Positions 1 to 64,000 of a stretch of 64,000 nt of DNA are shown here, piece after piece (the stretch's first letter is position 1; the number at the start of each line of letters is the position of its first letter). Source of the stretch: Candidatus Omnitrophota bacterium (GTDB taxonomy: Bacteria > Omnitrophota > Gorgyraeia > Aquiviventales > Aquiviventaceae); contig JACQHR010000032.1 in the NCBI GenBank assembly GCA_016198905.1, forward strand, positions 74,390 to 138,389, written 5' to 3'. The notes below the pieces were generated by a model. It had not been told where the DNA came from and searched no databases. It saw nothing but the letters and a program-made list of their open reading frames with translations. The position numbers and the translations under genes were made by a program.

Positions 1-323
1 ACGAGACACTGGTGAACCCGCAGGCGGACCTGCGCCGCGTGACGGAACAACTCTTGAGCCGGTTCTGGCTTGAGCCGACGCGGACCGAAGCCGAGGCGTG
101 GGGTGCTTGCCCATGGGAAGACGGGCTCGGGGCATTGAGCTATTCCATGGCATTTGCGCGACGGTATCGATGGAGAGATAGCGCCAAGGCATGGCTCGCA
201 GGGGAGCTGCCCTCCCATCACCGCGGGGCATGGCCGCACGGATCGCTGGTGCTCACGCCACAACCCCTTCGTCTAGCCGTGCGCCTGGCAACGGTTCTGT
301 CCTTGCGGAAGCCGCATGATTAG
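1..323 (+). CDS. 3' end of a gene entering from upstream (function unknown, partial)
   Basis: Frame is open from the window edge to TAG 321-323. It overlaps the next ATG (316) by 8 nt, as in a coupled operon. No motif recognised. Confidence 0.4.
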   Translation, partial: ETLVNPQADLRRVTEQLLSRFWLEPTRTEAEAWGACPWEDGLGALSYSMAFARRYRWRDSAKAWLAGELPSHHRGAWPHGSLVLTPQPLRLAVRLATVLSLRKPHD

Positions 324-1269
324 CGTCGCGGTCTGTACCTATAACCGCAGCGAAAGTCTGCGCGATACGCTGCGCTCCCTAAGCGCGCAGGTGATGACCG
401 CAGACGATTCGTTGGAAGTGATCGTGGTCGATAACAACAGCACCGATCGCACTGCGGCAGTCGTGCGCGAGGAAGCAGCGCGGATGCGCTGGCCGCTGCG
501 CTACGTGGTAGAGCCTCGGCAGGGCATTGCCTTTGCTCGGAATCTGGGGCTGCAGACCGCGCGCGGACACTACGTCGCGTTTATCGATGATGATGCCATC
601 GCCGATCCGCGGTGGATCGAGTCGCTGTCGCGCGGGATCGCCGACACCGGCGCGGACTTGATCGGCGGGCGGATCGACCCGTGCTGGCTAGCACCGCGGC
701 CGACGTGGCTGACCACGGAGTTGTGCGGTCCGATCACTGCGTTTGACTGCGGTCCGCAGCGGCACCGGTGCACGACGCGGTGCTCGCACGCCTTTCTGAC
801 GACGAATGTCGCCCTCAGGCGCGCGGCGGTTGGCGCGTACGGCCTGTTTGATGTTTCGCTGGGGCGGCGCGGGACGCGCTGGGTCGGAGGCGAGGACTTT
901 GAGCTGTTTCGTCGATGGCTGCGGCAGGGCGCGGCGATCGTGTATGAACCCTCGGCGCTGGTGCAGCACAAGGTGAGTCCGGAGCGGGTGACCCCCGCTT
1001 TCTACCGTCGCTGGTTTGAGGATATCGGTTACACCCAGGCGCATCAGCTTGAGGCAAAGTGGCACCACCGGCTGAGCGTCATGCCCGCCTGGCGCTGGAA
1101 GGCGCTGGCCCTTGCCGGCGCCCGCTACGCGCTGGCTCAAACGCTGGGCGCGCACGGCGCGGACCGGCGGCTGTGCGCCGAGTTGTGGTGGCGGTTTGAG
1201 CGGAGCTTCCTGCTCGAACGGTTGGATCACTGGAGAAGGCGAAAGAACTGCCGCTTCTCACAGGCGTAG
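316..1269 (+). CDS. Glycosyltransferase family 2 (GT-A fold)
   Basis: N-terminal ISVAVCTYNR, VVDNNSTDRT and AFIDDDA (DxD), the typical GT2 signature order. Confidence 0.9.
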   Translation: MISVAVCTYNRSESLRDTLRSLSAQVMTADDSLEVIVVDNNSTDRTAAVVREEAARMRWPLRYVVEPRQGIAFARNLGLQTARGHYVAFIDDDAIADPRWIESLSRGIADTGADLIGGRIDPCWLAPRPTWLTTELCGPITAFDCGPQRHRCTTRCSHAFLTTNVALRRAAVGAYGLFDVSLGRRGTRWVGGEDFELFRRWLRQGAAIVYEPSALVQHKVSPERVTPAFYRRWFEDIGYTQAHQLEAKWHHRLSVMPAWRWKALALAGARYALAQTLGAHGADRRLCAELWWRFERSFLLERLDHWRRRKNCRFSQA

Positions 1270-1272
1270 ATT

Positions 1273-1781
1273 CGTTTCACGTTTCAGGTTTCACGTTTCA
1301 CGTGACGGACGATGACAACCGTACAGCGATTTGAACAATTGGAAGCTTGGCAGAGAGCACGGGAACTTGCCCAAGAGGTTTATGCGATCACAGGGAAGGG
1401 TTCCTTTGCAAAGGATTTTATCCTCAGAGACCAAATTCGGCGAGCTGCGGTTTCGGTTGTCGCGAATATCGCAGAGGGATTTGAGCGCAGCGGCCGAGGT
1501 GAGTTCATCCAATTTCTTGCCGTGGCCAAGGGTTCAGTCGGAGAGTTGAGGTCGCATGTATACATTGCTCACGATCAGGGGTATCTCAGCAAGGCCGAGT
1601 TTGAGCGGTTAAGCGATCTCGCCATCCGGACCGCACAGTTGGTAGGCGGGCTGATGAATTATCTGAGAGGGTCTAGCATTAAAGGCACCAAGTTCAAGAA
1701 GGTTGTCGGACTGAGTGTTGTTTCCACGCGAGGCGACTTTGCCCAACGTGAAACCTGAAACGTGAAACGCGAAACGAAACG
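1273..1781 (+). repeat. E1: heptamer-armed palindromic cassette carrying a four-helix-bundle gene
   Basis: Left arm 1274-1304 is GTTTCAC GTTTCAG GTTTCAC GTTTCAC GTG. Right arm 1747-1781 is CGTGAAAC CTGAAAC GTGAAAC GCGAAAC GAAACG. 1273-1295 is a perfect 23-nt reverse complement of 1747-1769. The cassette starts 4 nt after the upstream TAG and ends at the ATG of the next GT2. Confidence 0.9.
1312..1758 (+). CDS. Four-helix-bundle protein (23S rRNA intervening-sequence protein / S23p family, TIGR02436-like)
   Basis: FEQLEAWQRARELAQEVY...RDQIRRAAVSVVANIAEGFERSG..EFIQFLAVAKGSVGELRSH matches the family hallmark (W-Q-A...ANIAEG...A.GS..E). The stop TGA lies inside the right arm of E1. Confidence 0.85.
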   Translation: MTTVQRFEQLEAWQRARELAQEVYAITGKGSFAKDFILRDQIRRAAVSVVANIAEGFERSGRGEFIQFLAVAKGSVGELRSHVYIAHDQGYLSKAEFERLSDLAIRTAQLVGGLMNYLRGSSIKGTKFKKVVGLSVVSTRGDFAQRET

Positions 1782-2732
1782 ATGAGCATGCCTGCACGTC
1801 CACTAGTAAGCGTGGTCATTCCAACGTTCAACCGCGCGGCGATGCTGCGCGAGGCGCTGGAGAGCGTCTTCCACCAAACGGTCAAGAGCTTCGAGGTGAT
1901 CGTGGTGGACGACGGCTCCACGGATGACACGTCCCGCGTCGTGAAAAGCTTCGCGCACGGCATCGTCTATCTGCGGCAAGAAAACCAAGGGGTCGCGGCG
2001 GCGCGCAATAGCGGCATCAAGGCGGCGAAGGGCCGGTACATCGCCTTTCTGGACTCGGATGACCTGTGGCTGCCGCATAAGCTGGAGCGGCAGATCGACT
2101 ACCTGCGAGCGCATCCGGACGTCGGCCTGCTGTACGCGCGCATGTGGTCCTACCGCACGGAGACACCCCAGGAGCGCCGCCTGGATCCGCACGTGGTGGC
2201 GCGGACATTTGCGGATCTGGTCAACGGCCCCAATGCCATCACGACCTCGACGGTTATGATGAGACGCGAATGTGTGCAGGTCGTGGGCCTGTTCAACCCG
2301 GCGCTGCGCGGGACCGAGGATCACGAGTTTTGGCTGCGGGTCGCGAGGCGGTTTTCCATCGCGTTTCTTGATGAACCGCTGGCCGAATACCGGCGCCACG
2401 GCAAGAGCATCAATGGCGATCCCATCGGCCTGTACGACGCCTACCGGAGGCTCTATGAGATCATCTGGCGAGAGTACCGCCGGGAGTTGCGCGATCCTCG
2501 CGCCGCCGAGCGGCAACTCGCCAAGTTCGAGTACCTCTGCGGCACCACGGCGCTGAAGCGCGGCGACCGTCGACGGGCGCTGAAGCTCATCCGCACGGCC
2601 TTAGCCCGTGATGCGGCGCTGGGGCAGCAGTTCGTGAAGAAAGACACGCCCTGGCACGTGAAAGTCTGGCTGCCGATCAAGCCCTACGCGGCGTTGACGG
2701 TGAGCGCCCTGCAGACGCTTGGGAGGAACTAA
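1782..2732 (+). CDS. Glycosyltransferase family 2
   Basis: VSVVIPTFNR, VVDDGSTDDT, AFLDSDD. The ATG directly abuts E1's right arm. Confidence 0.9.
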   Translation: MSMPARPLVSVVIPTFNRAAMLREALESVFHQTVKSFEVIVVDDGSTDDTSRVVKSFAHGIVYLRQENQGVAAARNSGIKAAKGRYIAFLDSDDLWLPHKLERQIDYLRAHPDVGLLYARMWSYRTETPQERRLDPHVVARTFADLVNGPNAITTSTVMMRRECVQVVGLFNPALRGTEDHEFWLRVARRFSIAFLDEPLAEYRRHGKSINGDPIGLYDAYRRLYEIIWREYRRELRDPRAAERQLAKFEYLCGTTALKRGDRRRALKLIRTALARDAALGQQFVKKDTPWHVKVWLPIKPYAALTVSALQTLGRN

Positions 2733-2740
2733 AGAAGTGA

Positions 2741-3175
2741 CTACGAGAGGACAAACGCGGACAGCAAATACACAAACGGCAACGCGGCCATCCGTCGCTG
2801 CAGGCGCTCATCAGCCGTGACGAAGGGGATGCCGAGTTCCTGAGCGAGGGCTGCGAAGCTGGCATCGTAGAAGGACGCATCGTACGCGTCGGCGAGCTCG
2901 GAGGCGAGCATAGCTTGAGGCAAGGTCAACGGATGAATCGCAACGTTCAGGCTGAAGAACTCAGTAAGAATATCCAACGCGGTACGCCGAGGCATCGGCG
3001 GCCGCAGGTAACGCAGAGCATTTCCCAGTTCGTAGAGACTCAGTGTGGGGACGTGCAGCGTCCGCTTACCGCCGGCGTGTTCGAGCAGGAGTCGTTCGGC
3101 GCGCTGAAACTCAGGCTCCCGTGGCTTGACGTAGCACTTGAGGATGACCGAGGTGTCGACTACGACGTCTTCCAT
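2741..3175 (-). CDS. vapC: PIN-domain toxin VapC
   Basis: MEDVVVDTSVILK (N-terminal acidic D), later YDASF and a C-terminal TAD motif. Overlaps the upstream antitoxin gene by 16 nt. Confidence 0.85.
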   Translation of the reverse strand: MEDVVVDTSVILKCYVKPREPEFQRAERLLLEHAGGKRTLHVPTLSLYELGNALRYLRPPMPRRTALDILTEFFSLNVAIHPLTLPQAMLASELADAYDASFYDASFAALAQELGIPFVTADERLQRRMAALPFVYLLSAFVLS

Positions 3176-3441
3176 GCAGAGCCATACCGGGTGTCTCGCA
3201 GCCGGCGGATGAGCGAAGCGCTCGTCTGGCCTTTAGGCAACCGGAGGTTCGCCCCCAGGATTCGCTTCGCAGCTTGCTGCATGGCCTTTCGAGCGCTCGG
3301 CAGGGGTGGGGTCACCCGAATCGCGACATATGTGCGAATCGCCTCACGCACCAACTCGCTGCGGCTGCGATGTTCCGCGCGGGCCAAGGCATCAACATCG
3401 TGCAAGAAGTTCCGAGGCAACGACACCATCACTTTGCTCAT
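3160..3441 (-). CDS. vapB: Ribbon-helix-helix (CopG/VapB-type) antitoxin
   Basis: MSKVMVSLPRNFLHDVDALARAEHRSRSELVREAIRTYV is an RHH fold pattern. AGGAGG lies about 7 nt upstream of this internal ATG (the track ORF begins earlier, at 3534). Confidence 0.75.
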   Translation of the reverse strand: MSKVMVSLPRNFLHDVDALARAEHRSRSELVREAIRTYVAIRVTPPLPSARKAMQQAAKRILGANLRLPKGQTSASLIRRLRDTRYGSAWKTS

Positions 3442-3523
3442 GAGCAGGTCCTCCTGTGACTGGATCAAGCGTACCATGGCAGGCAATCCAAAGGCAATAC
3501 AAAAGACATACACGACGGCTCGG

Positions 3524-3586
3524 CTGCCGATCAAACCGTATGCGGCGTTGACGGTGAGCGCGCTACAGGCGATAGGGAAGAACTGA
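3524..3586 (+). repeat. Orphan 63-nt copy of the GT2 3' end (duplicate of 2670-2732)
   Basis: Encodes LPIKPYAALTVSALQAIGKN* versus LPIKPYAALTVSALQTLGRN* at 2670-2732. Differences are 5 synonymous codon changes, 3 conservative replacements and a stop-to-stop change. Confidence 0.85.
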
Positions 3587-3608
3587 AATGAGAATAGTGG
3601 AGAGCCAG

Positions 3609-3872
3609 TTACTGAAGAAACCGATAGACGTCCTTGCGCGGGCCGACTTTCAAGAGGACGACCGCTCGGTCACGATCGAGGATGTCGTACAGGACGCGGT
3701 AGGCCCCGACGCGGATGCGCCAGCACATGACGCGGCCCTTCAGCTTCTTGCATCCGGGAGGACGAGGGTCATAACGCAGGTGTTCGATCGCTTCCCGCAA
3801 GGCAGGGACCACATGCGTAGGCAGGTTGTCGAGCTCGCGCTCAACGCGGCGAGGAGTGTGGACGACCCACAT
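3609..3872 (-). CDS. RelE/ParE-family type II toxin
   Basis: 87 aa. The pattern ...KKLKGRVMCWRIRVGAYRVLYDILDRDRAVVLLKVGPRKDVY is typical of RelE/ParE. The gene directly abuts the antitoxin gene. Confidence 0.8.
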   Translation of the reverse strand: MWVVHTPRRVERELDNLPTHVVPALREAIEHLRYDPRPPGCKKLKGRVMCWRIRVGAYRVLYDILDRDRAVVLLKVGPRKDVYRFLQ

Positions 3873-4145
3873 TCAGCGGCGGGAGGGCCTCAGCGCTTTG
3901 GAGCGACCGGCACGATAGTCGCGTCGCGCCTCGGCAACTTCTTGTGCGAGCTCCTCATCCGTTTCATCCAGGCGGTCTTCCAGGTCGCTCATGAGCTGCT
4001 CGTACAGTTCCATCGACAGCAGCGCGGCGACTGCGCGTCCGCTCTTTGTGACAAAACACGGCACATGTTCTTTATGCAGCGACTTCAGCACACTCGAAAA
4101 GTGGCTGCGCACATCACTCGCAGGCAGAATTTTGATCGTCATCAC
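3873..4145 (-). CDS. Phd/YefM-family antitoxin
   Basis: 90 aa. MMTIKILPASDVRSHFSSVLKSL..EHVPCFVTKSGRAVAALLSMELYEQL is a Phd/YefM N-domain. AGGAGGTGAG RBS lies upstream on the minus strand. Confidence 0.8.
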   Translation of the reverse strand: MMTIKILPASDVRSHFSSVLKSLHKEHVPCFVTKSGRAVAALLSMELYEQLMSDLEDRLDETDEELAQEVAEARRDYRAGRSKALRPSRR

Positions 4146-4156
4146 GTCTCACCTCC

Positions 4157-4186
4157 TGTACAGAATATAGCACATGATACTGTGCA
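4157..4186 (-). promoter_or_regulatory. Possible operator/promoter palindrome of the Phd-RelE operon
   Basis: TGTACAG-N16-CTGTGCA imperfect inverted repeat in an AT-rich stretch just upstream of the antitoxin RBS. Confidence 0.3.
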
Positions 4187-4369
4187 ATTAAATGGCCTAT
4201 TTCTGAGGGACGCACGGCTGATTCATTGGGTGGTGACGCGCGACTCACGTATCCCGGAATCGTTTCGATCCCTCGACTCGCACCACCCCGCCTCGGCGGG
4301 GTGGGCTCGCTCGGGATTCCGCCCCACGGGCGAAGAGAAAGGGACCACGGGGTCTGCCCGTGGGGCTCC

Positions 4370-4717
4370 ATGAACGCGCTGTCAGACGCGCGGCCGTGGG
4401 GCCGATGGGAGATTCTCGCGACGGGCAGAGGCTGGCAAGTGAAGCGCCTGACGGTGAAGTCGGGCAAACGGTTGAGCCTGCAGTTTCATCGCCATCGCAG
4501 CGAGTACTGGGTGGTTGTCGCGGGACAGGGTCTGTTGACGCTGGGCAAGCGCACGATCCGGATCGCGCGCGGCTCAACGGCCCATATTCCGATCGGCATG
4601 GTGCATCGCGTGCAGAACACGGGACGCGAACTGTTGCAGATCATTGAAGTGCAGATGGGCCGTCGGATTGCCGAGCGCGACATCGTGCGGTTGGCCGACG
4701 ACTTCGGCCGAGTCTAA
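4370..4717 (+). CDS. Cupin-domain protein (phosphomannose-isomerase type II C-terminal-like)
   Basis: RPWGRWEIL...KRLTVKSGKRLSLQFHRHRSEYWVVV.G......H.IP.G..HR..N is the cupin/MPI motif. Internal ATG chosen at 4370; the region upstream is hairpin-rich non-coding sequence. Confidence 0.75.
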   Translation: MNALSDARPWGRWEILATGRGWQVKRLTVKSGKRLSLQFHRHRSEYWVVVAGQGLLTLGKRTIRIARGSTAHIPIGMVHRVQNTGRELLQIIEVQMGRRIAERDIVRLADDFGRV

Positions 4718-4871
4718 GGAGGCATAATGCGTTCTGGAAACTCATCTCGCGGCAAGGTAGGTCCCGTGTCCCCGGGACTCCCTTTGCTCGTTTCGAGCAG
4801 ACACTCAGAGGTCTGCTCGATCCAGAGAGGCAACCTTGATCGAGAACGACACAAATAGAGGAGGAACGAAC

Positions 4872-5665
4872 ATGTCATTCGTGAACAAGGTACGCGCAAC
4901 ACTACGGGTCGGCGGCACGACCATGTCCTACTTGACCTACAAAGCAATGACGCGTCCACAGGAAGCCAGAGCGTTCTTTCGGGACGTGGCCGATGCGGTG
5001 ACCGAATTTCCGACGCGCTCGCGGAAGCAATTGCGCACGCCAACATTGCCGTCCGTGTCGCTCGACCGCATCTGCCCGGATATCTCGTCGGTTCAGCTGA
5101 CTATTCGACCCCACATTCCTCGCGCGCACGAACTCACTGAGGCCGAATACCTCTCCATGGCCGCGCTGATCGCTTATTACCGTCCGCGCGCGATCTTTGA
5201 GATCGGGACGAATCGCGGTCGAACGACGCGGCTCATGGCTGAGGGAGCTCCCGCGTCGGCGAAAGTCTACACGCTTGATCTTCCGCCGGAGCGCATGAAC
5301 GAAAGCGGCTGTTTTCCGGAGGCGAATGGCGCGCTCATCGGGGAAGCGTTTCGGGATGCGCCCTGCCACACAAAGATCACTCAACTCTACGGTGATAGTC
5401 GGACGTTCGACTTTCGACCGTTCGCCGGAACGATGGATTTCATCTTCATTGACGGCGACCACAGCTATGAGGGCGTCAAGAGCGACACCGCGCATGCGTT
5501 CGAAATCATCTCTCGGGGGGGGTGATCATTTGGGATGACTACCATCCTGTGTATGGCCCCGGCGTGATGCAGTATCTTGAAGAGCTGGCGGCGACACTTC
5601 CGCTGCAGCACATTGGCAATTCGCGGTTTGTCTGGTATCGCGTCCCTGAGGGTCAGACGCCTTGA
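4872..5665 (+). pseudogene. Class I SAM-dependent methyltransferase, reading frame broken at a G8 run
   Basis: GGAGG RBS before ATG 4872. IFEIGTNRGRTT, VYTLDL and FIFIDGDHSY motifs. The frame stops at 5523-5525 right after G8 (5515-5522). The frame starting at 5522 continues VIIWDDYHPVYGPGVMQYLEEL...WYRVPEGQTP* to 5665. Confidence 0.7.
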
Positions 5666-5672
5666 AGCCAAG

Positions 5673-6986
5673 ATGAGCCACCCGACCGCTACCTCACAGC
5701 CGCACCGAACCGGACGACCGATCCGAGTGGGCTATTTTCTCCGAAGCACGGGATTCGGAGGAATGGAGCGGTATCTCATTGTCGTGTTACAGCGACTCGA
5801 TCGAAAGGCGATAGAGCCCATCCTATTCCTCCACACCACCAGTGATTCTCCGCGCGAGCAGTTGCTGCAGACCTTTGCCGACTTGCGCGTCCCAGTCTTC
5901 GAGATTGACCAACGAGGAGTACCGGTGATCGAAACGAACGGCCATGATCAGAGCCATCGCCGGAAAACGCCTCAAGCCGAAGCATCAGTGCAAACCGCTT
6001 CAGGCTTCGGATCGGCCATCACAGTTGCGAAGACGCTCTGGTGGTACTGGGCGTGCATTCGCCGGACGGCTCGCTCTCTTCGACCGCATCGTCTCGATGC
6101 GGTCCACTTTGTCGCTGGATGGTTTCCGTGCTTTGAGCTTGCGGTGCTCGGCAGCCAACTGGCAGGAATTCCTGTCCGGCTCGTCGACGTCATACAGGAA
6201 CCCTACGATTTGGCGTTGCTCGAACCAGAACGGCGATGGATCGTGCGTCTTGCGGGGCGCAGCGCCACGCACGTTCGCGCCATGAACCAGCAGATGCGCC
6301 GCCAACTCGAAACACAGTACGGCATTGCCGCGCGAAAAGTCCACGTGTTGAAAGGCGTCATTGATCTTGAGCGATTTTTCGAAAGCGACAACTCACCTGC
6401 AAGCGACGTGCGAACGTCGCTGGGATTGTCTCTGGATGCGCGCCTGGTAGCGACGTTAGGACGCTTGGGGGAATACAAAGGCAACGATCTCTTCTTGCAG
6501 GCGATTCAGGCGTTGCAGGAGCGGTTTCCCCAGGTGCACTACTTGATCATCGGAGACGGGCCGTTGCGTCACGAGCTACAGGCGCAAGCCAGTCAACTGG
6601 GCCTCAGCCGTCAGGTCCATTTTCTGGGATGGCACGACGACATTCCGCTTCTCTTGCGAGCCGCGGATCTTTTCGTGATGCCTTCGATGAAAGAAGGCGG
6701 GCCATACGTGGTGGTGGAAGCCATGGCATCCGGCACGCCTGTCATTGCCACCGATGTCGGGTTTGTCCGTGAGGTGATGCAGGAGAGGACGACGGGTCGA
6801 ATCGTGCGGTCTGGCAGCGTTGAAGATTTGGTTGCTGCGATGACGGACTTACTCGAGGCGGATCCATCTGTATTGAAACGCATGGGACTTGCTGCGCGGG
6901 AACATGTGCGCACCACGATCTTGCCAGAGCCGTGGTTTGAGCGCTTGCTGAGCATTTATAGCCGGATCACCCCGGGGGTTTCTTGA
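5673..6986 (+). CDS. Glycosyltransferase family 4 (GT-B)
   Basis: C-terminal MPSMKEGGPYVVVEAMASGTPVIATDVG (EX7E region). Start placed at internal ATG 5673 (MSHPTATS), 7 nt after the methyltransferase stop. Confidence 0.85.
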   Translation: MSHPTATSQPHRTGRPIRVGYFLRSTGFGGMERYLIVVLQRLDRKAIEPILFLHTTSDSPREQLLQTFADLRVPVFEIDQRGVPVIETNGHDQSHRRKTPQAEASVQTASGFGSAITVAKTLWWYWACIRRTARSLRPHRLDAVHFVAGWFPCFELAVLGSQLAGIPVRLVDVIQEPYDLALLEPERRWIVRLAGRSATHVRAMNQQMRRQLETQYGIAARKVHVLKGVIDLERFFESDNSPASDVRTSLGLSLDARLVATLGRLGEYKGNDLFLQAIQALQERFPQVHYLIIGDGPLRHELQAQASQLGLSRQVHFLGWHDDIPLLLRAADLFVMPSMKEGGPYVVVEAMASGTPVIATDVGFVREVMQERTTGRIVRSGSVEDLVAAMTDLLEADPSVLKRMGLAAREHVRTTILPEPWFERLLSIYSRITPGVS

Positions 6987-6987
6987 C

Positions 6988-7953
6988 ATGAAGCATTCGG
7001 CGATGCCCCAGGTGAGCGTCATCATCCCCGCCTATCGCTGCGGCCGGTATCTTGGTGCGGCGCTTGCGTCCGTGTTCGCCCAAACGTATCAGACACTTGA
7101 CGTGATCGTGGTCGATGGCTCACCGCAGGAGCACGAGGAGATCTTGAAGCCGTATGCAGATCGCATCCGGCGCATCGTCCGCGAGCCGAAGGGCGTGTCG
7201 GCGGCGCGCAACGTGGGGATTCGGGAAGCGCGGGGCGAGTTCATCGCGTTCCTCGACGGTGATGATACCTGGTTACCGCAGAAGCTCGAGCGGCAGATGG
7301 CGATCTTCGAGCGCTGGCCGGATATCGCCATCGTCTTTACACGCATTGAAGACATCGATGCGCAGGGATGCGCCAAACCGGCGGCGCGCGCCGTTCCTCA
7401 AGGGCCGCATCCGTTCGGCGACTGGATCACCGAGTGCGCAACACACGATCCATGCGTCAGCGTCGGGTCAATCCACCGGACGCTTTTGAAGAACAACTAC
7501 ATCCCGACGTCTTCCGTGCTTGCGCGCCGCGACGCGCTCATCGATGCGGGCCTATTCAACGAGCAGATTCCCGTGTGCGAAGACTACGACGTGTGGCTGC
7601 GCGTGACACGGCGGCATCCGGTGGCGTATCTCAACGACGTGACCGCGCAGTACCGCGTGCGGGAAGATGGGCTCTCCGGCTCAGAGGCGGTGCGCGTCTT
7701 CCGCTGGAAGGAATGGAATGCCCGCGTGCTCGAGGCGCAGTTGGGGACCGTCCCCAATGCTCTGAAACCGATGGTGACCGAAAAGCTCGTCACGCGCTAT
7801 CGGGATGCCGGCTGGTATTGCCTGCGGCACGGACAGATTCGGCAGGCCCGGCAGCTCTTCGGCCTGTCGCTGCGGTATCGGTGGCATCAGCCGAACGCGT
7901 TAGCGGGCTTTGTCGCCTCAACATTGATCCCATCGAAGGTGAACGGTTCATGA
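6988..7953 (+). CDS. Glycosyltransferase family 2
   Basis: VSVIIPAYRC, VVDGSPQEH, AFLDGDD. ATG lies 1 nt after the preceding stop. Confidence 0.9.
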   Translation: MKHSAMPQVSVIIPAYRCGRYLGAALASVFAQTYQTLDVIVVDGSPQEHEEILKPYADRIRRIVREPKGVSAARNVGIREARGEFIAFLDGDDTWLPQKLERQMAIFERWPDIAIVFTRIEDIDAQGCAKPAARAVPQGPHPFGDWITECATHDPCVSVGSIHRTLLKNNYIPTSSVLARRDALIDAGLFNEQIPVCEDYDVWLRVTRRHPVAYLNDVTAQYRVREDGLSGSEAVRVFRWKEWNARVLEAQLGTVPNALKPMVTEKLVTRYRDAGWYCLRHGQIRQARQLFGLSLRYRWHQPNALAGFVASTLIPSKVNGS

Positions 7954-8933
7954 GCGAGCCGATCGTGAGCGTCGTCATCGCCACGCGCAACCGGGCCGCG
8001 ATGCTTAAAGAGGCCATCGCCAGCGTCGGCGCGCAGACGTATCAGGATTGGGAGCTCATCGTGGTGGATGACGGCTCGACCGATCAGACGAAGCGGGTCG
8101 CGCAGCAAGCGGCGAAGGACGATCCGCGCGTCCACTATCTTCGGCAGCCGGCCAGAGGCGGCGTGTCGAAAGCGCGCAATGCCGGCATCCACGCGGCGCG
8201 CGGGCGCTACATTGCGTTTCTCGATGACGATGACCAATTCGTTGCGGAGAAGCTCGCGACTCAAGTGGTGCACCTCGACCGTTCGCCCGAGGTGGGCTTC
8301 GTCTACGCGCAGAGCGAATGGGTGGATCGCCGCGGGACTTCGTTGGGAGTTCAGCCGACGGCGCCAGTGACTGATCTCAAGGGGCTGGTGGAGCACTGCG
8401 CGATCCCCCTGCAAACCGTCATGTGTCGTCGGGAACTGATCGAGCGGGTGGGCGGCTTCGATGAGCGGCTGTCGATCGGCGAAGACTACGACTTGTGGCT
8501 GCGGCTGGCGCGCATCACCCGGTTTGAGTTCGTCGCGCGTCCGCTGGTGCGCTACGGGGTGCATGGCGCCAATACGTGCAACGACAGCATCCGGCTCTAC
8601 GAGCAGCGGGCGATCATCCTGGCGCGCGTGCCGCTCGACCGTGCGCGGGGAATCACGTGGTGGTTCAAGCGCCGGCGCCTGGCGATCAACGCGTATCGGC
8701 TGGCGAGGCTGCACCACGAGGCGCGCGCTTTCGCGCAGGCGTCGGCGCATTTTGCCCGCGCGGTCGTCTACGACCCGATGGTCGGCCTGGCCATGGCCGA
8801 GCCGCGCCCTCGGGGGCTGGCGCGCCTGTGGGTGTCGCTGAAACCCTATCTGGCGATCGTGCTGCTCCTGATCGGGGTCAGTCCCCAAGCACGAAAAGTA
8901 GCGAGATCACCCGATTGGGGTCTGACCCCATGA
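7950..8933 (+). CDS. Glycosyltransferase family 2
   Basis: VSVVIATRNR, VVDDGSTDQT, AFLDDDD. ATGA start/stop overlap with the preceding gene. The track ORF's long N-terminal extension (from 7368) overlaps the previous GT2 out of frame. Confidence 0.9.
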   Translation: MSEPIVSVVIATRNRAAMLKEAIASVGAQTYQDWELIVVDDGSTDQTKRVAQQAAKDDPRVHYLRQPARGGVSKARNAGIHAARGRYIAFLDDDDQFVAEKLATQVVHLDRSPEVGFVYAQSEWVDRRGTSLGVQPTAPVTDLKGLVEHCAIPLQTVMCRRELIERVGGFDERLSIGEDYDLWLRLARITRFEFVARPLVRYGVHGANTCNDSIRLYEQRAIILARVPLDRARGITWWFKRRRLAINAYRLARLHHEARAFAQASAHFARAVVYDPMVGLAMAEPRPRGLARLWVSLKPYLAIVLLLIGVSPQARKVARSPDWGLTP

Positions 8934-11464
8934 GGATTGTGATTGTGGCACCAGAGGTGTTTCCGGTTCCACCGATCCGAGGCGGGGCGGTGGAGACCGT
9001 CATCGAGGAAATCTCCGCGCAGTTCCGTGACCACAAGGTAACCATTCTCGGCATTGCCGACGCGTCACTGCCGGTGCAAGAGACGAAGGAGCATCGGACA
9101 TATCGCCGTTGGAAGCGCACGGTCATTGATCGACTCTTGCTCTCGACGTGGAAGCTGCCGTTCAAACAGAGCAACTCGCCGTGGTACTACTGGCCCTACC
9201 AGCATTGGATCGCCAGGCAGGTGCAACGGCTGCGTCCCGACGTCGTGTGGGTGCACAGCCGCATCCAATTTGCGCCGGCGATTCGCCGCGCCGCCCCTCA
9301 CGCGCGGATGATCGTCAGCGTCCATCAACTGAGCACGCTGCGCGATGAGCGCGTCTGGCAGCAAGCGCGCGTCGCGTGTTGTGATGTGATCGCCGGTGTC
9401 AGCCAATTCATGATCGAGGCCATCGCTGCGCGGTATCCATGGACGCAACCCAAGACGCACGTGCTCTCAAACGGCGTTGACGTGACAGCCTATCAGCCGT
9501 GGTGGGCGCAGTCGGCCAGGCGCGAGCGGATGCGCCGCGAGCAGGGCTGGGGTGACGCGCCGGTGATCTTGTATGCCGGGCGGCTCGTCGAGCAAAAGGG
9601 CGTGCATGTGCTCGCCGATGCTTTCAAACAACTGGTAAGGGGTGAGGGGCGGGAGACAGGGGGCGCGGGATCCAACACGAAACCAATGCTGGTCATTGCC
9701 GGCGGCCACACGTACTCCGATGGGACAGAAACCGACTATATCAGGCAGTTGAAGCGCACGCTTGAGCCGCTGGGATCGCAGGTCGTCTGGCTGGGGTATC
9801 AACCGTCGAGCGCGCTGGTGAGCCTGTACGCGGCCAGCGACGTCGTCGTCGTCCCATCAATCAATCCGGAAGCGTTTTCCATGGTCACGGTTGAAGCGAT
9901 GGCCTCGGGTCTGCCGGTCGTTGCCTTCGCGCACGGCGGCCCAGCGGAGATCATTCGCCACGGCATCGATGGGTTCTTGGTGCCGGTCTCCCGCGGCGCG
10001 GAGGGTCTGGCCGAGGCGCTGCAAGCGTGCGTCAGCAACACCACCCTGCGGGAAGCCATCGGCCGCGAGGCCAGACGGACGGTAGAGGAGCGCTTTACGT
10101 GGCAGCGTGTGGCAGAGAGCTTCCTCAAATTGACTCAGGGACAAGGGACAGGGGACAGGGGGCGAGGGAATGCCCTTCCTACGCCCCGCGCCCCGCGCCC
10201 CGCGCCCCAGACACGCGCCGTCCCTATTCTTATTGCTGAGTCAGGATCAGGCTACGGAGGCAGCGCGAAATACCTCAGCGAGCTGGTGTCGCTGCTGGAT
10301 CGGCGACGCTTCCACGCGCAGGTGGTGGCGGCTGAAGAGGGGCCGTTCATTCGCAAGGTCAAAGAGCAGGGAGTGCCAGTAGCACTGAGGCCAAGTTGGA
10401 GATTCGCTTGGGGGCAGGGGGCGGGAGACGAGGGGCGGGGGAAGGGCCAGCACACAGCACTCAGCACGAACGTGAAACATGAAACGCGAAACGTGAAACG
10501 AACGTCGCATGTCCGGTTCGCGCTGGTTGCTGCTACACAGCTTTTGATCATGGTTCCAGCAATTGCCCTCTGGTTGAAGTGGCGGAGGATCCGGCTGGTG
10601 CATCTGAATAACGAGATCCTCTCGCACGTGCCGCTGGCGCTCGGAGCGAAACTCGCCGGCTGCCGCGTGGTGTGCCACCTGCACGGCTGGCGTCCGTTCA
10701 CGAGGCTGGAGCGCGCTGTGGCCGGTGTCGTTGATGAGTTCGTCTGCATTTCGGAGGCTGGCGCGCGGTACTTCGAATCGCAACTGCCGCATCGCCGGGT
10801 GGCCGCGATTCCCAACGGTATTCTGCTCAATGGTCAGTTGGACGGCCTTGACGTGAAACGAGCGCAGGTCCGTCGGCAGTTGGGGATCCAGCCCCATGAC
10901 GCGGTCATCGCCATCATCGGGCGCTTGGTGCCGTGGAAAGGCCAGGCAGTGTTCTTGAAGGCGTTGGCGGATGTCAGCCAGCGACACCCGGACGTGGTCG
11001 GCCTCATCGTGGGGCACGATGCCTCGCCAGGGCAGAGCTATCTGACACAGTTACAGTCGACTGCGCGTGAGCACGGCCTCGCTGAGCGTGGGCGCGTGCA
11101 CTTTGTCCCGTGGCTCGAGGACGTGTGGGGCATTTATGCCGCGGCGGACATCATCGTGCACGCTTCGACGCAGCCGGAGCCGTTCGGACTCGTGCTCATT
11201 GAAGCGATGGCGGCGGGCAAGCTCGTGATTGCCACGCGATCCGGTGGAGTCGTCGATATCGTCACGGATGGCCGGACAGGACTGCTGGTTGAGCCGGGCG
11301 ATCCGGATGGGCTGGCGCGCGCCATCACGCAGGTGGTGACTGATCCTTCGCGCGCCGCTGCGCTGGCTGAGGCCGGCCGGCAGCGCGCGCGAGACGTGTT
11401 CACCATGGAGCGCAACGCGCAGGCAGTCGCGCAGGTCTATCAGCGGCTGATGGTGTGCCGATGA
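8930..11464 (+). CDS. Double GT4 glycosyltransferase (two complete GT-B modules joined through element E3)
   Basis: Module 1: MRIVIVAPEVFPVPPIRGGAVE...VVPSINPEAFSMVTVEAMASGLPVVAF. Module 2: ILIAESGSGYGGSAKY...ASTQPEPFGLVLIEAMAAGKLVIATRSGG. ATGA overlap at 8930. Contains E2, E3 and E4 in frame. Confidence 0.85.
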   Translation: MRIVIVAPEVFPVPPIRGGAVETVIEEISAQFRDHKVTILGIADASLPVQETKEHRTYRRWKRTVIDRLLLSTWKLPFKQSNSPWYYWPYQHWIARQVQRLRPDVVWVHSRIQFAPAIRRAAPHARMIVSVHQLSTLRDERVWQQARVACCDVIAGVSQFMIEAIAARYPWTQPKTHVLSNGVDVTAYQPWWAQSARRERMRREQGWGDAPVILYAGRLVEQKGVHVLADAFKQLVRGEGRETGGAGSNTKPMLVIAGGHTYSDGTETDYIRQLKRTLEPLGSQVVWLGYQPSSALVSLYAASDVVVVPSINPEAFSMVTVEAMASGLPVVAFAHGGPAEIIRHGIDGFLVPVSRGAEGLAEALQACVSNTTLREAIGREARRTVEERFTWQRVAESFLKLTQGQGTGDRGRGNALPTPRAPRPAPQTRAVPILIAESGSGYGGSAKYLSELVSLLDRRRFHAQVVAAEEGPFIRKVKEQGVPVALRPSWRFAWGQGAGDEGRGKGQHTALSTNVKHETRNVKRTSHVRFALVAATQLLIMVPAIALWLKWRRIRLVHLNNEILSHVPLALGAKLAGCRVVCHLHGWRPFTRLERAVAGVVDEFVCISEAGARYFESQLPHRRVAAIPNGILLNGQLDGLDVKRAQVRRQLGIQPHDAVIAIIGRLVPWKGQAVFLKALADVSQRHPDVVGLIVGHDASPGQSYLTQLQSTAREHGLAERGRVHFVPWLEDVWGIYAAADIIVHASTQPEPFGLVLIEAMAAGKLVIATRSGGVVDIVTDGRTGLLVEPGDPDGLARAITQVVTDPSRAAALAEAGRQRARDVFTMERNAQAVAQVYQRLMVCR
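9637..9669 (+). repeat. E2: solo G-rich arm inside GT4 module 1
   Basis: AAGGGGTGAGGGGCGGGAGACAGGGGGCGCGGGA matches the left-arm consensus and is translated in frame as RGEGRETGGAG. No C-rich partner follows. Confidence 0.8.
10136..10208 (+). repeat. E3: G-arm/C-arm palindromic element fusing two GT4 cistrons
   Basis: Left CAGGGACAAGGGACAGGGGACAGGGGGCGAGGG, loop AATGCCCTTCCTA, right CGCCCCG x3 + CGCCCC. Translated as GQGTGDRGRGNALPTPRAPRPAP with no stop. Confidence 0.85.
10410..10504 (+). repeat. E4: chimeric three-block heptamer element inside GT4 module 2
   Basis: G-arm GGGGGCAGGGGGCGGGAGACGAGGGGCGGGGGAAGGG, then CAGCACA CAGCACT CAGCACG, then AACGTGA AACATGA AACGCGA AACGTGA AACGAAC (the E1-type GTGAAAC arm). 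In frame as GQGAGDEGRGKGQHTALSTNVKHETRNVKRT. Confidence 0.85.
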
Positions 11465-12957
11465 GCGTCGTCAACCAAACCGCAGCCCGCGCAGGCGCAC
11501 GCGCCATACCCCCGCTGCACACCGTGGTCGACCGCCGCATCTGGACGTTTGTCGCGCTCATCGGATTCCTCGGCTGGCTCGTCATGAAGGAAATCACGCT
11601 GCCCTCCGGTCTCATGGCGGCTTGTGCGGGGCTGGGATTGCTCGGGCTGTTCATGGTCAGCGTCCAGCGGCCGGAGCTGTCGCTGTACGTGCTCGTGGCA
11701 TACCTGCCGTTCAGCCGGCTCCTCGTCGGAGATTTCGGCACCGAAGCGTACGCCTTCAACCTCACGAACATCCTGACGCTGTGGGTCCTTAGCGCCTATG
11801 TGCTGCGTTGCATGTCGCAAGGCCGGCAGCCCTTCCAATCCGCCCCGATGAGTCGCCTCGTCCTGGCGTTCTGCGCGCTGAGCGGATTCTCGCTGCTGCA
11901 GGGAGGCTTTGCGTACGGCTCCTGGTACTTCTGGCATTACCTCACTCCGCTGAAGCAGTGGCTGACGCCGATCTTCTTTTACTTTCTGGCGCTCTGGGTG
12001 GTGCGGGATCGGAAAGTTCTCAAGACGGTCGTGGTGCTCATGATGGTCGCCGTCACGGTGGTAGCGCTCATGGCGATCCGGGACTATCTGAACAACTCGG
12101 GCAGCAGCCTCGAGAAATCCCGGGTCGGCGGGATCGCCGAGCAGCCCAACACGCTGGGGGCGTTCTTCGTGTACTACATGTTCTTGTTCGCCGGCTTCTT
12201 CCTGACCTATCGCAAGAAGTTCAAGGTGTGGGGGCTGCTCGTTCCCTTTCTGCTGTGTTTCCGCGGCATCATGGTGACATTTTCCCGCGGGGCCTATTTC
12301 GGATTCGCCGCCGGCGGCCTCGGAGCGTGTTGGCACCGCAATAAGGCGCTGTTTGTGGTCGCCGCCGCGCTGTTATGGTTTGCCGTCATGAATCCCTGGA
12401 TGCTGCCGAAGGGGATTCGGTATCGGATGGGGCAAACCGTCGTCAGCCACGGCAGCGACAACGCACCGGGCGACGCGCCGATCGAGGATACCTTGGAAGC
12501 CAGCGCCGGAAACCGCGTGCGCATTTGGCGGGCGACCATCGAGATGATCAAGGACCATCCGTGGTGGGGGGTGGGCTACGGGGCGTTTCCCGCCTACATC
12601 GGGGTGTACACCGGCGGGCACTTCGAGGCGGTCGATGCCCATAACACGTATTTGCTCCTTGCCGCCGAGTTGGGGATCCCAATACTGGTCGTGTTCTGCG
12701 TGGTGATCCTCGTGGCGTGGTATCACACCAGGCGACTCTACCTGGGGACCCACGACTTCGCTATGAAGGCCATCACCCTAGGTTTCCTCGCCGGGCTGGA
12801 AGGGCTCATTGTGGTGAACATGTTCGGCTCGCGGATGGATGACCAGGCGGTCAGCAGCTACTTTTGGATCTTGTGCGGCCTCATCATGCGCGGCGTGTTG
12901 ATCGAGCGGGAAGAGATGTTGGGGGCATGGGGCGCGAGACGTGGGGCGAGGGCATAG
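11461..12957 (+). CDS. O-antigen ligase / Wzy-like polytopic membrane protein (paralog 1)
   Basis: About 10 or more hydrophobic segments. Central GIMVTFSRGAYFGFA and periplasmic-loop ...HNTYLLLAAELGI (Wzy_C-like). ATGA overlap with the upstream gene. The C-terminal tail LGAWGARRGARA is encoded by the E5 left arm. Confidence 0.8.
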   Translation: MSVVNQTAARAGARAIPPLHTVVDRRIWTFVALIGFLGWLVMKEITLPSGLMAACAGLGLLGLFMVSVQRPELSLYVLVAYLPFSRLLVGDFGTEAYAFNLTNILTLWVLSAYVLRCMSQGRQPFQSAPMSRLVLAFCALSGFSLLQGGFAYGSWYFWHYLTPLKQWLTPIFFYFLALWVVRDRKVLKTVVVLMMVAVTVVALMAIRDYLNNSGSSLEKSRVGGIAEQPNTLGAFFVYYMFLFAGFFLTYRKKFKVWGLLVPFLLCFRGIMVTFSRGAYFGFAAGGLGACWHRNKALFVVAAALLWFAVMNPWMLPKGIRYRMGQTVVSHGSDNAPGDAPIEDTLEASAGNRVRIWRATIEMIKDHPWWGVGYGAFPAYIGVYTGGHFEAVDAHNTYLLLAAELGIPILVVFCVVILVAWYHTRRLYLGTHDFAMKAITLGFLAGLEGLIVVNMFGSRMDDQAVSSYFWILCGLIMRGVLIEREEMLGAWGARRGARA

Positions 12958-12997
12958 TCATATGCCAACCATACCCCCACCCCCCGCCCCCCGCCCC
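12919..12997 (+). repeat. E5: palindromic element with upstream stop and downstream start codon in its loop
   Basis: Left TTGGGGGCATGGGGCGCGAGACGTGGGGCGAGGG, loop CATAGTCATATGCCAACCATA (TAG 12955-57, ATG 12962), right CCCCCACCCCCCGCCCCCCGCCCC. Confidence 0.85.
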
Positions 12998-14344
12998 ATA
13001 CTTGGTTGTATCTTGAGTCAATTCCCGCGATACGATGAGGCGTTCATTCTGCGCGAGCTTGTCGCGTTGTCGCAGGACTCGCCGCGGCTCGTGATCTTCT
13101 CGCTGCGTCCGTGCCGCGATCGCGTGATCCACGAGCAGGCGAAAGCCCTGCAGCCGCAGACAGTCTACGCGCCCTTCGTGTGGTCATGGCAGGTCTGGCG
13201 CAGCCACGCGCATGTCCTTCAGCACAATCTGAGAGGATATCTTCGCGCGCTTGGATGGATCATCAGCCGGCATTGGCGGCATCCGGTGATTCTGGTGAAG
13301 ACGCTGGCATTTTTCCCAAAGACCGTGCACTTCGCGAGGCTGGCCCAACAGCGGGGCGTCACGCATGTGCATGCGTTTTGGGCGACGTACCCGGCGGCGG
13401 CGGCGATGATCATGCGTGAGCTGACCGGCATCCCATTTAGCATGTCCGGCCACGCGCATGATATTCACACGATCAATCCGACGCTGACCGAGAAGATGCA
13501 GCATGCGCGCTTTGTCGTGACCTGCACGCAGGCGAATCGTGACTATTTGTTATCGTTAGTCAATAGTCATGGGGCAAGGGGCGGGAGACAGGGGGCAGGG
13601 ACAACCAAAACTATTGTGGAAGGTTTTTCCACGCCCCCCGTCCCCCGCCCCCCGTCCCATGTTATGGTGAGCTACCACGGCGTCGATCTTTCCCGCTTCG
13701 CCGCGCGGCCGAAGGATCACGGGCCGGTGTGCCGGATCCTCGCGGTGGGCAGCCTGTTGCCGTGCAAAGGGTATGAGACGCTGATTGAGGGCTGCACGCG
13801 GCTGCGTGAGCGCGGCGCGGCGTTTCACGTGACCATCGCCGGCGGCGGGCCGCTCGAACGCGCGCTGCGCCAGCGGATCGCGAAGCATGCGCTTACGCAG
13901 CAGGTGACGATGACGGGCTTTGTCAGCCAGGAAACGGTCGCAGCGCTCTATCAGCAAGCGCACCTCGTGATCCTGCCCTTGGTGTCCAAGATCCATTGGG
14001 GCATCCCGAACGTCCTGATCGAAGCGCTGGCTACGAAGACGCCGGTCATCTGCTGCGATCTGCCGTCGATGCGCGAGCTGGTGGTGCACGGCGAAAGCGG
14101 CTGGATCATCCCTGAGAACGACCCCAACGCGTTAGCGACTTCAATCGTGACGCTCTGGAAAGACGCCGCGTTGCGGCAGCGGATCGCCGACGCAGGGTAT
14201 CAGCGCGTGGTCGAGCGGTTTTCGCTGGAGGAAACTGGACGAAAGCTACGAGAGATCTTTAGTCAGGGGCAGGGGGCGGGAGACAGGGGGCAGGTGCAGA
14301 CCGATTTTCCCGCGCCCCGCGCCCCGCGCCCCAAAGTTCCTTAA
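12962..14344 (+). CDS. Glycosyltransferase family 4
   Basis: GT-B C-domain: ...ILPLVSKIHWGIPNVLIEALATKTPVICCDLPSMRELV. Start ATG lies in the E5 loop (alternative GTG 12941). Contains E6 in frame, and E7 forms its C-terminal tail. Confidence 0.8.
   Translation: MPTIPPPPAPRPILGCILSQFPRYDEAFILRELVALSQDSPRLVIFSLRPCRDRVIHEQAKALQPQTVYAPFVWSWQVWRSHAHVLQHNLRGYLRALGWIISRHWRHPVILVKTLAFFPKTVHFARLAQQRGVTHVHAFWATYPAAAAMIMRELTGIPFSMSGHAHDIHTINPTLTEKMQHARFVVTCTQANRDYLLSLVNSHGARGGRQGAGTTKTIVEGFSTPPVPRPPSHVMVSYHGVDLSRFAARPKDHGPVCRILAVGSLLPCKGYETLIEGCTRLRERGAAFHVTIAGGGPLERALRQRIAKHALTQQVTMTGFVSQETVAALYQQAHLVILPLVSKIHWGIPNVLIEALATKTPVICCDLPSMRELVVHGESGWIIPENDPNALATSIVTLWKDAALRQRIADAGYQRVVERFSLEETGRKLREIFSQGQGAGDRGQVQTDFPAPRAPRPKVP
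13568..13661 (+). repeat. E6: palindromic element in frame inside GT4
   Basis: Left CATGGGGCAAGGGGCGGGAGACAGGGGGCAGGG, 30-nt loop, right ACGCCCCCCGTCCCCCGCCCCCCGTCCCATG. Translated as HGARGGRQGAGTTKTIVEGFSTPPVPRPPSH. Confidence 0.85.
14264..14332 (+). repeat. E7: palindromic element forming the C-terminal tail of GT4
   Basis: Left CAGGGGCAGGGGGCGGGAGACAGGGGGCAGG, loop TGCAGACCGATTTTCC, right CGCGCCCCGCGCCCCGCGCCCC. Translated as GQGAGDRGQVQTDFPAPRAPRP, followed by the TAATG junction at 14342-14346. Confidence 0.85.
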
Positions 14345-15204
14345 TGGCCATTCTGCGCACAGTCCTCAGCGATATCACCTATCATGCGAGGCGATTGACA
14401 CCTGGCGATGGAGAAGGATTGCGCATCCTGATGTACCATCGCGTCACCGATGCGCATCCCGGGAATCGGCTGTGCGTGCCGGTGGCGCGGTTTGCGGATC
14501 AGATGCGGTGGCTGGCGGAGCAGGGGTACCGCACAATCTCATTCGCTGAGGCGGTGGAGTTAGTGAGGGGGCAGGGGGCAGGGGGCGGGAGACGGGGGAA
14601 TAGCCGACAAGCAGAATCTGCGGCATTCCCTCGCCCCGCGCCCCGCGCCCCGCGCCCCAAACTGATTGTCCTGACATTTGATGACGGCTTCGAGGATAAT
14701 TTTCTCTACGCCTATCGCGCGCTGGCGCAGTACGGCTTCACCGGCTGCTTCTTCGTGCCAAGTGCCTTTATCGCGTCCGGACAAACCGGGCATGAGGCGG
14801 TCGATCAACCGATGAGCTGGGCGCAATTGAGTGAGCTCGCACGGGAAGGCCACGAAGTAGGAGCGCATTCGATCAGCCACGCGAAGCTCACACACATTGA
14901 TCCGGTGCAGATGCGCGAGGAAGTGCGAGGATCGAAAGAAGCGATCGAGCAAGGACTGCAGCAGCCCGTGAGATTCTTCTGTTACCCGTCGGGTGACTAT
15001 AATGCGGCCGTGAAACAGGCGGTGCGCGACAGCGGCTACGACGGGGCGTGCACCGTGGAGCCGGGCGCGAACCGTTCCGGGGCTGATCCCTTTGCGTTGA
15101 CACGCACGGAGATCAGCGCGTTTGATTCGCTGTGGGATTTTGAGAAGAAGATCGCGGGCGCGTTTGATTGGATGCATCGCGTCGTCCAATGGACGAAACG
15201 ATGA
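14344..15204 (+). CDS. Polysaccharide deacetylase (CE4/NodB-type), paralog 1, with in-frame E8 insertion
   Basis: LTFDDGFEDN, GAHSISH and YPSGDYN motifs. TAATG 1-nt overlap with the upstream gene. Confidence 0.85.
   Translation: MAILRTVLSDITYHARRLTPGDGEGLRILMYHRVTDAHPGNRLCVPVARFADQMRWLAEQGYRTISFAEAVELVRGQGAGGGRRGNSRQAESAAFPRPAPRAPRPKLIVLTFDDGFEDNFLYAYRALAQYGFTGCFFVPSAFIASGQTGHEAVDQPMSWAQLSELAREGHEVGAHSISHAKLTHIDPVQMREEVRGSKEAIEQGLQQPVRFFCYPSGDYNAAVKQAVRDSGYDGACTVEPGANRSGADPFALTRTEISAFDSLWDFEKKIAGAFDWMHRVVQWTKR
14565..14658 (+). repeat. E8: palindromic element in frame inside the deacetylase
   Basis: Left GAGGGGGCAGGGGGCAGGGGGCGGGAGACGGGGG, loop AATAGCCGACAAGCAGAATCTGCGGCATT, right CCCTCGCCCCGCGCCCCGCGCCCCGCGCCCC. 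Translated as GQGAGGGRRGNSRQAESAAFPRPAPRAPRP. Confidence 0.9.
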
Positions 15205-16466
15205 TCAGACATCAGACCTCAGACATCAGACCACAGTCGGACTCAAGACCCAAGACCCAAGACCCAACAGGTGCATTTTCAGCCCCGAGTCTTGAGTCCC
15301 GAGTCTTGAGTCCCGAGTCTCGGGTCCCAGTGAAGGTCATATTCATCATTTGGTCGCTTGGATTAGGCGGCGCAGAACAGGTTGTGATCCGGTTAGCAGC
15401 CGGGCTTGATCGTCGCCGATTCGCGCCGATCATTTGCTGCATGAACGAGCCCGGGCCGTTTGCCACGCAAGCGATCAGCCGCGGCATCGAGGTGATTGCG
15501 CTGCATAAGCGCGGCGCGATCGATCTGGGCATGCTGATCAGGCTCACGCGCGTGATGCGGCAGCGTCGGCCCGGCATCGTGCACACGCATCTGTGGGGCG
15601 CCAGCTTCTGGGGGCGTCTCGCGGCGCGTCTGGCGCGCGTCCCGGTAGTCATCGTCCATGAGCACGGCATGCAGCCCTATCGCGGGGCCTTCCATTTTTT
15701 CTGCGATCGATGGTTAGCGCGGGTCACGTCGCGCATCCTGTTTGCCTCGCAGCACGTCCTGCAGATCTACCGGGCAAAGACGGCCGTCGCGGAATCCAAG
15801 TGCATGGTGATTCCGAATGGTGTCGCGGTGTTACGGCTGCCGGATCGAATCGCGGCTAGGCGCGCGCGCGGATGGTCGCCGGACGATCAAGTGATCCTCA
15901 GCGTCGGGCGGCTCTCGCCGGAAAAAGGCTATGAGGATTTGCTGAAGGCCTTCGCGCTCATCGCTTCCCGCGCGCCGCACGCGCGGCTGGTGCTCGTGGG
16001 AGATGGCGCGCAACGCGCGGCGCTTCAGACGCTGCAGGCGCAGTCAGGGCTCAATGGCCGCGTGACGTTTGCGGGCCGGCAAGAGGATGTCACGGGATGG
16101 CTGGCCGCGGCGGATCTCTACGTGCAGCCCTCGCATCGAGAAGGGCTGCCGCTGGCGGTGCTGGAGGCGATGGCCGCCGGCGTGCCGGTGGTGGCCACCG
16201 ACGTCGGCGATCTGCGCTACGTCATCACCGAGGGACGCACCGGCTACCTCGTGCCGGCCCGGCAGCCGGACACGCTGGCTGCGCGATTGGTCGACGTCCT
16301 GGAACATCCCGAGCAACAGCCGCGCATCGCCGAGGCCGCGCGAGCGCTCGTGCGCACGCGCTTCTCCGACGAACAGATGATCCGCGCCATTGAGCGCGTG
16401 TATGAGGACGAGCTGTCGTGTTGGGGCAAGGGGCAGGAGACGGGGGGCGGGGGAGGGAACCGCTGA
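15201..16466 (+). CDS. Glycosyltransferase family 4
   Basis: VKVIFIIWSLGLGGAEQVVIRLAAGL... and QPSHREGLPLAVLEAMAAGVPVVATDVGD. ATGA overlap at 15201. The first ~43 codons are E9 heptamer repeats, so the true start could be later (e.g. GTG 15331). Confidence 0.8.
   Translation: MIRHQTSDIRPQSDSRPKTQDPTGAFSAPSLESRVLSPESRVPVKVIFIIWSLGLGGAEQVVIRLAAGLDRRRFAPIICCMNEPGPFATQAISRGIEVIALHKRGAIDLGMLIRLTRVMRQRRPGIVHTHLWGASFWGRLAARLARVPVVIVHEHGMQPYRGAFHFFCDRWLARVTSRILFASQHVLQIYRAKTAVAESKCMVIPNGVAVLRLPDRIAARRARGWSPDDQVILSVGRLSPEKGYEDLLKAFALIASRAPHARLVLVGDGAQRAALQTLQAQSGLNGRVTFAGRQEDVTGWLAAADLYVQPSHREGLPLAVLEAMAAGVPVVATDVGDLRYVITEGRTGYLVPARQPDTLAARLVDVLEHPEQQPRIAEAARALVRTRFSDEQMIRAIERVYEDELSCWGKGQETGGGGGNR
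15205..15328 (+). repeat. E9: variant heptamer element (different unit sequences)
   Basis: TCAGACA TCAGACC TCAGACA TCAGACC; then ACTCAAG ACCCAAG ACCCAAG ACCC; loop GGTGCATTTTCAG; then GAGTCTT GAGTCCC GAGTCTT GAGTCCC GAGTCTC GGGTCCC. GGACTCAAGAC is complementary to GTCTTGAGTCC. Confidence 0.8.
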
Positions 16467-16495
16467 ATGCGGAACGCGGAGTGCGGAATCGAGGA
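16422..16495 (+). repeat. E10: G-rich arm followed by a TGCGGAA heptamer block (no C-arm)
   Basis: TGGGGCAAGGGGCAGGAGACGGGGGGCGGGGGAGGG ... TGCGGAA CGCGGAG TGCGGAA TCGAGGA. The GT4 stop TGA 16464-66 lies between the two blocks. Confidence 0.8.
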
Positions 16496-16540
16496 AGCAA
16501 TTGAGACCTAACGCGAAGCGAACGTCACGTTGGGGCGGCG

Positions 16541-18025
16541 ATGAGGAGTGACGCGGTCTTGCCGGCAGCGATGGTGAGGCGCCTGCTGCCCGAGGTGGAT
16601 GAGCGGGCGTGGATGTTCGTGCTCGCGATCGGCGCCTTCGCCGTGTTGGGGCTCAAAGAGATGCCGTTATCGGCACCCCTGGTCTTGGGTCTCTTCGCTG
16701 CCGGTGTGGTCGGGTTGATTGCGGCCGGCTGGCTGGGACCCGAAGCACCGCTGTACGCGCTCATCGCGTACTTGCCCTTCAGCGGGCTGCTGGCCGGTGG
16801 CGCGTCCATCCCGTTTCTCAACCTGACGAATTTGCTTATCCTACTCATCGTGGTCAGCCACATTTGGCGGCAGCGTCGGAATGAGCTGCAGGTCTTGACG
16901 TCTGCGCCGATGAATGCGGTCATCGCGCTTTTCGCCGCGCTGGCGGTTCTGTCGTGGATGCGCGCCGGATGGATGTATGGCGGCTGGTACGCGTCGACGC
17001 ATGCCGTGGCTCTCTTGCGTTGGCTGCGCCCGATGGCGTTCTACTTCGTGGCGCTGTGGGCCGTGCGGGATGCGCGCGCACTAAAGACCGTGCTTGCGCT
17101 CATCGCGGTGGCGGTGACGGTCGTCGCGCTGATGGCGCTGTGGGAGTATCTCGATCGCGCCGGCAGCACCATCGAGCGCTCGCGCGTGCAGGGAATCGCC
17201 GGCGAAGCCAACCGCATGGGGGCGTTCTTCGTGACGTACATGTTCCTGTTCCTTGGCTATTTCTTCGTGACACCGCTGCGTCGCTACGGGTGGCTGATGC
17301 TCGTGCCGTTTCTCTTGTGCGTGCGCGGCATCATGGTGACCTTCTCGCGCGGGGCGCATGTGGCGTTCGCTGCGGGGGTGCTCGTCGCTTGTTGGATGCG
17401 CAGCAAGTGGCTCTTCGTGGTTGCGGCCGCCGCCGCGGCATTCATCATCACGCATCCGGCCCTGCTGCCGGGAGGATTTCGCACCCGCATCGAGCAGACC
17501 ATTCGTCCTGGTCAGCGACTCGACCTGGACGCCGGCACCTCGCAGGAGCTCTCGCGGCAATTGGAGCCCAGCGTCGGGCGACGGGTTGAAGCATGGAACG
17601 GCGGCTTGGCGATGGTGCGCGCGCATCCCTGGGTTGGCGTCGGGTTCGGAGGATTCCGGCGGTTCATTCCCCACTACACGCAGGGCCGAGTGAGCTCCAT
17701 GGCGGCGCACAACACGTACCTGTGGCTGGCGTCGGAGATGGGCATCCCCACGCTGCTGGTGTTTCTGCTGTTTCTCGACCTGCTGGCGTACCACACGGTG
17801 TGGCTGTATCGGCACAGCCAGGATGTCTGGCTGCGGGCTCTTGGCCTTGGCGTGTTGGCCGGCGCCGCGGCGCTGTCTGTGGCCAACGGTTTCAGCGAGT
17901 GCCTCGATTCCTCCGAGGAGGTCGTGGGTTATTTCTGGATCCTCTGCGCGCTCGTCATGAGAGGCGTCCTGCTTGAAAAACAACAGGCTGGGGCAAGGGG
18001 CGTGAGACAGGGGGCGGGGGAATAG
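16541..18025 (+). CDS. O-antigen ligase / Wzy-like polytopic membrane protein (paralog 2)
   Basis: Collinear with 11461..12957 (e.g. GIMVTFSRGAHVAFAAG, AHNTYLWLASEMGIP). The tail GARGVRQGAGE is encoded by the E11 left arm. Confidence 0.8.
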   Translation: MRSDAVLPAAMVRRLLPEVDERAWMFVLAIGAFAVLGLKEMPLSAPLVLGLFAAGVVGLIAAGWLGPEAPLYALIAYLPFSGLLAGGASIPFLNLTNLLILLIVVSHIWRQRRNELQVLTSAPMNAVIALFAALAVLSWMRAGWMYGGWYASTHAVALLRWLRPMAFYFVALWAVRDARALKTVLALIAVAVTVVALMALWEYLDRAGSTIERSRVQGIAGEANRMGAFFVTYMFLFLGYFFVTPLRRYGWLMLVPFLLCVRGIMVTFSRGAHVAFAAGVLVACWMRSKWLFVVAAAAAAFIITHPALLPGGFRTRIEQTIRPGQRLDLDAGTSQELSRQLEPSVGRRVEAWNGGLAMVRAHPWVGVGFGGFRRFIPHYTQGRVSSMAAHNTYLWLASEMGIPTLLVFLLFLDLLAYHTVWLYRHSQDVWLRALGLGVLAGAAALSVANGFSECLDSSEEVVGYFWILCALVMRGVLLEKQQAGARGVRQGAGE

Positions 18026-18437
18026 CAATGCCTATGACGTCTGCAGCGATCACAACCTTCAAAGACCTTCGCGTCTGGCAGGAAGGCATCCAGTTGGTCA
18101 AGGAGATCTATGCCCTCTGCGTCAAATTGCCGAAGGAAGAACTCTACGGCTTAGCGAGTCAGATGAAGCGCGCGGCGGTGTCGGTTCCATCCAACGTAGC
18201 AGAAGGCCATGCTCGAAAACACCGCGCCGAGTACAGACAGTACGTGTATATTGCGATCGGCTCGCTTGCGGAACTCGAGACGCACGTGCTCATTGCTAAG
18301 GAGTTGAACTTGTCTAATGGTGATGAGCTGACCCCGGTCCTTACACGCATTGACCGTTTGCGAGGGATGTTGCTGACGCTCGGGAGACGACTCGGATGAC
18401 GCCGTCCCCTCGCCCCTCGCCCCTCGCCCCTCGCCCC
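17989..18437 (+). repeat. E11: G-arm/C-arm palindromic cassette carrying a second four-helix-bundle gene
   Basis: Left TGGGGCAAGGGGCGTGAGACAGGGGGCGGGGG (17989-18020). Right (CCCCTCG)x4 + CCCCA (18406-18437). About 25 of 32 positions are complementary by hand alignment. Confidence 0.9.
18028..18399 (+). CDS. Four-helix-bundle protein (23S rRNA intervening-sequence protein family), second, divergent copy
   Basis: FKDLRVWQEGIQLVKEIY...QMKRAAVSVPSNVAEGHARKH..EYRQYVYIAIGSLAELETH. Starts 2 nt after the ligase TAG and has an ATGA overlap with the next GT4. Confidence 0.85.
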   Translation: MPMTSAAITTFKDLRVWQEGIQLVKEIYALCVKLPKEELYGLASQMKRAAVSVPSNVAEGHARKHRAEYRQYVYIAIGSLAELETHVLIAKELNLSNGDELTPVLTRIDRLRGMLLTLGRRLG

Positions 18438-20717
18438 ATTCGCGTGATGTTCGTGATCTGGTCGCTCGGCCTCGGCGGAGCGGAGCAGGCGGTGATCCGG
18501 CTGGCCGCGGGCCTTCGGCGCGAAGGGTTCGAGCCGTTGATCTGCTGTCTCAACGAGCCGGGTCCCTTCGCTGTGCAAGCGCAGGCCGCCGGCGTGCCCG
18601 TCGTGGCGCTGCACAAACGGTGGCGCTATGACGCGCGCGTGCTCTGGCGCTTGATGCGGTTGATGCGGCAGTGGCATCCGGACGTCGTGCACACGCATCT
18701 GTGGGGCGGCAACGCGTGGGGGCGGACGGCGGCCTGGCTGGTGGGTGTTCCGGTCATCGTCACGAGCGAGCGGAATCTGGATCCTTGGAAACGCTGGTAC
18801 TATTTTGTGATCGACCGCGTGCTCGCAGCGCGGACCACGACGTTGCTGGCCGTCTCCGAGTCCGTGCGGGCGTTCTACGAGCAGCACGGGGTCGGCCGCG
18901 GCCGCTGGCAAGTCTGCTACAACGGCGTCGATATCGCCGACGTAACACCCCGGCAGCGAGGAGCCGTGTTCGCGCAACTGGGCGCGCAGCATGGCGAGCC
19001 GGTCGTCGGCTTCATCGGACGCTTGGCTTCGGCAAAGGCTCCGGATGTGTTCGTCGAGGCGGTCGCACAGGCGCGCCGAACACTCCCTTCGCTGAAAGCG
19101 CTCATCGTCGGCGACGGGCCGCTGCGCAGCGAGGTTGAAGCCTTGGCGCGTCGATTGGGATTGGATGGGCATCTCGTGGTGACCGGCGTGCGCGAGGATA
19201 TCCCGGAGCTGCTGGCGGGGATGGACGCGCTGATGGTGTCGTCCGAGCGCGAGGGGCTCTCCATGGCGATGTTGGAGGCCATGGCGGCAGGAGTCCCGGT
19301 TATCGCGACTCGAGTAGGAGGCACTCCTGAACTCATCGAGCCGGGGATGACCGGACTGCTTGCGCCTCCAGGCGCGCCCGACGCATTGGCGCGCCAGTTG
19401 GTGGCACTCCTGACCAATCCCGCGCACGCGCAGGCCATTCGCGATGCGGCCCGCGCGCGAGTGGCGAAGGATTTTTCCATGCAGCGCGTGGTGGCGACGC
19501 ATGCAGCAGTGTACCGCCGCGGCCTCAAGCAGGCCAACCGTGCAGGACTCAGTGATCGCGTCAAAGAGGCGGCGGCATCGCTTCCCATCGCTCACCGCGC
19601 TCGCCTCCGCGTCATGCATGTCATCGACGATCTCGGACTCGGAGGCGCGCAGCGGCAGCTCGTGGAGCTCGTCAAGGCGTTCCCGCGGGATCGCTATGAG
19701 CTGCACGTTGTGAGTCTCTCGACGACGAAGACGGACTACGCGGAGGCGCTCCACGCAGCGGAGATTCGCCTGACGCAAATCCCGCAGGCCGGCAAATGGG
19801 ATGGCCGTTGTTTTTCGACGCTCTCCACGCTGATCAAAACCGAGAAGCCTTCCATCGTCCACACGTGGCTCTTTACCGCCGACCTCTATGGCCGCATGGC
19901 GGCGTGGGTGGCGCATGTGCCGGTCATCATCAGCGCGGTGCGCAGTGTGGAGCCGGATAAGCCCGCGCACTACGTCGTGGTGGATCGCGTCCTGCGCAAC
20001 ATCACCAGTGCCTTCACCGTCAATGCGCGCGCGATTGGCGAGGTGCTGACGGCGCGCGAGCATGTGCCGACGGAGAAGATTCATACGATCTATAACGGGC
20101 TCGATCTGCGCGCCCTGGATCCATCCCGCGTGAATGGAGCGATTCGGCGCGCCATCGCCGTCGGCGCCGACGTCCCCCTGATCGGGATCGTCGGGCGTCT
20201 AGCGCCGGTGAAGGATCACGCCACGTTTCTGCGCGCGGCAGTGCGCGTGCATCGTGAAGCGCCACAGGCGCGGTTTCTCATCGTCGGCAACGGTTTGCTT
20301 CACGGCGAGCTCGAGCAGTTGAGCCAATCATTGGGCCTGAGCGATGTCGTTCGCTTTCTCGAGAGCCAATCCAACGTAGCCGAGGTGTTCGCCGCGCTCG
20401 ATGTCGTCGTCGTGTCCTCCCTCTATGAAGGCTGCTGCAACGTGATCCTCGAAGCGATGGCGATGGGCAAGCCCGTGATCGCCACAGCCGTCGGGGGCAA
20501 TCCTGAGCTCATCAGCGACGGGCAAACCGGGCTGCTCGTGCCCGTGGGCGATGATGCGAAGCTGGCCGAGGCGATGGTGAGCCTGCTGCGTGATCCGCAG
20601 CGCGCGCAGGCGATGGGCCGCTCGGGGCGAGCGCGCGTGGAGTGCGACTTCGCCATCGAGCGGATGGTCGTCGCAACCGATCGCGTCTATCAGAAACTGT
20701 TGAGTCGCGCCCCATGA
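18396..20717 (+). CDS. Double GT4 glycosyltransferase (natural tandem fusion, no element at the joint)
   Basis: Module 1: IRVMFVIWSLGLGGAEQAVIRLAAGL...SSEREGLSMAMLEAMAAGVPVIATRVGG. Module 2: LRVMHVIDDLGLGGAQRQL...SSLYEGCCNVILEAMAMGKPVIATAVGG. The N-terminal MTPSPRPSPLAPRP is the E11 right arm (alternative ATG 18447). Confidence 0.85.
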   Translation: MTPSPRPSPLAPRPIRVMFVIWSLGLGGAEQAVIRLAAGLRREGFEPLICCLNEPGPFAVQAQAAGVPVVALHKRWRYDARVLWRLMRLMRQWHPDVVHTHLWGGNAWGRTAAWLVGVPVIVTSERNLDPWKRWYYFVIDRVLAARTTTLLAVSESVRAFYEQHGVGRGRWQVCYNGVDIADVTPRQRGAVFAQLGAQHGEPVVGFIGRLASAKAPDVFVEAVAQARRTLPSLKALIVGDGPLRSEVEALARRLGLDGHLVVTGVREDIPELLAGMDALMVSSEREGLSMAMLEAMAAGVPVIATRVGGTPELIEPGMTGLLAPPGAPDALARQLVALLTNPAHAQAIRDAARARVAKDFSMQRVVATHAAVYRRGLKQANRAGLSDRVKEAAASLPIAHRARLRVMHVIDDLGLGGAQRQLVELVKAFPRDRYELHVVSLSTTKTDYAEALHAAEIRLTQIPQAGKWDGRCFSTLSTLIKTEKPSIVHTWLFTADLYGRMAAWVAHVPVIISAVRSVEPDKPAHYVVVDRVLRNITSAFTVNARAIGEVLTAREHVPTEKIHTIYNGLDLRALDPSRVNGAIRRAIAVGADVPLIGIVGRLAPVKDHATFLRAAVRVHREAPQARFLIVGNGLLHGELEQLSQSLGLSDVVRFLESQSNVAEVFAALDVVVVSSLYEGCCNVILEAMAMGKPVIATAVGGNPELISDGQTGLLVPVGDDAKLAEAMVSLLRDPQRAQAMGRSGRARVECDFAIERMVVATDRVYQKLLSRAP

Positions 20718-23700
20718 ACGTGATCAAACTTCTGAAACTGGCGTTTGTGGCCGCGCATGCCGGCGTCATCGGGCTGGTGATCCTCCGGGCGTGGAGCCTA
20801 AGCCTTGCCGAATCGCGCGCGGTCGCGGGGCGGTTTCTGCGCGTCGCCCTGACGCGGTTGCTCCTGGTCGTGATGGTGGAGCTCAGCCCGTATGTCTACG
20901 CCAGGTTCGTGGAGCCCAACATGGTGGTCGTCACGCGCCTGAGGGTGGCGCAGGATCAACTGGCGCACGCGTTGGGCGGTCGGCGCGTGGTGCAGATCAC
21001 CGATCTGCATATCACGACGATCGGCGCTCGCGAGCGGCGGCTCATCCAGCGCGTCAATCGGCAGCGCCCGGACTGGATTGTCATCACCGGCGATTTGATC
21101 AATGACGCCGCAGGCTGGCGCGCAGCCCTCGAGGTCATCGGCCGCCTGAAGGCGACGCAAGGGATTTGGGTCGTTCCCGGCAATACCGATAACGCGATCC
21201 TCAGCCCGGACTCGTTTGCCCAGGGCCTGGCCGGTGTCAACGCCAAGGTGCTGCGCAACAGCCGCATCCGAATGGCCGAGACCGACGCGTGGCTGGTAGG
21301 CGTCGACGATCCGGTGGAGCGCCGCGACAGCCTCGACGAAGCGCTCAAGGGAATGGATCGCAGCGCGCCACCTCCCATGATCCTGCTCGCCCACTCGCCG
21401 GACATCCTGGATGCTGCGGTTGCCGCGCGCATCCCGCTGGTGCTGGTGGGCCACACGCATGGAGGCCAGCTGGGTATTCCCTGGCTGCGCCGGTTGTCCT
21501 CCTACGCCGACCGCGGTCCCTACGTCGGCGGCGGACGCTATCACGTGGAGCAGACCACGATGTATGTCAACCGCGGCATCGGCTGGAAAGAAATCCCGCA
21601 CCGATTCCTTGCGCCGCCCGAAGTGCTGGTCATCGAGTTTAGACCGCAGGGAAAGCGAGCCGCACCGACGGCGGAGAGCCCGCCGGTTCGCGCGGAAGTC
21701 TGGCTGAGCGACTTCGAGCGCGATGGCGAAGAAGCGGTGCTGTGGAACGTGTTCAACGCATTCGCCACCCACAGCCGCGAGCACGCGAGCCACGGGCAGG
21801 CCTGCGCGAAGGTCACGCTGAAAGCCGGGTTCTCATCTTCCTACGCGTTGGAGGACGACTTTCTCACGCGCGATCCCGCGCGCCGCGACTGGACGCGCGA
21901 CGAAGCGCTCGCCTTCGATGTGTACAACGCGCAATCCGTTCCGGAGCCGCTGATCGTGCGGATCCGCGACGACGGAAAAGGCCTGTACGAGGAGACGATA
22001 ACCCTGCCAAGCCGAGTCCCGCACACGGTCACGCTGTCGCTCGCAGATCTGAGCCGCTCGCTTGATCTCTCGCGCGTCAGTGGGCTCGCGCTCTTGCGCA
22101 AAGACTCGACGCACGACGTCGTCCTGTACCTCGATGCGGTGCGGCTGCTGCCGCGGCGCGCGGGTGCGCCGGCTTCCGGCGTGTCGACGGGGGCGGCCAC
22201 CGAAGAGCCAAGTGCGCTTGAGGACGCCGCCGTCACCCCGCACATGTTGGGCCGCTGGCACTTCGAGCATGATCTCGTCTCGCGCTGGCGCGCGGCCGAT
22301 CCTGCCACAGGACGTTCGGTTGTGCGCGTGCCGCTTACCGTCGTCGGGCCGCAGATGCCGCTCTCCGTCGGGCAGCCGATCGCAGGCGGGATTCCATTTG
22401 CGATGGGGCAGTTGGCGGCGAACGCCGCAATCCGCGTGCATGACATGAACGGGGCCGTCTGGCCGGCGCAGACGCGGCCCTTGGCGGTGTGGGAAGACGG
22501 CAGCGTGAAATGGCTGCTCGTCACCGCCCAGGTGCCGATGACGGCGCGCAGCCGGCAGCTCTGGCTCGAATACGGCGAACCGGTTGCGGCCGACCCGGCC
22601 CCTCAGCCGCGCGTGCGTGTGGACGACACGCCGCAAGCCGTGACCGTCACGACCGGCCCGCTTCGCTTCACGGTCAGCCGGCGGCACTTTACGCTCTTTG
22701 ACTCAACCTTCGTCGACAGGAACCGCGATGGCGTGTTTGCGGAGGCGGAGCGGCTGGCCAGCGCCGGAGATTTGGTGCTGAAGCGCGGCGACACTGAATT
22801 TCGCAGCTCGCGCGACACGGTCTCTTACATGCTGCAGGTCGAAGAAGCCGGCCCTGTGCGCGCGACGCTGAAGGCCAGCGGGTGGTTCCGCGATGCGGCG
22901 GGCCGCGGATTCTGCCAGTTCACCGTGCGGCTGCAGGCCTTCGCCGGGCTGCCGCAGGTGCGGGTGTACCACACCTTCATCTATACCGGCTATCCGGCGA
23001 ACCTCTACAACCCCAACTACGAGGGCATCAAGCTGCCGGCCAACGAGACGATCCAGGACATCAGCCTCGAGCTGCCGGTCACACTCGGCGCCACGACGCA
23101 GCTGATCACCGCGGATGAGCAAGGCCTGGTGACCGCGCCGCTTACCAACCCGACGAGCATCTCGCAGCTGGCGCACGACGCGTATCAGATTCGGCAGCAA
23201 GGTGCGGCATCACCGCTGCGCGCCGGCGCGCACCATGAGGGCTGGCTGCTCATGCAGGATAGCAACGCCGGAGTCATGGTAGGTGTGCGCGACGCCTGGC
23301 AGCAGTATCCCAAGGCGTTCGAGGTTGACGCAGCGTCGCGTCGGCTGATCGTGCGCCTGTGGCCGTCATCGGCGGGAGACTTGAACTTGGAGACCGGAGC
23401 CGACGCGTACGGGCCGGATGCGGTCGCGCGCGGCAGCGCCTTCGGATTGGCGAAAACGCATGAGCTGTGGGTCGGGTTTCTCGGAGCGGTGATCGACGGC
23501 TCGACGGCCCGCGCGCTGGCCGGGTTGTGGCAAGAACCCTGGTTGCTGTCGGCGCATCCGGCGTGGGTCCAGGATACCGACGCGCTCGGCACCGTCGGTC
23601 CAGCAGAGATGGATCGGTTTCCCGAGCAGGAAGCGATGCTCGAGGACGTCTTCGGCTGGGCAAAGCGGCAGCCGCAGCGCTTCGACTGGTACGGGATGCT

Positions 23701-26383
23701 CGACTATGGCGATACGCGGACGTGGTATCGCAAGGACGCTTACGACAAATCCTACGACGACTGGGGCTGGCACCCGGAGGGCCGCTGGGGCTGGCACAAC
23801 TGCGAGGCGGTGGGCAGCCACGGGGGCGCGCTGATGAGCTTCCTGCGGACGCAGGAGCTCAAGTACTTCCGCTTCGGCGAGGCGAAGGCGCGCCACGTGA
23901 TGGACGTCGACACCGTCCACTACGATACGATTGCCAACGACTCGCGGCTTTCGCGCAAGCTCTCGGATGAGTTCTCGAAGGTCGGCTCCATGCACCGCCA
24001 CAACGCCTATCACTGGGGCGGGCGCAACGAGGAGGCCACGCACACGAACGTCGCCGGGCTGCTCCTCTACTACTATCTCACCGGCTATGAGCGCGCGCTG
24101 GATGTCGCGAAGGAAGCCGGCGGCTTCATGCTGTTTGATCCGGTGACCTACACCAAGCATCCGGACATCGCCCCCTCGCGCGCGATCGGCAACGTGCTCT
24201 GGAACGATACACTCCTCTTTGAAGCCACCGGCGAGCGGCGCTACCGCACCGCGGCCGAGCGGTGGGTGCGCGTGCTGCTCAAAGGCCAGCAGAAAGACGG
24301 CACGTGGCTGGAGACGTACAATCCGCGCAACGGCACCTGGTACGGCGATGTCAAGACGAACTACCTCTGCTACCACGTGCTGCCGGCGCTCATCGCCTAC
24401 CACCGCCTGACCGGCAACCCGGCCGTCGCCCAGGCGATTGTGATGGGCACCAATGCGATGATCGCCAAGGAGCCGTACCTGCAGTTCTTCGACGCGCTGG
24501 CCTACAGCTTTCTCATCACGGGCAAGGGCGAGTACGTTGATGAAGGGCTGCGGCGAGCGATGGCGCTGTATCGGTCGCAGCGGCGCGATGAAGATCCGGC
24601 GTTCAACGGCACCGTTTTTGAGAAGGCAACCTATGACCGTGTGGGGCCGATCCTGTATTCCGTGCCGTTTGCCATCGGCGCGATGGACGCGACGGATTTT
24701 CCAACGCTGGAGCAGTCCTTCCAACCCCCATCACGACCAACGAGCACGCCTCCTCGCTCGACACAGACCAGTCAGCAGGCTTCCCCCACAGCCACCGCGC
24801 AGACCGGCGCATCCTATGAAGTGCTTGTCGTCCCGTCGATGGAAAAAGTGTTTCCTCAGGATCAGCGGCCGGCGAGCGCGCACAGCAATCCGGCGGTGCT
24901 GGCACTCGCCCGCAACGAATATGAGTCCGTCCAGCTCGTGCTACGAGCCAGCGCCCCGCTGGAACAGGTGACGGTTGAGACGCACGATCTGACGCGCACC
25001 GACGGCACGGGTGTCATTCCTCGTGACGCGCTGACGTGGTTTCCGGTCGGGTTTGTGAAGACGAGGCAGCCGGACTATGACGTCTCGCGCGTGGGCTGGT
25101 GGCCTGATCCGTTGCTCGATCCAACACCGTTTGCCGTCCAGGCAGGATGGTGGCAGCCGATGTGGCTGACGGTGTACGCAGCCCCCGGCACGCCTGCAGG
25201 AGAGTACACGGGCACCGTGACGATCCGGCCAGGCAATGCGCCGCCCAAAGACGTCGAGGTGAAGGTGCGGGTGTGGGATTTCGACTTGCCGGCGACCCCG
25301 ACGCTCAAAAGCGCGTTTGACGTCTATCCGGCGAGAATCGACAGCGCCTACCGCCAATTCTTTCCGCAGTGGTGGCCGCGCGTGCAGGGACGGACCGCGC
25401 AGCTGACGCAGTGGATCGATGACGACCTCCTTCGCCATCGTCTGGCACCGATGCTCAACGCGGATCTCCAGCGGCCCGAGACGATGAGCGAGCTGCGGCG
25501 CCTGCGCGCGAAGGGGCTGAGCGCATTCGCCATCGGTCGCTACAGCGGCAGCTTCGACAACAACTGGCCCACGGACGGCACGCAGCTCGAGCAGCTCCAA
25601 CCCGTGTACCGGGCGTATGGCTACCAGCTGCGCGACGCCAAGCTGATCGATCGGCACTACATCTATACGTACGATGAACCGGCGCCGGGGCTGCCGCATG
25701 TCGCCGCAGTCGCGCACATGGTGCACGACGCGGATCCGCAACTGAAGAACCTGGTAACACTCGGCGCGCCGATGGATGTGACAGCGCTCGCCGGGTGGTT
25801 GAAGGACATCGATATCGTCTGCCTGCGCAACGTGATCGCGCAGTCGGAATCGATCCGCGCCCTGCAGCAGATGGGCAAAGAAGTCTGGCTCTACGTCTCC
25901 GGGCCGAAGCCGCCGTATCCGACGCTGGTGATCGATTATCCGTCGCTGGCCTATCGCATCCTGCCGTGGATGTGCTGGAAGTACGGCATCCGCGGACTGC
26001 TCTATTGGAGCGTCAATTACTGGACGACGAACCCGTACGAGCAGCCGATGAATACGCCGTGGCAACAAAACGGCAACGGCTCGTTGTACTATCCAGGACC
26101 CGAGGGCCCGCGCCCGTCGCTGCGGCTGGAAGTGCTGCGCGATGGGATGGAGGACTACGAGTATCTGTCCCGGTTGCGCGAGTTGATCCAATCAGCGAAG
26201 GCCGGCGGGCGCATCGATGCCGCGACGTTGGCCCGGGCGGAACAGTTGGTGAACGTGAATGACGGGTTCGTGGAGTCGCTGCGCGTCTACTCGAATGATC
26301 CCGCGGTGCTGTTGGCGCAGCGTCAGGCGATTGCAGAGATGATCGAGAAGCTCCAAAACATACTGAAGGGGCAAGGGGCATGA
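20714..26383 (+). CDS. Giant membrane-anchored multidomain protein: metallophosphoesterase + polysaccharide lyase/hydrolase-like region + DUF4091-like domain
   Basis: Two N-terminal hydrophobic helices. Phosphoesterase motifs: QITDLHIT, ITGDLIND, VPGNTDN, LLAHSPD, GHTHGGQ. A long beta/alpha-toroid-like middle region (tentatively PcRGLX/YetA-like). P/S/T/Q linker (PPSRPTSTPPRSTQTSQQASPTATAQ). C-terminal WWPDPL...LLYWSVNYW (DUF4091/GH123-like). ATGA overlap at the start. Stop lies inside the E12 left arm. Confidence 0.7.
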   Translation: MNVIKLLKLAFVAAHAGVIGLVILRAWSLSLAESRAVAGRFLRVALTRLLLVVMVELSPYVYARFVEPNMVVVTRLRVAQDQLAHALGGRRVVQITDLHITTIGARERRLIQRVNRQRPDWIVITGDLINDAAGWRAALEVIGRLKATQGIWVVPGNTDNAILSPDSFAQGLAGVNAKVLRNSRIRMAETDAWLVGVDDPVERRDSLDEALKGMDRSAPPPMILLAHSPDILDAAVAARIPLVLVGHTHGGQLGIPWLRRLSSYADRGPYVGGGRYHVEQTTMYVNRGIGWKEIPHRFLAPPEVLVIEFRPQGKRAAPTAESPPVRAEVWLSDFERDGEEAVLWNVFNAFATHSREHASHGQACAKVTLKAGFSSSYALEDDFLTRDPARRDWTRDEALAFDVYNAQSVPEPLIVRIRDDGKGLYEETITLPSRVPHTVTLSLADLSRSLDLSRVSGLALLRKDSTHDVVLYLDAVRLLPRRAGAPASGVSTGAATEEPSALEDAAVTPHMLGRWHFEHDLVSRWRAADPATGRSVVRVPLTVVGPQMPLSVGQPIAGGIPFAMGQLAANAAIRVHDMNGAVWPAQTRPLAVWEDGSVKWLLVTAQVPMTARSRQLWLEYGEPVAADPAPQPRVRVDDTPQAVTVTTGPLRFTVSRRHFTLFDSTFVDRNRDGVFAEAERLASAGDLVLKRGDTEFRSSRDTVSYMLQVEEAGPVRATLKASGWFRDAAGRGFCQFTVRLQAFAGLPQVRVYHTFIYTGYPANLYNPNYEGIKLPANETIQDISLELPVTLGATTQLITADEQGLVTAPLTNPTSISQLAHDAYQIRQQGAASPLRAGAHHEGWLLMQDSNAGVMVGVRDAWQQYPKAFEVDAASRRLIVRLWPSSAGDLNLETGADAYGPDAVARGSAFGLAKTHELWVGFLGAVIDGSTARALAGLWQEPWLLSAHPAWVQDTDALGTVGPAEMDRFPEQEAMLEDVFGWAKRQPQRFDWYGMLDYGDTRTWYRKDAYDKSYDDWGWHPEGRWGWHNCEAVGSHGGALMSFLRTQELKYFRFGEAKARHVMDVDTVHYDTIANDSRLSRKLSDEFSKVGSMHRHNAYHWGGRNEEATHTNVAGLLLYYYLTGYERALDVAKEAGGFMLFDPVTYTKHPDIAPSRAIGNVLWNDTLLFEATGERRYRTAAERWVRVLLKGQQKDGTWLETYNPRNGTWYGDVKTNYLCYHVLPALIAYHRLTGNPAVAQAIVMGTNAMIAKEPYLQFFDALAYSFLITGKGEYVDEGLRRAMALYRSQRRDEDPAFNGTVFEKATYDRVGPILYSVPFAIGAMDATDFPTLEQSFQPPSRPTSTPPRSTQTSQQASPTATAQTGASYEVLVVPSMEKVFPQDQRPASAHSNPAVLALARNEYESVQLVLRASAPLEQVTVETHDLTRTDGTGVIPRDALTWFPVGFVKTRQPDYDVSRVGWWPDPLLDPTPFAVQAGWWQPMWLTVYAAPGTPAGEYTGTVTIRPGNAPPKDVEVKVRVWDFDLPATPTLKSAFDVYPARIDSAYRQFFPQWWPRVQGRTAQLTQWIDDDLLRHRLAPMLNADLQRPETMSELRRLRAKGLSAFAIGRYSGSFDNNWPTDGTQLEQLQPVYRAYGYQLRDAKLIDRHYIYTYDEPAPGLPHVAAVAHMVHDADPQLKNLVTLGAPMDVTALAGWLKDIDIVCLRNVIAQSESIRALQQMGKEVWLYVSGPKPPYPTLVIDYPSLAYRILPWMCWKYGIRGLLYWSVNYWTTNPYEQPMNTPWQQNGNGSLYYPGPEGPRPSLRLEVLRDGMEDYEYLSRLRELIQSAKAGGRIDAATLARAEQLVNVNDGFVESLRVYSNDPAVLLAQRQAIAEMIEKLQNILKGQGA

Positions 26384-26456
26384 GACGCGGGGCAGGAAAA
26401 ACCAAATTTGGTATTGAGGATTTTCCCACGCCCCGTGCCCCCGTCTCCCGCCCCTT
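26366..26456 (+). repeat. E12: palindromic element at the giant-protein / deacetylase junction
   Basis: Left AAGGGGCAAGGGGCATGAGACGCGGGGCAGG. The loop has a GGAAAA...TTTTCC clamp and an internal CCAAATTTGG palindrome. Right CACGCCCCGTGCCCCCGTCTCCCGCCCCTT. Confidence 0.85.
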
Positions 26457-26476
26457 AGTCTAGAGGAGTCTAATCG

Positions 26477-27265
26477 ATGCGCATTGTAGCGCTAACCTTT
26501 CACGATATTGTTCCTAACGGCAACGACGCCGCGATCAAGAGCGATGAGTTCTACCGCATCACCACGAGTGAATTCGAGAAGCTCCTCTCACAGTTGCGCA
26601 AGCTCGGCTATCAAACGGTCAGCTCCCGCACGTTTCGCGCCTGGCAGCAAGGCTCAGGCACGCTGCCCGAGCGCACCGTCGTCCTCACGTTCGATGACGG
26701 CCACGCGAATCATTTCGAGCTCGTCGCGCCGTTGCTGGTGCGATATCGATTCACCGGCACGTTCTTCGTCACGAGCGGATTCATCGGCACACCCGGCTAT
26801 ATGAATTGGGAGCAGCTGCGCAAGCTCGTGTTCCTCGGCATGGAGATCGGCTCGCATGGCGCCACCCATCGGCCGCTGACGCAACTAGCTCGCGCGGCAG
26901 TGGTCGACGAGCTTGCGTCATCGAAGACGCTCTTGGAGCAGCGGCTGGGCATTCCGGTTCAGGCGATGGCAGCACCCGGCGGGTTCTGGAATCACACCAT
27001 AGCCGATGCGTCCAAAGAGGCGGGCTACGAGGCGGTGTGGGTCTCGACGATCGGCACGAACGGCAAGGAGACGAGCCCGCTGGCGTTGCGCCGCGTCGTC
27101 GTGCGGCAGCCGTTTTCCGTCGAGCGGATCGTGGCGATGGTCGAGGGCTGGCAACCGGCCTTCTGGTGGGCGGCGAATCAACAATTGCTCATTCGGCTGC
27201 TCAAGCGCGTCCTCGGCGTCTATTGGTACGAACAACTCAAGCGCCGCCTCGTTCCCAATGCCTAG
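26477..27265 (+). CDS. Polysaccharide deacetylase (CE4/NodB-type), paralog 2, without element insertion
   Basis: LTFDDGHANH, GSHGATH and APGGFWN motifs. Confidence 0.85.
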   Translation: MRIVALTFHDIVPNGNDAAIKSDEFYRITTSEFEKLLSQLRKLGYQTVSSRTFRAWQQGSGTLPERTVVLTFDDGHANHFELVAPLLVRYRFTGTFFVTSGFIGTPGYMNWEQLRKLVFLGMEIGSHGATHRPLTQLARAAVVDELASSKTLLEQRLGIPVQAMAAPGGFWNHTIADASKEAGYEAVWVSTIGTNGKETSPLALRRVVVRQPFSVERIVAMVEGWQPAFWWAANQQLLIRLLKRVLGVYWYEQLKRRLVPNA

Positions 27266-27341
27266 AGGGAGCGTGGGGCGTGGGGCGTGGGGCGTGGGAA
27301 AACCGCTTTTCCCTCGCCCCCCATCTCCTGTCCCTTGCCCC
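27266..27341 (+). repeat. E13: palindromic element at the deacetylase / GT2 junction
   Basis: Left AGGGA + (GCGTGGG)x4. Inner clamp GGGAAAA-CCGC-TTTTCCC (27296-27313). Right CTCGCCCCCCATCTCCTGTCCCTTGCCCC, which is close to the reverse complement of the E10-type G-arm. Confidence 0.85.
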
Positions 27342-27349
27342 AATCTGTG

Positions 27350-28483
27350 ATGATCTTCATGTGTTGGTTGTCGCTTGCCACCCTAAGTTACATCTACGCG
27401 GGCTATCCGCTCCTCGTCTGGCTGCTCGCGCATCTCTTTGGACGCGAGCCGCAGCGTCGGGAAATCACGCCGACGGTGTCGCTGCTCATTCCCGCCTATA
27501 ACGAGGACGCGCACCTCGAGCGCAAGCTGCGCAACAGCCTCGCGCTCGACTACCCCAAACATCTTCTTGAGATCACCGTCGCCAGCGACGGCTCGACCGA
27601 CCGGACCGATGCGATCGCGCAGTCCTTTCACGCGCAGGGCGTGGCACTCATGCGCATGCCCTCCAACGTCGGCAAATCCGCGATGCTCAACGCGGTCGTG
27701 CCGCATCTGCGCGGCGAGATCGTGGTCTTTTCCGACGCGTCAGGCGATCTGGAACCGGATGCGCTGCGGCGGCTCTTACGAAATTTTGCCGATCCGCGCG
27801 TGGGCTGCGTCTCCGGGCTGTATCGTCTGCGCGCGACGGGTAGCGATCTGCGCGGAGAAGGCGAAGGGCTGTATTGGACGTATGAGACGTTCATCAAAGA
27901 GCAGGAAAGCCGGCTGCATTCGATTCTCGGCGCGCACGGGGCGTTCTACGCGATCCGCGCCGCGCTGTTTCAGCCGCTGCGCGATGGTGCGATCAACGAC
28001 GACTATTTAATTCCCATGCAGGTCGTCGCCCAGGGTTATCGAGCGGTGTACGAGCCCGAAGCCAAAGCGTGGGAACACGAGACCGCGTCGGTTGAGAGCG
28101 AGTTTGCCCGTCGACGGCGCATCGCGGCCGGAAACTGCCAGCAAATCGTCGAACTGCGGCGTCTCTTTCATCCTCGCTATGGATGGGTGGCGTTGACGTT
28201 TTTCTCACACAAAGTGCTGCGCACGCTCGCACCACTCTTCATGATCACGCTGCTCCTCTCCAGTGCGTGGCTGCCGCGGCCATGGGCGACGCTGATGCTC
28301 GGACTACAGGCCGTGTTCTACGGCAGCGCGTGGATCGGCTACATCTGTCAGCGACGCGGCCATGCCGTGAAGTGGCTTTCACCGTCGCTCTACTTCTGCC
28401 TGGGCAACCTCGCCATGCTCGCCGGAGTGCTCGCCTACTGCCTCGCTCCCCAGCACGTCGTCTGGGGACGTCCTCGCTCGTAA
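27350..28483 (+). CDS. Membrane-bound glycosyltransferase family 2 (processive synthase-like)
   Basis: N-terminal TM, VSLLIPAYNED, VASDGSTDRT, VFSDAS and RRRIAAG (QxxRW-position variant), then C-terminal TM helices. Start at internal ATG 27350, just after E13. Confidence 0.8.
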   Translation: MIFMCWLSLATLSYIYAGYPLLVWLLAHLFGREPQRREITPTVSLLIPAYNEDAHLERKLRNSLALDYPKHLLEITVASDGSTDRTDAIAQSFHAQGVALMRMPSNVGKSAMLNAVVPHLRGEIVVFSDASGDLEPDALRRLLRNFADPRVGCVSGLYRLRATGSDLRGEGEGLYWTYETFIKEQESRLHSILGAHGAFYAIRAALFQPLRDGAINDDYLIPMQVVAQGYRAVYEPEAKAWEHETASVESEFARRRRIAAGNCQQIVELRRLFHPRYGWVALTFFSHKVLRTLAPLFMITLLLSSAWLPRPWATLMLGLQAVFYGSAWIGYICQRRGHAVKWLSPSLYFCLGNLAMLAGVLAYCLAPQHVVWGRPRS

Positions 28484-28679
28484 CGCACCGTCGAACCTTT
28501 CGATTGTTCCAAGCTCCGCTGCGCGCCCGACCGCCATCTAGCCAATCGATCTGCTGAACTTGTTTGTGTGACTGGATATTAGGTACACTCTTCTTAGTTG
28601 TGGTAACTCTCTGTATAAACTACCACTCACAAAAATCCACAGAATCGAAGCAGAAGATGGCTTTCCTTGGAGGGCAGGG

Positions 28680-31313
28680 ATGAGCGTACGCCGCCGATCG
28701 CTCGGCTGGACGATCGCATTAGTTGCAGTGCTCGTGGCGCCTCGCTGTGTAGTCGGTGTCGCGGCGGACGACACTCGACTTTCCGCCAAACAGGAGATCG
28801 CTTTCGAGGCTTCTGGATTAGCAGGACCCGATGAATCAGCAGATGAAAGCGACCGTCGGGGCATGCATCAGTGGTTTCTCGAGCAGCGGCTCGGCACCGA
28901 GGAAATTTTCCCAGAGAACTACCGCCTCAATGTATATCAGCAGGCAGCAGCATCCTTTGGCCCCCAACTCCAAGATCACTTCGCAGCTCTCACGAGGAGC
29001 GCCGCGGTTGCCACAGCACCCCGAGCTGTACCCGTTTACGCCAACAGCCGGCTTGCATGGCGGGCGATCGGACCAAGCCCAGAATATCGTTATTATGACG
29101 GGTTGCCGGTCGCCAACACCGGGCGCGTCGATGCCATCGCGGTGCATCCCAGAGATACGCAGACCATCTACCTTGGCGCCCACACTGGCGGCGTCTGGAA
29201 GACGACGAATGGCGGTTCAACGTGGACACCGCTCACGGATGAGATGCCGGATTTGAACGTCAACGCACTCGCCGTGGACCCGCAGAGCCCTGAGACGATC
29301 TACTGGGGCCTTGGGGATGATTTCGTACGGGTGGCGGGCCTGAAACTGCTCAAGTCCATCAATGGAGGATTGACCTGGTCGTACCTGCCGCTGGCGTTCA
29401 GCCCCTATGCGAATGTTACTAAGATCCAAGTGCATCCCCGGAAGAGCGACGTCGTGTATGTAGCGGCTGATGGCATCTACAAGACGGAGGATAGCGGTAT
29501 GAGTTGGACGCGAATCCTCGCAGCCTCAAGCGTACACGATATCTGCACTTTCGCGCTCCATCCGCGTTTTCCCAGAATCCTCTATGCGGGTTGTCCCCAC
29601 CAAGGGTTCTTCCGCTCCTCGAATGGTGGCGCCTCCTGGACGCCTCTGACCCAGTTGCCCAGTACTAATCTCGGAATCATCTACGGGATCGATTTCTCCC
29701 CGTCAACACCTAGCGTCATCTATATCTTCGCAAGTGCGTTCTATCCCGGCATCGAACATGGCTGGTACCGCTCTACGGACGATGGGGTCACATGGAGTGT
29801 ACGCAAGTTCCCAACAGCCACGGCGTGCGGAGTACTGAACGGTGAGGGATACGCGGCCATTGCCGTGCATCCTGCATCCCCGGATCGAGTGTATGTTGCC
29901 GGCGCGCCGCTCTGCCTGACGACAGACGGAGGTGAAACCTGGACATCCCTGAACAAGTTGCAGCAACCACCTCCAATGATCCACGCGGATGTCAGAGCAC
30001 TCACTGTGGATTCACGCACTGGACGCGTCTACATTGGTACCGATGGAGGCCCTTGGCGATCCGACGAAGCAGGAGCGGCGTTCAGCCACCTCAATAACTC
30101 TCCTCTGCAAATTGCGCAGTTTTACACGTTGGGGCTGAGCGAAGCAAGACCCTCTCAGATATTCGGAGGAACGCAGGACAATGGTAACATCTATGTCGAT
30201 CGTCGAGCTGGGCTGCGGGGGGAGGGCTTCAATGGCGCCGATGGAGGCTTCGTTGTTGTTGACCCTGACGAGTCTGATATCGTCTATGCTGAGAGTCAGA
30301 ATGGCGCCGGCCTCAGCCAGTGCAACTTACAGATACCGCGCGGAGCCTCTCGATGCCAGTTGTTTAGGACAGGTATCGGGGAGTACGGCGCCTGGATGCA
30401 GCCACTCATCATGAGCCCGTTCGATCGTGAGACGTTGTATACAGCCACATCGTATGTGTACCAGCGAAGGCCTGGCGCAACTTCTTGGTACCCCATCAGC
30501 TCAAAGTTCGGGTCATCGCCGGTCACCTGGCTGGCTGCAGATCCGACAGATCCAGCGATTCTCTACGCTATCCAGGGAAGATCTGTATTCCGGAAAACAT
30601 CGGGTTCGGACTGGACGAACATTCGTCCAGAAACAGTTGGAGGCTATCGCGCCGCCACGAGCCTTGTGGTCAATCCGAGAGACCCCAGGACACTGTATCT
30701 GACCATCTCCGGGTTCATCAGTAGGGGTTCCACGACGACTCCCGGGCACGTGTTCAAGAGTCGCGATCGAGGAGCAACGTGGGAAGACATTACCGGCAAT
30801 CTGCCCGACATGCCGGTGAATACGTTGCTACTGCACCCAGATGACCCAGCACAGCTCCTCGTGGGGACAGACTTTGGGGTCTTCGTGACGACGAACGGGG
30901 GACAAGCCTGGCAAAAGTCGCGGGGGATCCCCAACGTGATCGTCACCGCGCTGGGCCTGACGAAGGACCGATATGTCACAGCGGCGACGTTCGGCCGAGG
31001 ACTGTTCAGTGCGCCGCTAGTCGATCTTCATAGCCCACCCCTGGTGAGCCTCGTCATCAATCCGTTGCAGGGTGGCGACCAAGTCCAGGGAGTCGTTACG
31101 ATACGGGCGGACATCGACAGTACGCTGCGGATCCGGCGGACCCAATTTTGGCTCGACGGGAAACGGATGGCGACCGTCAGGAAGGCTCCGTACACGTGGA
31201 CATGGGACACGTCAACGGCCGCCCGCGGGCCACACACGATAGAGGCCAGAGCCTATGAGGTCGATGGCGACCAAGGAAAAGCTTCAAGAAAGGTGATAGT
31301 CATTGGACCCTAA
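28680..31313 (+). CDS. Secreted BNR/Asp-box repeat beta-propeller protein with C-terminal Ig-like domain
   Basis: Signal peptide MSVRRRSLGWTIALVAVLVAP. At least 8 Asp-box motifs (NGGSTWTP, NGGLTWSY, DSGMSWTR, NGGASWTP, DDGVTWSV, DGGETWTS, DRGATWED, NGGQAWQK). The C-terminal Ig-like segment resembles the one in the next protein. Confidence 0.8.
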   Translation: MSVRRRSLGWTIALVAVLVAPRCVVGVAADDTRLSAKQEIAFEASGLAGPDESADESDRRGMHQWFLEQRLGTEEIFPENYRLNVYQQAAASFGPQLQDHFAALTRSAAVATAPRAVPVYANSRLAWRAIGPSPEYRYYDGLPVANTGRVDAIAVHPRDTQTIYLGAHTGGVWKTTNGGSTWTPLTDEMPDLNVNALAVDPQSPETIYWGLGDDFVRVAGLKLLKSINGGLTWSYLPLAFSPYANVTKIQVHPRKSDVVYVAADGIYKTEDSGMSWTRILAASSVHDICTFALHPRFPRILYAGCPHQGFFRSSNGGASWTPLTQLPSTNLGIIYGIDFSPSTPSVIYIFASAFYPGIEHGWYRSTDDGVTWSVRKFPTATACGVLNGEGYAAIAVHPASPDRVYVAGAPLCLTTDGGETWTSLNKLQQPPPMIHADVRALTVDSRTGRVYIGTDGGPWRSDEAGAAFSHLNNSPLQIAQFYTLGLSEARPSQIFGGTQDNGNIYVDRRAGLRGEGFNGADGGFVVVDPDESDIVYAESQNGAGLSQCNLQIPRGASRCQLFRTGIGEYGAWMQPLIMSPFDRETLYTATSYVYQRRPGATSWYPISSKFGSSPVTWLAADPTDPAILYAIQGRSVFRKTSGSDWTNIRPETVGGYRAATSLVVNPRDPRTLYLTISGFISRGSTTTPGHVFKSRDRGATWEDITGNLPDMPVNTLLLHPDDPAQLLVGTDFGVFVTTNGGQAWQKSRGIPNVIVTALGLTKDRYVTAATFGRGLFSAPLVDLHSPPLVSLVINPLQGGDQVQGVVTIRADIDSTLRIRRTQFWLDGKRMATVRKAPYTWTWDTSTAARGPHTIEARAYEVDGDQGKASRKVIVIGP

Positions 31314-31663
31314 GACTATTTGATCTATCGCAAGAACGGACGTATCAGGATTTGACGACGCAGACTGGCCTCACGTTACGTTTCCTCCAGAAGGAAATCC
31401 CTTCCTCGCAGCGATCCAGCCCGCACGCAGCCAGCTCAACTATCCGGTAGCAGCGCTAGCAACACCGTACGACTTTAGTTAAGGACAGCACAACCGTCCA
31501 TCGGTCTTCTCAGCGCGTCAACGGCTCAGGTATACTTCAGGTGATTTCCAATTCAAAAGGCCAGTACGGCCCCCACGGATATAACGGTGGGGCAGGCCGC
31601 GGACGCTGACTGAACTGAATCGCGCCGCAGTATCGCGCGAGACGCAGACTTCAGATACAGAGA

Positions 31664-31698
31664 GCCGGGCTACCGATTACGGTAGCTCGGCATTTTTT
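31664..31698 (+). terminator. Rho-independent terminator
   Basis: 12-bp stem GCCGGGCTACCG / CGGTAGCTCGGC (one G-U pair), ATTA tetraloop, then ATTTTTTG. Confidence 0.7.
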
Positions 31699-31769
31699 GT
31701 TGCGCGGCATCACATGCAAATGTAGCGGCACCTTCCGGGCATGCCGGCGGGTCAGAGAAGGGGGCGCAG

Positions 31770-33872
31770 ATGAGGATGAGCGGCGCAAGGGTGGCGGTGG
31801 GGATCGTGATGGCGCTGACCATGATGTGCGGGATCTGCCTGGTGTCCGACGTGCGGGCAGGAGAGAGTCGCGCGCGAGGACGGTGGCAGATGCCGGATGT
31901 GGTTCTGGATGATGGAGACCTCGCGGCACCTCAACCGATTTTGGAGATCCATCTGAAGTATCGCGCGGAAGACACACCGGTGTTGCACATCAAGCGGATG
32001 GCGATCAAGCGCGGGTACGCCCCACAGGTCGAGCCGCTCGAGAGCGGCTACGCGCTCTCGCTGCACGCTGCCGACGGGAGCGTGCTCTCGAGCCTGACGT
32101 TCCAGATTCCCAATCGGGTGTTCGATCCGCCGCCGGAATCCGGGACGTTTGCGGATGGCGCGCCGGTCATCCTGCGCGCGATGGAGTTTTCGCTGACGGT
32201 GCCTTGGATCGCCGAGGCCATCGAGCTGCGTATCGCCGATCCGGAGGGGCAGGTCATCATCACCGAGTCGCTGCAGGGCATTCCCGTGAAAGCCGCTCGC
32301 CCGAACTTTCATTCCATCCGGCACGCGCCTGCGCCGCGGACGCCAAACGCCGTTCCCTCGCTGCCGAAGAAGCACGATCGTGGAGCTTCGCTGTTTGATT
32401 GGTTGATGGAGACGGCGGAGGCGGCGACGACGGATGGCACGGCGCTGGACATCACGTTCGTCGGCGATAAGTACACGGCGACCGATCTGCCGATTTTTCA
32501 ACAGGATGTCGATCGTGCGATCGCGCACCTCATCACGTACGAGCCGTACGCCTCGCGGGCGGATCAGGTCTTCTTCCACCGCGTGGATAACGCGACGGTC
32601 GATTTAGGCTGTCTTCACAGCGCGACGACGAATCGGCTCATCACCTGCAATACCTCGACGGTGACGACGGTGGTCAACGACGCCGGATCTCCGTATGATA
32701 AGATCATCGTGCTGGTGAACGATGGCGCGTACGGCGGATCGGGCGGATCGATTGCGGTCTCCTACAACGGCGGCAGCATGCCGGAAGTGGTGACCCACGA
32801 GTTCGGCCATACCCTTGGTGGATTACTGGACGAGTACAATCTGTACTCCACGAATGGCACCACAAGCAGCCAGACGTACGCGAACTGCTTTGCCGGCACG
32901 CCGCCCGCGGCGGACTGGAACGGTCTTGTAGACCCGAGTGCGTATGCGACGGGGTGCAAGTATCCGAATTGGTTTCGCTCCTCCCCATGCAGTATCATGT
33001 TGAGCCTCGGCTGCCCGTACTTTAATGCGGTGTCGCAGCGGCAGCTCAACGCGAAGCTCGACCTGTTCGCAGGCCGCACAGTCCCCACGGTGACGTTGAC
33101 GGCATCCCCATCGATGATCGGCCTGAGCGGTGCGGCCACGCTGACGTGGTCGGCGAGCCACGTGACCGAATGTCATGCCACGGATGGATGGAGCGGGACG
33201 CAGCCTTTGAGCGGATCCCAGACGGTCACGCTGAGTGCTACGACGAAATTCGGACTCACTTGCAGCAACGCGCTCGGCTCAGCCTCGCAGCAAGTGACCG
33301 TGACCGTGGATGCGCAAGCGCCGAGTGTCGCCATCAGCGCTCCGGCCAATGGGGCGACGATACAAGGCACAGTTACCGTTGCCGCAACCGCCACGGATAA
33401 TCGCGGGGTGGACCGTGTGGACTTTTATCGTGACGGCGGGCTGATCGGCTCGGATAACAACGCGCCGTTTAGCCTGCTCTGGGATACGACGCAGGACGCG
33501 GTGGGCAGCCACGCCTTAGTCGCGCAGGCCACCGACGTGGCGGGCAATGTGGCCGCATCGGCACCGACGACGGTGACGGTCCAGCGCAACAGCGATACAG
33601 AAGCCCCGCAAGTGACCATCCTGACGCCGATCGACGGCAGCGTCGTGTCCAGTGTGATCAAGGTGTCCTCGAGGGCGACGGATAACGTCAAGGTCGTGCG
33701 GTTGGAGCTCTACATTGACGGGGTGCTAAGAACTTCTCGCACGAAAGGCGTCCTTAACATAACATGGAATGTCAGAAGCCATTTAGTAGCTCCCGGTCCG
33801 CACACGATTACGGCGTTGGCTACCGATGCGGCGGGCAACGTTGGACAGACGATGGTCACCATCATCAAATAA
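31770..33872 (+). CDS. Secreted peptidase-M64-like metalloprotein with tandem C-terminal Ig-like domains
   Basis: Signal peptide MRMSGARVAVGIVMALTMMCGICLVSDVRA. VTHEFGHTLGGLLDEY (HExxH...DEY, M64-type). Repeated Ig-like modules (..ISAPANGATIQGTVTVAATATDNRGVDRVDFY.. and ..ILTPIDGSVVSSVIKVSSRATDNVKVVRLELY..). Confidence 0.7.
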   Translation: MRMSGARVAVGIVMALTMMCGICLVSDVRAGESRARGRWQMPDVVLDDGDLAAPQPILEIHLKYRAEDTPVLHIKRMAIKRGYAPQVEPLESGYALSLHAADGSVLSSLTFQIPNRVFDPPPESGTFADGAPVILRAMEFSLTVPWIAEAIELRIADPEGQVIITESLQGIPVKAARPNFHSIRHAPAPRTPNAVPSLPKKHDRGASLFDWLMETAEAATTDGTALDITFVGDKYTATDLPIFQQDVDRAIAHLITYEPYASRADQVFFHRVDNATVDLGCLHSATTNRLITCNTSTVTTVVNDAGSPYDKIIVLVNDGAYGGSGGSIAVSYNGGSMPEVVTHEFGHTLGGLLDEYNLYSTNGTTSSQTYANCFAGTPPAADWNGLVDPSAYATGCKYPNWFRSSPCSIMLSLGCPYFNAVSQRQLNAKLDLFAGRTVPTVTLTASPSMIGLSGAATLTWSASHVTECHATDGWSGTQPLSGSQTVTLSATTKFGLTCSNALGSASQQVTVTVDAQAPSVAISAPANGATIQGTVTVAATATDNRGVDRVDFYRDGGLIGSDNNAPFSLLWDTTQDAVGSHALVAQATDVAGNVAASAPTTVTVQRNSDTEAPQVTILTPIDGSVVSSVIKVSSRATDNVKVVRLELYIDGVLRTSRTKGVLNITWNVRSHLVAPGPHTITALATDAAGNVGQTMVTIIK

Positions 33873-33885
33873 TGATTCTGGGGAC

Positions 33886-34353
33886 ATGATCCACCGTATC
33901 AGTCGAGTGATTGCAACAGCCTGCGGCGTGGGGTATGCGCCGCAGGCTCCTGGAACGGTGGCCAGCCTCCTGGCGCTGCTGCTGTGGTACTGGCTGCAGC
34001 CCTCCGTGTGGATCCAGGGCATCGCAGCCGTTTTCGTGATGCTCATCGGGGGCTGGGCTGCGGGAGACTGCGCCAAACAGCAGCATGACCCGGATCCTTC
34101 CTGCGTCGTGGTTGATGAGGTGGCCGGCATGTGGCTTGCCCTCATCGGCCTTCCCAGGCATCTCGTGATTGTCCTAATCGCGTTCATCTTGTTCCGTGCC
34201 CTGGATATCATCAAAATCCCACCGATCAGACAGCTCGAACGCCTCCCAGGCGGGCTTGGGATTATGTTGGACGATGTCGCCGCTGGATTGTGCGCTCGAA
34301 GCTTGGTTGCCGTTCTCATGCCCGTCATTCTCAGCTCACCCGCAATACGTTAA
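33886..34353 (+). CDS. pgpA: Phosphatidylglycerophosphatase A
   Basis: GVGYAPQAPGTVASL, VVVDEVAGMW, FRALDIIKIPPIRQLERLPGGLGIMLDDVAAG. Confidence 0.85.
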   Translation: MIHRISRVIATACGVGYAPQAPGTVASLLALLLWYWLQPSVWIQGIAAVFVMLIGGWAAGDCAKQQHDPDPSCVVVDEVAGMWLALIGLPRHLVIVLIAFILFRALDIIKIPPIRQLERLPGGLGIMLDDVAAGLCARSLVAVLMPVILSSPAIR

Positions 34354-34576
34354 GTCCTACCAGCAAAGTCTAAACCGAGTCGCTCCAATTCACCGTTCCA
34401 ACAAAAGAGCGCGCACCACAACAACCTGTTGCGACAAGCCTACGCTTTCCACATCGTAAACGGGTTGCGAGGCATTCTTAAAAATACGCAGGCGCACCAA
34501 GAGCATAAAAACTCCGTAACCTATTGAAAATACAGTAGATAGTTGAAAGTGAGAAATCGGTGGTCAGTTGTCAGTC

Positions 34577-34592
34577 TGGCACAGGACATGCT
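34577..34592 (+). promoter_or_regulatory. Sigma-54 (-24/-12) promoter candidate
   Basis: TGGCACaggacATGCT has GG and GC with canonical spacing (consensus TGGCAC-N5-TTGCW). It lies in an AT-rich 300-nt intergenic region, 69 nt upstream of ATG 34661. Confidence 0.65.
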
Positions 34593-34660
34593 TATTAAGT
34601 TACATGTTCGGTGGGAACTTTCATTAAAGACTGATTAAAAGAGTAGAGATAAGTGAGGAT

Positions 34661-35362
34661 ATGAGTGTCTTGGTGGCAAGGTTGATGAGCGTGAGAGAAG
34701 AGCTTGCACTTGAGCTACAACGCTTCACGCTGCTGTGGCGCTATCAGCACCACGTGCCCCCATTTACGCTGTGGTGGCGCTTGGTGCTCAAGCGCATCTT
34801 TGATGCCGCCTCAGCGCTTGTTGGTGTGCTCCTTGTCAGCCCGGTCATGGCTCTGATCGCGCTGGCGGTCAAATTGGAATCTAAGGGTGCTGTGATTTAT
34901 GCGCAAGAACGCGTCGGGCGGTTTGGCCAGACGTTCAAGATGTACAAATTTCGCTCCATGCGCATCGATGCCGAATTGAGCGGCCCTGTGTGGGCATCGG
35001 CCGAGCATGATCCTCGCCTCACGCGCCTCGGCGGCTTCCTTCGCCACACGCATCTCGATGAACTTCCCCAACTCTTCAACGTCATCAAAGGCGACATGAG
35101 CTTGGTAGGGCCGCGTCCTGAGCGGCCCTATTTTGTTGAGTCGCTCAACCGAGAGATTGCTCGCTACGACGAGCGGCTCCTGATCAAGCCGGGCATGACA
35201 GGCCTCGCCCAGGTCCACTATCGCTACGACCAAACGATCGCAGACGTCGAGAAGAAGCTTCGCTACGACTTGCTCTACGTCAAGCGCATGTGCCTCATGC
35301 TGGACGCGCGAATTCTCGCGTGGACATTGCTCGTGGTGGTGAGTGGACGAGGCATTCGGTAA
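34661..35362 (+). CDS. Polyprenyl-phosphate sugar-1-phosphate transferase (bacterial sugar transferase, EpsL/WbaP C-domain type)
   Basis: KRIFDAASALVGVLLVSPV, YKFRSM, DELPQLFNVIKGDMSLVGPRPERP. Confidence 0.9.
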   Translation: MSVLVARLMSVREELALELQRFTLLWRYQHHVPPFTLWWRLVLKRIFDAASALVGVLLVSPVMALIALAVKLESKGAVIYAQERVGRFGQTFKMYKFRSMRIDAELSGPVWASAEHDPRLTRLGGFLRHTHLDELPQLFNVIKGDMSLVGPRPERPYFVESLNREIARYDERLLIKPGMTGLAQVHYRYDQTIADVEKKLRYDLLYVKRMCLMLDARILAWTLLVVVSGRGIR

Positions 35363-35413
35363 ATGTGGAAACAAGGGTTGGTGAGTTTCATGTCACAACA
35401 CAAGGAGGGGTTG

Positions 35414-36343
35414 ATGAAGCGGTACGCAGTAGCAGTGATTGGAATCCTGCTGAGCCTCGGAGTCGTGGCGACTCCAGCGTCAGCAGCGGTTTTTGTCGCC
35501 GGTGCGGACAACCAGGTTTTCTTCGTGAACTTCGAGAACCTCTATGACTCCACAGGAAAGTGGCTCAACCCGTTTACGGCACCTGTCCCGGGACAGATCT
35601 TGTCCGGGATCATTGGGTTGAACGGTCTTCGTGTCAACAATGTCGACTCCGACTTCGATGACACGACGTTTCAGTTGAGCGGTGTCTTCGCGCAGGAAAT
35701 CGTGTCGATTGACGCCATGACTGGCACGTTAACACTTGGCGTTCCGACAGTGACCACCTACTACAAGGACTTGGACTTGAGTGGTGGGATCACCGCAGGG
35801 GATGACGTGTATAGCACGGGTCTTGCTCCGGGGTCTGAAATGTTCGCCTTCTACCTGCAGCAGAGCCCGGATCCTGTTACCACACTCGAATCCGACGGTA
35901 CGATGCTGGACGACGTGACCAAGGCGACGGACGGTAGCCTATTCCTGACCCTCGGATTCACCGACCCAGGTGCTGGTGTGGACCCTGGATACGCGTTCAC
36001 GGCCTTATTTCCGCCTCCCCTGTTTCCGGCCGGGCTGTCTTTTGCCGGTTTGAACTTGATCCAGAACAACTCAGGGTTCACCTTTGCGGGACTGGACAAC
36101 CCATTTGAGAACGTCTTCAATGGGACCCTTCAGCAGGTTGTGTACCAGACGTCATTTAACCTGAACCCGCCTGGTTTGAACAACCCGAATCCTGATCCAG
36201 GAACTTCGCCCTGGGAGTTCATCAGCAATGACCCGGCACTGATCCACCCTGACACTGTCATTCCTGAGCCGTCCTCGATGTGGTTGCTCGGGATGGGTCT
36301 GGGTAGCTTCGGCGTGTTCCGCCGCAAGAAGTTCTTGGTGTAA
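35414..36343 (+). CDS. PEP-CTERM sorting-domain secreted protein
   Basis: AAGGAGGGG RBS. Signal peptide MKRYAVAVIGILLSLGVVATPASA. C-terminus VIPEPSSMWLLGMGLGSFGVFRRKKFLV (PEP motif + TM + basic tail). Confidence 0.9.
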   Translation: MKRYAVAVIGILLSLGVVATPASAAVFVAGADNQVFFVNFENLYDSTGKWLNPFTAPVPGQILSGIIGLNGLRVNNVDSDFDDTTFQLSGVFAQEIVSIDAMTGTLTLGVPTVTTYYKDLDLSGGITAGDDVYSTGLAPGSEMFAFYLQQSPDPVTTLESDGTMLDDVTKATDGSLFLTLGFTDPGAGVDPGYAFTALFPPPLFPAGLSFAGLNLIQNNSGFTFAGLDNPFENVFNGTLQQVVYQTSFNLNPPGLNNPNPDPGTSPWEFISNDPALIHPDTVIPEPSSMWLLGMGLGSFGVFRRKKFLV

Positions 36344-36377
36344 GACCGTTCGACAAGTGCTTCACCAACCCCTCAAC

Positions 36378-36417
36378 AACACCGCCTCTCTGGGCAGAGA
36401 GGCGGTGTTGTTTGTGT
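36378..36417 (+). terminator. Rho-independent terminator
   Basis: 14-bp perfect stem AACACCGCCTCTCT / AGAGAGGCGGTGTT, GGGC loop, then GTTTGTGTG. Confidence 0.7.
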
Positions 36418-36631
36418 GCCCAGCATGTGGACATGACGAGGAGGTGCAAGTCCTCTGAGGGAGCAGGTCGCAGCGACCTCAAGCGAACCGCAAGGCGACG
36501 ACCGTGAGGTCGGCGCTGAAAGAAGCGGGGAGCGAAGCCGCGCGTCGACGAACAGGAACCGGATACGAGGCGAAGCCGGCCAGCGAATTCTGGGGACAAT
36601 ACGGAATTCTGTTTTGGGGCGGTCGCTTGAG

Positions 36632-37192
36632 CTAGGGACGTGAACGGAAACAGGCGTTGAGGAAGTCCAACAGCTCCGGCTGAGCGAAGGCCTTCGACAA
36701 CTCGCGGACAGTGCGCGTGAGATATCGGCGGTCAAGCCGCGGTCCCTGGTGGCGGACAACCGCTCGCACGTCTTCGCGGTCTTTGGGGCGATTGGAAATG
36801 ATCTTATGGATGATGAGATCCTCGGGGCGGCAGACGCGTACCTGGTGACCGGCGACCTGCTCGAGGGTCGCGCGGGCAATGGCTTTGTGTTCGTAGGGCA
36901 GTGTCGCCCATACCAAGTCGATGCGCACGCCCCCGCGGGTTTCCACTGGCAAGACGTGAGTATCACGAAGGAAGTCGAGCGGCTTCCGAGGAACGATGCG
37001 GAACGCCCGGCGGAGGTCCTGGATCAACGCCGGCCACGCCGTCTCCTCCACTAGCAGGGCAGCATCGACGTCCAGCGTCGCTCGCGGCTCACCCCACACC
37101 AGATTGGCAACGCCCCCGATCACCATGTAGGGCACGCGGTGCTCTTCGAGGAATCTCGCGAGCGCACCCACCGCCTGCTCCAGGGCATTCAT
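36632..37192 (-). CDS. Nucleotidyltransferase-fold protein (putative toxin partner of the RHH protein)
   Basis: YMVIGGVANLVWGEPRATLDVDAALLV fits the minimal NTase pattern G[GS]-x9-13-DxD. ATGA overlap with the upstream RHH gene. Confidence 0.55.
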   Translation of the reverse strand: MNALEQAVGALARFLEEHRVPYMVIGGVANLVWGEPRATLDVDAALLVEETAWPALIQDLRRAFRIVPRKPLDFLRDTHVLPVETRGGVRIDLVWATLPYEHKAIARATLEQVAGHQVRVCRPEDLIIHKIISNRPKDREDVRAVVRHQGPRLDRRYLTRTVRELSKAFAQPELLDFLNACFRSRP

Positions 37193-37491
37193 AGATCGAG
37201 GCCTTGAAGGCGCTCGTGGGTCTTCCGTACACCCCTGAACATCCGGCGGAGCTCGGCTTCGGTGGGCTGGCGGGTCGCCGCACGCTGTCGGTATACATCG
37301 GCCAGCTCCCCTACGCGCGCGAGGCGCTCAGACGCGCCTGCGGCAATCGGCCGGTCACGTTGGATGAGATACAGGCGCAGCGCCTCCCGCACCAGCTCGC
37401 TTTTGGTCCGGTGTTCCTCATCGGCCAACTGCGCCGCCAGCCGGCTCAATTCCGGTGGCATCGAGATCGTCCAGGTCCGCGTCGCCCGCAT
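37189..37491 (-). CDS. Ribbon-helix-helix (CopG-family) DNA-binding protein, putative antitoxin
   Basis: WTISMPPELSRLAAQLADEEHRTKSELVREALRLYL is an RHH pattern. Confidence 0.7.
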   Translation of the reverse strand: MRATRTWTISMPPELSRLAAQLADEEHRTKSELVREALRLYLIQRDRPIAAGASERLARVGELADVYRQRAATRQPTEAELRRMFRGVRKTHERLQGLDL

Positions 37492-37518
37492 GTACCCTCC
37501 ACCTATTGATGTATTACT

Positions 37519-37539
37519 TTATCTTACTAAGTAAGATAA
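37519..37539 (-). promoter_or_regulatory. Perfect palindrome, candidate RHH operator
   Basis: TTATCTTAC-TAA-GTAAGATAA lies 28 nt upstream of the RHH start on the minus strand, in AT-rich sequence. Confidence 0.4.
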
Positions 37540-37604
37540 CATATTTCCTCCTCCCCGTCAACGAAATCGACAGAAGGCTCAGAGGGGTGAAGGAAAAATA
37601 CAAC

Positions 37605-38948
37605 TTAGAAGAAGTAGGCGAGTTCGGTGTAGAGGCGGCTGTTGTCGTTGAAGCGGCCGAACAGCCCTGAGGAATTGCCCTGAAAGACATCCGCACCAAC
37701 CCGCACTTGCAGGCTGTTGGTGGCTTTCCAGGTGAGTTGTGGCCGGTAGAGCAGATCCTCTTTGCCAATGCCGGCGATAAGCAGGATCTCCGGCTCAAGC
37801 TTGCCATCCAGCAGGTCGGTCTTGAGCCGCATGGAGAGATGCGTGCGCAGGGCTTCCTCATTCGCCAGAAACCCCTCAAAGTTGCCGATGACGCGCTGCA
37901 TGAGCTGTACGTTGGCCTCGATGTGGCCAAACGACCGGTCCACCCCGAGCAGATAATCGACGACCGGTCGATGGACCACGCCATCAGGATCTTGCGTATC
38001 AAACGTGGAGAAAAAAGCGTGCGGGTTGACCACGAGCTCGCCCTTGAGCACAATGTCCTCCAAGTCCTTCGAGAAGCTCACTCCTAAGAAGTTCGCCCGC
38101 CGATACTCCGGGGCAAACGTGTAGACCCCGCCGTTAATCGTCCGAAAGAGCACCGGGAACTTGTCCCACGTATAAAAGTAAAATGCGCTCACATCCCACC
38201 CATCCAACAAGTAGCCGACCCGCCCCCCAACTTCGCTATTGCTGAAGCTCGCAGGCGGTTTCGAGGGATCGGTGAATGAGGCCGAGCGGCCTTCCGGGAC
38301 GGGCAGCGGGAAGACGAACTCCGAACCACTGACGCCGAGCTTGTGAAACGCGCGCACCGGCAGCCACACGAATTCACCGTGCGCGTTGCCCTCGGAGGCC
38401 TCGACATCAAGGGCCCACTGCGGGATGCGAATCAAATCAAAATCCGGCAGGACGTACTCTCGCAGATTTTTCGCGTTGACGACGTCGGCGAAAAACAAGC
38501 CCACCGCATCGCCCCACACGATCTGCTGCTTGCCAAGCCGCACATCGAAGGGGCCGTTCGAGTAGTCCAGATACGTTTCGCGGATCTCTCCGACGAGCTG
38601 TTGGCTATGCTTGGCGGGGCTCGAGAAGTTATCCGTCGCCGCGTACACCGGATCGTAGTACGCGCGCTGGGTGGCTCGGTAGCTTAACGCGTCGGTGAGA
38701 TGGCCGCGTTCGGTGAGGAGCACGCCATTTCTGGTTTTGGTGAATTCGCGTGGATGTCCGACACGGTAGGCGGTTTCTTGGAAGAGTTTGCCGCTCAGTC
38801 CCAACCGCTGTTTGATGGAGATGAGCGTCGAAGCGATTACGGCCTCGCGCGGCGATGGTGCTCTCGTCGTCTCATCCGCAGGCTCGGCAAAGGCGGCCAC
38901 TGAACCGAAGACTAACGAGCACACAAGCCACCACGGAGTCGCACACAT
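37605..38948 (-). CDS. Outer-membrane beta-barrel protein (unknown family)
   Basis: Signal peptide MCATPWWLVCSLVFGSVAAFA. Alternating-hydrophobicity strands. C-terminal ...LYTELAYFF (terminal Phe, an OMP signature). Confidence 0.6.
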   Translation of the reverse strand: MCATPWWLVCSLVFGSVAAFAEPADETTRAPSPREAVIASTLISIKQRLGLSGKLFQETAYRVGHPREFTKTRNGVLLTERGHLTDALSYRATQRAYYDPVYAATDNFSSPAKHSQQLVGEIRETYLDYSNGPFDVRLGKQQIVWGDAVGLFFADVVNAKNLREYVLPDFDLIRIPQWALDVEASEGNAHGEFVWLPVRAFHKLGVSGSEFVFPLPVPEGRSASFTDPSKPPASFSNSEVGGRVGYLLDGWDVSAFYFYTWDKFPVLFRTINGGVYTFAPEYRRANFLGVSFSKDLEDIVLKGELVVNPHAFFSTFDTQDPDGVVHRPVVDYLLGVDRSFGHIEANVQLMQRVIGNFEGFLANEEALRTHLSMRLKTDLLDGKLEPEILLIAGIGKEDLLYRPQLTWKATNSLQVRVGADVFQGNSSGLFGRFNDNSRLYTELAYFF

Positions 38949-38957
38949 GCGCCTATC

Positions 38958-39725
38958 TTACTCCATAAACTTCTTCATGTAATCCTTTGTGAAGTATTTC
39001 TCGGGCAGCGGGGTCACCGTCATCTGATCATACGTGATCGTGGAGCGCTGATCCTTCACCGTCGCGTCATGCATGACGAGTTGTGAGGGCCGCAGCATCC
39101 CGCCCAGCAGCCGGTAGTCTTCATAGGAACAGGTTTTGAGGAGGCGTCCAGACACGGCGTAAAACTCCGCGCGAGCAGGCGCAAACGTGTCGTGGTCCAC
39201 CCACAGCACGACTCGGGCATACGTGACATCCGGTGCCTTCGCTTTCAAGTCGAGCACGTCGTAGGTGCGATCCTCGAGGCGCTCTTGCTTCGTGAGCGCG
39301 GGAGTGTAGTCCCCGGAGAAATTAGCCCGCGCGATGTCGCCGTTTGCCACGTCGCCCATCAGCCGTTCACGCAACGAAATGCGCAGGGGTTTCGAAATCG
39401 TCGGGAGAAAGACCCACAGATCCTTGCCGCGCATGAGCATGACGCGCCCCGTATCGATCGGAGGGCTCAGGGTTTGCACGACGGCGCGGTCGCGCCCCTT
39501 CACGAGCACGCGGTACGTGGCCGTCGTCGACGAGCCGTGCGGCTTCACGCTCGTGATGGTCGCCATCACGATGTAGTCCATCTGGGGATTTCTCACCTCG
39601 TCGGCTTTCTCGAGAATCGCCTCAGCGGTGAGGGACGGCTCCTCGGCGGCGACGGGAGAGACGGCACGAGCGCACAGGAGCGTGATCGCGACGCTCGCGA
39701 AGAGCTCACGCATGACGCAGCGCAT
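38958..39725 (-). CDS. LolA-like outer-membrane lipoprotein-sorting / lipid-carrier protein
   Basis: Signal peptide, then ILEKADEVRNPQMDY..., LMRGKDLWVFLP and ISLRERLMG, as in the LolA-like (DUF4367/LolA_like) family. Confidence 0.6.
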   Translation of the reverse strand: MRCVMRELFASVAITLLCARAVSPVAAEEPSLTAEAILEKADEVRNPQMDYIVMATITSVKPHGSSTTATYRVLVKGRDRAVVQTLSPPIDTGRVMLMRGKDLWVFLPTISKPLRISLRERLMGDVANGDIARANFSGDYTPALTKQERLEDRTYDVLDLKAKAPDVTYARVVLWVDHDTFAPARAEFYAVSGRLLKTCSYEDYRLLGGMLRPSQLVMHDATVKDQRSTITYDQMTVTPLPEKYFTKDYMKKFME

Positions 39726-40968
39726 CGGCCACGCTCAGGCGCGAGGCCTGATAGGCCGGGAAGAACGAGGAGATGAGCGACGTGATGAGCGAGAGGACGA
39801 AGGAAAAGACGAGCACCGACGGCACGATGACCGGCTCCGAGATCCACGACATCGACGCCCCCGGCGGAGGCGGCATCGGGATGCCGACGTGCCGGATGAG
39901 CAGCGTGATCGCCGTCCCAATGGCGATCCCCAGGCACCCGCCGATCAAGCCTAACGTCGCGCCCTCCAACAGGAAGAGCTGCCACACTCCTTGGCGTGTG
40001 GTGCCCAGCGCCATGATCGTGCCGATCTCGCTCGTGCGCTCCACGACCGCCATGTTCATCGTGTTGTAGATGCTGAGGATGACAATGGTCGCGACGACCG
40101 CCTTGAGGATCAAGAACATCCGCCAGAGAAACGCCTTCGACTTGCCGTACTCGTCATTCAATTCCTGCCACGCTTTGACTTCGAGCGATAGGTGGCGTTG
40201 GACGAAGAGCTCTCTGAGGGTCAGCTTGACGCGATCGGTATCCGACGTGCGTCGGAGCATCACCACGAGCGACTGCACCGACTCGGTTTGCAGCAGCTGC
40301 TGCGTGGTGCCAAGGGGCAGACGCACGGCGTAATCGTCAAACGCTTTGGACGTGGTATAAAAGATACCCGCCACCGTCGCATCGATGGCGTTGATGGAGC
40401 CTGCAATGGTGTGCGAGACGAGGATGAGTCCATCGCCGGGTTTCGCGTCGATACCTTTGGCGAGCCCTCGGCCGAGGATGATGTGATACGGCTCATTCGC
40501 GTTGAGCGGCTCGCCGGATTCGATGATCGCGCCACCCAGTAGGGCCACGTTGCGCCCGGCCGCGGAGCGGTCGGTCAGACGGACCGAGGGCTCGTAGTCC
40601 GGCTCGACCCCCTGCCCAAAACACGAGACCGTATTCTCGCCCGTGCTCAACAGTCCGGAAAACTGCAGCCGGCGCGCAACCGAAACCACCCCAGGGACCT
40701 TCTTGACCAGCGCGATGATATCATCCGGATGATCGATGAGATAAGAGAACGGACGGGCGCTGCCTTTGTCGAAGAATCCCCGCGTGTAAATTTGTAGGTG
40801 CCCGGTGTGCGCCTTGATGTAGCTTTCCTGCATGCGGTACAGGATGTCCTCAAAGAATCCGCCGACGAAGATGATCGCCGTGCAGCCAAAGGCGATTGCC
40901 GCGAGCGTGATCACCGAGCGCGTGCGGTGCCTGAAGACGTTGCGGATCGCCAGACGCAGGGTGATCAT
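39706..40968 (-). CDS. ABC transporter permease, FtsX/MacB/LolCE type
   Basis: N-terminal TM, a ~230-aa periplasmic domain, and a C-terminal FtsX 3-TM bundle (VERTSEIGTIMALGTTRQGVWQLFLLEG). Confidence 0.85.
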   Translation of the reverse strand: MITLRLAIRNVFRHRTRSVITLAAIAFGCTAIIFVGGFFEDILYRMQESYIKAHTGHLQIYTRGFFDKGSARPFSYLIDHPDDIIALVKKVPGVVSVARRLQFSGLLSTGENTVSCFGQGVEPDYEPSVRLTDRSAAGRNVALLGGAIIESGEPLNANEPYHIILGRGLAKGIDAKPGDGLILVSHTIAGSINAIDATVAGIFYTTSKAFDDYAVRLPLGTTQQLLQTESVQSLVVMLRRTSDTDRVKLTLRELFVQRHLSLEVKAWQELNDEYGKSKAFLWRMFLILKAVVATIVILSIYNTMNMAVVERTSEIGTIMALGTTRQGVWQLFLLEGATLGLIGGCLGIAIGTAITLLIRHVGIPMPPPPGASMSWISEPVIVPSVLVFSFVLSLITSLISSFFPAYQASRLSVADALRHA

Positions 40969-41645
40969 GCGGCACGCGCGAGTTGGCCGTCGGAGAGCAT
41001 GACGATGCGGTTGGCCATCTGCATGACTTTTTGGTCATGCGTCGAGAAGATAAACGTGGTGCCTCGTTGCTGGTTGATGGATTTCATCAGCGCCAGGATG
41101 TCCTGGCCGGTCTTGTGGTCGAGGTTGGCGGTGGGTTCGTCAGCGAGAATGATCAGCGGTTGGGTCACGATGGCGCGGGCAATGGCCACGCGCTGGCGCT
41201 GGCCGCCGCTCAACTCTAAGGGTTTGTGGCGCTCGAACGTGGCAAGTCCGACGCTGGCGAGCGCTTCTTGGGCGTGTCGGCGTCGTTCGCGCGACGAGAT
41301 ATCGCGCGTCGCTAAGGGATACTCGACGTTTTCGAGTGCCGTGAGGACCGGCAACAGGTTGAAATTTTGGAAGATGAACCCAAGCTTGACGGCGCGGATG
41401 ACGGCGAGCTCATCCGAGGAGCGCGTGGCGATGTCGACCTGGTCGATTCGCACCGTGCCGGACGTTGGCATCTCGATGCAGCCGATGAGATTCAACAGCG
41501 TCGTTTTGCCACTACCTGAGGGGCCAGCAATGGCGAGAAATTCGCCGCGTTTGACGACGAGGTCCACGCCTTTCAGGGCAGGCACCCGGACCTTCCCGAG
41601 CCAGTATTCCTTGGCGGCTTGCGCGACTTCAACGAGCGGCGTCAA
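40965..41645 (-). CDS. ABC transporter ATP-binding protein, LolD/MacB type
   Basis: GPSGSGKTTLLN (Walker A), LSGGQRQRVAIARA (signature), ILADEPTANLD (Walker B). ATGA overlap with the permease gene. Confidence 0.9.
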   Translation of the reverse strand: MTPLVEVAQAAKEYWLGKVRVPALKGVDLVVKRGEFLAIAGPSGSGKTTLLNLIGCIEMPTSGTVRIDQVDIATRSSDELAVIRAVKLGFIFQNFNLLPVLTALENVEYPLATRDISSRERRRHAQEALASVGLATFERHKPLELSGGQRQRVAIARAIVTQPLIILADEPTANLDHKTGQDILALMKSINQQRGTTFIFSTHDQKVMQMANRIVMLSDGQLARAA

Positions 41646-41662
41646 CAGATTCCACCCATGTG

Positions 41663-42736
41663 TTAGCTCTCCAGACTCAAAACGTCTTCAACCGGCCGAC
41701 GGGGCGTGCGCGCCGTCGGGGGTGCCGCGAATCCAATCCTAAACAGCATGATCGGTGTGCGGTGCGCGAGCGCAGGAAACACCCTCGCCAATTGCGCTCC
41801 TGTGTCTTCGACGAGCGCGCGATGACGGGGCGAGAGCCCTTGACCCTCCGCAAGCCGGCAGCGCAAGAGCAAGCAGATCATGCCGGTGATGGGTTGAAAC
41901 GCGAGTCCTTGCAACGTCGACGTCAGCCACAACCGCTCGAGCACTTCACCGGCGTGGACAAAATCCTCCGGCCGCTGCCCCTCCACCGTCAACAGCCCAA
42001 GCGCGGCAGAGCGTTGATACGTCCGTTGCGTGCGAAGCGGCAGCAAGCGCGTGACACCGCACGCCGCAAGCGTGTGCGCGACAGGCCACGAGCCGAGCAG
42101 GTGAAAGCCCGGCCGCTCAACGGGATGGAGTTCGAGTGATCCGATGGGCATGCCGTCGCCGCTTCCTTGCGGCGTCCATCGCAGCCATCGGTAGAGACCA
42201 TCATGCAGCGCGCGATTCTCGAAGAGAATTTGGTCGTTGCGGGCAGCCAGCGCGGCGGCAGTTCGTTTAGCTTGATTAGTCTCAACGAGCTCGAGCGACG
42301 TGCCAGGGCCGTTGCGGGCGATCGCCAGCAGTGCATCGCGAAGGGCTGCGGTGAGCGGCGTGCGCTGATACGGCCGCCGATTCGCGCAACGCGCTTCCAG
42401 GGCTGACATCAGAGGATCATGGTGCGGCGTCATAGGCTGAAACGAGATGCGTGCGGCATGAGACTCTCCATGTCCACGAGGGAACAGCTCCGCAGAAACG
42501 TCATACCCGCGAGACCGGGCCACGAGGCGCATGTTGGTGATGGTCGCCCCCAACGCGATCCATGAGGCGGTATGCTGCACGTCGTAGAGAGACTCGGCTC
42601 GCTCATAGACCAACATGAGATCAAGCTCCCGCTCGTTCCAGACGAAACGCCACGGCTGACAATTATCGCCCGAGGGAGCGAGCAGGCCCGCGCGGACGAT
42701 CTGCGCGACGATGCTGCGTTCAAGGTGAGGCGCCAT
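41663..42736 (-). CDS. Nitroreductase-family protein (double-length)
   Basis: IVRAGLLAPSGDNCQPWRFVW is the nitroreductase N-terminal signature. At 357 aa it suggests a duplicated or extended fold. Confidence 0.65.
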   Translation of the reverse strand: MAPHLERSIVAQIVRAGLLAPSGDNCQPWRFVWNERELDLMLVYERAESLYDVQHTASWIALGATITNMRLVARSRGYDVSAELFPRGHGESHAARISFQPMTPHHDPLMSALEARCANRRPYQRTPLTAALRDALLAIARNGPGTSLELVETNQAKRTAAALAARNDQILFENRALHDGLYRWLRWTPQGSGDGMPIGSLELHPVERPGFHLLGSWPVAHTLAACGVTRLLPLRTQRTYQRSAALGLLTVEGQRPEDFVHAGEVLERLWLTSTLQGLAFQPITGMICLLLRCRLAEGQGLSPRHRALVEDTGAQLARVFPALAHRTPIMLFRIGFAAPPTARTPRRPVEDVLSLES

Positions 42737-43613
42737 GCCCGAACGTGCGCCGGATATACCACAGTTTCAATTGCTGCCACGGATGACGATTGCCGCCCCA
42801 CAGGGTGCCGATACGATAGCGCAACCGATAAGGATCAAATTGGGCGTAGCGAGGCACGCCCAGCGGCGCGCGGCGTTTGAGGATCAGGTTCATGACCTCT
42901 GCGGCGACGACGCCGGCGCACAAGTTGATCGCGATGCTCGAGGAGGGGCCGCGATGTTCTTTCAAGTTGACGCTGGCGGGATCGAGGTAGGGCAGGTGCA
43001 ATGCGGCGGGTGCAAGGCCGACCGCAAAGCGCGCCAGTTGCTCAAACGCGCTCATCGAATCATCGATGGCCATGAACCGATCAAAGCTTGGGCCATCAGG
43101 CATGAAGACCAACAAGGCTGCGCTGAATCCCATCGGCCCGCATGTCACGATGGGAAGACGCTTGGCGTGCGCGCGCTGAAAGAGCAGCCGCCGCGCCTCT
43201 ATGCAGAAGAAATCCAGTCCATCGACGACGACGTCGCATCCTGTGAGAAACTCGTCGATGTTGTTGGCATGAATGCCCTCAGGGAAGCTTCGGATCGATG
43301 CGGCGGGGTTGATGGTCTTAGCCATGTCTGCCATCACCGTGGTCTTCGGTTGCCCGATGGTCTGGAGCGTTGCGCCGGGCTGTCGGTTGAAGTTTCTGAG
43401 CTCGAACGTGTCGTGATCCGCAATCGTGAAACGCTCGAACCCTAGGCGAGTTAACGCGAGGAGATGGGCCCCGCCAACGCCACCCATGCCAGGAATGGCG
43501 ACGGTGGCTTGCCGGAGCCGTTGTTGTTCGTCAGAGGTGAGGAGGCCACGATTCGCCGCAAAGGCTTCTTCATAACTGAACGGTGCAGTCATCGGCATTG
43601 GAACAGGTGCCAT
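42720..43613 (-). CDS. ThiF/MoeB/HesA-family E1-like adenylyltransferase
   Basis: VAIPGMGGVGGAHLLALTRLGFERFTIADHDTFELRNFNRQ (GxGxxG Rossmann + NxNRQ). Confidence 0.85.
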   Translation of the reverse strand: MAPVPMPMTAPFSYEEAFAANRGLLTSDEQQRLRQATVAIPGMGGVGGAHLLALTRLGFERFTIADHDTFELRNFNRQPGATLQTIGQPKTTVMADMAKTINPAASIRSFPEGIHANNIDEFLTGCDVVVDGLDFFCIEARRLLFQRAHAKRLPIVTCGPMGFSAALLVFMPDGPSFDRFMAIDDSMSAFEQLARFAVGLAPAALHLPYLDPASVNLKEHRGPSSSIAINLCAGVVAAEVMNLILKRRAPLGVPRYAQFDPYRLRYRIGTLWGGNRHPWQQLKLWYIRRTFGHGASP

Positions 43614-43671
43614 TATAGCACAGCACCGTGGCGCACATGGCGACGAGAGCGACCGGAAAGGCGCGAAGGAC

Positions 43672-44559
43672 TTACGACTGCGGAAGCATCAATCCAAACT
43701 GGGGCGGGCTGGTGTGCGCAGCATTGAGGATATCCGCGAACGGATATGTGGGATAGCAGCTTTTGATGTGCGCCAGTTCAGTCGGGCTGGCCGAGGCGAA
43801 GACAGGCAGCGTATGAACGAACAGCGTTTCCAAGTCGCTTGGTGAAAACTTCAGCTTCTCTGCGAACGGGGCCGGTGAAGGTTTCTTGCCATAAAAGAGT
43901 TGGTAGGCCGCATGCGAGGCGGCGTGCTGCTCAGTGTCCCGGATGTTCAGGTGTCTGGCCACGGAAGGATTGCTGTTGGCGGCCGTATATGTTTTAAGCC
44001 CCCCCAATGGTTGGAGCTGGAGAAATTCGTAAAGAATCTGATGCTTCGGGTTGAAGCATGCAACCAGTTCATCAGTCGGGGTCGAGCTACGGAGATAGTC
44101 GAACATGATTTTGAACAATCTCAGCGTGAAGAGCAGCTTCTTCGCGTGGAATAGGGTGAATACCTTTTGGCCGAAGAGCCGGCCATCTAAGGCCAGCATG
44201 GACACTTCAGCCACCCGAAGGCCTTGACGACGTAGTACGTCTACCTCGGTCTTGTACGCCTCATCCATGGGTAAGCCTAGAGGGGAATCTTCGACGACGG
44301 AGACCGTTCCAATAATACCCAAGCGACGGTGCACGGCAATGAAGGTCGCCGTTGTGGGAAGCGCATGGTACAAAGACAGCTTCAGCCGCGCAGGATTCGG
44401 TTTGACGTAGTTGCGTTTCAGGTACTCGGTATAGACAAGCTGACTGGCAATCTTGAACTCCTCAACGGTTTTCACGATGCGGAACTCGACCGGACGAAGA
44501 AATTGAGGGACCGTGTCATAGAGTCGGCCAAGCAGTGAAATCGAAGGACCGGTGGTCAT
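43672..44559 (-). CDS. N-acyl amino acid synthase-like acyltransferase (FeeM/NasY-like; PEP-CTERM/exosortase-associated type)
   Basis: FRIVKTVEEFKIASQLVYTEYLKRNYV...GTVSVVEDSPLGLPMDE...VAEVSMLAL resembles the LuxI-like GNAT N-acyl amino acid synthases. Assignment is from pattern memory only. Confidence 0.55.
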   Translation of the reverse strand: MTTGPSISLLGRLYDTVPQFLRPVEFRIVKTVEEFKIASQLVYTEYLKRNYVKPNPARLKLSLYHALPTTATFIAVHRRLGIIGTVSVVEDSPLGLPMDEAYKTEVDVLRRQGLRVAEVSMLALDGRLFGQKVFTLFHAKKLLFTLRLFKIMFDYLRSSTPTDELVACFNPKHQILYEFLQLQPLGGLKTYTAANSNPSVARHLNIRDTEQHAASHAAYQLFYGKKPSPAPFAEKLKFSPSDLETLFVHTLPVFASASPTELAHIKSCYPTYPFADILNAAHTSPPQFGLMLPQS

Positions 44560-44561
44560 AA

Positions 44562-44990
44562 TTACTGCAAATACCTCTTCAGCAGCTCTGCCGCAACGAA
44601 ATGGCAGTACTGAGCAAAGGTTGTTTCATTGCGGGCAGGAGAAAATGTCACCCCGACGGCGTAGTCTTTACCTCCACGCTTCTGACGACACCAACCGATC
44701 TGCCCAAAGAGCATGAGCGGTTCAGGTCGATCCAGCATGGCGAGGACAATCTGACACGGACTGGCCACAGCGATCATTTGTGAGATGGAGAACTCGATGC
44801 CAGCGCCACTGATCGTCATTGTCTTGCTGGAGCCGGTAATCTGTTCATCGCCGGATCGAATAGTGTAGGACAATGTGAGGGTGAGCGGCAGGCGTTCCGC
44901 TGCTCGCTGATCGACGGACAAGACATGCATTTCCGTCGCGTCCTGCCGAATGGCGACGTCATGCTGCACTGTGGTTTCTCGTTTCCGCAT
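44562..44990 (-). CDS. PilZ-domain (c-di-GMP-binding) protein
   Basis: QRAAER (RxxxR) followed by TISGAGIEF (D/N-x-S-x-x-G-like). 142 aa. First gene of the minus-strand operon. Confidence 0.65.
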   Translation of the reverse strand: MRKRETTVQHDVAIRQDATEMHVLSVDQRAAERLPLTLTLSYTIRSGDEQITGSSKTMTISGAGIEFSISQMIAVASPCQIVLAMLDRPEPLMLFGQIGWCRQKRGGKDYAVGVTFSPARNETTFAQYCHFVAAELLKRYLQ

Positions 44991-45344
44991 TCAGCACTCG
45001 CTCGGTTCGTTAATCTGTTTAAACAACCAGACGAACTATACCATATAGAGCACGATATTATCAAGATTTCAACTACTTAAATAATCATTACACTTTTGAT
45101 GTATCTTTTTGAAATTCAGAGTGTTGTTTTATGTACGTTTCGATGGCTCATTTCACCACTCTACACGTTGTAACTGCCCTGATTTTTGGACACTATGTCT
45201 AAAAAAGCAGACATCGGTATGATGTTCTGGATTTGTGGTACAGCGCATAGTGTTTATATAGGTATTTTTATAGTTATTTATCGTAACATATTTAACAGTA
45301 GCATGTTATGAGCAGTACGGATAATGTAGCCACTTACTAGGAGT

Positions 45345-45360
45345 TGGTACAGAACCTGCT
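45345..45360 (+). promoter_or_regulatory. Sigma-54 (-24/-12) promoter candidate
   Basis: TGGTACagaacCTGCT has GG-N10-GC spacing. It lies in a 430-nt AT-rich divergent intergenic region, 65 nt upstream of ATG 45425. Confidence 0.6.
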
Positions 45361-45424
45361 CTTAATCTCTCTCAAATAATTGGAATTTCCTTGGCCTAAA
45401 TAGCCTAAGGAGGAAAGACAAGGC

Positions 45425-45892
45425 ATGCGAAACACATCTCGGTGTCTGCTCATTGGATTGGCGATCTCCGTACAACTTCTAACATCAGGTTGTGGGAGCG
45501 GTATCGGGGGGTTCTCCAGCCTTTTTGGCGCGAAGGCGTTCGCGGATCTGCTGGATTCCTTAAACGGCGGCTCAGGGGGGTCCGGTTCCGAAGGAGATCT
45601 GAACATCGCATCCATCACGCAGAACTTTTTTGGGAGCGACAGCGGGGTGTTCAATGAGCTCTACGATGAGTTGGGAGATTGGGATGATGAGGATCTCTCT
45701 TCATTGTTTGGAGACTCTGGCCATCCGGGAAGCGGTAATGGTAATAATGAGGGTTCGACGTCAACAACGGTCGTCGAGCAACAAGTTGCCAGACTGCACA
45801 ACCCTGAACCAGCCAGCCTCGCCTTGTTCGGCAGCGGCTTAACGGGTGTCGCCTGCCTTCGACGGCGCAAGACGCGCAAGACATCGTCCTGA
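45425..45892 (+). CDS. Small acidic PEP-CTERM protein with lipoprotein-type signal peptide
   Basis: N-terminus MRNTSRCLLIGLAISVQLLTSGCGSG (Cys after the hydrophobic core). C-terminus NPEPASLALFGSGLTGVACLRRRKTRKTSS. Confidence 0.85.
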   Translation: MRNTSRCLLIGLAISVQLLTSGCGSGIGGFSSLFGAKAFADLLDSLNGGSGGSGSEGDLNIASITQNFFGSDSGVFNELYDELGDWDDEDLSSLFGDSGHPGSGNGNNEGSTSTTVVEQQVARLHNPEPASLALFGSGLTGVACLRRRKTRKTSS

Positions 45893-46004
45893 CGATCGTT
45901 CACACGGTGCAGGGCGCGCGCGTGACTGCGCGTTTTGCAAGAGGTCCTGAAGCGCCCCATACTGATTCATCGCGGTCCACGTAACTCCAGACACGAGGAG
46001 CACC

Positions 46005-46904
46005 ATGCGAGCACTCTTACTGGCAGTTCGCGAGACAGCACAATTGTTTGGCAGGCAGCGCATATTATGGCTGCCATTTGTGTGTGTGACATTCGTTGAA
46101 GCGCTCTTCGTAGGACTTGTGTGGCTTGCCCCGCACGCCCCGTTTTCCGACGTCCTAGCTCCCCCGATCCGATTCTTTTTTGGAGATCGCGTCCTGCATT
46201 ATCCGGCCCATCTGTGGTTTCTCTACCATGTGACCCGACATGCCTACATCGCCGCCACGGTGCTCGTCGGAGCATTTATGACCGGGGTCGCCTGCGCCAT
46301 GGTCGGTCAGATCCACACCGGAGCGATGTTGTCGTTTCGTGACGTGCTCGTTAATCGGCAAGTGCATTACGGCCGCATGCTGCTGGTATGGATCATCAGC
46401 TGGGGAATCGCGACGAGCATCGCGGAAGGATCAGCCCGCGTTGCGCCGAAAAGCCTTCTGGGACTGCTCGTTGTCGTCGGCATTACCGTGGTACTTCAGG
46501 CGTTGTTTGTCTACGCGATTCCTGCGGCGGTGTTTCAGCGCGCAAAGTGGTGGAAAGCCCTGCTCTCCAGCGTGCGAGAAACAGCCCGATATCCTCTCAG
46601 CACCTTAGCTGTTGTGACGCCTCCCACGCTTCTTGTGATTGGGCTCGCAGTCCTCGTGCCGCCCGTGAAAGTGGCGGAATGGATGGGACGCACGCAGCCC
46701 GAATGGGCGGTGGCTTGCGTGGCAGTTCGGCTCATCGTGTGGATGGTGGCCGATGCGCTATTGACCGTCGCGACGGCACACCTGTGGTGGACGCATCGAG
46801 CGGTTTCGCGTGCCGCGAATCCCGCGGTTCAGGTCGCTACAGCGCGTCATCCGCACAAAGCGGCGCAGCAGCCACCAACGCAGAAACACCCTCTTGTCGC
46901 CTAA
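46005..46904 (+). CDS. Polytopic membrane protein, unknown function
   Basis: About 6 hydrophobic segments and no recognised motif. It precedes the TPR lipoprotein and the exosortase. Confidence 0.5.
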   Translation: MRALLLAVRETAQLFGRQRILWLPFVCVTFVEALFVGLVWLAPHAPFSDVLAPPIRFFFGDRVLHYPAHLWFLYHVTRHAYIAATVLVGAFMTGVACAMVGQIHTGAMLSFRDVLVNRQVHYGRMLLVWIISWGIATSIAEGSARVAPKSLLGLLVVVGITVVLQALFVYAIPAAVFQRAKWWKALLSSVRETARYPLSTLAVVTPPTLLVIGLAVLVPPVKVAEWMGRTQPEWAVACVAVRLIVWMVADALLTVATAHLWWTHRAVSRAANPAVQVATARHPHKAAQQPPTQKHPLVA

Positions 46905-46944
46905 CGCGTCACATCGATCACACAAACCTGCAGCGGAGTTGGTG

Positions 46945-47907
46945 ATGTTGAGAATGAGTAGAACACGCACGAGCGACACGAACGTGCGATTCTGCGTTGT
47001 TTCATGCGCCTCGATCCTGTCTGCAGTGGTCATCCTGACTGGTTGTAGCGCCAACTACAACGGCGAGCGCCTCTTTTGGAAGGCGCAACAATTGCAAGCG
47101 GCTATTATCAAGGATCCTGCCAAAGCGTCGCCTGCGCAGTTTGCTACCGCGGTGAATGCGTTTGACCAGGTTATCCAGAAGGTGCCAGGGACGATGTGGG
47201 CGGCGCGAGCCCAGGTATCCATCGGGTCACTGTACGCGATGGAGCGACAGTATGAGAAAGCGAGAGCGGCCTATGCGCTCGTCCTCCAAAATTACAATCA
47301 ATATAAGCAGTTCTGCTTGGCGGCCCGTTTGGCGACAGCGAGAACGTATGAACTGGAGCAAAATGGACCGGAAGCGATCGCGGTCTACAAGGATATCTCC
47401 GAGTACTACCCCTGGAGCGTGCCCGGGCTAGAATCCCCGCTGCATATCGCCCGGATGTATGAGCAGCGCAAGGATACCGAAGCAGCGACACAGGCCTACC
47501 AGCGCGCGGTCCGTATGTATACCAGGCTCCTTCCAGATGCGCCGACTCCTGAATTGACGATGCAGATCAAAGGGTATCTGACCTTGGCCTACCAGCGGCT
47601 CGGCCAGTGGGAGGACGCAGTGAATTTGCTCCAGGAACTTGCTGCGGTCAAGAGCGGCGTCAACAAACCGCTTGTGCTGCTCACGTTGGCGTCAATCTAT
47701 CAAACGAAGCTCAAAGAGACGCAGAAAGCTCAAACTGTGTACACACAGCTCGTTCAGGAGTTTCCAACGAATCCATTTGCGAAAGCCGCGAAAGCGCAGC
47801 TCGAACAGTTGGGCGCTCCGGTGCCGGAGACCGCTGCGGAGACGTCTGCGGTCCAGACACCAGCGATTCCGGCCACACCTGTGAAGGGGCCGGCTGGAGG
47901 CCGATAA
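46945..47907 (+). CDS. TPR-repeat lipoprotein
   Basis: Lipobox AVVILTGC. Repeated A-x-Y..A/L helical-pair patterns (e.g. AQVSIGSLYAMERQYEKARAAYALVLQNY). Start placed at internal ATG 46945. Confidence 0.7.
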   Translation: MLRMSRTRTSDTNVRFCVVSCASILSAVVILTGCSANYNGERLFWKAQQLQAAIIKDPAKASPAQFATAVNAFDQVIQKVPGTMWAARAQVSIGSLYAMERQYEKARAAYALVLQNYNQYKQFCLAARLATARTYELEQNGPEAIAVYKDISEYYPWSVPGLESPLHIARMYEQRKDTEAATQAYQRAVRMYTRLLPDAPTPELTMQIKGYLTLAYQRLGQWEDAVNLLQELAAVKSGVNKPLVLLTLASIYQTKLKETQKAQTVYTQLVQEFPTNPFAKAAKAQLEQLGAPVPETAAETSAVQTPAIPATPVKGPAGGR

Positions 47908-47910
47908 CGC

Positions 47911-48789
47911 ATGGGAGTTTTGCCTCGTTCAATCCAACCCACCTCTCGCCAGCTGATATTTAGTCTCTTTTACGCGGCCTGCTTCATGGCGCTCTTCTGG
48001 CCGACATTTACCTGGCTGGCCGAGCGGTTTGATGCCCACGACTCCTTCTATTCGCACGGCTGGCTCATTCCATTTGCCAGCGCGTGGCTGATTTGGCAGC
48101 GTCGCGTTCAATGGGAGGCGTGTCCCCGAGCCGCCAGCTATCGCGGGTTAGCGCTGCTCGCACCGTCACTCCTCATCCATCTCGTGGCGACGCGGCTTGA
48201 CCTGCATTTCGCATCGGGATTTGCGATGTTGGGCGCGATCTGGGGACTGGTGTGGACGTGTTGGGGTTGGCGGATGTTATGGACCTTGCGGTTTCCGATG
48301 CTGTTTCTCCTCTTCATGGTGCCGCTGCCAGGCGTCTTGCTCATTTCCATCAGCTTCAAGATGAAAATGATGGCGGCGACTCTCGCGACTCACGCGCTGC
48401 ACCTTATGCAGATTCCCGCGGAACGAGCCGGCTCAACCATCAACGTCCCCGGAGTCTCGGTCGTGGTCGATGATACCTGCAGCGGCCTCCGCTCGCTCAT
48501 CAGCCTGATCGCGCTGTCGGTGTTTTGGACGTCGTGTATGCCGGCCGCCTCGCGTCAGTGGCAGAAGCTGGCCATCGTGGCCGCGTCGATACCTATTGCG
48601 TTGGCGGCGAACATGGTGCGGATTCTTGCTCTGGTCTTGCTTGCGGCCATCTACGGATCGCACGCCGCTGAAGGCTACTTGCACTACGGCTCTGGGATTG
48701 TGGTGTTTGTCGTCGCACTGGCCATCCTCGCGTGGATGACCCGATGGATTCAACAATGGTCACGTCCCTCACTCGGCCTCAACCAATAG
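47911..48789 (+). CDS. Exosortase (EpsH/Xrt family)
   Basis: W..D..FYSHGWLIPF, VVDDTCSGLRSLISL (catalytic Cys context), ANMVRI and HYGSG. 8 or more TM segments. Confidence 0.9.
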   Translation: MGVLPRSIQPTSRQLIFSLFYAACFMALFWPTFTWLAERFDAHDSFYSHGWLIPFASAWLIWQRRVQWEACPRAASYRGLALLAPSLLIHLVATRLDLHFASGFAMLGAIWGLVWTCWGWRMLWTLRFPMLFLLFMVPLPGVLLISISFKMKMMAATLATHALHLMQIPAERAGSTINVPGVSVVVDDTCSGLRSLISLIALSVFWTSCMPAASRQWQKLAIVAASIPIALAANMVRILALVLLAAIYGSHAAEGYLHYGSGIVVFVVALAILAWMTRWIQQWSRPSLGLNQ

Positions 48790-49379
48790 CCCTTCTCTTC
48801 TTGGCGGCTTCCGCAGGCTTGCTGTGGACGGGGCAGCACCATGCCTCGCGCCCTGTGATGGCGCGCGAACCCATGCCCACGACGCTGGGAACATGGACCT
48901 CGACACCCATCCCGGTGGATCGGCGCGCGATCGACATTCTGGAAACAGAAGACGTCGAGCTGCTGGAGTATAAGCAAGCTCAGGAGCCTCCAGTGTGGCT
49001 GGCGCATGTGGGCGGCTTCGGGAACCGAGCCGCGTTTCACCCGCCGGAACTCTGCTATGTTGGAAGCCATTTCGAGGTGTTGGAACGCGGACCGATCACG
49101 GTCACCGCCAATGGCCAGTCGCGCCGACTGATGCGGCTGGTGATCGGGCAGGAAAAGGCGCGGTTCGAGGCGTGGTACTGGTTTACCGCCAATGGCCGCG
49201 TGACGCCCAACTACTATCAGCAGCAACTCTGGCTGCTCTTGGATGCGCTCTACAGCAAGCCCATGGGCGGGACGCTCATGCGCATTTCGACGGCTTTTGA
49301 TGACCCTGCGCGGTCACACCAGCGCTTGCTGGCATTTCTGACGGCTTGGGAGACCAGGCATCAACCGACGACACCATAA
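48732..49379 (+). CDS. EpsI-family exosortase-associated protein
   Basis: N-terminal TM and FHPPELCYVGSHFE (the conserved H-x-P-x-x-C of EpsI). Overlaps the exosortase 3' end. Start is ambiguous (48732, 48744 or 48756). Confidence 0.75.
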   Translation: MDDPMDSTMVTSLTRPQPIALLFLAASAGLLWTGQHHASRPVMAREPMPTTLGTWTSTPIPVDRRAIDILETEDVELLEYKQAQEPPVWLAHVGGFGNRAAFHPPELCYVGSHFEVLERGPITVTANGQSRRLMRLVIGQEKARFEAWYWFTANGRVTPNYYQQQLWLLLDALYSKPMGGTLMRISTAFDDPARSHQRLLAFLTAWETRHQPTTP

Positions 49380-49385
49380 CCGCCC

Positions 49386-50585
49386 ATGGCACAACGCTTA
49401 TTGACCCAACCGATCCCCGCTCCGCTTGACGCTCTGAGGAGAGCATGGTATCCTACCAAGTTCCAGACCTCCCCTCGTCGTCAAAAACCAACTGGTGTTC
49501 GGATGGTTCCATCGAATCGACATAGTGATGAGTGGGCACAGCTCTTCGATGTGGCGCCATGCGGATTGGTGTTGATTGATAACCACGCCGTGATTCAGTT
49601 ATTCAACCCAACCGCATTTCGGCTACTTGGTCTCGAGGATCAAGACGTCATTGGGCAATCATTGCTTGACGTGCTGCCGACCTGGAAAGACACTCCGTTC
49701 TACGCCAGCCTTCCGTCGTTCTTCGGTGCTCAATCCACGTTTGAGTGCATGGAGTTCGACATTCCGAGCCCCAACAACAAACGTCTGCGCGTCTCCGCGG
49801 CATTTGTCCCGAACGGCTCCGAGCATGCTCGCGGGGTCTTGCTGACCATTACCGAGAGCGCCGATGTGGCCAGCCTTGAGCAACGGCTGCACCGGGCTGA
49901 GTACCAGGCATCAATCGGCAAGCTCGCACGCGGCATTGCGCATGAGCTGAACAGCCCGCTCGACGGCGTACTGCGCTACACGCACTTGGCCCTGGAACAC
50001 CTGACCGAAGATTCGCCGGTGCGCGAGTATCTGGTCCATGTCAAGGAAGGATTGGATCGTATGGTGCGCGCGGTTCGCGCCTTCCTTGAGTTCTCCCGCC
50101 AAGTCACCACCCCGGTCAATCGCCTCGCGAATCTCAACCAATTGGTTGATGATGCGCTCCTCTTAGTCCAACATCGCGCCAAGTTCCAGCAGATTCGGGT
50201 CGTCAAGCGGCTGGATGACGGGCTGCCGGCTGTCCTCGATGGAGGGCTGCAGCACGCCATTGTGAATCTCATCAAGAACGCCTTTGATGCCATGCCGCGA
50301 GGGGGCACGCTTACGATTACGACGCGGGCGACGAATGAGCATGTGCATGTCGATGTCGAGGACACCGGGTCCGGCATTCCCGAAGAAATCCGCCCCAGAA
50401 TTTTCGAGCCGTTTTTCTCCACCAAACCGATTCATCAGGGCAGCGGGTTGGGATTGATCATCGCCAAGGAAGTGTTGGAGCGTTCGGGCGGCAGCATCGA
50501 ATTTACCAGCCAATCCGGCGTGGGCACGACCTTCCGCGTGCACGTGCCCATCGCCCCCATTGAGGCCAAGCCGCATGGATCGTAG
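49386..50585 (+). CDS. Soluble PAS sensor histidine kinase
   Basis: PAS-like LFDVAPCGLVLIDNHAVIQLFNPTAFRLLG. H-box ARGIAHELNSPL. N/G boxes NLIKNAFDAM, DTGSGIPEEI, GSGLGL. Alternative start at 49503. Confidence 0.85.
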   Translation: MAQRLLTQPIPAPLDALRRAWYPTKFQTSPRRQKPTGVRMVPSNRHSDEWAQLFDVAPCGLVLIDNHAVIQLFNPTAFRLLGLEDQDVIGQSLLDVLPTWKDTPFYASLPSFFGAQSTFECMEFDIPSPNNKRLRVSAAFVPNGSEHARGVLLTITESADVASLEQRLHRAEYQASIGKLARGIAHELNSPLDGVLRYTHLALEHLTEDSPVREYLVHVKEGLDRMVRAVRAFLEFSRQVTTPVNRLANLNQLVDDALLLVQHRAKFQQIRVVKRLDDGLPAVLDGGLQHAIVNLIKNAFDAMPRGGTLTITTRATNEHVHVDVEDTGSGIPEEIRPRIFEPFFSTKPIHQGSGLGLIIAKEVLERSGGSIEFTSQSGVGTTFRVHVPIAPIEAKPHGS

Positions 50586-51975
50586 CCGCATCCTCGTCGT
50601 CGACGATGATCCGCTGATTCGCGGCTCGCTCTATGAGATGCTGCGCGGGCGGCGCTTCGACGTCGAGATGGCTTCAGATGGCGCGGAGGCGATGGAACAT
50701 CTACAGCGACGGACGTTCCACCTCGTCATTACGGACTGGAAGATGCCGCAAGTCGACGGCGTGAGCCTGCTCAACCACATCAAATCGAAATATCCCGAGG
50801 TCAACGTCGTGCTCATCACCGGTTTTGGCAACATCAACTCCGCGGTCGAAGCGATTCGCCAGGGTGCCTTTGATTATCTGACCAAACCGATTCAGCCCGA
50901 GGAGCTCGAGGCGACGATCCAGCGGGCCCTGAGCGAATACATCGCCCCCCCCGAGACGATCGATGATCCCTTCGCGGGTGTCATCGGGCAACATCCGACG
51001 ATGCAGAAGCTGTTCGCGATGATCCAGTCGGTGGCCGCCAGTCCGGCGACCGTGCTGCTTGAAGGCGAAAGCGGCACAGGCAAGCGCGTGATCGCGCAGG
51101 CCATCCACCGGGCGGATGCGAAGCGGCGCAGCCACCCCTTCGTCGAAATCAGCTGTGGGGCGCTGCCCGAGACGTTGCTCGAAAGCGAACTCTTCGGTCA
51201 CATCCGCGGCTCCTTCACCGGGGCGATTCGCGATAAGCAGGGCCGCTTTGAGCTGGCCGACGGCGGCACGATCCTCCTCGATGAAATCGACGCGTTCAGC
51301 TCGGCGTTGCAGGTGAAGCTCCTGCGCGTCATCCAGGAACGCTTGTATGAGCGCGTGGGTGATACGCGCACGATGCGCGTCGATGTGCGGATCATCGCGG
51401 CGACCAACCGCCGGCTCCTTGACCTCGTCAAGCAAGGTAAATTCCGCGAAGATCTCTATTATCGGCTCAATGTGATCCCCATGCGCTTGCCGTCGCTGAG
51501 GGAGCGTCGCAGCGACCTGCCGTTATTGGTCGATCACTTCATTGCGCGCAGCTCGCGGGCGATGGGCAAAACGATCAGCGGCGTGACGGACGAAGCGATG
51601 AACGTCTTTATGGAGTACCAGTGGCCGGGCAATATCCGCCAGCTCGAGAACGTGCTTGAGCGCGCGGTGATTCTGGCAAAACGTGCGCGGCTCGACGTTG
51701 ACGATCTTCCGGAAGAATTGCGTTTTCGTTCCGATGCGACCTCCATGGCGATTGACGACCAGGAAGAAGGCGCCAAAGAGGCGGAGGGTGCCTTCTCGAA
51801 AGACGACAGTGTGCAGTTGAAAGACGCCCTGAAGATGCCAGAGCGGGAACTCATCCTCAAAGTGCTGGCCGAAGTCCGATGGAACCGCTCCGAAGCCGCC
51901 AAGCGGTTGGGGATCCATCGGTCAACGCTCTACCACAAAATCCGACAACTCGGGATCCAAACTTCTTCGTCGTAA
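50575..51975 (+). CDS. Sigma-54-dependent response regulator (NtrC family; PrsR-like)
   Basis: Receiver ILVVDDDP...VITDWKMP. AAA+ domain GESGTGKRVIAQAIH, ESELFGHIRGSFTGA, LLDEID. C-terminal HTH AAKRLGIHRSTLYHKIRQLGI. Overlaps the kinase stop. Confidence 0.9.
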   Translation: MDRSRILVVDDDPLIRGSLYEMLRGRRFDVEMASDGAEAMEHLQRRTFHLVITDWKMPQVDGVSLLNHIKSKYPEVNVVLITGFGNINSAVEAIRQGAFDYLTKPIQPEELEATIQRALSEYIAPPETIDDPFAGVIGQHPTMQKLFAMIQSVAASPATVLLEGESGTGKRVIAQAIHRADAKRRSHPFVEISCGALPETLLESELFGHIRGSFTGAIRDKQGRFELADGGTILLDEIDAFSSALQVKLLRVIQERLYERVGDTRTMRVDVRIIAATNRRLLDLVKQGKFREDLYYRLNVIPMRLPSLRERRSDLPLLVDHFIARSSRAMGKTISGVTDEAMNVFMEYQWPGNIRQLENVLERAVILAKRARLDVDDLPEELRFRSDATSMAIDDQEEGAKEAEGAFSKDDSVQLKDALKMPERELILKVLAEVRWNRSEAAKRLGIHRSTLYHKIRQLGIQTSSS

Positions 51976-52040
51976 CTGCACGGGACGCCAAGTCCGTGAC
52001 GTTGTAATCTACAGCTCATGTCTGAGTCTTGGGACGGGTG

Positions 52041-53093
52041 ATGCAGATCCCTAAGGCACCCGTGCTTTCCCTGCCAGAACTGGTCGAGCCGCTCAAGTGG
52101 CAACGCCTCCAAGATCATTTTGCCAACGTGCTTGGCATGATGTTGCGGACGGTGAGTCCCACACATGCGCTGCTGGCCAGCCCAAGTTGGCCTTCCAGCT
52201 TCGATGCGGAGCGGGCCATCCGCTTGCTGCGCATCGGTGATGAGCTGGAGCAGCTCTTGCCGATCGGCGCGGCACCGCTGAGCATCTCAAGCCTGACGAC
52301 CCCCTTGGGCATTACGTATGCGGCGGTGCCCATTCGTCCGACTCCCGACTCCATCACCTCCTACATCGTGGTCGGCCCGGTCATCGTCGGTCCGAGGGAA
52401 GATGAGATCAAGTTCTTCGAGCGGGTGACCGCGATGGGGATGGACGCGGCGTCTATATGGTCAGCGCTTCTCTCCCTGAAGCTGTACACGTTCGCCAGCA
52501 TCCGTTCAGCCTTGAACCTTCTTGAAGAAGTCGGCTCTTCGATCGTTGAGCTGGCCTATCAGGCGAAGCAAATCTCGAGCCTGTTCCCACCCACCAGCCG
52601 CATTAACCAAGCGGTGGTGGCGCATCATACGGATCATATCGTGCGCTCCCTGTTGGAGGCGGCGACCCTCGCGACCAAGGCCGATGGTGGGTCGGTGATG
52701 ATGTATGATGCGCGCAGCAGCGCCTTTCAACTCAAAGCGGCCCAAGGGCTCAGCCGTGAGATCGTGGAGGGGTTGCGCGTCAAGCGCGGCGAGGGGATTG
52801 CGGGGTTAGTGGCCACGCAGCGGAACATCATGCTGATCGACGATCAGATCAGCGATGAACGCATCAAGCGCCGCATGACGCGTCCTGACGTGGTGTCCTC
52901 GATCGTCGCACCCATCAGCTTAGATGCGAAGCACGATCCGATCGGCGTGTTGAGCCTGCGCACGACGAGTGCCCAGCGACGGTTTACACAGGAGCACGTC
53001 GAAGTGCTGCGACCGCTTCTGGATTTGGCCTGCTTAGCCCTCAACAGTCTCGGGACGTTCTTTGCCGAGGCGCAAACCCCGCTGCCTTCCTAG
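52041..53093 (+). CDS. GAF-domain protein with PocR-like N-terminal region
   Basis: N-terminus WQRLQDHFANVLGMMLRTVSP (PocR-like). C-terminal GAF: ADGGSVMMYD...GEGIAGLVATQRNIMLIDD...VSSIVAPI...IGVLSLR. Confidence 0.65.
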   Translation: MQIPKAPVLSLPELVEPLKWQRLQDHFANVLGMMLRTVSPTHALLASPSWPSSFDAERAIRLLRIGDELEQLLPIGAAPLSISSLTTPLGITYAAVPIRPTPDSITSYIVVGPVIVGPREDEIKFFERVTAMGMDAASIWSALLSLKLYTFASIRSALNLLEEVGSSIVELAYQAKQISSLFPPTSRINQAVVAHHTDHIVRSLLEAATLATKADGGSVMMYDARSSAFQLKAAQGLSREIVEGLRVKRGEGIAGLVATQRNIMLIDDQISDERIKRRMTRPDVVSSIVAPISLDAKHDPIGVLSLRTTSAQRRFTQEHVEVLRPLLDLACLALNSLGTFFAEAQTPLPS

Positions 53094-53129
53094 AGCCCAT
53101 CCCACCTAAGATTGCCGTGTCTGGAGAAA

Positions 53130-54536
53130 TTACAGGCGGTGCTTGCGCAGGTGCGCAGGAAGGATTTTCAGGGCGGTGCGGTACTTGGCGACGGTGCGCC
53201 GCGCAACGATGATGCTGCGCTGGGCCATCTCTTTGACCAGCGCTTCGTCGCTTAAGGGGGCGTGGGGATCTTCCTCACCGATGAGCCGCTGCATTTCCGC
53301 CTTGATCTTCTCGTCGGAGATGGCTCCGTTATCAGCGTGCTGGGGCACATTGCTGGCGAAGAGTTGTTCCAAGCGGTAGATCCCATACGGAGTATCGATG
53401 GTCTTGCCGGCGATGGCGCGGCTCACGGTTGATGGATGCCGGCCGATGAGGTGCGCGACTTGCGCCTGTGTGAGCGGCGTGATCGCTTTCGACCCCTGCT
53501 CCAAGAAGTCACGCTGGAGGCTGATGAGGCAGCGGCCGATCGAGAGCAGGGTGGCGTTGCGCTCATCGATCGCCTTAATCAACCAGCTGGCCTTGCGGAA
53601 CTTCTGGGCGAGGAACTCCTTGGCGTCGTCCGGGGTGGCGGGGTCTTTGAGCATCCGGTAATAGGTGCGGCTGACGGTGACGCGCGGCATGTGATGGTCG
53701 TTGAGCTCGACGTCGTAATGCTTTTCTCGGTGGTGGACCACCAGGTCTGGGACGACGGATGGCGACACATCCCCTGAAAAAATACGTCCCGGTCTCGGGT
53801 TCAAAGCTTTCAGCGCCTCAAGCGCGTGGGTGACCTGCTCAAGGGAGGATCGGGTCACTTTGGCCAGCGCGCTCAGCCGTCGCTCGGCAAAGAGCGGGAA
53901 ATGGTCCTTGAGGATGCGGTAGGCGAGGCTCTCTGTGGCACCCTCTTGTTCGAGCTGAATCATGAGGCATTCCCGCAGGTCCCGCGCTCCAACACCCGGA
54001 GGGTCGAATTGTTGGATGATCGTCAACACGGCCTCCAGCTGTGCCGGAGTGGCTCCGGCGGCTGTGGAGAGCTCTTCCAGGGGGCTGTCGAGGTAGCCGT
54101 TTTCGTCCAAACGGGTGATCAGCAGCTCTCCTAGGCGGCGTTCCTCATCCGCCATGGATTGGCATCCAAGTTGGAGTTGGAGTGATTCGTGGAGTGACTG
54201 GGGGGTCACCAGCCGTTGGTCCATCATCCGATCGCGCCGCTCATCTTCATCCGTCGGATCCTCGGATTCGCCTGCCAGCTGCCAATGTGACATCCAATCC
54301 TCATCCAACCCATTGGTGGGAGCCTCCTCGGTGCCGTTGGTTTGAGGCTCCTCAGCTGAGGCAGCCGCCTCATCGTTTTGGGATTCTTCGATCTCGAGGA
54401 GGGGATTTTCTTCACACTGCTGTTCGAGGAATGCCTGGAGCTCGAGGAGGGGCATATGGAGCACTTCCAGCGCCAACGTCACGTTCGGCGCCAGCATGAG
54501 CCGTTGTTGCGTTGTTTGCTTGGCTTGTAGGGCCAT
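53130..54536 (-). CDS. rpoN: RNA polymerase sigma-54 factor
   Basis: N-terminus LQAKQTTQQRLMLAP..L....L, acidic region, HTH, and RpoN box ARRTVAKYR near the C-terminus. Confidence 0.95.
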   Translation of the reverse strand: MALQAKQTTQQRLMLAPNVTLALEVLHMPLLELQAFLEQQCEENPLLEIEESQNDEAAASAEEPQTNGTEEAPTNGLDEDWMSHWQLAGESEDPTDEDERRDRMMDQRLVTPQSLHESLQLQLGCQSMADEERRLGELLITRLDENGYLDSPLEELSTAAGATPAQLEAVLTIIQQFDPPGVGARDLRECLMIQLEQEGATESLAYRILKDHFPLFAERRLSALAKVTRSSLEQVTHALEALKALNPRPGRIFSGDVSPSVVPDLVVHHREKHYDVELNDHHMPRVTVSRTYYRMLKDPATPDDAKEFLAQKFRKASWLIKAIDERNATLLSIGRCLISLQRDFLEQGSKAITPLTQAQVAHLIGRHPSTVSRAIAGKTIDTPYGIYRLEQLFASNVPQHADNGAISDEKIKAEMQRLIGEEDPHAPLSDEALVKEMAQRSIIVARRTVAKYRTALKILPAHLRKHRL

Positions 54537-54820
54537 TATGTGTCGGGAAGGTACGATATTTCAGAATTGTAACCATCATAGCACATTTCATGCCAATCGG
54601 CAAATGGCTCGTTGTGGCGGCTCTGGAGTCGTTCAGAGCCAGCCCCGAGCGTTAACTCCTCTTCCGATAACGAGATCGCGCTTGATTTCGAAGAAGAGAT
54701 AGGCTAACGTAGACCCACTTTCCGTGGCACCCATCCGGACAACGGGTGGTGAAACGATGCGTTGCGACCTTCAGGCCAAGCAACGGCGTCCGTCACGCAA
54801 GCCAACGATAAGGAGGGTGG

Positions 54821-55372
54821 ATGCGTTACGCGTACCATCGACAGGTCGCAGGGGTTGTCTGCGGCGCGCTGCTCGGCGTGGGACTGGGCGTGTCAGGAAC
54901 GGGAGCGCAGGCGTGGGCTGAGGAGACACCAAAGGCGGCAGTCCAAAACAACATGGATGTCGGGCTGGAATACACCTTAACCGTGGATGGCGCGGTGGTC
55001 GACACCACCGAGGGCAAGCCGGCGTTTCACTACATCCAGGGAAAAGGCCAGATCATCCCGGGGCTTGAGCGGCAATTGGTCGGCCTCCATATTGGGGATG
55101 CCAAAGAGATTACCGTGACGCCGGAGGAAGGCTACGGGAAGTTTGATCCGGCTGCCATCGTCGAGGTGCCCAAAGAGCAGCTCCCCAAGGACATGACGCC
55201 CGCGGTCGGAATGGCGCTGCGAGGGGTCAATCCAGACGGCAAGAACTTTCGAGCGATGGTGCATGAGGTGAAGGAGAAGACCGTGGTCCTTGACCTTAAT
55301 CACCCCTTGGCCGGCAAGACCCTCAACTTCAAGGTAAAAGTGGTCGGCATCGCGCCAGCGTCGGCCTCATAA
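54821..55372 (+). CDS. FKBP-type peptidyl-prolyl cis-trans isomerase (SlyD-like) with signal peptide
   Basis: YIQGKGQIIPGLERQLVGLHIGDAKEITVTPEEGYG ... DLNHPLAGKTLNFKVKVVGI. Confidence 0.85.
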   Translation: MRYAYHRQVAGVVCGALLGVGLGVSGTGAQAWAEETPKAAVQNNMDVGLEYTLTVDGAVVDTTEGKPAFHYIQGKGQIIPGLERQLVGLHIGDAKEITVTPEEGYGKFDPAAIVEVPKEQLPKDMTPAVGMALRGVNPDGKNFRAMVHEVKEKTVVLDLNHPLAGKTLNFKVKVVGIAPASAS

Positions 55373-55399
55373 TTCCTTCCGACTTCCGGGGCCTCCAGG

Positions 55400-56017
55400 A
55401 TGCTGACGGCGCACTGTAAGCAGGGATGGGAGCGTTTCTTCAGGCCCCTTGCGAATATCCTCGTACGCCTCGGTGTGTCTCCGACCGTTCTGACACTCGC
55501 CTGTCCTCTCCTGACGGCGTTGGTATGCGCGTGGTTGATCCGTACGCGCGCCGTCCTGCCGTTTAGCCTGATCATGGTCCTGGTGAGCGCGTTGGATATG
55601 CTCGATGGCGCCGTGGCCCGCGCAAGCGGCCGGGTGACACGGTTCGGAGCCTATCTGGATGCGGTGGCCGACCGGTACGTCGACGCGATCGTCGCCTTCT
55701 CGGTGGCGTGGGTGACCGGCTACTGGCTGCTGACGATGTTGGTGCTGGTTGGCTCGCTACTCGTCAGCTACACCAAGGCGCGCGCGGCCATGGAAGTGCC
55801 CATCACCAACCTCGAGTGGCCGGACCTCATGGAGCGTACCGAACGCATCCTGCTCTTCCTAGCGGGTCTTGCGGCAAGCCGACTGGTGCCGTGGAAGCCG
55901 CTGGGCCACGATCTGTTCTGGTGGACGCTCGTCCTTCTGATTATCCTGATCCACCTGACCGTCATTCAACGCATCCTCCGCGCACGCCGCTTTATCCTTC
56001 AACGCAGCTCCTCGTAA
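55400..56017 (+). CDS. CDP-alcohol phosphatidyltransferase family protein
   Basis: DMLDGAVARASGRVTRFGAYLDAVADRYVD = D-G-x2-A-R-x8-G-x3-D-x3-D. Multiple TM helices. Confidence 0.9.
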   Translation: MLTAHCKQGWERFFRPLANILVRLGVSPTVLTLACPLLTALVCAWLIRTRAVLPFSLIMVLVSALDMLDGAVARASGRVTRFGAYLDAVADRYVDAIVAFSVAWVTGYWLLTMLVLVGSLLVSYTKARAAMEVPITNLEWPDLMERTERILLFLAGLAASRLVPWKPLGHDLFWWTLVLLIILIHLTVIQRILRARRFILQRSSS

Positions 56018-56070
56018 GCGCCATACCACCGCAGATAGCAAGGCCCGTTCCAAGTCACTGATGAAGCATG

Positions 56071-57495
56071 TTACTTACTTGGAGTTGTTGTCGGGGAGGA
56101 TGCTGGAGCGGGAGTTGGGGAAGGCGAGACGGACTGCAATTGATCGAGCGTGGTGGCGAGCAGCTCTGTCACGGTCTGAGGGAGCCTCACGATCGCGGCG
56201 CGTCCCTCAATACGTCCATAGCGATCGCTCGATTGACCCAATGTTCTTCCGACCGTGAGGCGTTGCGGCGTTTCCTGAGCGACGGTCCACACCGCGATCG
56301 TGTTTGTTGCAGGTGCCAGTTCGTAGTGCGCCAGGTCACCCGGCGTTTCATCAACGAATCCGACAAGGCGTAATCCGAGAATACGCGCCAACCACTCCTC
56401 CACTTTTTTAGTCTCCAGCAGGGTGGCTGACCCAGGGACTTTCCATTGACCGTCGCTTCGCTCGATCGTCCAACTCACACCATCGCGCATGACGTCCACT
56501 TTGGTGACGTTGCCTGCGGCGGCGTGAAAACAGGTTGTCGCGCGCAGCTCGTTCGGGTCCTTCACGATCGCTTCCAGATTAGCAGCAGCTATTGCGTAGA
56601 GAAACGGCTCATCGCTGCGTTTGGCGTACAGGAGTGTGGCGTGATCCGGCAGCGGCTGGCCAAAGAAGACCGTGATCGGCTCTGCTGTGTTGTCGCCCTG
56701 GCGCACGGCCACCTCGGCCTTCGGATGATCAAAGCCCCACATCGCGAGCTGCTCCACCTGCGGGGCATCGCTGACAAACTGCTCGATCTCCACTTCAGCG
56801 AATGCGTTGAGGAGATTATTCGTCGCCGCTCGATCGGCGAGATCCGAAATGAGCGGGGCTCCGGGAATCGACACGTGCCAGTCCTCTCCATGGTGGCTCA
56901 GCGTGTACGTCGCCGTAGCACTCGTGACACTGACGTCCTGCGCGGCGAATGGGGTAAAGGGCAGCAGGAGATGGTCGCGATACGCCTCGAGGGGCTGGTT
57001 CGCGTGGTCAAAGAGCGTCGAAGACACCACGAAGATCTCCGGCCGATTGTGCACCTGCGCGTACCGCCCGCCCGCAACGGGGGTTGCATTACCGAAGAGT
57101 ACGGTGGTGTCGCCCTCCGCCGTCGTGATGCGCAGCGATCCTGCGGCGGGTGCCAGCCCGAAGAGCTCGGGGTTGAGCGGTTGGTGCGGCGTCCCCACCA
57201 GCACGCGTGAGGCGGTCAGCGGCGAGAGCCGATCCAAGAGGTCGCTCACCACGTTGGCGTCAGCCCGGACATGGTTGGGCGCCAGGCGCCAGCCGGTGTG
57301 GTCGCGGGTGAGCGTGGTCTTCACTTGCGGCAGATCGAGGACGAGTTGCGTGACGCGCTCCGGGGGAATATCGAACACCTGCCGTGCGCGCCGTTCACGG
57401 TCTTCGGGAAGCGGCTGCTTGATTTCGTAGAGCGAAATATACGCGCCGACGCCAACGGTCGCCACGAGCAAGACGAGCGTCGTTTTCCAGCGCAT
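56071..57495 (-). CDS. DUF4340-like periplasmic protein (GldG-ABC system accessory)
   Basis: N-terminal anchor MRWKTTLVLLVATVGVGAYI. Position immediately downstream of a GldG-type gene. Family call rests on context and overall pattern. Confidence 0.55.
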   Translation of the reverse strand: MRWKTTLVLLVATVGVGAYISLYEIKQPLPEDRERRARQVFDIPPERVTQLVLDLPQVKTTLTRDHTGWRLAPNHVRADANVVSDLLDRLSPLTASRVLVGTPHQPLNPELFGLAPAAGSLRITTAEGDTTVLFGNATPVAGGRYAQVHNRPEIFVVSSTLFDHANQPLEAYRDHLLLPFTPFAAQDVSVTSATATYTLSHHGEDWHVSIPGAPLISDLADRAATNNLLNAFAEVEIEQFVSDAPQVEQLAMWGFDHPKAEVAVRQGDNTAEPITVFFGQPLPDHATLLYAKRSDEPFLYAIAAANLEAIVKDPNELRATTCFHAAAGNVTKVDVMRDGVSWTIERSDGQWKVPGSATLLETKKVEEWLARILGLRLVGFVDETPGDLAHYELAPATNTIAVWTVAQETPQRLTVGRTLGQSSDRYGRIEGRAAIVRLPQTVTELLATTLDQLQSVSPSPTPAPASSPTTTPSK

Positions 57496-57507
57496 GCAGC
57501 TTGAGCG

Positions 57508-58953
57508 TTATCGGCGACGGAGCCACCACAGGGCAGCCCCGGCCACGCCGCAGAGAAGCGGCATCACCAAGAGGCTGGCCCAGAAAAATCGGCCAAGCTG
57601 CGCGCCGGTCAGGTTGAGGCGGATGGTCTCGAGGGGTTTGGCCCCGATCCCGATCAATTGTTCCTGTTCGATCAGCCAGTAGGTAGCACCCAGCACGAAA
57701 TCTCGATTGCCGGCGCTCGGCAGCTGCTCGTTGCCCACAAAATCCGAGTCACCAATGACGACGAGGCGGGTGCGGATCGGCGCGGCTCGCTCCACCGCCA
57801 CCGCGATCGAAACCGGCCCCTTCACGTCTTTCCCCTCGTCATATTGGAACCTCTTCACCGACGTGGTGGTTTCTCCCCATCCCTCTGGCGAGGTCAAGGC
57901 AAGCGGCGTGATCGTCAGCCACGCCGGGGCAGGCTGAATGGGACGGACAGAGCGGGTCAGCGGGAACAGCGTCATGAGGGTTTGCATCTTCTGCACCATG
58001 GGGTGCTTGGTGTACGTCGTGACGAACAGGTTGGCCGCAGACACAAAGGGCAGCTGCCGTGCGGGATCGACGACGATGTCCATGCCTAAGTCGACGCCCC
58101 ATTTTGCGAGGAATCCATCAAGCCCGGTTTGCACGAGGGGGTCGATCATGACGAGTAACCGCCCGCCCTGTTCCACATAAGACTCCAACACGAGCAGTTC
58201 CTGTTCCGTGAAGCGGCGCGTGGGGCCTGCGATGACGACGAGTTTGACGTTCGGATCGATCGTGGGATGTTCAAGCAGTGTCGTCGGCTGCACCGACAGG
58301 TGTTGCTGTTCCAGGTATTTCTTCACATGGCTCAAGCCGACCGGGTCGTCCGCTTCAAGCGATTTCTCGCCGTGGCCTTGGGTCATCCAGACCAGCGGGG
58401 CTTCGGCTTGCGTGACGCTGAGGATCGCGGAAGAAAACGCGTCTTCGCCTTTGAAGGCTTTGACGTGCGGCTGGCCCATCGTGCCCATCGTGCTGTAGTC
58501 GTACTCAGCCAGGTCGGTGTCTGAGAGGTACTTGTGGGCTGTTCCGGATTGGAAAATGATCCGGTTCAGGGCATTCGGGTCGTTGGGGTCGCCCGCGTTG
58601 ATTTGGAACTCCTGCACGAGCTGTTGCGCGCGGGCCACGTCACGCTGGGGATCCACGTACTCGACCTTCACCTTCGGACTCACGCGCTCATATTCGTCCA
58701 GCTGATCATGGATGAGGTCATAGAGGCGCTGGTTCGGCTGGTAGAACACGATGACGGACACCGGATCCTTGAGCGATCGAAGCAGCTGGAGGGTGCGGTC
58801 CGACACGGCCGTGATTTTGTGTTTGGTGAAATCCCAGCGCGCGTAGCGGCGGCTGGCAATAAAATTGACCATGATGAACAAGACGCCCATCAGGATGATC
58901 GTCGTGACGAGGTTGGCGGAGCGCACCAGCCGGCGCCACATCACGAGCGCCAC
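57508..58953 (-). CDS. GldG-like ABC-2 transporter auxiliary protein
   Basis: N- and C-terminal TM anchors flank a large periplasmic domain, with ...VVIGDSDFVGNEQL... near the C-terminus. Overlaps the upstream permease gene. Confidence 0.7.
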   Translation of the reverse strand: MALVMWRRLVRSANLVTTIILMGVLFIMVNFIASRRYARWDFTKHKITAVSDRTLQLLRSLKDPVSVIVFYQPNQRLYDLIHDQLDEYERVSPKVKVEYVDPQRDVARAQQLVQEFQINAGDPNDPNALNRIIFQSGTAHKYLSDTDLAEYDYSTMGTMGQPHVKAFKGEDAFSSAILSVTQAEAPLVWMTQGHGEKSLEADDPVGLSHVKKYLEQQHLSVQPTTLLEHPTIDPNVKLVVIAGPTRRFTEQELLVLESYVEQGGRLLVMIDPLVQTGLDGFLAKWGVDLGMDIVVDPARQLPFVSAANLFVTTYTKHPMVQKMQTLMTLFPLTRSVRPIQPAPAWLTITPLALTSPEGWGETTTSVKRFQYDEGKDVKGPVSIAVAVERAAPIRTRLVVIGDSDFVGNEQLPSAGNRDFVLGATYWLIEQEQLIGIGAKPLETIRLNLTGAQLGRFFWASLLVMPLLCGVAGAALWWLRRR

Positions 58954-59687
58954 CGCGGGCTGTTGATGACGCGGCCGGTCAGAAACAGACAGATCGCCGT
59001 GAGGGTGGTGTAGAGCACCATCGGCCGCGTGTCGAGGATGCCCTTGGAGAAGTCGTTGAGATGCTCAAGCAGCGAGAGGTAGCGGATCGTCTTGCTCGTT
59101 TCCGGATCGCGGATGAACCACTCAAAGATGCCAAGCGAGAAGAGCAATAAGAGGGTGACGAAAGACAGGATCGCAGCGACCACTTGATTGCGCGTCAGGC
59201 TCGAAGCGAGCACGCCGATGGCAATCAACACGGCCCCCAACATCCAGGCGCCGAGATAGCCGGTGAGCACCGGGCCCCAGTCGAACGCGGTCAACTGTCG
59301 CAGGCCGATGAAATAGACGACGGTCAGCCCCCAGAGAATGACGTAGGCCAGCCACGCGCCAAGAAACTTCGAGAGGACCACTTGCATGTCCGTGACGGGC
59401 GCGGTGAGCAAGAGCTCGATGGAGCCGGTGCGTTTCTCTTCGCTGAACGTGCGCATCGTCAGAAACGGCGCGGTAATCAGAATGGAAATCGAGTAAAAGA
59501 ACGTCGGCCCGAAGAACGCTTGCGCGATGGAAATCGACACGTCCGCCGCAGGATCATTGAGCGCCGTGATGAGCAACCCGAACACGTAGCCTTGGAGCAG
59601 GAGAAAGAGCGCGCCGACCACGTAGGCGACCGGCGAGTACCAGAACGACTTCAACTCTCGCGAGGTGAGGGCAAGGAGATTCTGCAT
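58941..59687 (-). CDS. ABC-2 type transporter permease
   Basis: 6 hydrophobic segments. EEKRTGSIELLLTAPV motif, typical of GldF/ABC-2 permeases. Confidence 0.8.
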   Translation of the reverse strand: MQNLLALTSRELKSFWYSPVAYVVGALFLLLQGYVFGLLITALNDPAADVSISIAQAFFGPTFFYSISILITAPFLTMRTFSEEKRTGSIELLLTAPVTDMQVVLSKFLGAWLAYVILWGLTVVYFIGLRQLTAFDWGPVLTGYLGAWMLGAVLIAIGVLASSLTRNQVVAAILSFVTLLLLFSLGIFEWFIRDPETSKTIRYLSLLEHLNDFSKGILDTRPMVLYTTLTAICLFLTGRVINSPRWRS

Positions 59688-59693
59688 GGCGCG

Positions 59694-60644
59694 TTACGCG
59701 TCTTGCTCTTTGGTCGTCAGATGGATGAACACGTCTTCCAGCGAGGCCTGCGTTTGTGCCAGCTCGCGCAGGACCCATTGCCGCTCCACGGCCAGCCGAA
59801 AGATCGCTTCGCGCACGTCCGCGCCGGCCGCGGTTGCTAACTCAAAGGCCGCGACGCCGTCCACCTGACCGTGTGAGGTGACGCGCGCCACACCCGGCAC
59901 GCGCCGCAACGCCTCTTCAATGGCACGCGCCTCGCCGCGCAGCTGGACGCGGACAAGCGGAATACCGTGCATGCGCTGGCGCAGATTTGCGGGCGTATCG
60001 ACGGCCACGATCCGTCCCTTATCGATGATCGCTACGCGCCGGCACGTCATTTCCACTTCCGGCAGGATGTGCGTCGAAAGCAGAATCGTCGTGGTGCGCC
60101 CGAGGGCGGTGATGAGCTCGCGCGTTTGCCGGATCTGATGAGGATCGAGTCCGACCGTCGGTTCATCGAGGATCAGAATGCGGGGTTGGCTAATGAGACA
60201 GTCCGCGAGCGCGACACGTTGGCGATAGCCTTTGGAGAGGCGGCCGATCAGCTGGCGCCTGACATCCATCAAGCCGCACTGGGCCAAAGCCGTGTCGATT
60301 CGCGTCCGGCGATGGCTGCGAACTACCCCTTTGATGGCCGCGCGGTAACTGAGATATTCCTGGATGCGCAGCTCGGGGTAGAGCGCGATGGTCTCCGGCA
60401 TGTACCCGATGCGCCGCCGCACCTCGACCGGGCGTTCGGTCGCGTCCAGGTCTTCGATGCGCACCGTGCCGCTCGTCGGCGCGATCATGCCGGTCAGGAT
60501 GCGCAGGGCCGTGGTCTTGCCCGCGCCGTTGGGTCCCAGGAAGCCCATGATTTCGCCGGACTCGACGGCGAGGGAGATGTCCGACAGCGCCGTGACCGTG
60601 TCGTATCGTTTCGTCAGATTGGAGATCGCAATAGCTGTCGTCAT
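59694..60644 (-). CDS. ABC transporter ATP-binding protein (ABC-2/GldA type)
   Basis: GFLGPNGAGKTT, LSKGYRQRVALA, ILILDEPTVGLD. Confidence 0.9.
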   Translation of the reverse strand: MTTAIAISNLTKRYDTVTALSDISLAVESGEIMGFLGPNGAGKTTALRILTGMIAPTSGTVRIEDLDATERPVEVRRRIGYMPETIALYPELRIQEYLSYRAAIKGVVRSHRRTRIDTALAQCGLMDVRRQLIGRLSKGYRQRVALADCLISQPRILILDEPTVGLDPHQIRQTRELITALGRTTTILLSTHILPEVEMTCRRVAIIDKGRIVAVDTPANLRQRMHGIPLVRVQLRGEARAIEEALRRVPGVARVTSHGQVDGVAAFELATAAGADVREAIFRLAVERQWVLRELAQTQASLEDVFIHLTTKEQDA

Positions 60645-60719
60645 GAATGATTCTTGTAGTTCTAGCGAGATGAGGGGTGCTTGTCAAGGGGATGCTTTTG
60701 GAGTAGCATACCCACTGAT

Positions 60720-61088
60720 ATGTCTCACCGAGCATTTCTCGTCGCTAGCGTCATGGTCCTCAGCGGTTGCGCCGCGATGCCTCCGGCGCAAGTCGGCCAG
60801 ACCGCAGGAACGGTTGTGGGAGCCGTGCTGGCACCCGGAATCGGAGCCCCCATCGGGTCTATGATCGGCTTGGTCACGGGCCTGTTGGTCCAAGGCCAGA
60901 TTGATAAGGTGACCGAGAAGAAGGAGCGCCAGCAGCTCGGGGATCAGTTGGCGTCAGGGCCGAACCCTCCAGCAGCTCCTGAGATGAGTGCCTCATCCCA
61001 AGGCACGCCGACCCGCGTGTGGGTGGATGAGTCGGTACGCGACGGGCGGATGGTGGCCGGCCACTTCGACGTCCGGTATCTTCCATAA
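60720..61088 (+). CDS. Small lipoprotein with glycine-zipper segment
   Basis: Lipobox VMVLSGC. GAVLAPGIGAPIGSMIGLVTGLLV glycine zipper. Confidence 0.6.
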   Translation: MSHRAFLVASVMVLSGCAAMPPAQVGQTAGTVVGAVLAPGIGAPIGSMIGLVTGLLVQGQIDKVTEKKERQQLGDQLASGPNPPAAPEMSASSQGTPTRVWVDESVRDGRMVAGHFDVRYLP

Positions 61089-61177
61089 GACAGTCTCGAC
61101 GCGACGGTGTAGATCTCGTCCACCTCTGGTCAGGTTAACGGCCGAGGTGGACTCTTACTCTCTGCAAGGACGCTCAC

Positions 61178-62803
61178 ATGGCGGATGCCACGCAACCCAG
61201 CGACACGTTGAGTACCGTTCTTGGCCAATGTTGCGCCCGGTACCGCAACGCGCTGCTGCTCAAGAGCGGGATCGTGATGGCGCTGGCGGGCGGCTGTCTT
61301 GCCCTGCTGGCGTGGCACCTCTCCTACTGGCGCGTGCCAGCGGCGTGGCGGATGGGCACGGCTGCCACCCTAATGGCGCTGGTGAGTGCGGGAGTGGGGT
61401 GGTGGATGCATCGCCGCTGGGTGTCTTCGCACGCGACGGCGGCATACGTCGATCACGCATTAGGGCTGCAACAGCGGCTGACGACGGCCGCCGAGTTCGC
61501 GCAGGCCCCGCAGCCGCCGCTCCTCTATGGGTTGTTGGTGGAGGACATGCAGCAGCGGTGGACGGCGAACGATCTGCGAGTCCCTCGACTTGTTGATCGC
61601 GCGACGATCGCCATAGCGGCACTGCTCGTGCTGCTCTTGTTGTGGCCGCATGGCGGAAAGACCGCGCTCCAGTTCGCGCAGCTGCCTCGTCCCGCGACAC
61701 CTCCGCCGCGGCCCGATCTCCTAGTCCCTCCGCAACAGAACCCGCAGGACCAGCAACGCACAGGCGCTGCGCAACAGTCCTCGCCATCCGCCTCCAGTCA
61801 ATCGCAGCAGTCCTCCGGCGATGGCTCCGCATCGCCACAGCCTCAACAGGGCGGCATCGGACAACCGCAACCCTCCTCAATAGAACAGTCCTTGGGCGCG
61901 CAGCAGAATCAAGCGCAGAATGGATCCCCCTCACACGCCAGCGGCCAACAGATCCCGCAACCAAATCAAGGCAACCAGCCACAGGGGACGACACGACCGT
62001 CACCGGAGGGCACCTCGCCCGAGCAGTCCGGTCAGTCGCAGCGAGGGGCGCAGCAGATGAATTCAGCCCAGCAGCCATCGAAGCAGGGACAATCTACGCA
62101 AGGCCAGCAACAAGCGGGACAACAAGGACAGCAGGGCCCCTCCGGCACGACGCAAGCGAATGCGCAATCAGCAGGACAGAGCGGCCAGCAGGGGACGAAC
62201 CAGAGCCGGCAATCCGCGGGACAGCAAGGGCAAGGCCAATCACCGCAGTCGAGTGCGACGCGTCAGAGCGCGTCCACGCAAGGCAAAGGCGCGCAACAGA
62301 GCAATGTGGAAGGCGGTCAACAGAGCGCGCAAGCCGCCTCTATGGCGCAGCAGCAATCCGGATCAGGCGCCGGACAGTCGTCCGTCGGACAAGATGCGCT
62401 GAAGGCGGATATTCAGCAGCTGCTCAAGGAAGTCTCCGGAGAATTGAAACAACTCCAAACGCAGATGGATGCCGCGCAGCACCAGCCGCAGATCGGGACC
62501 GGCACCGATCCCAATCTCTACGACGCCCCGACGCCGGTGGATGTAACGACGGGTTCGTCTATGCCCGTCCAATTGCAGACCGATCAAGCCACGACGAAAA
62601 CGCCGCGACCAGGCAGCGGTGTTGGCCGGCCCTCGGGCGAGGTGTCGGCGGCCACTCCTCAAGCGAAGGCGGAAGCGGCGCAACTGTCCGACCAGCCGCT
62701 CGAAGAAACACCCGTGCCTCGCGAGGCGGTGCCGCCCGAGTATCGGCCCATTTTTGATCGCTTGCATCAGCAGACCACGCAACCCAGCGAGCAGACACAA
62801 TGA
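61178..62803 (+). CDS. Membrane protein with a very long Gln/Ser/Gly-rich low-complexity region (DUF4175-like, MoxR-operon associated)
   Basis: 3 N-terminal TM segments, a Q/S/G/P-rich stretch of about 230 aa or more, a coiled segment (DALKADIQQLLKEVSGELKQLQTQMD), and C-terminal VPPEYRPIFDRL. Confidence 0.6.
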   Translation: MADATQPSDTLSTVLGQCCARYRNALLLKSGIVMALAGGCLALLAWHLSYWRVPAAWRMGTAATLMALVSAGVGWWMHRRWVSSHATAAYVDHALGLQQRLTTAAEFAQAPQPPLLYGLLVEDMQQRWTANDLRVPRLVDRATIAIAALLVLLLLWPHGGKTALQFAQLPRPATPPPRPDLLVPPQQNPQDQQRTGAAQQSSPSASSQSQQSSGDGSASPQPQQGGIGQPQPSSIEQSLGAQQNQAQNGSPSHASGQQIPQPNQGNQPQGTTRPSPEGTSPEQSGQSQRGAQQMNSAQQPSKQGQSTQGQQQAGQQGQQGPSGTTQANAQSAGQSGQQGTNQSRQSAGQQGQGQSPQSSATRQSASTQGKGAQQSNVEGGQQSAQAASMAQQQSGSGAGQSSVGQDALKADIQQLLKEVSGELKQLQTQMDAAQHQPQIGTGTDPNLYDAPTPVDVTTGSSMPVQLQTDQATTKTPRPGSGVGRPSGEVSAATPQAKAEAAQLSDQPLEETPVPREAVPPEYRPIFDRLHQQTTQPSEQTQ

Positions 62804-63813
62804 CCCCATTGGCGCTACACCCGGATGAATTTCGCAACACCTTCAACGCGCTGCGCGAGGAGCTCGGCCGTATGATCGTCGGACAACAGGACGTGACCGA
62901 ACGGCTGTTGATCGCGTTCTTCGCCGGCGGGCACGTGCTGCTGGAGGGCGTGCCGGGATTGGGCAAAACGCTGCTGGCGAAATCCTTCGCCCAGGCGCTG
63001 GGCCTCTCGTTCAAGCGGATTCAATGCACGCCCGACCTCATGCCCGCCGACATCCTCGGCACGCAGCTGGTGGTGGATAAGGCGGGGCATAAGATCTTCG
63101 AGTTCGCGAAAGGGCCGATCTTTACGCACATCCTGCTCACGGATGAAATCAACCGGGCGACCCCCAAGACGCAATCAGCACTCCTAGAGGCCATGGAAGA
63201 GCATCAAGTCAGCGTGGCCGGCACGACGTTTACCTTGGACGAACCTTTCTTCGTGATGGCGACGCAAAACCCGATTGAAATGGAAGGCACGTTTCCGCTG
63301 CCCGAGGCCCAATTGGACCGCTTCCTCTTTAAGATTTTTGTCGGCTATCCGTCGCCGGCGGAGCTGTCGCAAATCATCCGGCAGACGACGATCGCCGAGC
63401 GCGTGGAAATCCGCACGGTGCTGCCGCACGATCACGCGCAAGAGTGGATCGTCAACGCGCGACGATTGGTGCGCGAAGTCTTGGTGGCCACGCCGGTGGA
63501 AGAATATGTGGTGCAACTCGTGACCGCCACGCGACCGACGGATCACGGCGCGTCGGACCCGGCCAGCCGCTACTTGCGCTACGGGGCCTCGCCGCGCGGC
63601 GCGCAGGCGATCTTGATGGGGGCAAAAGTCATGGCACTCATCAACGGGAGAGTCAACGTGAGCTTCGAGGACGTGGACCGGATGCTCGTGCCCGCGCTCA
63701 ATCACCGCGTGGTGCTCTCCTTTGAAGCGGAGGCGGATAAACGCACCTCGACGGAGATTTTGGAAGAAATCACCGGACCGCTTCGCAAAAGCGCGTCGGA
63801 CGCGCGCGCGTAA
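62800..63813 (+). CDS. MoxR-family AAA+ ATPase
   Basis: LLEGVPGLGKT (Walker A), ILLTDEINRATPKTQSALLEAMEE (Walker B), ATQNPIEMEGTFPLPEAQLDRF. ATGA overlap with the upstream gene. Confidence 0.95.
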   Translation: MTPLALHPDEFRNTFNALREELGRMIVGQQDVTERLLIAFFAGGHVLLEGVPGLGKTLLAKSFAQALGLSFKRIQCTPDLMPADILGTQLVVDKAGHKIFEFAKGPIFTHILLTDEINRATPKTQSALLEAMEEHQVSVAGTTFTLDEPFFVMATQNPIEMEGTFPLPEAQLDRFLFKIFVGYPSPAELSQIIRQTTIAERVEIRTVLPHDHAQEWIVNARRLVREVLVATPVEEYVVQLVTATRPTDHGASDPASRYLRYGASPRGAQAILMGAKVMALINGRVNVSFEDVDRMLVPALNHRVVLSFEAEADKRTSTEILEEITGPLRKSASDARA

Positions 63814-63832
63814 CCCCTCCGCGTCCACGCCC

Positions 63833-64000
63833 ATGCCGGCCATCGAGTGGTTGACCCCGCAATTCATCAGCCGACTCGAAGCGTTGCAGCTGTCCGTCAA
63901 GTGGGTCCGAGCCGGCAACAAGCTCGGCGGTCGCTTCCCGATCAATCGGCGCGGCTCGTCCATCGAGTTCGCGGATTATGCCGAGTACGCCGCCGGCGAC
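63833..64000 (+). CDS. DUF58-family protein (partial, runs off the window)
   Basis: My translation gives MPAIEWLTPQFISRLEALQLSVKWVRAGNKLGGRFPINRRGSSIEFADYAEYAAGD, which has the G.....G...EF...R.Y..GD pattern of DUF58 that follows MoxR genes. Confidence 0.7.
   Translation, partial: MPAIEWLTPQFISRLEALQLSVKWVRAGNKLGGRFPINRRGSSIEFADYAEYAAGD

Follow-up and report, generated by a model that had tools for sequence, protein, structure and literature searches.

Heptamer-armed elements resembling 23S rRNA intervening sequences at cistron junctions of an Omnitrophota polysaccharide operon

The REP/BIME sequences of enterobacteria are short imperfect palindromes located between co-transcribed genes, where they can stabilise the upstream mRNA. 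REPs, which are extragenic, consist of a single palindrome whose 5' GTAG is conserved and owe their mobility to RAYT (Y1) transposases; we know of no REP or BIME that carries a protein gene. The intervening sequences (IVS) of 23S rRNA in Coxiella burnetii, Leptospira and Brucella consist of a PF05635 ORF within terminal inverted repeats forming a stem of about 28 bp, are transcribed within the host RNA and sit in helix 9, 25 or 45. In the Coxiella IVS, the ORF codes for S23p, the terminal stem measures 28 bp and the 5' arm consists of 3-4 tandem GACAGAT heptamers, strain-variable in number; RNase III cleavage within the stem has been demonstrated experimentally (PMC4990558). Tandem 7-nt units, preferentially four, are also known in Xanthomonas (GGGAATC), Nostoc (GGGGAYT, STRR) and Beggiatoaceae/cyanobacteria (TAACTGA); they are transcribed, lie between co-oriented ORFs near stop/start codons, form about 70 convergent inverted pairs per genome in Xanthomonas, and have been read as G-quadruplex or translational signals with no link drawn to PF05635 (PMC4692102; PMC4679880). 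Correia/NEMIS (Neisseria) and ERIC (Yersinia) are miniature inverted-repeat elements co-transcribed with their neighbours, and RNase III, by cutting their paired terminal repeats, alters transcript levels; Rickettsia palindromic elements (RPE) are in-frame insertions in unrelated genes, translated at permissive sites (PMC10969869).

A polysaccharide operon in the window (the whole 64-kb stretch of Candidatus Omnitrophota DNA analysed) harbors 13 copies of an element made of two inverted arms of about 30 nt, each with about four tandem heptamers of the types GGGGCRR, CGTTTCA or GACCCAA (Table 1). The arm arrays have a period of 7 and 3.4-4.7 copies (TRF), and the G-type left arms (n = 9) have the common unit order GGGGCAR-GGGGCGG-GAGACRG-GGGGCRG. 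Two of the 13 copies, E1 and E11, are full-length and enclose an intact gene of the PF05635 family ("23S rRNA intervening-sequence protein", S23p, a four-helix bundle); the other 11 are ORF-less or partial (miniature, chimeric or one-armed), and miniature and full-length copies have arm families in common. The E1 ORF matches PF05635 with E = 1.9e-33 (Pfam) and also TIGR02436, while the E11 protein scores above the NF008911 cutoff, matches PDB 2GSC (E = 1.5e-21) and has 100% identity to P0001, which comes from a Candidatus Omnitrophica MAG. The two paralogues are 32% identical, and their flanking heptamers differ (CGTTTCA for E1, GGGGCRR for E11). The E1 arms are complementary over 25 nt at 100% and over 33 nt at about 90%, giving a terminal stem of about 32 bp in MFE and centroid folds alike, and the E11 terminal stem is likewise seen in both folds.

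Table 1. Repeat elements and associated features of the operon, with predicted fold energies and z-scores.
Feature	Position	Strand	Description	Fold (kcal/mol; z)
E1	1270-1780	+	full-length; between GT2 genes 316-1269 and 1782-2732	
E1 left arm	1270-1308	+	(CGTTTCA) x4.4 (TRF)	
E1 PF05635 ORF	1312-1758	+	Pfam	
E1 right arm	1743-1780	+	(AACGTGA) x4.6 (TRF)	
Toxin-antitoxin island	2741-4145	-	PIN 2741-3175, RHH antitoxin 3160-3534, ParE 3609-3872, Phd/YefM 3873-4145 (Pfam)	
Structured spacer	4718-4871	+	two ordinary hairpins; strong GGAGG ahead of ATG 4872	-54.1; -2.7
Partial element	9633-9684	+	in GT4 module A of ORF 8930-11464; in-frame GEGRETGGAG	no hairpin; +1.4
E3	10134-10214	+	linker between two GT4 modules of ORF 8930-11464; in-frame GQGTGDRGRGNALPTPRAPRPAPQ	-39.5 (weak); -1.1
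E4	10409-10503	+	chimeric; in GT4 module B; translated in frame	no hairpin; +1.4
E5	12918-13002	+	Wzy-like/GT junction	-44.3; -2.8
E6	13563-13663	+	miniature in GT gene 12962-14344; in-frame HGARGGRQGAG...PPVPRPPSH	-64; -6.3
E7	14265-14336	+	miniature; C-terminal tail of 12962-14344	-41.9; -2.6
E8	14561-14663	+	miniature in deacetylase gene 14344-15204; in-frame RGQGAGGGRRGN...PRPAPRAPRPK	-71.5; -5.9
E9	15201-15330	+	composite heptamer hairpin	-48.9; -4.7
E10	16421-16490	+	one-armed; GT4/Wzy-like junction (stop 16464-16466, next ATG 16541)	+0.75 (z)
E11	17983-18443	+	full-length; between Wzy-like gene 16541-18025 and GT4 gene 18396-20717	
E11 left arm	17983-18026	+	G-type; host stop TAG 18023-18025 at loop edge	
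E11 PF05635 ORF	18028/18034-18399	+	Pfam E = 1.5e-34	
E11 right arm	18400-18443	+	(CCCCTCG) x4.6	
E12	26364-26456	+	miniature; between 1889-aa gene and deacetylase-like gene 26477-27265	-47.1; -3.9
E13	27265-27345	+	miniature; fills spacer from stop 27263-27265 to ATG 27350	-49.2; -3.9

The 23S rRNA IVS is a closer relative of these elements than REP/BIME, to which they had been likened in the first-pass annotation. With the IVS they share the PF05635 ORF within terminal inverted repeats, the stem, the heptameric 5' arm and the location within a host transcript, whereas their host transcript is the mRNA of an operon, where they occupy cistron boundaries as well as ORF interiors and several are translated; most copies are ORF-less and many are clustered in one locus. 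The likeness to REP/BIME holds for the placement between co-directional cistrons but fails on strictly extragenic location; the annotation had rightly regarded the family as a different one, these elements being heptamer arrays, some of them translated and two with a four-helix-bundle gene. The Xanthomonas, Nostoc and Beggiatoaceae repeats share the unit length, the preferred copy number, the junction placement and, in Xanthomonas, the inverted pairing, but their heptamer sequences differ. Correia elements differ in their unique-sequence 26-bp TIRs, TA target duplication and IHF site and have no sequence relationship to those of the window; to our knowledge, they have no protein-coding parent form. 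RPE are unique-sequence families of 100-150 bp found in Rickettsia only, with neither heptamer arms nor a PF05635 parent.

Nearly every cistron junction had been described as either a start/stop overlap or a palindromic element. The pattern is real and its coordinates are correct: ATGA overlaps are present at 7950, 8930, 11461, 15201, 18396 and 20714, a TAATG at 14342-14346 and ATGATTAG at 316-323, the TGA at 6984-6986 is closely followed by ATG 6988, and E1, E5, E7, E9, E10, E11, E12 and E13 lie where proposed. However, E3 is off-junction, E10 forms no hairpin and four more copies are intragenic. An element occurs at nine of about 18 same-strand junctions, the nine including E3, which is an inter-domain linker insertion. 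By chance, an element would fall within +/-60 nt of a junction about 0.08 of the time, and the binomial P for nine of the 13 copies at one of these junctions is about 5e-8. Since tight junctions are the rule also in the remainder of the 64-kb window, only the elements set this operon apart: it has 13 copies and the other 35.5 kb none, and all 23 period-7 arrays lie in 1-28.5 kb, with 28.5-64 kb free of them, a strong confinement that the reading of tolerated insertions proposed below does not account for.

Several of these elements contain cistron ends. For example, the C-terminal tail of 11461-12957 is read from the E5 left arm and MPTIPPPPAPRP from the right arm, the loop holding both the upstream stop (TAG 12955-12957) and the downstream start (ATG 12962). 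The stop codon of the 1889-aa gene (TGA 26381-26383) sits within the left arm of E12, which is 73% identical to E6 over 90 nt, and the E13 left arm is (GCGTGGG) x4 (TRF: 4.0 copies, 100% match). E7 lies directly 5' of the TAATG overlap, and E9 begins directly 3' of the ATGA at 15201 with the arrays (ATCAGAC) x4, (GACCCAA) x4 and (CCCGAGTCTTGAGT) x3; depending on the start codon used, E9 adds 43 aa to the N-terminus of the GT4 or, with GTG 15330 as the start, forms a 5' leader. E10 combines a G-type left arm with a (GAATGCG) x3.6 array and has no matching right arm.

The coding read-through proposed for some copies was confirmed. Five copies (the four intragenic ones and E3) are translated with the reading frame kept in each, and the element-encoded peptides correspond to gaps in most orthologues. 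The partial element at 9633-9684, a G-type left arm with a CACGAAAC remnant, is a 10-aa insertion with respect to most orthologues (alignment columns 240-250). E3 had been taken for a fusion at a cistron junction, but the two-module GT4 protein is one ORF in at least 20 relatives, some without the insert; orthologues of the E3-bearing protein are single ORFs of 747-853 aa in which the linker is variable or empty. E4, a gap in orthologues P0124, P0130, P0132 and P0141, combines a left arm of the G type with (CAGCACA) x3 and a right arm of the E1 type (GTGAAAC), and has a segment 91% complementary to the E1 left arm. E8 lies N-terminal to the deacetylase Pfam domain, which starts at residue 103.

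Three related operons, of which L081 and L082 are independent assemblies from other runs, indicate how this arrangement may have arisen. L083 has the same gene order and 12 tight junctions with no array or element. L082, with proteins 55-72% identical to those of the window, carries elements at seven matching sites, all filled in both, of other subfamilies: a GGGGC-type element directly 3' of the same conserved CGATGA at the E9 site, a GGAAGTT/CCAGCCT-type element at the E7 site, a different element at the E5 junction and one at the E8 site. At the deacetylase/GT4 junction, family assignments are swapped between the two and the heptamer families are unrelated. The E5 junction of L081 is an empty TAATG followed by the N-terminus MAALGTIFSQFP, and at the E6 site both L081 and L082 have elements with GAGACAR arms. 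The different subfamilies at orthologous sites indicate turnover and, together with the element-free L083, suggest that "overlap or element" most likely goes back to junctions that were tight ancestrally, some of which have taken up a tolerated insertion, rather than to a designed REP/BIME-like system, which is less likely. Neither a target-site duplication nor a transposase was found for the elements, so that we infer mobility only from filled/empty sites and subfamily turnover.

We consider it probable that the junction palindromes belong to one family of IVS-type selfish elements and represent tolerated insertions in a tight operon. The full-length form is a PF05635 gene bracketed by inverted heptamer arms, as in E1 and E11, and the other 11 copies are derivatives. 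Such elements would have invaded the polysaccharide operon of an Omnitrophota genome in which all junctions were 4-nt or 1-nt overlaps or abutting genes, and insertions would persist only at harmless sites. These may be cistron boundaries, where the loop or arm would provide a new stop codon and, in some cases, a new start, or variable loops, linkers and protein termini, where the stop-free G-rich and C-rich arms would be translated as Gly/Arg/Gln-rich, then Pro/Arg/Ala-rich peptides. The seven co-occupied sites make pure random insertion and tolerance insufficient; their double occupancy calls for a preference for certain sites, for gene conversion among the copies or for selective retention.

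Selection is central to the unlikely alternative of a REP/BIME-like system kept at cistron boundaries as mRNA stabilisers or processing sites setting differential expression. The junction enrichment agrees with it, although purifying selection alone would yield the same enrichment. L082 occupies the same junctions despite deep divergence, and pairing is conserved while the arms differ (GGGGC/GCCCC in the window, GAGAC/GTCTC in L082), but L083 does without any element, unrelated heptamer families occupy the deacetylase/GT4 junction, and two copies contain a protein gene. The stems are stable: seven copies fold into stems of 25-35 bp (z = -2.6 to -6.3). On the other hand, four copies are intragenic, and no hairpin is formed by E10, 9633-9684 and 10409-10503, whose arms do not match and lack a pairing partner. 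A search for T-tail terminator signatures in the elements gave none, which makes their co-transcription with the operon probable. As RNase III cuts the stem of the homologous Coxiella IVS (PMC4990558), a role as processing sites is a reasonable suggestion. Under the preferred reading of tolerated insertions, too, stems of intact copies on the transcript are, by analogy with 23S IVS and Correia elements, probable RNase III substrates, and their plausible cleavage would split the polycistronic mRNA into segments. Such cleavage would, however, destroy the mRNAs of the four genes with intragenic hairpins, so either it is inefficient or the RNase III part is wrong.

The preferred reading of tolerated insertions could be combined with a further, rather improbable proposal, in which a toroidal pentamer of the PF05635 protein would bind the arrays, each subunit contacting one of the 4-5 heptamers of an arm, and protein and arrays together would make up a system acting post-transcriptionally or in mobility. 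In its favor are the binding of nucleic acid and of a reverse transcriptase by the related DGR protein Avd, the copy number peak at 4 to 4.7 and the different heptamers flanking the divergent window paralogues. A further argument is that inverted heptamer arrays accompany PF05635 genes in many phyla, in a survey that also supports the preferred reading. Among 80 PF05635 loci in 80 other genomes from many phyla, a period-7 array was found in 112 of 160 gene flanks, with a modal copy number of 4 and usually inverted; lag-7 arrays in the flanks are 9-fold enriched over background, inverted complementarity of the flanks exceeds the 99th percentile of controls in 42 of 74 loci, and the gene, which mostly sits within an operon, is co-oriented with both neighbours in 53 of 68. 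This suggests that the element type is widespread and largely undescribed, the association of PF05635 with heptamer arrays having been found in the literature only for Coxiella. The XCC0516 homologue is a homopentameric toroid according to work cited in PMC4990558 (PDB 2GSC). Nevertheless, the Coxiella S23p protein is apparently not made and its ORF is decaying (PMC4990558), many arrays have no gene nearby, and the four-unit preference may reflect RNase III stem length or G-quadruplex formation (PMC4692102).

It is very doubtful that the G-rich arms regulate by forming G-quadruplexes, the role proposed for GGGAATC in Xanthomonas and GGGGAYT in Nostoc: G-type arms do have at least four G-tracts of 3-5 G, and the published repeats favor four units between co-oriented ORFs, often as convergent inverted pairs (PMC4692102), but the CGTTTCA, GACCCAA and ATCAGAC arms of the window and most heptamers of the 80 loci (e.g. 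CGGTTTT, GTGGTTA, GCTGTTA) cannot form G4, the shared features being the 7-nt period and inverted pairing, not G content. Finally, an assembly or annotation artefact is scarcely credible, for although the source is a MAG and repeats can misassemble, ORFs are intact through the elements, L081 and L082 have elements at matching sites, and the same architecture occurs in 80 unrelated genomes.

Both exceptions named by the first-pass annotation were recovered. The toxin-antitoxin island lies on the minus strand, and the supposed single operon of ~28 kb is split by it into two or more transcription units. The 4718-4871 spacer is hairpin-rich, and a search for a period-7 array in it was negative, so it is not a heptamer element. 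At the near-abutting junction placed at 5665/5673, the TGA (5663-5665) and ATG 5673 are present, but reaching this stop requires a frameshift at a G8 run (5515-5522). The overlaps at 15201 and 18396 hinge on the choice of start codon, the alternatives being GTG 15330 and GTG 18444/ATG 18447, respectively.

The first 28.5 kb of the window hold a plus-strand polysaccharide cluster of about 62% G+C, coding for GT2 and GT4 glycosyltransferases, two Wzy-like proteins, two deacetylases and a 1889-aa multidomain hydrolase. The first-pass annotation had described it as one operon of about 28 kb whose junctions are either start/stop overlaps or palindromic elements. All the overlaps it listed were found (ATGA at 7950, 8930, 11461, 15201, 18396 and 20714, TAATG at 14342-14346, and ATGATTAG at 316-323), as was the near-abutting TGA-C-ATG at 6984-6990, and the junctions said to be occupied by repeat elements indeed contain them. 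At 15201 and 18396, the overlap may mark an ancestral start that an element now follows; alternatively, GTG 15330 and GTG 18444 may be the real starts. The other near-abutting pair, TGA 5663-5665 and ATG 5673, is present, but the preceding methyltransferase gene (4872-5525) is broken by a run of eight G at 5515-5522 and gets to this stop only via a frameshift, the other phase continuing as 'IIWDDYHPVYG...'. It may reflect a genuine frameshift or pseudogene, a site of slippage or a fault in the assembly. The two exceptions to the junction pattern were also confirmed, namely a toxin-antitoxin island on the minus strand (2741-4145, PIN/RHH and ParE/Phd pairs) and the spacer 4718-4871, which is structured but unrelated to the elements. 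The minus-strand island implies at least two transcription units rather than one. A 66-nt direct repeat of 85% identity (2668-2733 and 3522-3587) lies on either side of the PIN/RHH pair. Its second copy repeats the 3' end of GT2 gene 1782-2732, so that the arrangement looks like that of a cassette inserted with a long target duplication or via recombination.

The heptamer-armed repeat elements of this region (E1 to E13) are built on a common plan. An arm consists of 3.4-4.7 heptamers in tandem, and where arms pair, one is the inverted copy of the other. The heptamers belong to at least three families (GGGGCRR, CGTTTCA and GACCCAA/ATCAGAC); the nine GGGGCRR copies have the identical unit order GGGGCAR-GGGGCGG-GAGACRG-GGGGCRG. 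Fold prediction gave long stems in seven copies (-42 to -72 kcal/mol, z -2.6 to -6.3). That the G-rich arm always comes first when the sense strand is read was considered as an orientation bias and rejected, because such palindromes read G-first on both strands and the order therefore carries no information. No Rfam family covers the elements at gathering thresholds, no intrinsic terminator coincides with an element, and about as many terminators are counted as in shuffled sequence. In the first 32 kb, a single strong site resembling an intrinsic terminator occurs, at 31664-31691 (+), a 12-bp GC-rich stem followed by a T run, downstream of the gene 28680-31313.

Repeat elements in the first 28.5 kb of the window
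Element	Coordinates	Features	PF05635 match
E1	1270-1780	encloses intact PF05635/TIGR02436 ORF	E = 1.9e-33
Unnumbered partial copy	9633-9684	unmatched arms, no fold (fold prediction)	
E3	10134-10214	folds weakly	
E4	10409-10503	unmatched arms, no fold (fold prediction)	
E5	12918-13002	terminal inverted repeats	
E6	13563-13663	terminal inverted repeats	
E7	14265-14336	terminal inverted repeats	
E8	14561-14663	terminal inverted repeats	
E9	15201-15330	terminal inverted repeats	
E10	16421-16490	unmatched arms, no fold (fold prediction)	
E11	17983-18443	encloses intact PF05635/TIGR02436 ORF	E = 1.5e-34
E12	26364-26456	terminal inverted repeats	
E13	27265-27345	terminal inverted repeats	

Two copies, E1 and E11, are full length and code for proteins of the PF05635 family (S23p, '23S rRNA intervening-sequence protein'), with matches to TIGR02436 and NF008911 and a homologue of known structure (PDB 2GSC/XCC0516, E = 1.5e-21). 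The E11 protein is 100% identical to a protein attributed to a Candidatus Omnitrophica MAG. The PF05635 ORF is absent from the 11 short copies. The arms of both full-length copies, with 4.4-4.6 heptamer copies, are predicted to pair into terminal stems of about 25-32 bp, the one of E1 measuring ~32 bp and the one of E11 appearing in MFE and centroid folds alike. Repeat comparison showed that arm families are common to short and full-length copies, and E4 is a chimera whose left arm is of the E11 type and whose right arm is of the E1 type.

The closest known counterpart is the intervening sequence (IVS) in the 23S rRNA of Coxiella burnetii, 428 nt long, which has an S23p (PF05635) ORF, a 28-bp terminal stem and, upstream of the ORF, 3-4 tandem GACAGAT heptamers whose number varies among strains; RNase III cuts in its stem were demonstrated in vitro and by RACE mapping (PMC4990558). 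E1 and E11 resemble the 23S IVSs in their PF05635 ORF, their ORF-enclosing stem and their tandem heptamer arms. However, a 23S IVS sits in a helix of the 23S rRNA, whereas all copies in the window lie in a protein-coding operon, and no rRNA was detected in the window with Rfam.

None of the three phases of the G-rich and C-rich heptamer arrays has a stop triplet, so that ORFs read through them automatically. Coding read-through, proposed from the sequence at first reading, was found in all five copies within ORFs (four intragenic copies and E3), which keep the frame with no stop and whose translation is predicted. These copies are insertions relative to the orthologues, located where the latter have indels; in the GT4-GT4 protein (8930-11464, 844 aa), three element-encoded segments correspond to gaps in most orthologues. 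The idea that E3 fused two cistrons is not borne out, since at least 20 relatives encode the same protein in one ORF (42-56% identity, 747-853 aa), some with an empty linker. The two-module GT4-GT4 protein is thus ancestral, and the E3 site is a variable inter-domain linker. Moreover, several arms encode protein termini. The terminal TAG of the Wzy-like genes lies within the E5 and E11 loops, the start ATG of the gene downstream of E5 lies in the E5 loop, and the stop of the 1889-aa gene is a TGA created inside the left arm of E12. In such genomes, stop-free arms silently extend or interrupt ORFs, shifting predicted starts, stops and protein lengths.

Insertion was weighed against design by comparison with three contigs of relatives carrying the syntenic operon (L081, L082 and L083). 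The operon of L083 is 'empty': its 12 junctions are all overlapping or abutting, and it contains no heptamer arrays. In the same contig, 13780-13835 codes for MRLSRPTRLLSRPT at the N-terminus of the GT gene, a 7-residue periodic peptide that may be what is left of a degenerated element between Wzy and GT. In L081, the TAATG junction that precedes the GT gene (N-terminus MAALGTIFSQFP) is empty, while E5 occupies this site in the window. L082 harbors elements at seven positions matching those of the window, four of them coding (two in the GT4-GT4 gene, one inside GT and one inside deacetylase) and three at the Wzy|GT, GT|deacetylase and deacetylase|GT4 junctions. Its arms are mostly GAGACAA/GGGACAG, with one of GGAAGTT type. 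At the deacetylase|GT4 junction the element is of GGGGC type in L082 and of GACCCAA type in the window, both directly 3' of the same conserved CGATGA. Different subfamilies at orthologous sites argue for turnover and against static inheritance, and the sequences point to re-insertion at preferred sites or conversion between copies as its probable route. The orthologous GT4-GT4 gene of L081 carries in frame a non-heptamer double-hairpin element (2859-3009, -87 kcal/mol) that adds ~47 residues; judged from these sequences, palindromes from more than one family are tolerated in frame in this lineage.

Elements occupy junctions in 9 of 13 cases, among ~18 junctions (binomial P ~5e-8), an enrichment that purifying selection on insertions also predicts. 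The most probable reading of the junction pattern is one of tight junctions to which tolerated insertions were added. Tight junctions are as common in the second half of the window as in the operon, and the second half contains no long palindromes. The clustering of lag-7 arrays, 23 in 1-28.5 kb and none in 28.5-64 kb, is more striking than the junction enrichment.

We surveyed 80 loci with a PF05635 gene from many phyla, chosen by protein patterns only. Period-7 arrays were present in 112 of the 160 gene flanks, with a median copy number of 4.3 and a mode of 4, and period 7 and its multiples outnumbered all other periods. The flanks had 2.23 lag-7 arrays per kb and the remaining parts of the loci 0.25 per kb; arrays with lags 6 and 8-10 were almost absent from flanks, and lag 5 was raised about 2-fold (0.65 vs 0.36 per kb) with a detector that is less stringent at this lag. 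In 42 of 74 loci, upstream and downstream flanks were more complementary than the 99th percentile of controls, and this complementarity was nearly always 7-nt periodic, the heptamer sequence varying from genome to genome. In 53 of 68 assessable loci the PF05635 gene has a close neighbour in the same orientation on either side, and embedding at operon junctions is therefore typical of the family. The survey suggests that the link between PF05635 and heptamer arrays is general, and PF05635 genes with inverted heptamer arrays may be a common operon-embedded element class. ORF-less arrays near PF05635 genes seem common in other phyla too. Outside the PF05635 flanks, the same loci contain 93 more lag-7 arrays, 11 lag-8 and 3 lag-9. 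The Coxiella case was the only PF05635-heptamer array link found in the full-text literature, a search of incomplete coverage that does not prove novelty, and a 2024 review of MITEs mentions neither IVSs nor heptamers.

Among other known repeats are the heptamer repeats of Xanthomonas and Nostoc, with four units preferred, a location between co-oriented ORFs near stops and starts, and about 70 convergent inverted pairs per genome; they were read as G-quadruplexes, and a PF05635 link is absent from that paper (PMC4692102). At least four G-tracts per array occur in GGGGCRR arms and not in the CGTTTCA, GACCCAA, ATCAGAC or GAATGCG arrays. The palindromic elements of Rickettsia are alike in their in-frame insertion in ORFs (PMC10969869), with translation predicted here. 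However, the present elements have no sequence membership in that group, their source being an Omnitrophota MAG and their arms heptamer arrays.

The initial analogy to REP/BIME holds in part, as regards where the elements sit and their possible role in RNA processing; the elements themselves, however, are IVS-type, and some are intragenic. REP/BIME are strictly extragenic, are built from one imperfect palindrome, 20-40 nt long, whose 5' tetranucleotide GTAG is conserved, and are associated with RAYT (Y1 transposase). Here, in contrast, four copies lie inside ORFs, and three or more heptamer families make up the period-7 arrays of the arms; no RAYT was found among the named operon ORFs within the 64-kb window. 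A MITE origin agrees with the terminal inverted repeats shared by E5-E9, E12 and E13, but these are not shared by E4, E10 and 9633-9684. MITEs derive from transposase-encoding IS, whereas the only full-length relatives here carry a PF05635 gene instead. Inspection by eye revealed no consistent or convincing direct repeat at the element ends that would represent a target-site duplication, close relatives offering no exact empty/filled pair. G-quadruplex formation as a common denominator was rejected, since most heptamer families are not G-rich.

For the IVS-type reading, we infer that the elements would be co-transcribed with the operon, that their 25-35-bp stems would be RNase III substrates by analogy with rRNA IVSs and Correia elements (PMC4990558; PMC10969869), and that they would spread or convert as one family. 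A difficulty for the RNase III model lies in the four intragenic hairpins, where cuts would leave the mRNAs concerned inactive. More speculatively, a putatively pentameric PF05635 protein may bind the 4-5-unit arrays. A broader proposal, which we consider rather doubtful, is that PF05635 four-helix-bundle genes between inverted ~4-heptamer arrays and their ORF-less miniatures would form a widespread, essentially undescribed operon-embedded class across phyla, with 23S IVSs as its rRNA-resident subset; a toroidal pentamer would recognise its own arrays, one unit per subunit, and so drive copies to turn over at favoured sites, stop/start overlaps among them. Where rRNA IVSs and the very common 'four helix bundle protein' genes come from, and what they do, has been in question since about 1990. 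One locus now ties together gene-carrying IVS-type elements, miniature derivatives and heptamer repeats of the Xanthomonas/cyanobacteria type, and turns a vague question into testable ones: pentamer-array binding, RNase III sites in mRNAs, and copy movement or conversion.

Elsewhere in the window, 36498-36612 (+) matches the Rfam group II intron D1-D4 model (44 bits, E = 1.3e-5), with no obvious reverse-transcriptase ORF after it on the plus strand. A perfect 18-bp hairpin (36375-36412) lies about 90 nt upstream of this match, an arrangement reminiscent of introns that insert after terminator stems. In addition, the segment 44001-46000 has a G+C of 0.51, compared with about 0.60 elsewhere, and contains an AT-rich 12-nt tandem repeat (45253-45281); it may be a foreign or regulatory region.

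Follow-up and report, generated by a model that had tools for sequence, protein, structure and literature searches.

Thirteen features in a sugar-polymer (glycosyltransferase) operon of an uncultured Omnitrophota bacterium are best explained, with a probability of roughly 0.6, as copies and remnants of insertion cassettes of the intervening-sequence (IVS) type, ORF-less derivatives included, which would be selfish and tolerated by the host. The unit would be an inverted pair of short period-7 tandem arrays that pair into an imperfect stem, enclosing either a PF05635 gene (elements E1 and E10) or a short loop alone (eight ORF-less hairpins); the three single arms would be leftovers of decay or recombination.

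Census and folding

The window, that is the whole 64-kb stretch of DNA analysed here, was searched with GGGGCARGGGGCGGGAGACRGGGGG allowing up to three mismatches, giving 11 matches where 100 shuffles predict 0.00. Ten of these are copies of a canonical 25-nt G-arm (expected 0), nine on the plus strand (9639, 10411, 12922, 13571, 14266, 14575, 16423, 17990 and 26368) and one on the minus strand (27317), in agreement with the ten shared left arms counted in an earlier sequence-only reading; the eleventh (13634, minus strand) is simply the C-arm of the copy at 13571. The G-arm is a fixed, non-repetitive series of four different heptamers (GGGGCAG, GGGGCGG, GAGACAG, GGGGCGN) and is conserved far better than its partner, the C-arm, which varies in unit type and number (2 to 5 units). 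The same reading had the G-arm 5′ on the coding strand in every copy, which is automatic for a palindrome; the arm bearing GAGAC lies on the plus strand in nine of the ten canonical copies and is inverted at 27275-27341.

Numerous distinct heptamer families occur inside the 27 kb according to TRF. E1 (1273-1776) is composed of GTTTCAC/GTGAAAC units rather than the canonical G-arm, and the copy at 15204-15328 of ATCAGAC, GACCCAA and CCCGAGT, so that the window set comprises several heptamer families with one architecture. What had been read as 13 copies of one element is a real and non-random set of heptamer-armed hairpins, but of mixed heptamers, and three canonical G-arms (9639, 10411 and 16423) are without a complementary partner. 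Period-7 arrays of at least three units are found in the window from 1273 to 27298 only; past this point TRF gives just two rows, of 2.1 copies each and at the minimum score. The probability of 13 elements falling within 27.3 of 64 kb is ~1.6e-5. The confinement to the glycosyltransferase operon proposed earlier holds within the window, but not beyond it, where the element is also found in housekeeping operons and genes.

Copies were folded against dinucleotide shuffles. Eight form long imperfect hairpins, the strongest at 15239 (z -6.7), 13571 (z -6.2), 14567 (z -5.6) and 27275 (z -5.3) and the weaker at 26368 (z -3.1), 14266 (z -2.6), 12922 (z -2.4) and 10151 (z -1.7), these scores being on the conservative side, since G-rich and C-rich sequence together can pair even when shuffled. 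The lone G-arms at 9639 (z +0.66), 10411 (z +1.1) and 16423 (z +0.2) fold no better than shuffles. The conserved G-arm and its three solo copies fit a sequence-specific function of this arm at least as well as a hairpin. Sense RNA folds no better than antisense (p 0.15), no U-tract was seen 3′ of the stems in the window sequence, and no Rfam family matches the hairpins. The inner clamps GGAAAA..TTTTCC noted earlier were confirmed, as was the lack of a transposase; neither integrase nor reverse transcriptase is present in the 64-kb window. Since no mobilising enzyme, target-site duplication or conserved target sequence was found for the elements, their distribution alone argues for mobility.

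The elements are insertions

Occupied sites were compared with syntenic operons of two related MAGs (L170 and L168/L169), in which neighbouring genes touch or share 4 nt and no period-7 array is detected by TRF. Protein alignments reveal clean gaps or replaced tails at each window site. Because the syntenic operons are compact and array-free, the window elements are insertions and, to judge from this sequence comparison, secondary ones in an operon that was compact at origin.

Two elements, both on the plus strand and characterized by sequence reading, TRF and Pfam, carry a gene. E1 (1270-1781) lies between two GT2 genes; its left array, (GTTTCAC)4 at 1273-1303, and right array, (GTGAAAC)n at 1745-1776, bracket an ORF (1312-1758, 148 aa) for a four-helix-bundle PF05635 protein (Pfam E 1.9e-33). 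E10 (17990-18437) has a canonical G-arm (17990-18024), a PF05635 ORF (18028-18399, 123 aa, Pfam E 1.5e-34) and a C-arm, (CCCCTCG)4.6, at 18406-18437; the upstream stop is 2 nt 5′ of the cargo ATG, and the cargo stop overlaps the ATG of the next gene (ATGA). Both products belong to the 23S rRNA intervening-sequence or S23p four-helix-bundle proteins, an identity which is key to classification and which the sequence-only reading missed, although it was right that an optional protein cargo exists.

The double-GT4 gene holds three features in frame on the plus strand. An orphan canonical G-arm found by motif search (9639-9672; GGGGTGAGGGGCGGGAGACAGGGGGCGCGGGA; no hairpin) lies in the first GT4 half, within a variable loop, where it reads as RGEGRETGGAG; this loop is shorter in the orthologues from L170 and L168. 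A short hairpin recognized by folding and TRF (10137-10208), (AGGGACA)n/GGGGGCGAGGGAA ... (CCCCGCG)4, occupies the inter-domain linker as a 23-aa insert, GQGTGDRGRGNALPTPRAPRPAPQ, and the site is empty in both orthologues. A chimeric remnant (10410-10500; motif search, TRF) consists of a canonical G-arm, (CAGCACA)3 and (AACGTGA)4.6, with non-complementary arms; it adds ~26-36 aa to the second GT4 half, corresponding to a gap in L170 and L168.

Three more plus-strand hairpins are in frame within genes. That at 13569-13660, within the GT4 gene 12941..14344, encodes GARGGRQGAGTTKTIVEGFSTPPVPRPPSH in a loop preceding VSYHGVD; many orthologues have no insert at this site, others align with different heptamer-type inserts, and a G-arm hairpin is present at the matching position in the GT4 gene of L176. 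The hairpin at 14266-14332 encodes GQGAGDRGQVQTDFPAPRAPRP three codons ahead of the stop of this GT4 gene, which overlaps the next start as TAATG (14342-14346). The third (14566-14658) inserts ~23-25 aa into a polysaccharide deacetylase, immediately upstream of LTFDDG and with the deacetylase Pfam domain beginning at residue 103; L170 and L169 have a gap here.

The remaining features are at gene junctions. At the Wzy1/GT4 junction (12921-12997, plus strand) the upstream ORF reads through the G-arm (..GAWGARRGARA) and ends at a TAG in the loop, which also holds an in-frame ATG, from which the C-arm would read as MPTIPPPPAPRP; the C-terminal tail is unlike those of L170 and L168, and L176 likewise has a hairpin at this junction. 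The deacetylase/GT4b junction (15204-15328, plus strand; inverted repeat, TRF) contains (ATCAGAC)4 followed by the hairpin (GACCCAA)4 ... (CCCGAGT/CTTGAGT)3, and the resulting N-terminal extension is missing in L170. At the GT4b/Wzy2 junction an orphan canonical G-arm with GAATGCG-type heptamers (16423-16496, plus strand; motif search, TRF) is the source of the tail CWGKGQETGGGGGNR, which is unlike that in L170, and of the stop codon. The hairpin between the GH123-like and deacetylase-2 genes (26366-26456, plus strand) has a GAGAC/GTCTC unit in both arms, and its variant GGGGCATGAGAC provides the TGA of the upstream gene. At the deacetylase-2/GT2 junction (27275-27341, minus strand; motif search) the copy is inverted, its canonical arm lying on the minus strand, and has the inner clamp GGGAAAACCGCTTTTCCC.

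Reading frame

The in-frame tolerance suggested earlier is borne out. Five to six window copies are in frame within GT4 and deacetylase genes, and all of at least 12 CDS-internal copies preserve the host frame ((1/3)^12, ~2e-6), these being six in the window, those in LysS-like, RluD-like, PheT, Lnt-like and radical-SAM genes, and that in the L176 GT4 gene. Across these copies all three frames of the G-arm are used. The G/C-type arms are stop-free in all frames on both strands and, 7 being coprime to 3, an array encodes one and the same peptide of seven residues, Gly/Arg-rich or Pro-rich, whatever the frame, so the host ribosome can read an arm as a tail, N-terminal extension or linker loop; the in-frame copies are probably translated. 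With stops and starts placed within the loop or in ATGA/TAATG overlaps, translational coupling within the operon can be maintained.

Copies elsewhere and the PF05635 cargo

The exact 19-mer with full hairpin architecture occurs at ~20 unrelated-site loci in other Omnitrophota and in Planctomycetales-labelled MAGs, with in-frame G-arm hairpins inside LysS-, PheT-, RluD- and Lnt-like genes. The sequence-only reading had named three outcomes that would speak against it (no further copies, segments conserved at the protein level in orthologues, arms folding no better than shuffles); all three were checked and none refuted it, the outcome being copies in other genomes, empty sites in orthologous loci, and eight hairpins that fold beyond shuffles together with three lone G-arms that do not. 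Upstream of priA in three genomes the G-arm is 19/19 identical while the coding flanks are ~70% identical, and at the orthologous junctions upstream of priA, hisH and leuA its conservation exceeds that of synonymous sites. Different genomes share occupied junctions and the GT4 loop, and one junction holds an unrelated palindrome. Such repeated occupancy could mean benefit to the host rather than an insertion hotspot. The element has the orientation of its host gene in 32 of 36 copies (p 2e-6), which is not predicted for a purely neutral, selfish, stop-free palindrome and hints at selection or a mechanism acting at the level of RNA or replication.

The nearest solved structure to the E10 cargo is Xanthomonas XCC0516 (PDB 2GSC, E 1.5e-21), and between dnaX and recR of L144 there is a cargo, 68% identical to that of E10, whose arms are of the G type. 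Inverted 7-nt arrays (8-nt once) flank PF05635 in 13 of the 13 independent loci examined, from about seven phyla: E1 and E10; L144; L172-L175 (Omnitrophota, an unidentified low-GC organism, Rubrivirga, Atribacteria); Nostoc, Stanieria, Riemerella and Gemmatirosa; and two viral-contig lineages. Nearly all are between co-oriented operon genes (pgk|tpiA, gnd|zwf, efp|nusB, yggS|proC, dnaX|recR), and IVP genes have been located between cmr3 and cmr2 (PMC3936711). The PF05635 protein is the sole candidate for an element-encoded factor. The ORF-less hairpins may derive from cargo-bearing cassettes, with which they share their arms.

Comparison with known elements

The Coxiella 23S rRNA IVS has a 28-bp inverted-repeat stem, which is an RNase III cut site, an S23p ORF and two to three GACAGAT heptamers (PMC4990558). 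The rRNA IVSs compared (Coxiella, Leptospira, Brucella and Xanthomonas-type S23p) resemble the window elements in having a PF05635 ORF enclosed by stem-forming terminal inverted repeats, variable-number tandem heptamers in the 5′ arm (PMC4990558) and no mobility enzyme; that these IVSs might be mobile or selfish has long been suspected. The window elements differ in residing in an mRNA operon rather than helix 25/45 of 23S rRNA, in being mostly ORF-less, and in lying in some cases in frame within protein-coding genes.

Xanthomonas genomes contain 70-75 transcribed, stem-loop-capable convergent heptamer-array pairs each (PMC4692102), and with Coxiella these precede a combination which had been thought possibly new, and which is not wholly so. 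Xanthomonas (GGGAATC)n, Nostoc (GGGGAYT)n and the cyanobacterial STRR are likewise G-tract 7-nt tandem units, mostly intergenic near the upstream ORF; the Xanthomonas and Nostoc heptamers are described as simple repeats and G-quadruplex formers, with no fixed multi-heptamer arm, CDS colonisation or S23p link reported. Both genera carry S23p genes. Mycobacterial interspersed repetitive units (MIRU) are small intercistronic operon inserts, co-oriented with transcription, with stop and start codons that overlap those of their neighbours, as here; unlike the window elements they are direct tandem units, without hairpin, heptamer structure or cargo. Rickettsia palindromic elements also lie in frame in unrelated, even essential genes, without a transposase (PMC10969869), and are apparently compatible with protein function. 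They are ~150 bp with one conserved peptide per family, whereas the window elements measure 55-125 nt, consist of heptamers and are read in any of three frames, belong to an Omnitrophota lineage, show no sequence relation to them and have a link to a protein-coding "parent" cassette.

Origin and alternative explanations

An IVS-type cassette would persist, to judge from its anatomy, because its arms can be read by the host ribosome without a stop or loss of frame and its stem would loop the insertion out of the transcript, the same arrangement as is cut out of 23S rRNA by RNase III; RNase III or the four-helix protein may play a part. Spread would be by copying and not by local slippage, through an activity encoded outside the window.

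The most serious alternative, though an unlikely one, is that the hairpins benefit the host as intercistronic RNA elements (RNase III sites, 3′-exonuclease barriers or translational-coupling modulators) which tune how strongly the operon genes are expressed relative to one another, with the G-arm as a conserved protein- or ribosome-binding RNA motif. It would account for the 32:4 bias, the G-arm conservation upstream of priA, hisH and leuA, and the re-occupied junctions, and the stem of the homologous rRNA IVS is cut by RNase III (PMC4990558). However, at least 12 copies are CDS-internal, some of them in aminoacyl-tRNA synthetase genes, and in such places a cut or a roadblock would do harm; the syntenic operons function without any element; the sense/antisense result, the missing U-tract and the lack of an Rfam match also weigh against it.

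Less probable again is a non-autonomous transposon of the REPIN/MITE type, mobilised in trans by a conventional enzyme (e.g., RAYT/IS200-IS605 Y1 acting on ssDNA hairpins) with PF05635 as a passenger. Hairpins, strand bias and lack of target-site duplication are typical of ssDNA Y1 transposition, the dispersed copies are many, no enzyme is encoded in cis in the window, and REP/REPINs are likewise abundant GC-rich imperfect palindromes at gene ends. Yet the arms begin with GGGGC and have neither of the tags, GTAG or CGTC, by which the two REP superfamilies are recognized (PMC3733652); neither arm is a copy of the other, the C-arm being variable in unit type and number; no RAYT was seen; CDS occupancy is common here; and the 13/13 association of PF05635 with heptamers across phyla is unexpected of a passenger.

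We consider it improbable that polymerase slippage generated the arrays in situ and template switching the palindromes, with convergent similarity and no mobility. Heptamer repeats are over-represented in many bacteria with strain-variable unit number (PMC4692102, PMC4990558), and the 2 to 5 C-arm units and many families within 27 kb would suit this, but the ordered four-heptamer G-arm, whose chance expectation is 0, recurs unchanged at unrelated loci and from genome to genome. Finally, selected Gly/Arg- and Pro-rich glycosyltransferase linkers or tails, suggested by flexible low-complexity peptides in loops and linkers, are contradicted by one nucleotide sequence giving different peptides in three frames (GARGGRQGA, GQGAGDRG, GKGQETGG), also occurring intergenically and on the opposite strand, and missing from orthologues, and we give this almost no credence.

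The generalisation to IVS-type cassettes and their ORF-less derivatives may be new, and the family looks like a link between rRNA intervening sequences and insertions within protein-coding genes.

Heptamer elements in the polysaccharide operon

The operon, which spans 316-28483, codes for GT2, GT4, Wzy-like, polysaccharide deacetylase and GH123-like proteins; genes for a PEP-CTERM/exosortase system, for sigma-54 regulators and for ABC transporters lie in the remainder of the window. The GT4 product of 13001-14265 has a counterpart of 100% identity in a Candidatus Omnitrophica MAG, encoded on a 145-kb contig. The sequence-only reading had described thirteen heptamer-built elements (E1-E13) in this operon, and that observation is real. 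The 25-nt motif GGGGCARGGGGCGGGAGACRGGGGG has 11 matches in the window (at most three mismatches) against 0.00 expected, and both a scan for arrays of G4/C4 runs and TRF confine period-7 arrays to 1273-27298 of the 64 kb, with just two trivial two-unit rows beyond 27298. That all 13 elements should lie in the first 27.3 of 64 kb has a probability of about 1.6e-5. Canonical G-arms, the G-rich left arms of the elements, account for ten of the 11 motif matches, nine on the + strand and one on the - strand at 27317; in the eleventh the motif matches, in reverse, the C-rich partner arm at 13571. Spacing between elements ranges from 300 to 8000 nt, with genes in between. With at least four runs of G3-5, the G-arm would formally be capable of forming a G4 structure.

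Folding against shuffled sequences reveals long interrupted hairpins in eight copies, with z-scores of -6.7 (15239), -6.2 (13571), -5.6 (14567), -5.3 (27275), -3.1 (26368), -2.6 (14266), -2.4 (12922) and -1.7 (10151), values which are conservative because shuffled G-rich plus C-rich sequence itself pairs well. The canonical G-arms at 9639, 10411 and 16423 have no complementary partner arm and fold no differently from shuffles. Behind two of these three orphan arms come heptamers of different families (CAGCACA with AACGTGA at one, GAATGCG at the other), and E1 and the copy at 15204-15328 are built from units of yet other families. What had been counted as thirteen copies of one element is thus several heptamer families sharing one architecture, plus remnants. 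The stem arms are slippery heptamer arrays that can pair in several registers, and their base pairs are nearly all invariant G-C. Searching window positions 1-30 kb against Rfam at E <= 1 returned no rRNA family or other known RNA family, and only sub-threshold matches to miRNA precursors, as for a generic hairpin. The finding is non-random and more interesting than a simple repeat.

Cargo genes

Two of the 13 elements enclose an ORF, E1 (1270..1781) that at 1312..1758 (Pfam E 1.9e-33) and E10 (17990..18437) that at 18028..18399 (E 1.5e-34). Both products belong to PF05635 (23S_rRNA_IVP / S23p), a family of four-helix-bundle proteins, and their closest solved structure is Xanthomonas XCC0516 (PDB 2GSC). 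The cargo flanks are complementary and heptamer-built: (GTTTCAC)4/(GTGAAAC)n and G-arm/(CCCCTCG)4. The junctions of E10 are tight: the upstream stop precedes the ATG of the cargo by 2 nt, and the next ATG overlaps its TGA. As the earlier reading had stated, no transposase is present; the Pfam search of the window likewise found no integrase or reverse transcriptase. In the homologue searches, co-matches to PF22296 ("bAvd") appear beside PF05635. Avd, a homologue of the PF05635 protein, serves the reverse transcriptase of diversity-generating retroelements as an accessory subunit. Close homologues of the cargo protein (P0122-P0240) are mostly located on contigs of less than 2 kb, which suggests that assemblies break at cargo cassettes, as expected of multi-copy or repeat-flanked DNA.

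Comparison with syntenic operons

Empty sites were found in orthologous EPS loci. Two related MAGs possess the syntenic operon (double-GT4, Wzy, GT4, deacetylase, GT4, Wzy, etc.; loci L170 and L168/L169) in compact form: their genes abut or overlap by 4 nt, and TRF detects no period-7 arrays in either. Protein alignment against these operons reveals, in the double-GT4 protein of the window, a 23-aa insert in the linker (10137-10208), an insert of ~26-36 aa (10410-10500) and a lengthened loop at 9639, and in the deacetylase ~23-25 extra residues directly before the LTFDDG motif (14566-14658). The C-terminal tails of Wzy1, GT4b and Wzy2 are replaced by translated G-arm, and the N-terminal extensions of window proteins are translated C-arm. 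The GT4 encoded at 12941..14344 was aligned with 23 homologues (22 at 59-70% identity, two at 44-48%). The hairpin site at 13569-13660 is empty in many of them, and others carry different inserts there with a 7-residue period (e.g., QTRKPAN repeated), which gives them away as other heptamer arrays. A third syntenic Omnitrophota locus, L176, whose GT4 is 64% identical to that of the window, has G-arm hairpins at two of the window sites, one at the Wzy1/GT4 junction and one in that internal loop of GT4. These comparisons demonstrate that the window elements are insertions. Eight copies are located at gene junctions and five within genes; a sixth, at 14266, lies three codons before a stop.

At the L176 GT4/deacetylase junction (11293-11374), the position of the 14266 hairpin in the window, there is an unrelated, non-heptamer 18-bp perfect palindrome, TGATCCCACCACCTGCTGG...CCAGCAGGTGGTGGGATCATG, which holds a stop codon and a start codon.

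Several other features of the window deserve mention. A PIN-domain (VapC-like) gene (2741..3175, - strand) and a small upstream ORF (3160..3534, - strand) form a toxin-antitoxin-like cassette between GT2 genes. Flanking the cassette are the two copies of a 67-nt direct repeat (2668-2733 and 3522-3588; 85% identical) that duplicates a GT2 3′-end. At the equivalent spot L169 has a HicAB pair, which is absent from the otherwise matching L168. A single 1913-aa ORF (20642-26383) contains the counterpart of the L170 Metallophos/GH123 gene, there one 1012-aa gene; it is possibly a gene fusion or a mis-joined ORF, and no heptamer array lies inside it. The segment 44001-46904 is of low GC content (0.51 versus about 0.60), and two ORFs (45425..45892 and 46005..46904), just upstream of TPR/exosortase EpsH genes, have no Pfam match.

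Reading frames and host-gene signals

Because the G-arm consensus contains no T and the C-arm consensus no A, both arms are free of stop codons in any frame on both strands. Three G-arm frames are in use, giving GARGGRQGA at 13571, GQGAGDRG at 14266 and GKGQETGG at 16423. The host frame is kept in all of at least 12 independent CDS-internal copies, for which (1/3)^12 is about 2e-6. Since 7 and 3 are coprime, an (N7)n array yields one and the same 7-residue repeat whatever the frame; for (CCCCGCG)n this is PRAPRPA, as observed at 10184, 14315 and 14634. Junction peptides predicted from in-frame copies include ..LVNSHGARGGRQGAG.. and ..LKEQGQGAGDRGR... Such copies are probably just read through by the ribosome and become flexible Gly/Arg-Pro loops; the alignments place them at permissive positions, namely termini, linkers and variable loops. 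There is no need to invoke translational bypassing of the gene 60/byp type, all internal copies being open and in frame.

Some copies also supply signals of the host genes. The loop CATAGTCATATG (12952-12962) of the 12921-12997 copy provides the TAG of the upstream gene and an in-frame ATG for the next. In the 26368 copy a point variant at 26377-26385, GGGGCATGAGAC (consensus GGGGCGGGAGAC), makes the TGA of the GH123-like gene, and a TAATG stop/start overlap follows 14332. With stop and start codons in the loop or at overlaps, translational coupling is probably preserved at the junction copies.

Copies in other genomes

Among 185,579 species, each represented by one genome, the exact 19-mer GGGGCARGGGGCGGGAGAC matched 46 stretches, about half of them by chance in GC-rich coding DNA. 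Some 20 matches have the full architecture, GGGGCAGGGGGCGGGAGAC-NN-GGGGCGNGGGAA, a loop and (CCCCNCG)2-5; their hosts are other Omnitrophota MAGs, two Planctomycetales-labelled MAGs and a few short contigs binned elsewhere. A metagenome scan with GGGGCGGGAGACNNGGGGC gave 120 matches, only ~12 of them true elements; as the others are mostly chance matches in coding DNA, the scan is no basis for an estimate of abundance. The string GGGGCGGGAGACCAGGGGC, in metagenome loci L077, L085, L149, L156 and L159, is coding sequence followed by ..LMFGY.., which we take to be the GAGDQG region of MetK; this region gives rise to chance matches in exact-match searches with the G-arm core.

The search for further copies thus succeeded, and the confinement to a glycosyltransferase operon noted at first holds for this window but not for the element, which is found elsewhere in housekeeping contexts: upstream of priA, hisH, leuA and pyrG. 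Automatic ORF-strand calls were misleading in these GC-rich loci, and strands were set by codon-position GC and Pfam. By Pfam, in-frame copies lie in a class II (LysS-like) aminoacyl-tRNA synthetase, an RluD-type pseudouridine synthase, the B3_4 domain of PheT, an Lnt-like CN hydrolase and, in reverse orientation, a radical-SAM protein. Three orthologous junctions hold the element in two or three genomes each; there the G-arm hardly varies (upstream of priA, 19/19 identical), the coding flanks being ~70% identical and the loops unrelated.

Canonical G-arms also occur in MAGs labelled as other phyla. In a Chloroflexi MAG (L014, at a contig end) the arm is followed by GGGGTCA/GGGGACA arrays, in a Desulfohalobiaceae MAG (L036) by an AGAGATC array, and in an Acidobacteriota MAG (L003) it lies in frame within a GT4 gene. 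Either mis-binning or horizontal spread accounts for these.

PF05635 loci elsewhere

Outside the window we sampled four long-contig homologues, four plasmid genes (from cultured Nostoc, Stanieria, Riemerella and Gemmatirosa), two viral-contig lineages and L144, a cassette with G-type arms between dnaX and recR. Inverted short tandem arrays flank 13/13 loci, E1 and E10 included, with a unit that varies by genome: TAGTATA/TATACTA, TATCGCG/CGCGATA, GTGANGG/CCNTCAC, GGTTTAA/TTAAACC, GCAGAAG/CTTCTGC, TAGGGTG/CACCCTA, ATAGGAA/TTCCTAT and, in Omnitrophota, G-type arms with GAGAC. Of the 13, only plasmid 1 of Gemmatirosa kalamazoonensis (L180) departs from heptamers, with 8-nt units (AGGAGGGC / CCCTCCTG). 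Nearly all loci lie between co-oriented operon genes (pgk|tpiA, gnd|zwf, efp|nusB, yggS|proC, dnaX|recR). In L172, one of the long-contig homologues, the called genes on both sides share an ATGA overlap with the cargo and their reading frames take in the arms, so that the host proteins are predicted to bear them as tail and leader. E10 is built like this cassette.

Related arrangements have been described. The 23S rRNA intervening sequence (IVS) of Coxiella encloses an S23p ORF in an inverted-repeat stem of 28 bp, with two or three tandem GACAGAT heptamers, their number strain-variable, and an RNase III cut in the stem at the first repeat (PMC4990558). Genes for the PF05635 protein (IVP) have been noted in cas operons, one such site being that between cmr3 and cmr2 (PMC3936711), and rRNA insertions of CPR bacteria contain them as well (bioRxiv 10.1101/2024.02.27.582315); Xanthomonas possesses 70-75 convergent pairs of (GGGAATC)n arrays (PMC4692102). 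An incomplete literature search, in which absence is absence of evidence only, turned up no paper on a general PF05635-heptamer association or on repeats in Omnitrophota.

Relationship to known elements

By architecture the elements work like rRNA IVSs, and by their tolerance of coding sequences like Rickettsia palindromic elements (RPEs). As in Coxiella (PMC4990558), a PF05635 ORF lies in a complementary stem with tandem heptamers in the arm; every testable IVS feature is present in two copies bar the rRNA location, as no copy lies in 23S helix 25 or 45 and all are in or between protein-coding genes. With RPEs they share a palindromic repeat that sits in frame within protein-coding genes, but there is no single conserved peptide (the G-arm gives three peptides in three frames), the lineage is another, and the heptamer-built sequence differs from RPEs as they are described, at ~150 bp (PMC10969869). 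They also fall within the definition of the heptameric G-rich SSRs of Xanthomonas and Nostoc (PMC4692102), having two or more G-tract 7-nt units and convergent stem-loop pairs.

Other candidates were rejected or fit less well. The target-site duplication of a MITE is missing from the flanks of ~35 copies, which have no common target either, and the window itself contains no parent IS. REP/REPIN palindromes carry a GTAG or CGTC tag at one end (PMC3733652); the arms here begin GGGGC(A/G) and have no such tag. For integron attC sites, R′′/R′ cores (GTTRRRY) at the arm ends and an integrase in the window are absent, and copies lie inside genes. Irregular spacing, with genes as the intervening DNA, argues against a CRISPR array, and the absence of a U-tract against intrinsic terminators. 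Nor do an orphan G-arm and a distant C-arm bracket host-gene "cargo", as the bracketed segments are orthologous to uninterrupted L170 genes.

The Coxiella IVS and the heptamer pairs of Xanthomonas foreshadow part of the combination proposed as new. What appears to be undescribed in the searchable literature is the G-arm family of Omnitrophota itself, its spread in frame into essential genes, the syntenic operons without elements and the 13/13 association of PF05635 with inverted heptamer arrays.

Origin and significance

The best explanation, to which we assign a probability of roughly 0.6, is that these are IVS-type insertion cassettes and their ORF-less derivatives, tolerated in operons and genes. 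By analogy with rRNA, the stem would loop the insert out of the transcript. The ORF-less hairpins share with the cargo-bearing cassettes the G-arm, a GGGAA..TTCCC clamp and the (CCCCTCG)n arm, and hence probably descend from them, having then spread non-autonomously; the chimeric or orphan arms (10410-10500, 16423-16496, 9639) would be products of decay or recombination. As to copying machinery, no target duplication or target motif was found in the flanks and no enzyme in the window, and the four-helix PF05635 protein is the sole element-encoded candidate.

Some observations fit this explanation less well. The GAGAC arm is 5′ on the host-gene strand in 32 of 36 copies (9/10 in the window, 23/26 elsewhere; p 2e-6). 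Stop avoidance does not explain this bias, both orientations being open, and neither does RNA folding, as the sense strand is no more stable than the antisense (mean 1.9 kcal/mol in favour of antisense, not significant, p 0.15). Opposite GCCCC, GAGAC forms A.C mismatches in the sense RNA which would be G.U pairs in the antisense; a weaker hairpin in mRNA may be favoured, the effect being small. In addition, the G-arm is conserved far better than its partner and at times stands alone, and the same insertion sites recur in different genomes. These points leave some room for hairpins that serve the host or act as an RNA motif, an explanation we consider unlikely, and for a conventional ssDNA transposon, which we regard as improbable.

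Beyond the insertion-cassette explanation, a broader and tentative reading, rather less likely than not, unites PF05635 genes and inverted heptamer arrays as one pan-bacterial class of "transcript-riding" parasites. Their insertion sites would be rRNA helices and the junctions of operons, the PF05635 protein would be a trans-acting factor recognising the 7-nt-periodic arms for copying or maintenance, and ORF-less forms such as the Omnitrophota G-arm hairpin would be non-autonomous offspring able to settle in coding sequences too. On this view the heptamer period would be a mechanistic signature of the complex between protein and nucleic acid, one co-opted as a buffer that is frame-neutral and free of stops.

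To our knowledge, the origin and mobility of the 23S rRNA IVS with its S23p ORF, and the function of the protein, have gone unexplained for more than 30 years. At this locus the IVS architecture, inverted heptamer arrays and a PF05635 gene, lives in mRNA operons and has probable ORF-less descendants that behave like RPEs in a different phylum. Protein-arm co-evolution, presence/absence polymorphism of each copy and RNase III processing of mRNA copies can now be tested. There is also a simple rationale for the tolerance of genes to 7-nt arrays, and an account of the "four helix bundle protein" genes in unrelated operons (cas, glycolysis, EPS), where they have been misread as functional partners of their neighbours. 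In Omnitrophota proteins, Gly/Arg/Pro-rich insertions, tails and gene fusions can be element-derived and should be annotated with caution.

Follow-up and report, generated by a model that had tools for sequence, protein, structure and literature searches.

Cassette E1 occupies the junction between two co-oriented genes for family 2 glycosyltransferases, GT2-A and GT2-B, in the window, the 64,000-nucleotide stretch of Candidatus Omnitrophota DNA analysed here. It consists of a four-helix-bundle (4HB) protein gene bracketed by two inverted arrays of tandem heptamers (Table 1), and the genes annotated around it (1-7 kb) encode glycosyltransferases, toxin-antitoxin modules, a cupin, a methyltransferase and a GT4. 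An earlier note on this DNA placed the start of the cassette 4 nt past the upstream stop codon and its end at the downstream start codon, within a same-strand gene cluster. Both statements hold: given the position of the GT2-A TAG, the left arm begins 4 nt later, and degenerate right-arm units run up to the GT2-B ATG. No terminator-like site was found on the + strand between 1270 and 1790, and the sole promoter-like match in that interval is weak (9 of 12; 1312-1339, at the start of the 4HB ORF).

Table 1. Coordinates of cassette E1, its neighbours and related heptamer elements in the window.
Feature	Position	Strand	Remarks
GT2-A, upstream cistron, glycosyltransferase family 2	316-1269	+	PF00535, E=4.3e-30; TAG 1267-1269
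Left arm of E1	1273-1303	+	CGTTTCA x4.4 tandem heptamers; perfectly paired part 1273-1297
Spacer, 8 nt	1304-1311	+	From left arm to ATG; without a well-placed Shine-Dalgarno sequence
4HB protein gene, 148 aa	1312-1758	+	PF05635 / TIGR02436
Right arm of E1	1745-1781	+	AACGTGA x4.6 (1745-1776); perfect pairing 1745-1769; degenerate units to 1781
GT2-B, downstream cistron, glycosyltransferase family 2	1782-2732	+	PF00535, E=3.1e-40; ATG 1782
Solo array of the E1 right-arm type	10469-10500	+	AACGTGAAAC...; inside a GT4 reading frame
Second cassette of E1 architecture	17989-18438	+	Between a Wzy-like gene and a GT4 gene
Second cassette, G-rich heptamer arm	17989-18020
Second cassette, 4HB ORF	18028-18399
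Second cassette, CCCCTCG x4.6 arm	18406-18438

The arms had been described as an exact 23-bp inverted repeat built from GTTTCAC/GTGAAAC units. The units were found as tandem heptamers on both sides and the complementarity is exact, but it covers 25 of 25 nucleotides, so the length of 23 bp was an underestimate. Extended to 33 nt (1271-1303 / 1746-1778), the arms are 91% complementary. The left-arm unit comprises a GTTTCA core plus one variable base and fits the subfamily consensus G-T-T-[T/C]-[C/A]-N-[A/G]; the single variant unit (CAGG) is mirrored in register on the opposite arm. Twelve tandem arrays with a period of 7 occur in the window, against none with periods of 5, 6 or 8 and one with a period of 9. 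The motif GTTTCACGTTTCA (at most two mismatches) is found 10 times, against 1.0 expected from shuffles, none of 100 shuffles reaching 10. Elsewhere in the window the E1 arms have one partial copy, of the right arm only, and in the solo array within the GT4 reading frame the right-arm units are joined to a left arm rich in G (10411-10447), which gives a chimeric array at 10411-10500.

Profile searches, on which the earlier assignment of the looped ORF to the S23p / 23S rRNA intervening-sequence (IVS) protein family had been made to depend, place it well within that family. Scores lie far above cut-off for both PF05635 (E=1.9e-33; 115.3 bits, cut-off 33.8; profile positions 1-103 of 106) and TIGR02436 (E=2.4e-31; 108.2 bits, cut-off 24), and the protein is homologous to the solved pentamer XCC0516 (PDB 2gsc, 2gsc_A; E=1.4e-14). 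It falls below the cut-offs of the subfamily models NF008911 and NF008912. The R-x3-S-x3-N-x2-E motif of the 4HB family has been described (PMC3936711); the E1 protein has the conserved R-x3-S-x3-N-x2-E-G motif as RAAVSVVANIAEG, with S48, N52, E55 and G56 invariant in alignment A1. A possible link of the family to the HEPN superfamily was dropped, as it goes unmentioned in a HEPN survey (PMC3710099), and PADLOC returned no defence-system match for E1. The ORF runs into the right arm with its final four sense codons and its stop codon (1756-1758). In the short spacer upstream, a GGA lies only 2 nt from the 4HB ATG; among relatives the arm-to-ATG spacer has a median length of 39 nt, and those inspected have GGAGG-type sites. 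The 4HB protein is under purifying selection, dN in the E1 subfamily being far below dS (0.034/0.167 in one pair; dN 0.15-0.30 with saturated dS in others). The base composition of E1 is foreign: GC3 is 0.54 in the ORF versus 0.80-0.83 in the flanking genes, and the GC3 of the 4HB gene is below that of its neighbours in 43 of 45 loci.

One surface-polysaccharide locus of the window contains a cluster of at least 10 heptamer elements. The 4HB protein of the second cassette is 34% identical to that of E1. ORF-less sister hairpins in the window lie in frame and are translated within genes, and for several of them the antisense RNA folds better than the sense RNA. ORF-less hairpins that share the heptamer of a neighbouring cassette occur both in the window and at three other loci (L050, L043 and L016). 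The only retroelement signal seen is a group II intron RNA domain at 36498-36612 (Rfam).

The earlier note treated E1 as a curiosity, which it is not: some 125 other loci, centred on 4HB relatives from many bacterial phyla, share the bracketed layout, and E1 is one member of a very large class of cassettes. In the E1 subfamily, the flanking inverted-repeat score reached at least 12 at 63 of 79 genome loci versus 4 of 390 random placements; in a second subfamily, made up of relatives of the second cassette, it did so at 61 of 70 metagenome loci versus 0 of 168 random placements. Across 540 kb of loci plus the window there are 150 arrays with a period of 7, versus 0-12 for periods of 5, 6 and 8-11, and 35 of the 55 complementary array pairs are 400-550 nt apart. 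The arms are mirror-symmetric beyond their shared repeat unit: pairing at the variable heptamer positions is 0.76, and shuffling the order of right-arm units lowers it to 0.57 +/- 0.02 (maximum 0.61 in 200 shuffles). With neighbour strands called by a longest-ORF heuristic, both neighbours are co-oriented with the cassette in 49 of 63 and 37 of 48 loci of the two subfamilies, respectively, and the upstream neighbour in 57 of 60 loci of the E1 subfamily. Arms of the E1 subfamily lie mostly within about 15-20 nt of the neighbours' stop and start codons, with a median gap of 11 nt between the 4HB stop codon and the right arm; in the second subfamily the median gaps to the neighbours are 18 and 7 nt. 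Full-text searches of the open-access literature found no paper that links inverted heptamer arrays with 4HB genes outside the Coxiella IVS, and no description of the class.

Comparison with related Omnitrophica gene clusters shows the cassette to be present in some and absent from others. GT2-A is 60-66% identical to the same-position GT2 in three of them (L083, L085 and L086), and GT2-B is 61-70% identical to their third GT2; their second, GT2-X, is missing from the window. At the orthologous junction after GT2-A, the cassette is absent from L083 and L085, which have spacers of 16 and 11 nt with a Shine-Dalgarno sequence. L086 contains a decayed cassette. These clusters do not serve as a strain-level empty site for E1: even the nearest share only 60-66% identity with the window and have a different gene content (GT2-X), so the exact insertion boundaries are unreadable. 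That the cassette abuts both neighbours so tightly is no more than the trivial consequence of its insertion into a short spacer. At one orthologous site in the Pyrinomonadaceae, the identity of the 4HB genes tracks that of the flanking genes, and the heptamer is lineage-specific (GTTTCGA versus GTCCAAN) on both arms.

Folding of a 529-nt transcript segment gave the terminal stem of E1 in both the MFE and the centroid structure (z = -2.9), and the stem presumably forms in vivo. Rfam gave no match at E1, even at E<=1, and no rRNA in the window; a conserved 23S rRNA motif was present in 0 of 80 related genome loci. Selection on a sense RNA helix should tolerate G.U pairs and thereby leave an excess of G:T-type over A:C-type mismatches in the arms. 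No such wobble signature was found, with 61 G:T-type and 51 A:C-type mismatches in the E1 subfamily and 94 and 95, respectively, in the pooled set (p=1.0). Given this lack of bias, the symmetry of the arms may have arisen at the DNA level. Furthermore, the right arm of E1 includes the 4HB stop codon and only 8 nt separate the left arm from the ATG, so formation or cleavage of the stem would compete with 4HB expression, and excision of the sister hairpins, which lie in frame inside coding sequences, would destroy the message. The mismatch symmetry, the positions of the stop codon and ATG, and the in-frame sister hairpins all cool an RNA-only reading of E1.

The nearest known counterparts are the ORF-bearing 23S rRNA IVSs of Leptospira and Coxiella burnetii. 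The helix-45 IVS of Coxiella has a 28-bp terminal stem and three GACAGAT heptamers upstream of an S23p ORF and is cut by RNase III at the first heptamer repeat (PMC4990558). The parallel with ORF-bearing 23S IVSs drawn in the earlier note is closer than was stated there, in that the Coxiella IVS also has heptamers (PMC4990558). The two elements share a long terminal inverted repeat (28 bp in Coxiella, 25-33 bp in E1), a heptamer arm, a PF05635-family 4HB ORF of approximately 400-450 nt in the loop and a poor Shine-Dalgarno sequence for that ORF, and each is co-transcribed with its host RNA. Thus, with stem, heptamers and 4HB ORF in common, the architectural parallel holds. Like ORF-bearing 23S IVSs, E1 has a stem of at least 20 bp around the ORF and tandem heptamers in the 5' arm (CGTTTCA x4.4); such IVSs, however, are inserted in the 23S rRNA gene (helix 25 or 45), whereas E1 lies between GT2 coding sequences, so that the host RNA is 23S rRNA in one case and a polycistronic mRNA in the other. 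RNase III excision has been demonstrated for the Coxiella IVS and is only predicted for E1. Moreover, the E1 subfamily is under purifying selection; the ORF of the Coxiella IVS, by contrast, is in decay and probably not translated. The proposal of the earlier note, that E1 may act as an mRNA IVS whose cleavage would split the operon transcript and release a monocistronic 4HB mRNA, is supported in part.

We consider it probable, if some way from certain, that E1, foreign in origin and co-transcribed with its neighbours, is one copy of a widespread PF05635 cassette type, kin to ORF-bearing 23S IVSs and here housed in a polysaccharide-biosynthesis mRNA. A cassette of this type comprises a 4HB gene between two inverted arrays of about four heptamers each, the heptamer being made up of six core bases and one free base, and it occupies the short stretch that separates two cistrons of an operon. 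E1, which has no convincing promoter of its own, would be read through from the GT2 operon. Its arms would then pair in the transcript into a helix of 25-33 bp, with the 440-nt ORF looped out and the upstream stop codon and downstream start codon held at the base of the stem. Judging by its length and perfection, such a duplex should be an RNase III substrate, as is the equivalent heptamer stem of Coxiella, and the GT2 mRNA would be processed there. Cleavage would part the two GT2 cistrons, and a break in the intercistronic spacer should be harmless to coding sequence.

Three other explanations have to be set against that of a co-transcribed IVS-like cassette. The arms might act at the DNA level, as termini or recombination sites of a cassette that moves or recombines, with the RNA stem a by-product; their symmetry would then be kept by fold-back copying or inter-arm conversion, and the ORF-less hairpins would be non-autonomous derivatives. 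We think this rather unlikely, but several observations point to it. Mismatch types are symmetric, and arm polarity is fixed, the 5' arm being G+T-rich in 56 versus 4 loci of the second subfamily and 41 versus 20 of the E1 subfamily. The hexamer core is kept across lineages whose synonymous sites are saturated, which suggests sequence-specific recognition and not selection for pairing alone. The ORF-less hairpins with a cassette's heptamer, the chimeric array, the decayed cassette in L086 and the uneven distribution among related clusters all fit DNA-level activity, as do the AT-shifted GC3, which is typical of mobile genes, and the occurrence of relatives 50-67% identical across many phyla. 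Against it, no transposase or recombinase was found inside the cassette, and the outer 12-nt flanks share no more words than controls, giving no sign of target-site duplication. No identical copies were found at several sites, and P0117, although present on many contigs, has one genomic context on all 24 contigs read, which argues against recent mobility. A TIR transposon or MITE was rejected on the same three grounds (no target-site duplication, no transposase and no identical multi-site copies), despite the inverted repeats. Phage or plasmid carriage was likewise rejected, with no relatives in 2.9 M viral contigs (IMG/VR) or 50,697 phage records (INPHARED), and only 27 of 72,556 plasmids, mostly cyanobacterial megaplasmids, have relatives. 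In addition, the cassette has been kept at one orthologous site over long divergence, and cruciform extrusion in duplex DNA would be unlikely for arms 450 bp apart.

Still less probable, in our view, is that E1 is an intercistronic control device for its host, in which the stem hides the ribosome-binding region of GT2-B and opens only as ribosomes terminate at the upstream stop codon or traverse the 4HB ORF, or else stabilises transcript ends, or in which heptamer slippage causes phase variation. Such a role would suit the left arm directly behind the upstream stop codon, the lack of a Shine-Dalgarno sequence between the right arm and the GT2-B ATG, the 4HB stop codon within the right arm of E1 (or close before it in the subfamily) and the long-term retention at one operon junction, as well as the concentration of heptamer elements in one surface-polysaccharide locus and the differences in heptamer copy number among Coxiella strains (PMC4990558). 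However, the operons that house such cassettes have unrelated functions (sugar-ABC, decarboxylase-permease, queA-tgt and pilB-pilC) and hence no evident need for the same kind of regulation, and relatives manage with a spacer of 11-16 nt. Nor would control explain the constant 4HB cargo under purifying selection, the foreign composition or the period of seven. Chance similarity or an assembly artefact is scarcely credible. The sequence comes from a metagenome-assembled genome, and assembly can go wrong at repeats, but two sequencing runs (L001 and L002) independently yielded the same protein in the same context, the perfect complementarity and the motif excess are far beyond shuffles, and the architecture recurs in about 125 independent loci.

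Beyond E1 itself, we raise tentatively, as possible rather than probable, that 4HB genes and inverted heptamer arrays form one large unrecognised superfamily living in transcribed RNA. It would take in ORF-bearing rRNA IVSs, cassettes at operon junctions such as E1, and heptamer hairpins that lack an ORF; to these last would belong the GGGAATC pairs of Xanthomonas, the STRR arrays of cyanobacteria and the in-frame inserts in genes. The pentamer might act in trans by recognising the arrays, and so might, for instance, guide RNase III, block it, or help the element to spread. Stand-alone PF05635 / TIGR02436 proteins (XCC0516, PDB 2gsc; the BT protein 2rld; Avd, an accessory protein of diversity-generating retroelements, DGRs) belong to the same family as the E1 protein. 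Searchable papers gave no link of such proteins to flanking inverted heptamers or operon junctions, and neither a reverse transcriptase nor a TR/VR pair (DGR) was seen among the genes annotated around E1 (1-7 kb). A GGGAATC heptamer array is listed directly between bccP (XCC0517) and XCC0516 (PMC4692102, supplementary table). In Xanthomonas, GGGAATC forms 7-nt tandem units, preferably in about 4 copies, with 70-75 inverted pairs per genome (PMC4692102). E1 has the features of such heptameric SSR / STRR arrays, namely 7-nt tandem units in about 4 copies at an intergenic site between co-oriented ORFs. Like its arms, the Xanthomonas arrays and the cyanobacterial STRR (GGGGA[C/T]T) lie mostly between co-oriented ORFs, near the upstream one, and often as inverted pairs. 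They have been read as G-quadruplex formers and no cargo gene has been reported for them, whereas E1 has 4HB cargo. The E1 unit GTTTCAC/GTGAAAC has single G residues without G-tracts able to form a G-quadruplex, so this structure cannot be the common denominator.

The 7-bp core of integron recombination sites is GTTRRRY / RYYYAAC and has GTT...AAC in common with the E1-subfamily heptamer. Integron cassettes also resemble E1 in being promoterless, in holding a single ORF, in depending on read-through and in having sites defined by symmetry more than by sequence. They differ in that an integron cassette has one attC downstream, whereas E1 has tandem arrays on both sides; E1 is not in a cassette array, and E1-type cassettes are scattered inside housekeeping operons. 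Neither an integron-type integrase nor an attI site turned up among the genes examined near E1. Rickettsia palindromic elements, which Ogata and colleagues are said to have described in 2000 as inserting in frame into protein-coding genes and being translated, are in this respect like the palindromic ORF-less hairpins of the window; they are not known to contain heptamers or an ORF, however, and E1 itself is intercistronic.

If true, the superfamily reading would address both the role of the '23S rRNA intervening-sequence proteins', a family of thousands of genes with a solved pentamer, and the excess of heptanucleotide repeats in some bacterial genomes (STRR in cyanobacteria, GGGAATC in Xanthomonas). 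Should one element type inhabit rRNA helices, operon spacers and, as ORF-less forms, coding frames, the rRNA IVSs would be only the visible tip of a widespread class, one with effects on the transcripts of operons, on breaks in assemblies and on the sequences of proteins. Cultured organisms in which this can be tested include Xanthomonas campestris (bccP-XCC0516), Flavobacterium columnare (gmk-4HB-nadD) and Nostoc. On Nostoc plasmids, one 4HB gene (L168) has complementary short-unit arrays (roughly 6-7 nt) on both sides; a second one (L167) has a heptamer array on its downstream side alone.

The cassette E1 lies between two GT2 cistrons (GT2-A upstream and GT2-B downstream) and consists of a gene for a four-helix-bundle (4HB) protein between two inverted heptamer arrays. 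The inverted repeat described around this ORF in the earlier note is present and proved longer than reported there; its one variant heptamer unit is mirrored on the opposite arm in the correct register. The window holds 10 occurrences of the E1 motif versus 1.0 expected, along with 12 period-7 arrays and none of period 5, 6, or 8. Profile matches confirmed the proposed assignment of the ORF to the S23p/intervening sequence (IVS) protein family: it is a member of PF05635/TIGR02436, and its product is homologous to XCC0516, a solved pentamer (PDB 2gsc). The described placement also held, as E1 and its two GT2 neighbors share one strand, the left arm begins 4 nt beyond the upstream TAG, and on the right side degenerate heptamers extend to the downstream ATG at 1782. 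No terminator-like site was found inside the cassette, and the only promoter-like match is a weak one at the ORF start. The terminal stem appears in both the minimum free energy and centroid structures of a 529-nt RNA fold, and the same cassette is present in two independent assemblies. The window comes from a metagenome-assembled genome that NCBI lists as Candidatus Omnitrophica.

Coordinates of E1 and other features; positions are those of the window, except where prefixed L086, a related Omnitrophica cluster.
Feature	Position	Strand	Details
E1 perfect arms	1273-1297 and 1745-1769		25/25 complementary
E1 extended arms	1271-1303 with 1746-1778		33 nt, three mismatches
E1 arm heptamers			tandem arrays; left CGTTTCA x4.4, right AACGTGA x4.6
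E1 4HB ORF	1312-1758		PF05635 E=1.9e-33; TIGR02436 E=2.4e-31; full profile length
PIN (toxin-antitoxin module 1)	2741-3175	minus
RHH (module 1)	3160-3534	minus
ParE (toxin-antitoxin module 2)	3609-3872	minus
Phd/YefM (module 2)	3873-4145	minus
ORF-less hairpins	10137-10208, 12927-12999, 13568-13661, 14261-14332, 14568-14658, 15234-15332, 16422-16500		short loops
Hairpins of GT4 ORF 12941-14344	13568-13661; 14261-14332		internal; encodes C-terminal tail
Chimeric element	10411-10500		G-rich left arm, CAGCACA x3, array ~85% identical to E1 right arm (AACGTGAAAC...)
Second cassette	17989-18438		same architecture: G-rich heptamer arm, 4HB ORF, CCCCTCG x4.6 arm
Second-cassette 4HB ORF	18028-18399		34% identical to E1 protein; member of second subfamily
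Solo perfect array	27271-27298		GCGTGGG x4
Group II intron domains D1-D4	36498-36612	+	Rfam RF02001, 44 bits, E=1.3e-5
L086 solo array	L086 2554-2600		AGTTACG-type heptamers, after GT2-A stop codon
L086 decayed cassette	L086 3582-3899		71-aa 4HB ORF remnant between GAAGGCA/GCAGAAN arrays, before GT2-B

A scan for relatives, using one genome per species, produced 80 loci whose proteins are 47-67% identical to the E1 protein, spanning the Nitrospirota, Acidobacteriota, Desulfobacterota, Verrucomicrobiota, Planctomycetota, Bacteroidota, Chloroflexota, and other phyla. A flanking inverted repeat with a score of at least 12 was observed in 63 of 79 testable loci, versus 4 of 390 random placements within the same loci. 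Tandem heptamers form the arms at almost every locus of this subfamily; the unit varies by locus (GTTTCGA, GTCCAAN, GTTCAAN, GGTTTCT, GTTACGG, and others; consensus G-T-T-[T/C]-[C/A]-N-[A/G]), and within a locus both arms carry a matching one. Among relatives of the second 4HB gene of the window (the second subfamily), 61 of 70 metagenome loci reached the inverted-repeat score, versus 0 of 168 controls, with quite different units (GTCGTTN, AGTTTTC, GTATATC, GGGGCTG). The loci and window together (540 kb) contain 150 period-7 arrays, versus 0-12 for any neighboring period. Most complementary arrays are separated by 400-550 nt and a minority by 7-100 nt, and the arms are about 27-30 nt long (approximately four units) with a median complementarity of 91%. 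At variable heptamer positions the arms pair in 76% of cells, versus 57 +/- 2% when the unit order of the right arm was randomized and the best register chosen again; thus, the arms are true mirror images, beyond arrays of one unit. The E1 locus itself is ordinary for its class, and the finding is the class, which ties IVS proteins to heptamer repeats.

With neighbor strands assigned by a longest-ORF heuristic, both neighbors are co-oriented with the cassette in 49 of 63 E1-subfamily and 37 of 48 second-subfamily loci, and the upstream neighbor is co-oriented in 57 of 60 of the former. In the E1 subfamily, the upstream stop codon and the left arm are usually separated by no more than about 15 nt, and the right arm and the next start codon by no more than about 20 nt; for the second subfamily the medians of these gaps are 18 and 7 nt. 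The operons that host the cassettes are unrelated to one another, with junctions such as sugar-binding protein/ABC ATPase, arginine/ornithine decarboxylase/permease, queA/tgt, and pilB/pilC. The same geometry appears, without comment, in published tables: XCC0516 adjoins bccP with a GGGAATC array in between (PMC4692102 supplement), and a Flavobacterium columnare 4HB gene lies between gmk and nadD with spacers of ~35 nt (PMC5524665). Family members also occur within cas operons (PMC3936711). On one annotated Nostoc plasmid (L168), a 4HB gene between co-oriented genes has complementary arrays of short units (roughly 6-7 nt) on both sides, and on another (L167) a heptamer array remains only downstream of the gene. 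The cassette arrangement is thus present in cultured strains.

The 23S rRNA IVS of Coxiella has a 28-bp terminal stem, tandem heptamers ahead of a 4HB ORF, and a poor Shine-Dalgarno sequence (PMC4990558). E1 has the same parts and, by its anatomy, is such an element in an mRNA; lacking the defining location, it does not count as a 23S IVS, but every other tested feature is present. The description of Xanthomonas and cyanobacterial heptameric repeats also fits E1, although their published G-quadruplex interpretation does not, because the E1 unit has no G-tracts. No Rfam family was found for E1, and in the open-access literature searched no paper links inverted heptamer arrays to 4HB genes outside the Coxiella IVS.

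A perfect 25-bp duplex in a transcript is an expected substrate of RNase III. Such a duplex, if formed by the E1 arms in the mRNA, would be cleaved, and a break without religation at an intercistronic spacer, as at the tip of an rRNA helix, would spare coding sequence. RNase III cleavage of the arm stem in the operon mRNA is, by inference, the most likely mechanism; the Coxiella IVS is cut by this enzyme at its first repeat (PMC4990558). Nevertheless, a DNA-level process that maintains the symmetry of the arms remains a serious rival. Three observations count against an explanation at the RNA level alone: mismatches across 124 stems are 94 G:T-type versus 95 A:C-type, showing that G.U pairs are not favored; the E1 stop codon lies within the right arm and its ATG only 8 nt from the left arm; and the window has similar ORF-less hairpins that are read in frame as part of genes. 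An equally serious rival is that a protein recognizes the arrays, most obviously the pentameric protein that the cassette encodes. We found no target-site duplication signal, no identical cassette copies at several sites, and no phage carriage of relatives, and plasmid carriage is rare, which argues against a conventionally active mobile element.

The GTCCAAN-type cassettes L036, L045, L050, L067, and L068 have a conserved block, ...TCACCCTCAT..., in common in the spacer that separates the ATG from the left arm. In some of them TTGACC-like hexamers stand ahead of this block, and these cassettes might therefore contain an internal promoter or other signal. The corresponding spacer of E1 differs in comprising only the 8 nt.

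In the Pyrinomonadaceae, five genomes carry the cassette at the same sugar-ABC junction, and 4HB protein identity tracks that of the flanking proteins: 74% versus 89/81% in one lineage, 68-73% versus 82-84/78-81% in the other, and 54-61% versus 61-67/70-75% between them. The two lineages differ in their heptamer on both arms (GTTTCGA versus GTCCAAN). For the 4HB gene, dN is far below dS (0.034 versus 0.167 in one pair; 0.15-0.30 with saturated dS in others). The hexamer core is conserved inside lineages whose synonymous sites are saturated, a sign that the arms are constrained in sequence as well as in pairing. GC3 of the 4HB ORF is lower than that of its operon neighbors in 43 of 45 E1-subfamily genome loci (mean difference -0.165, regression slope 0.75), even at cassettes that look vertically inherited; for E1 it is 0.54 versus 0.80-0.83. 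These features mark the cassette as old, functional, and compositionally foreign.

Related Omnitrophica clusters are syntenic (Wzt, GT4, Asn-synthase-like gene, GT2-A, an extra GT2 gene designated GT2-X, GT2-B), and spacers of 16 and 11 nt with a Shine-Dalgarno sequence follow GT2-A. The window lacks GT2-X, and E1 stands in its place. These spacer-only relatives and the remnants in L086 indicate that E1 is an accessory insertion in a repeatedly colonized cluster. Speculatively, recombination between such heptamer arrays could explain the missing GT2-X.

The second cassette is flanked by a Wzy-like gene and a GT4 gene, and the following annotated ATG overlaps the stop codon of its 4HB ORF. The seven ORF-less hairpins, each a G-rich heptamer arm with a C-rich arm (71-84% complementary), all fall in a 6.5-kb stretch of one polysaccharide cluster. 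In-frame translation of several yields peptides like QGQGAGDRG...PRAPRP, and one fuses two GT4 domains, giving one 962-aa ORF (8576-11464). In GT4 ORF 12941-14344, the internal hairpin encodes ~30 residues (ARGGRQGAGTTKTIVEGFSTPPVPRPPS) missing from five of seven aligned homologs, and homolog matches are interrupted at query residues 209 and 237; the homolog P0256 has other inserts resembling translated repeats. These hairpin inserts look like the in-frame palindromic elements of Rickettsia. For G-rich hairpins, including 12915-13005 and 15195-15340, the fold is markedly more stable for antisense than for sense RNA (e.g. -65.3 versus -44.3 and -74.7 versus -51.1 kcal/mol) because mismatches on the sense strand are A.C; weaker structure may have been selected for in the strand that is translated. 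The ends of the chimeric element, which is in frame within a GT4 domain, are not complementary; its make-up suggests that arrays from different cassettes have recombined. The solo perfect array, far from the polysaccharide cluster, has no complementary partner nearby.

No long + strand ORF follows the group II intron match, so the intron may be ORF-less or fragmentary. Two toxin-antitoxin modules lie directly after GT2-B on the minus strand (2733-4145), and the PIN/RHH pair is bracketed by a ~65-nt direct repeat that duplicates the GT2-B 3' end (2668-2732 versus 3523-3586).
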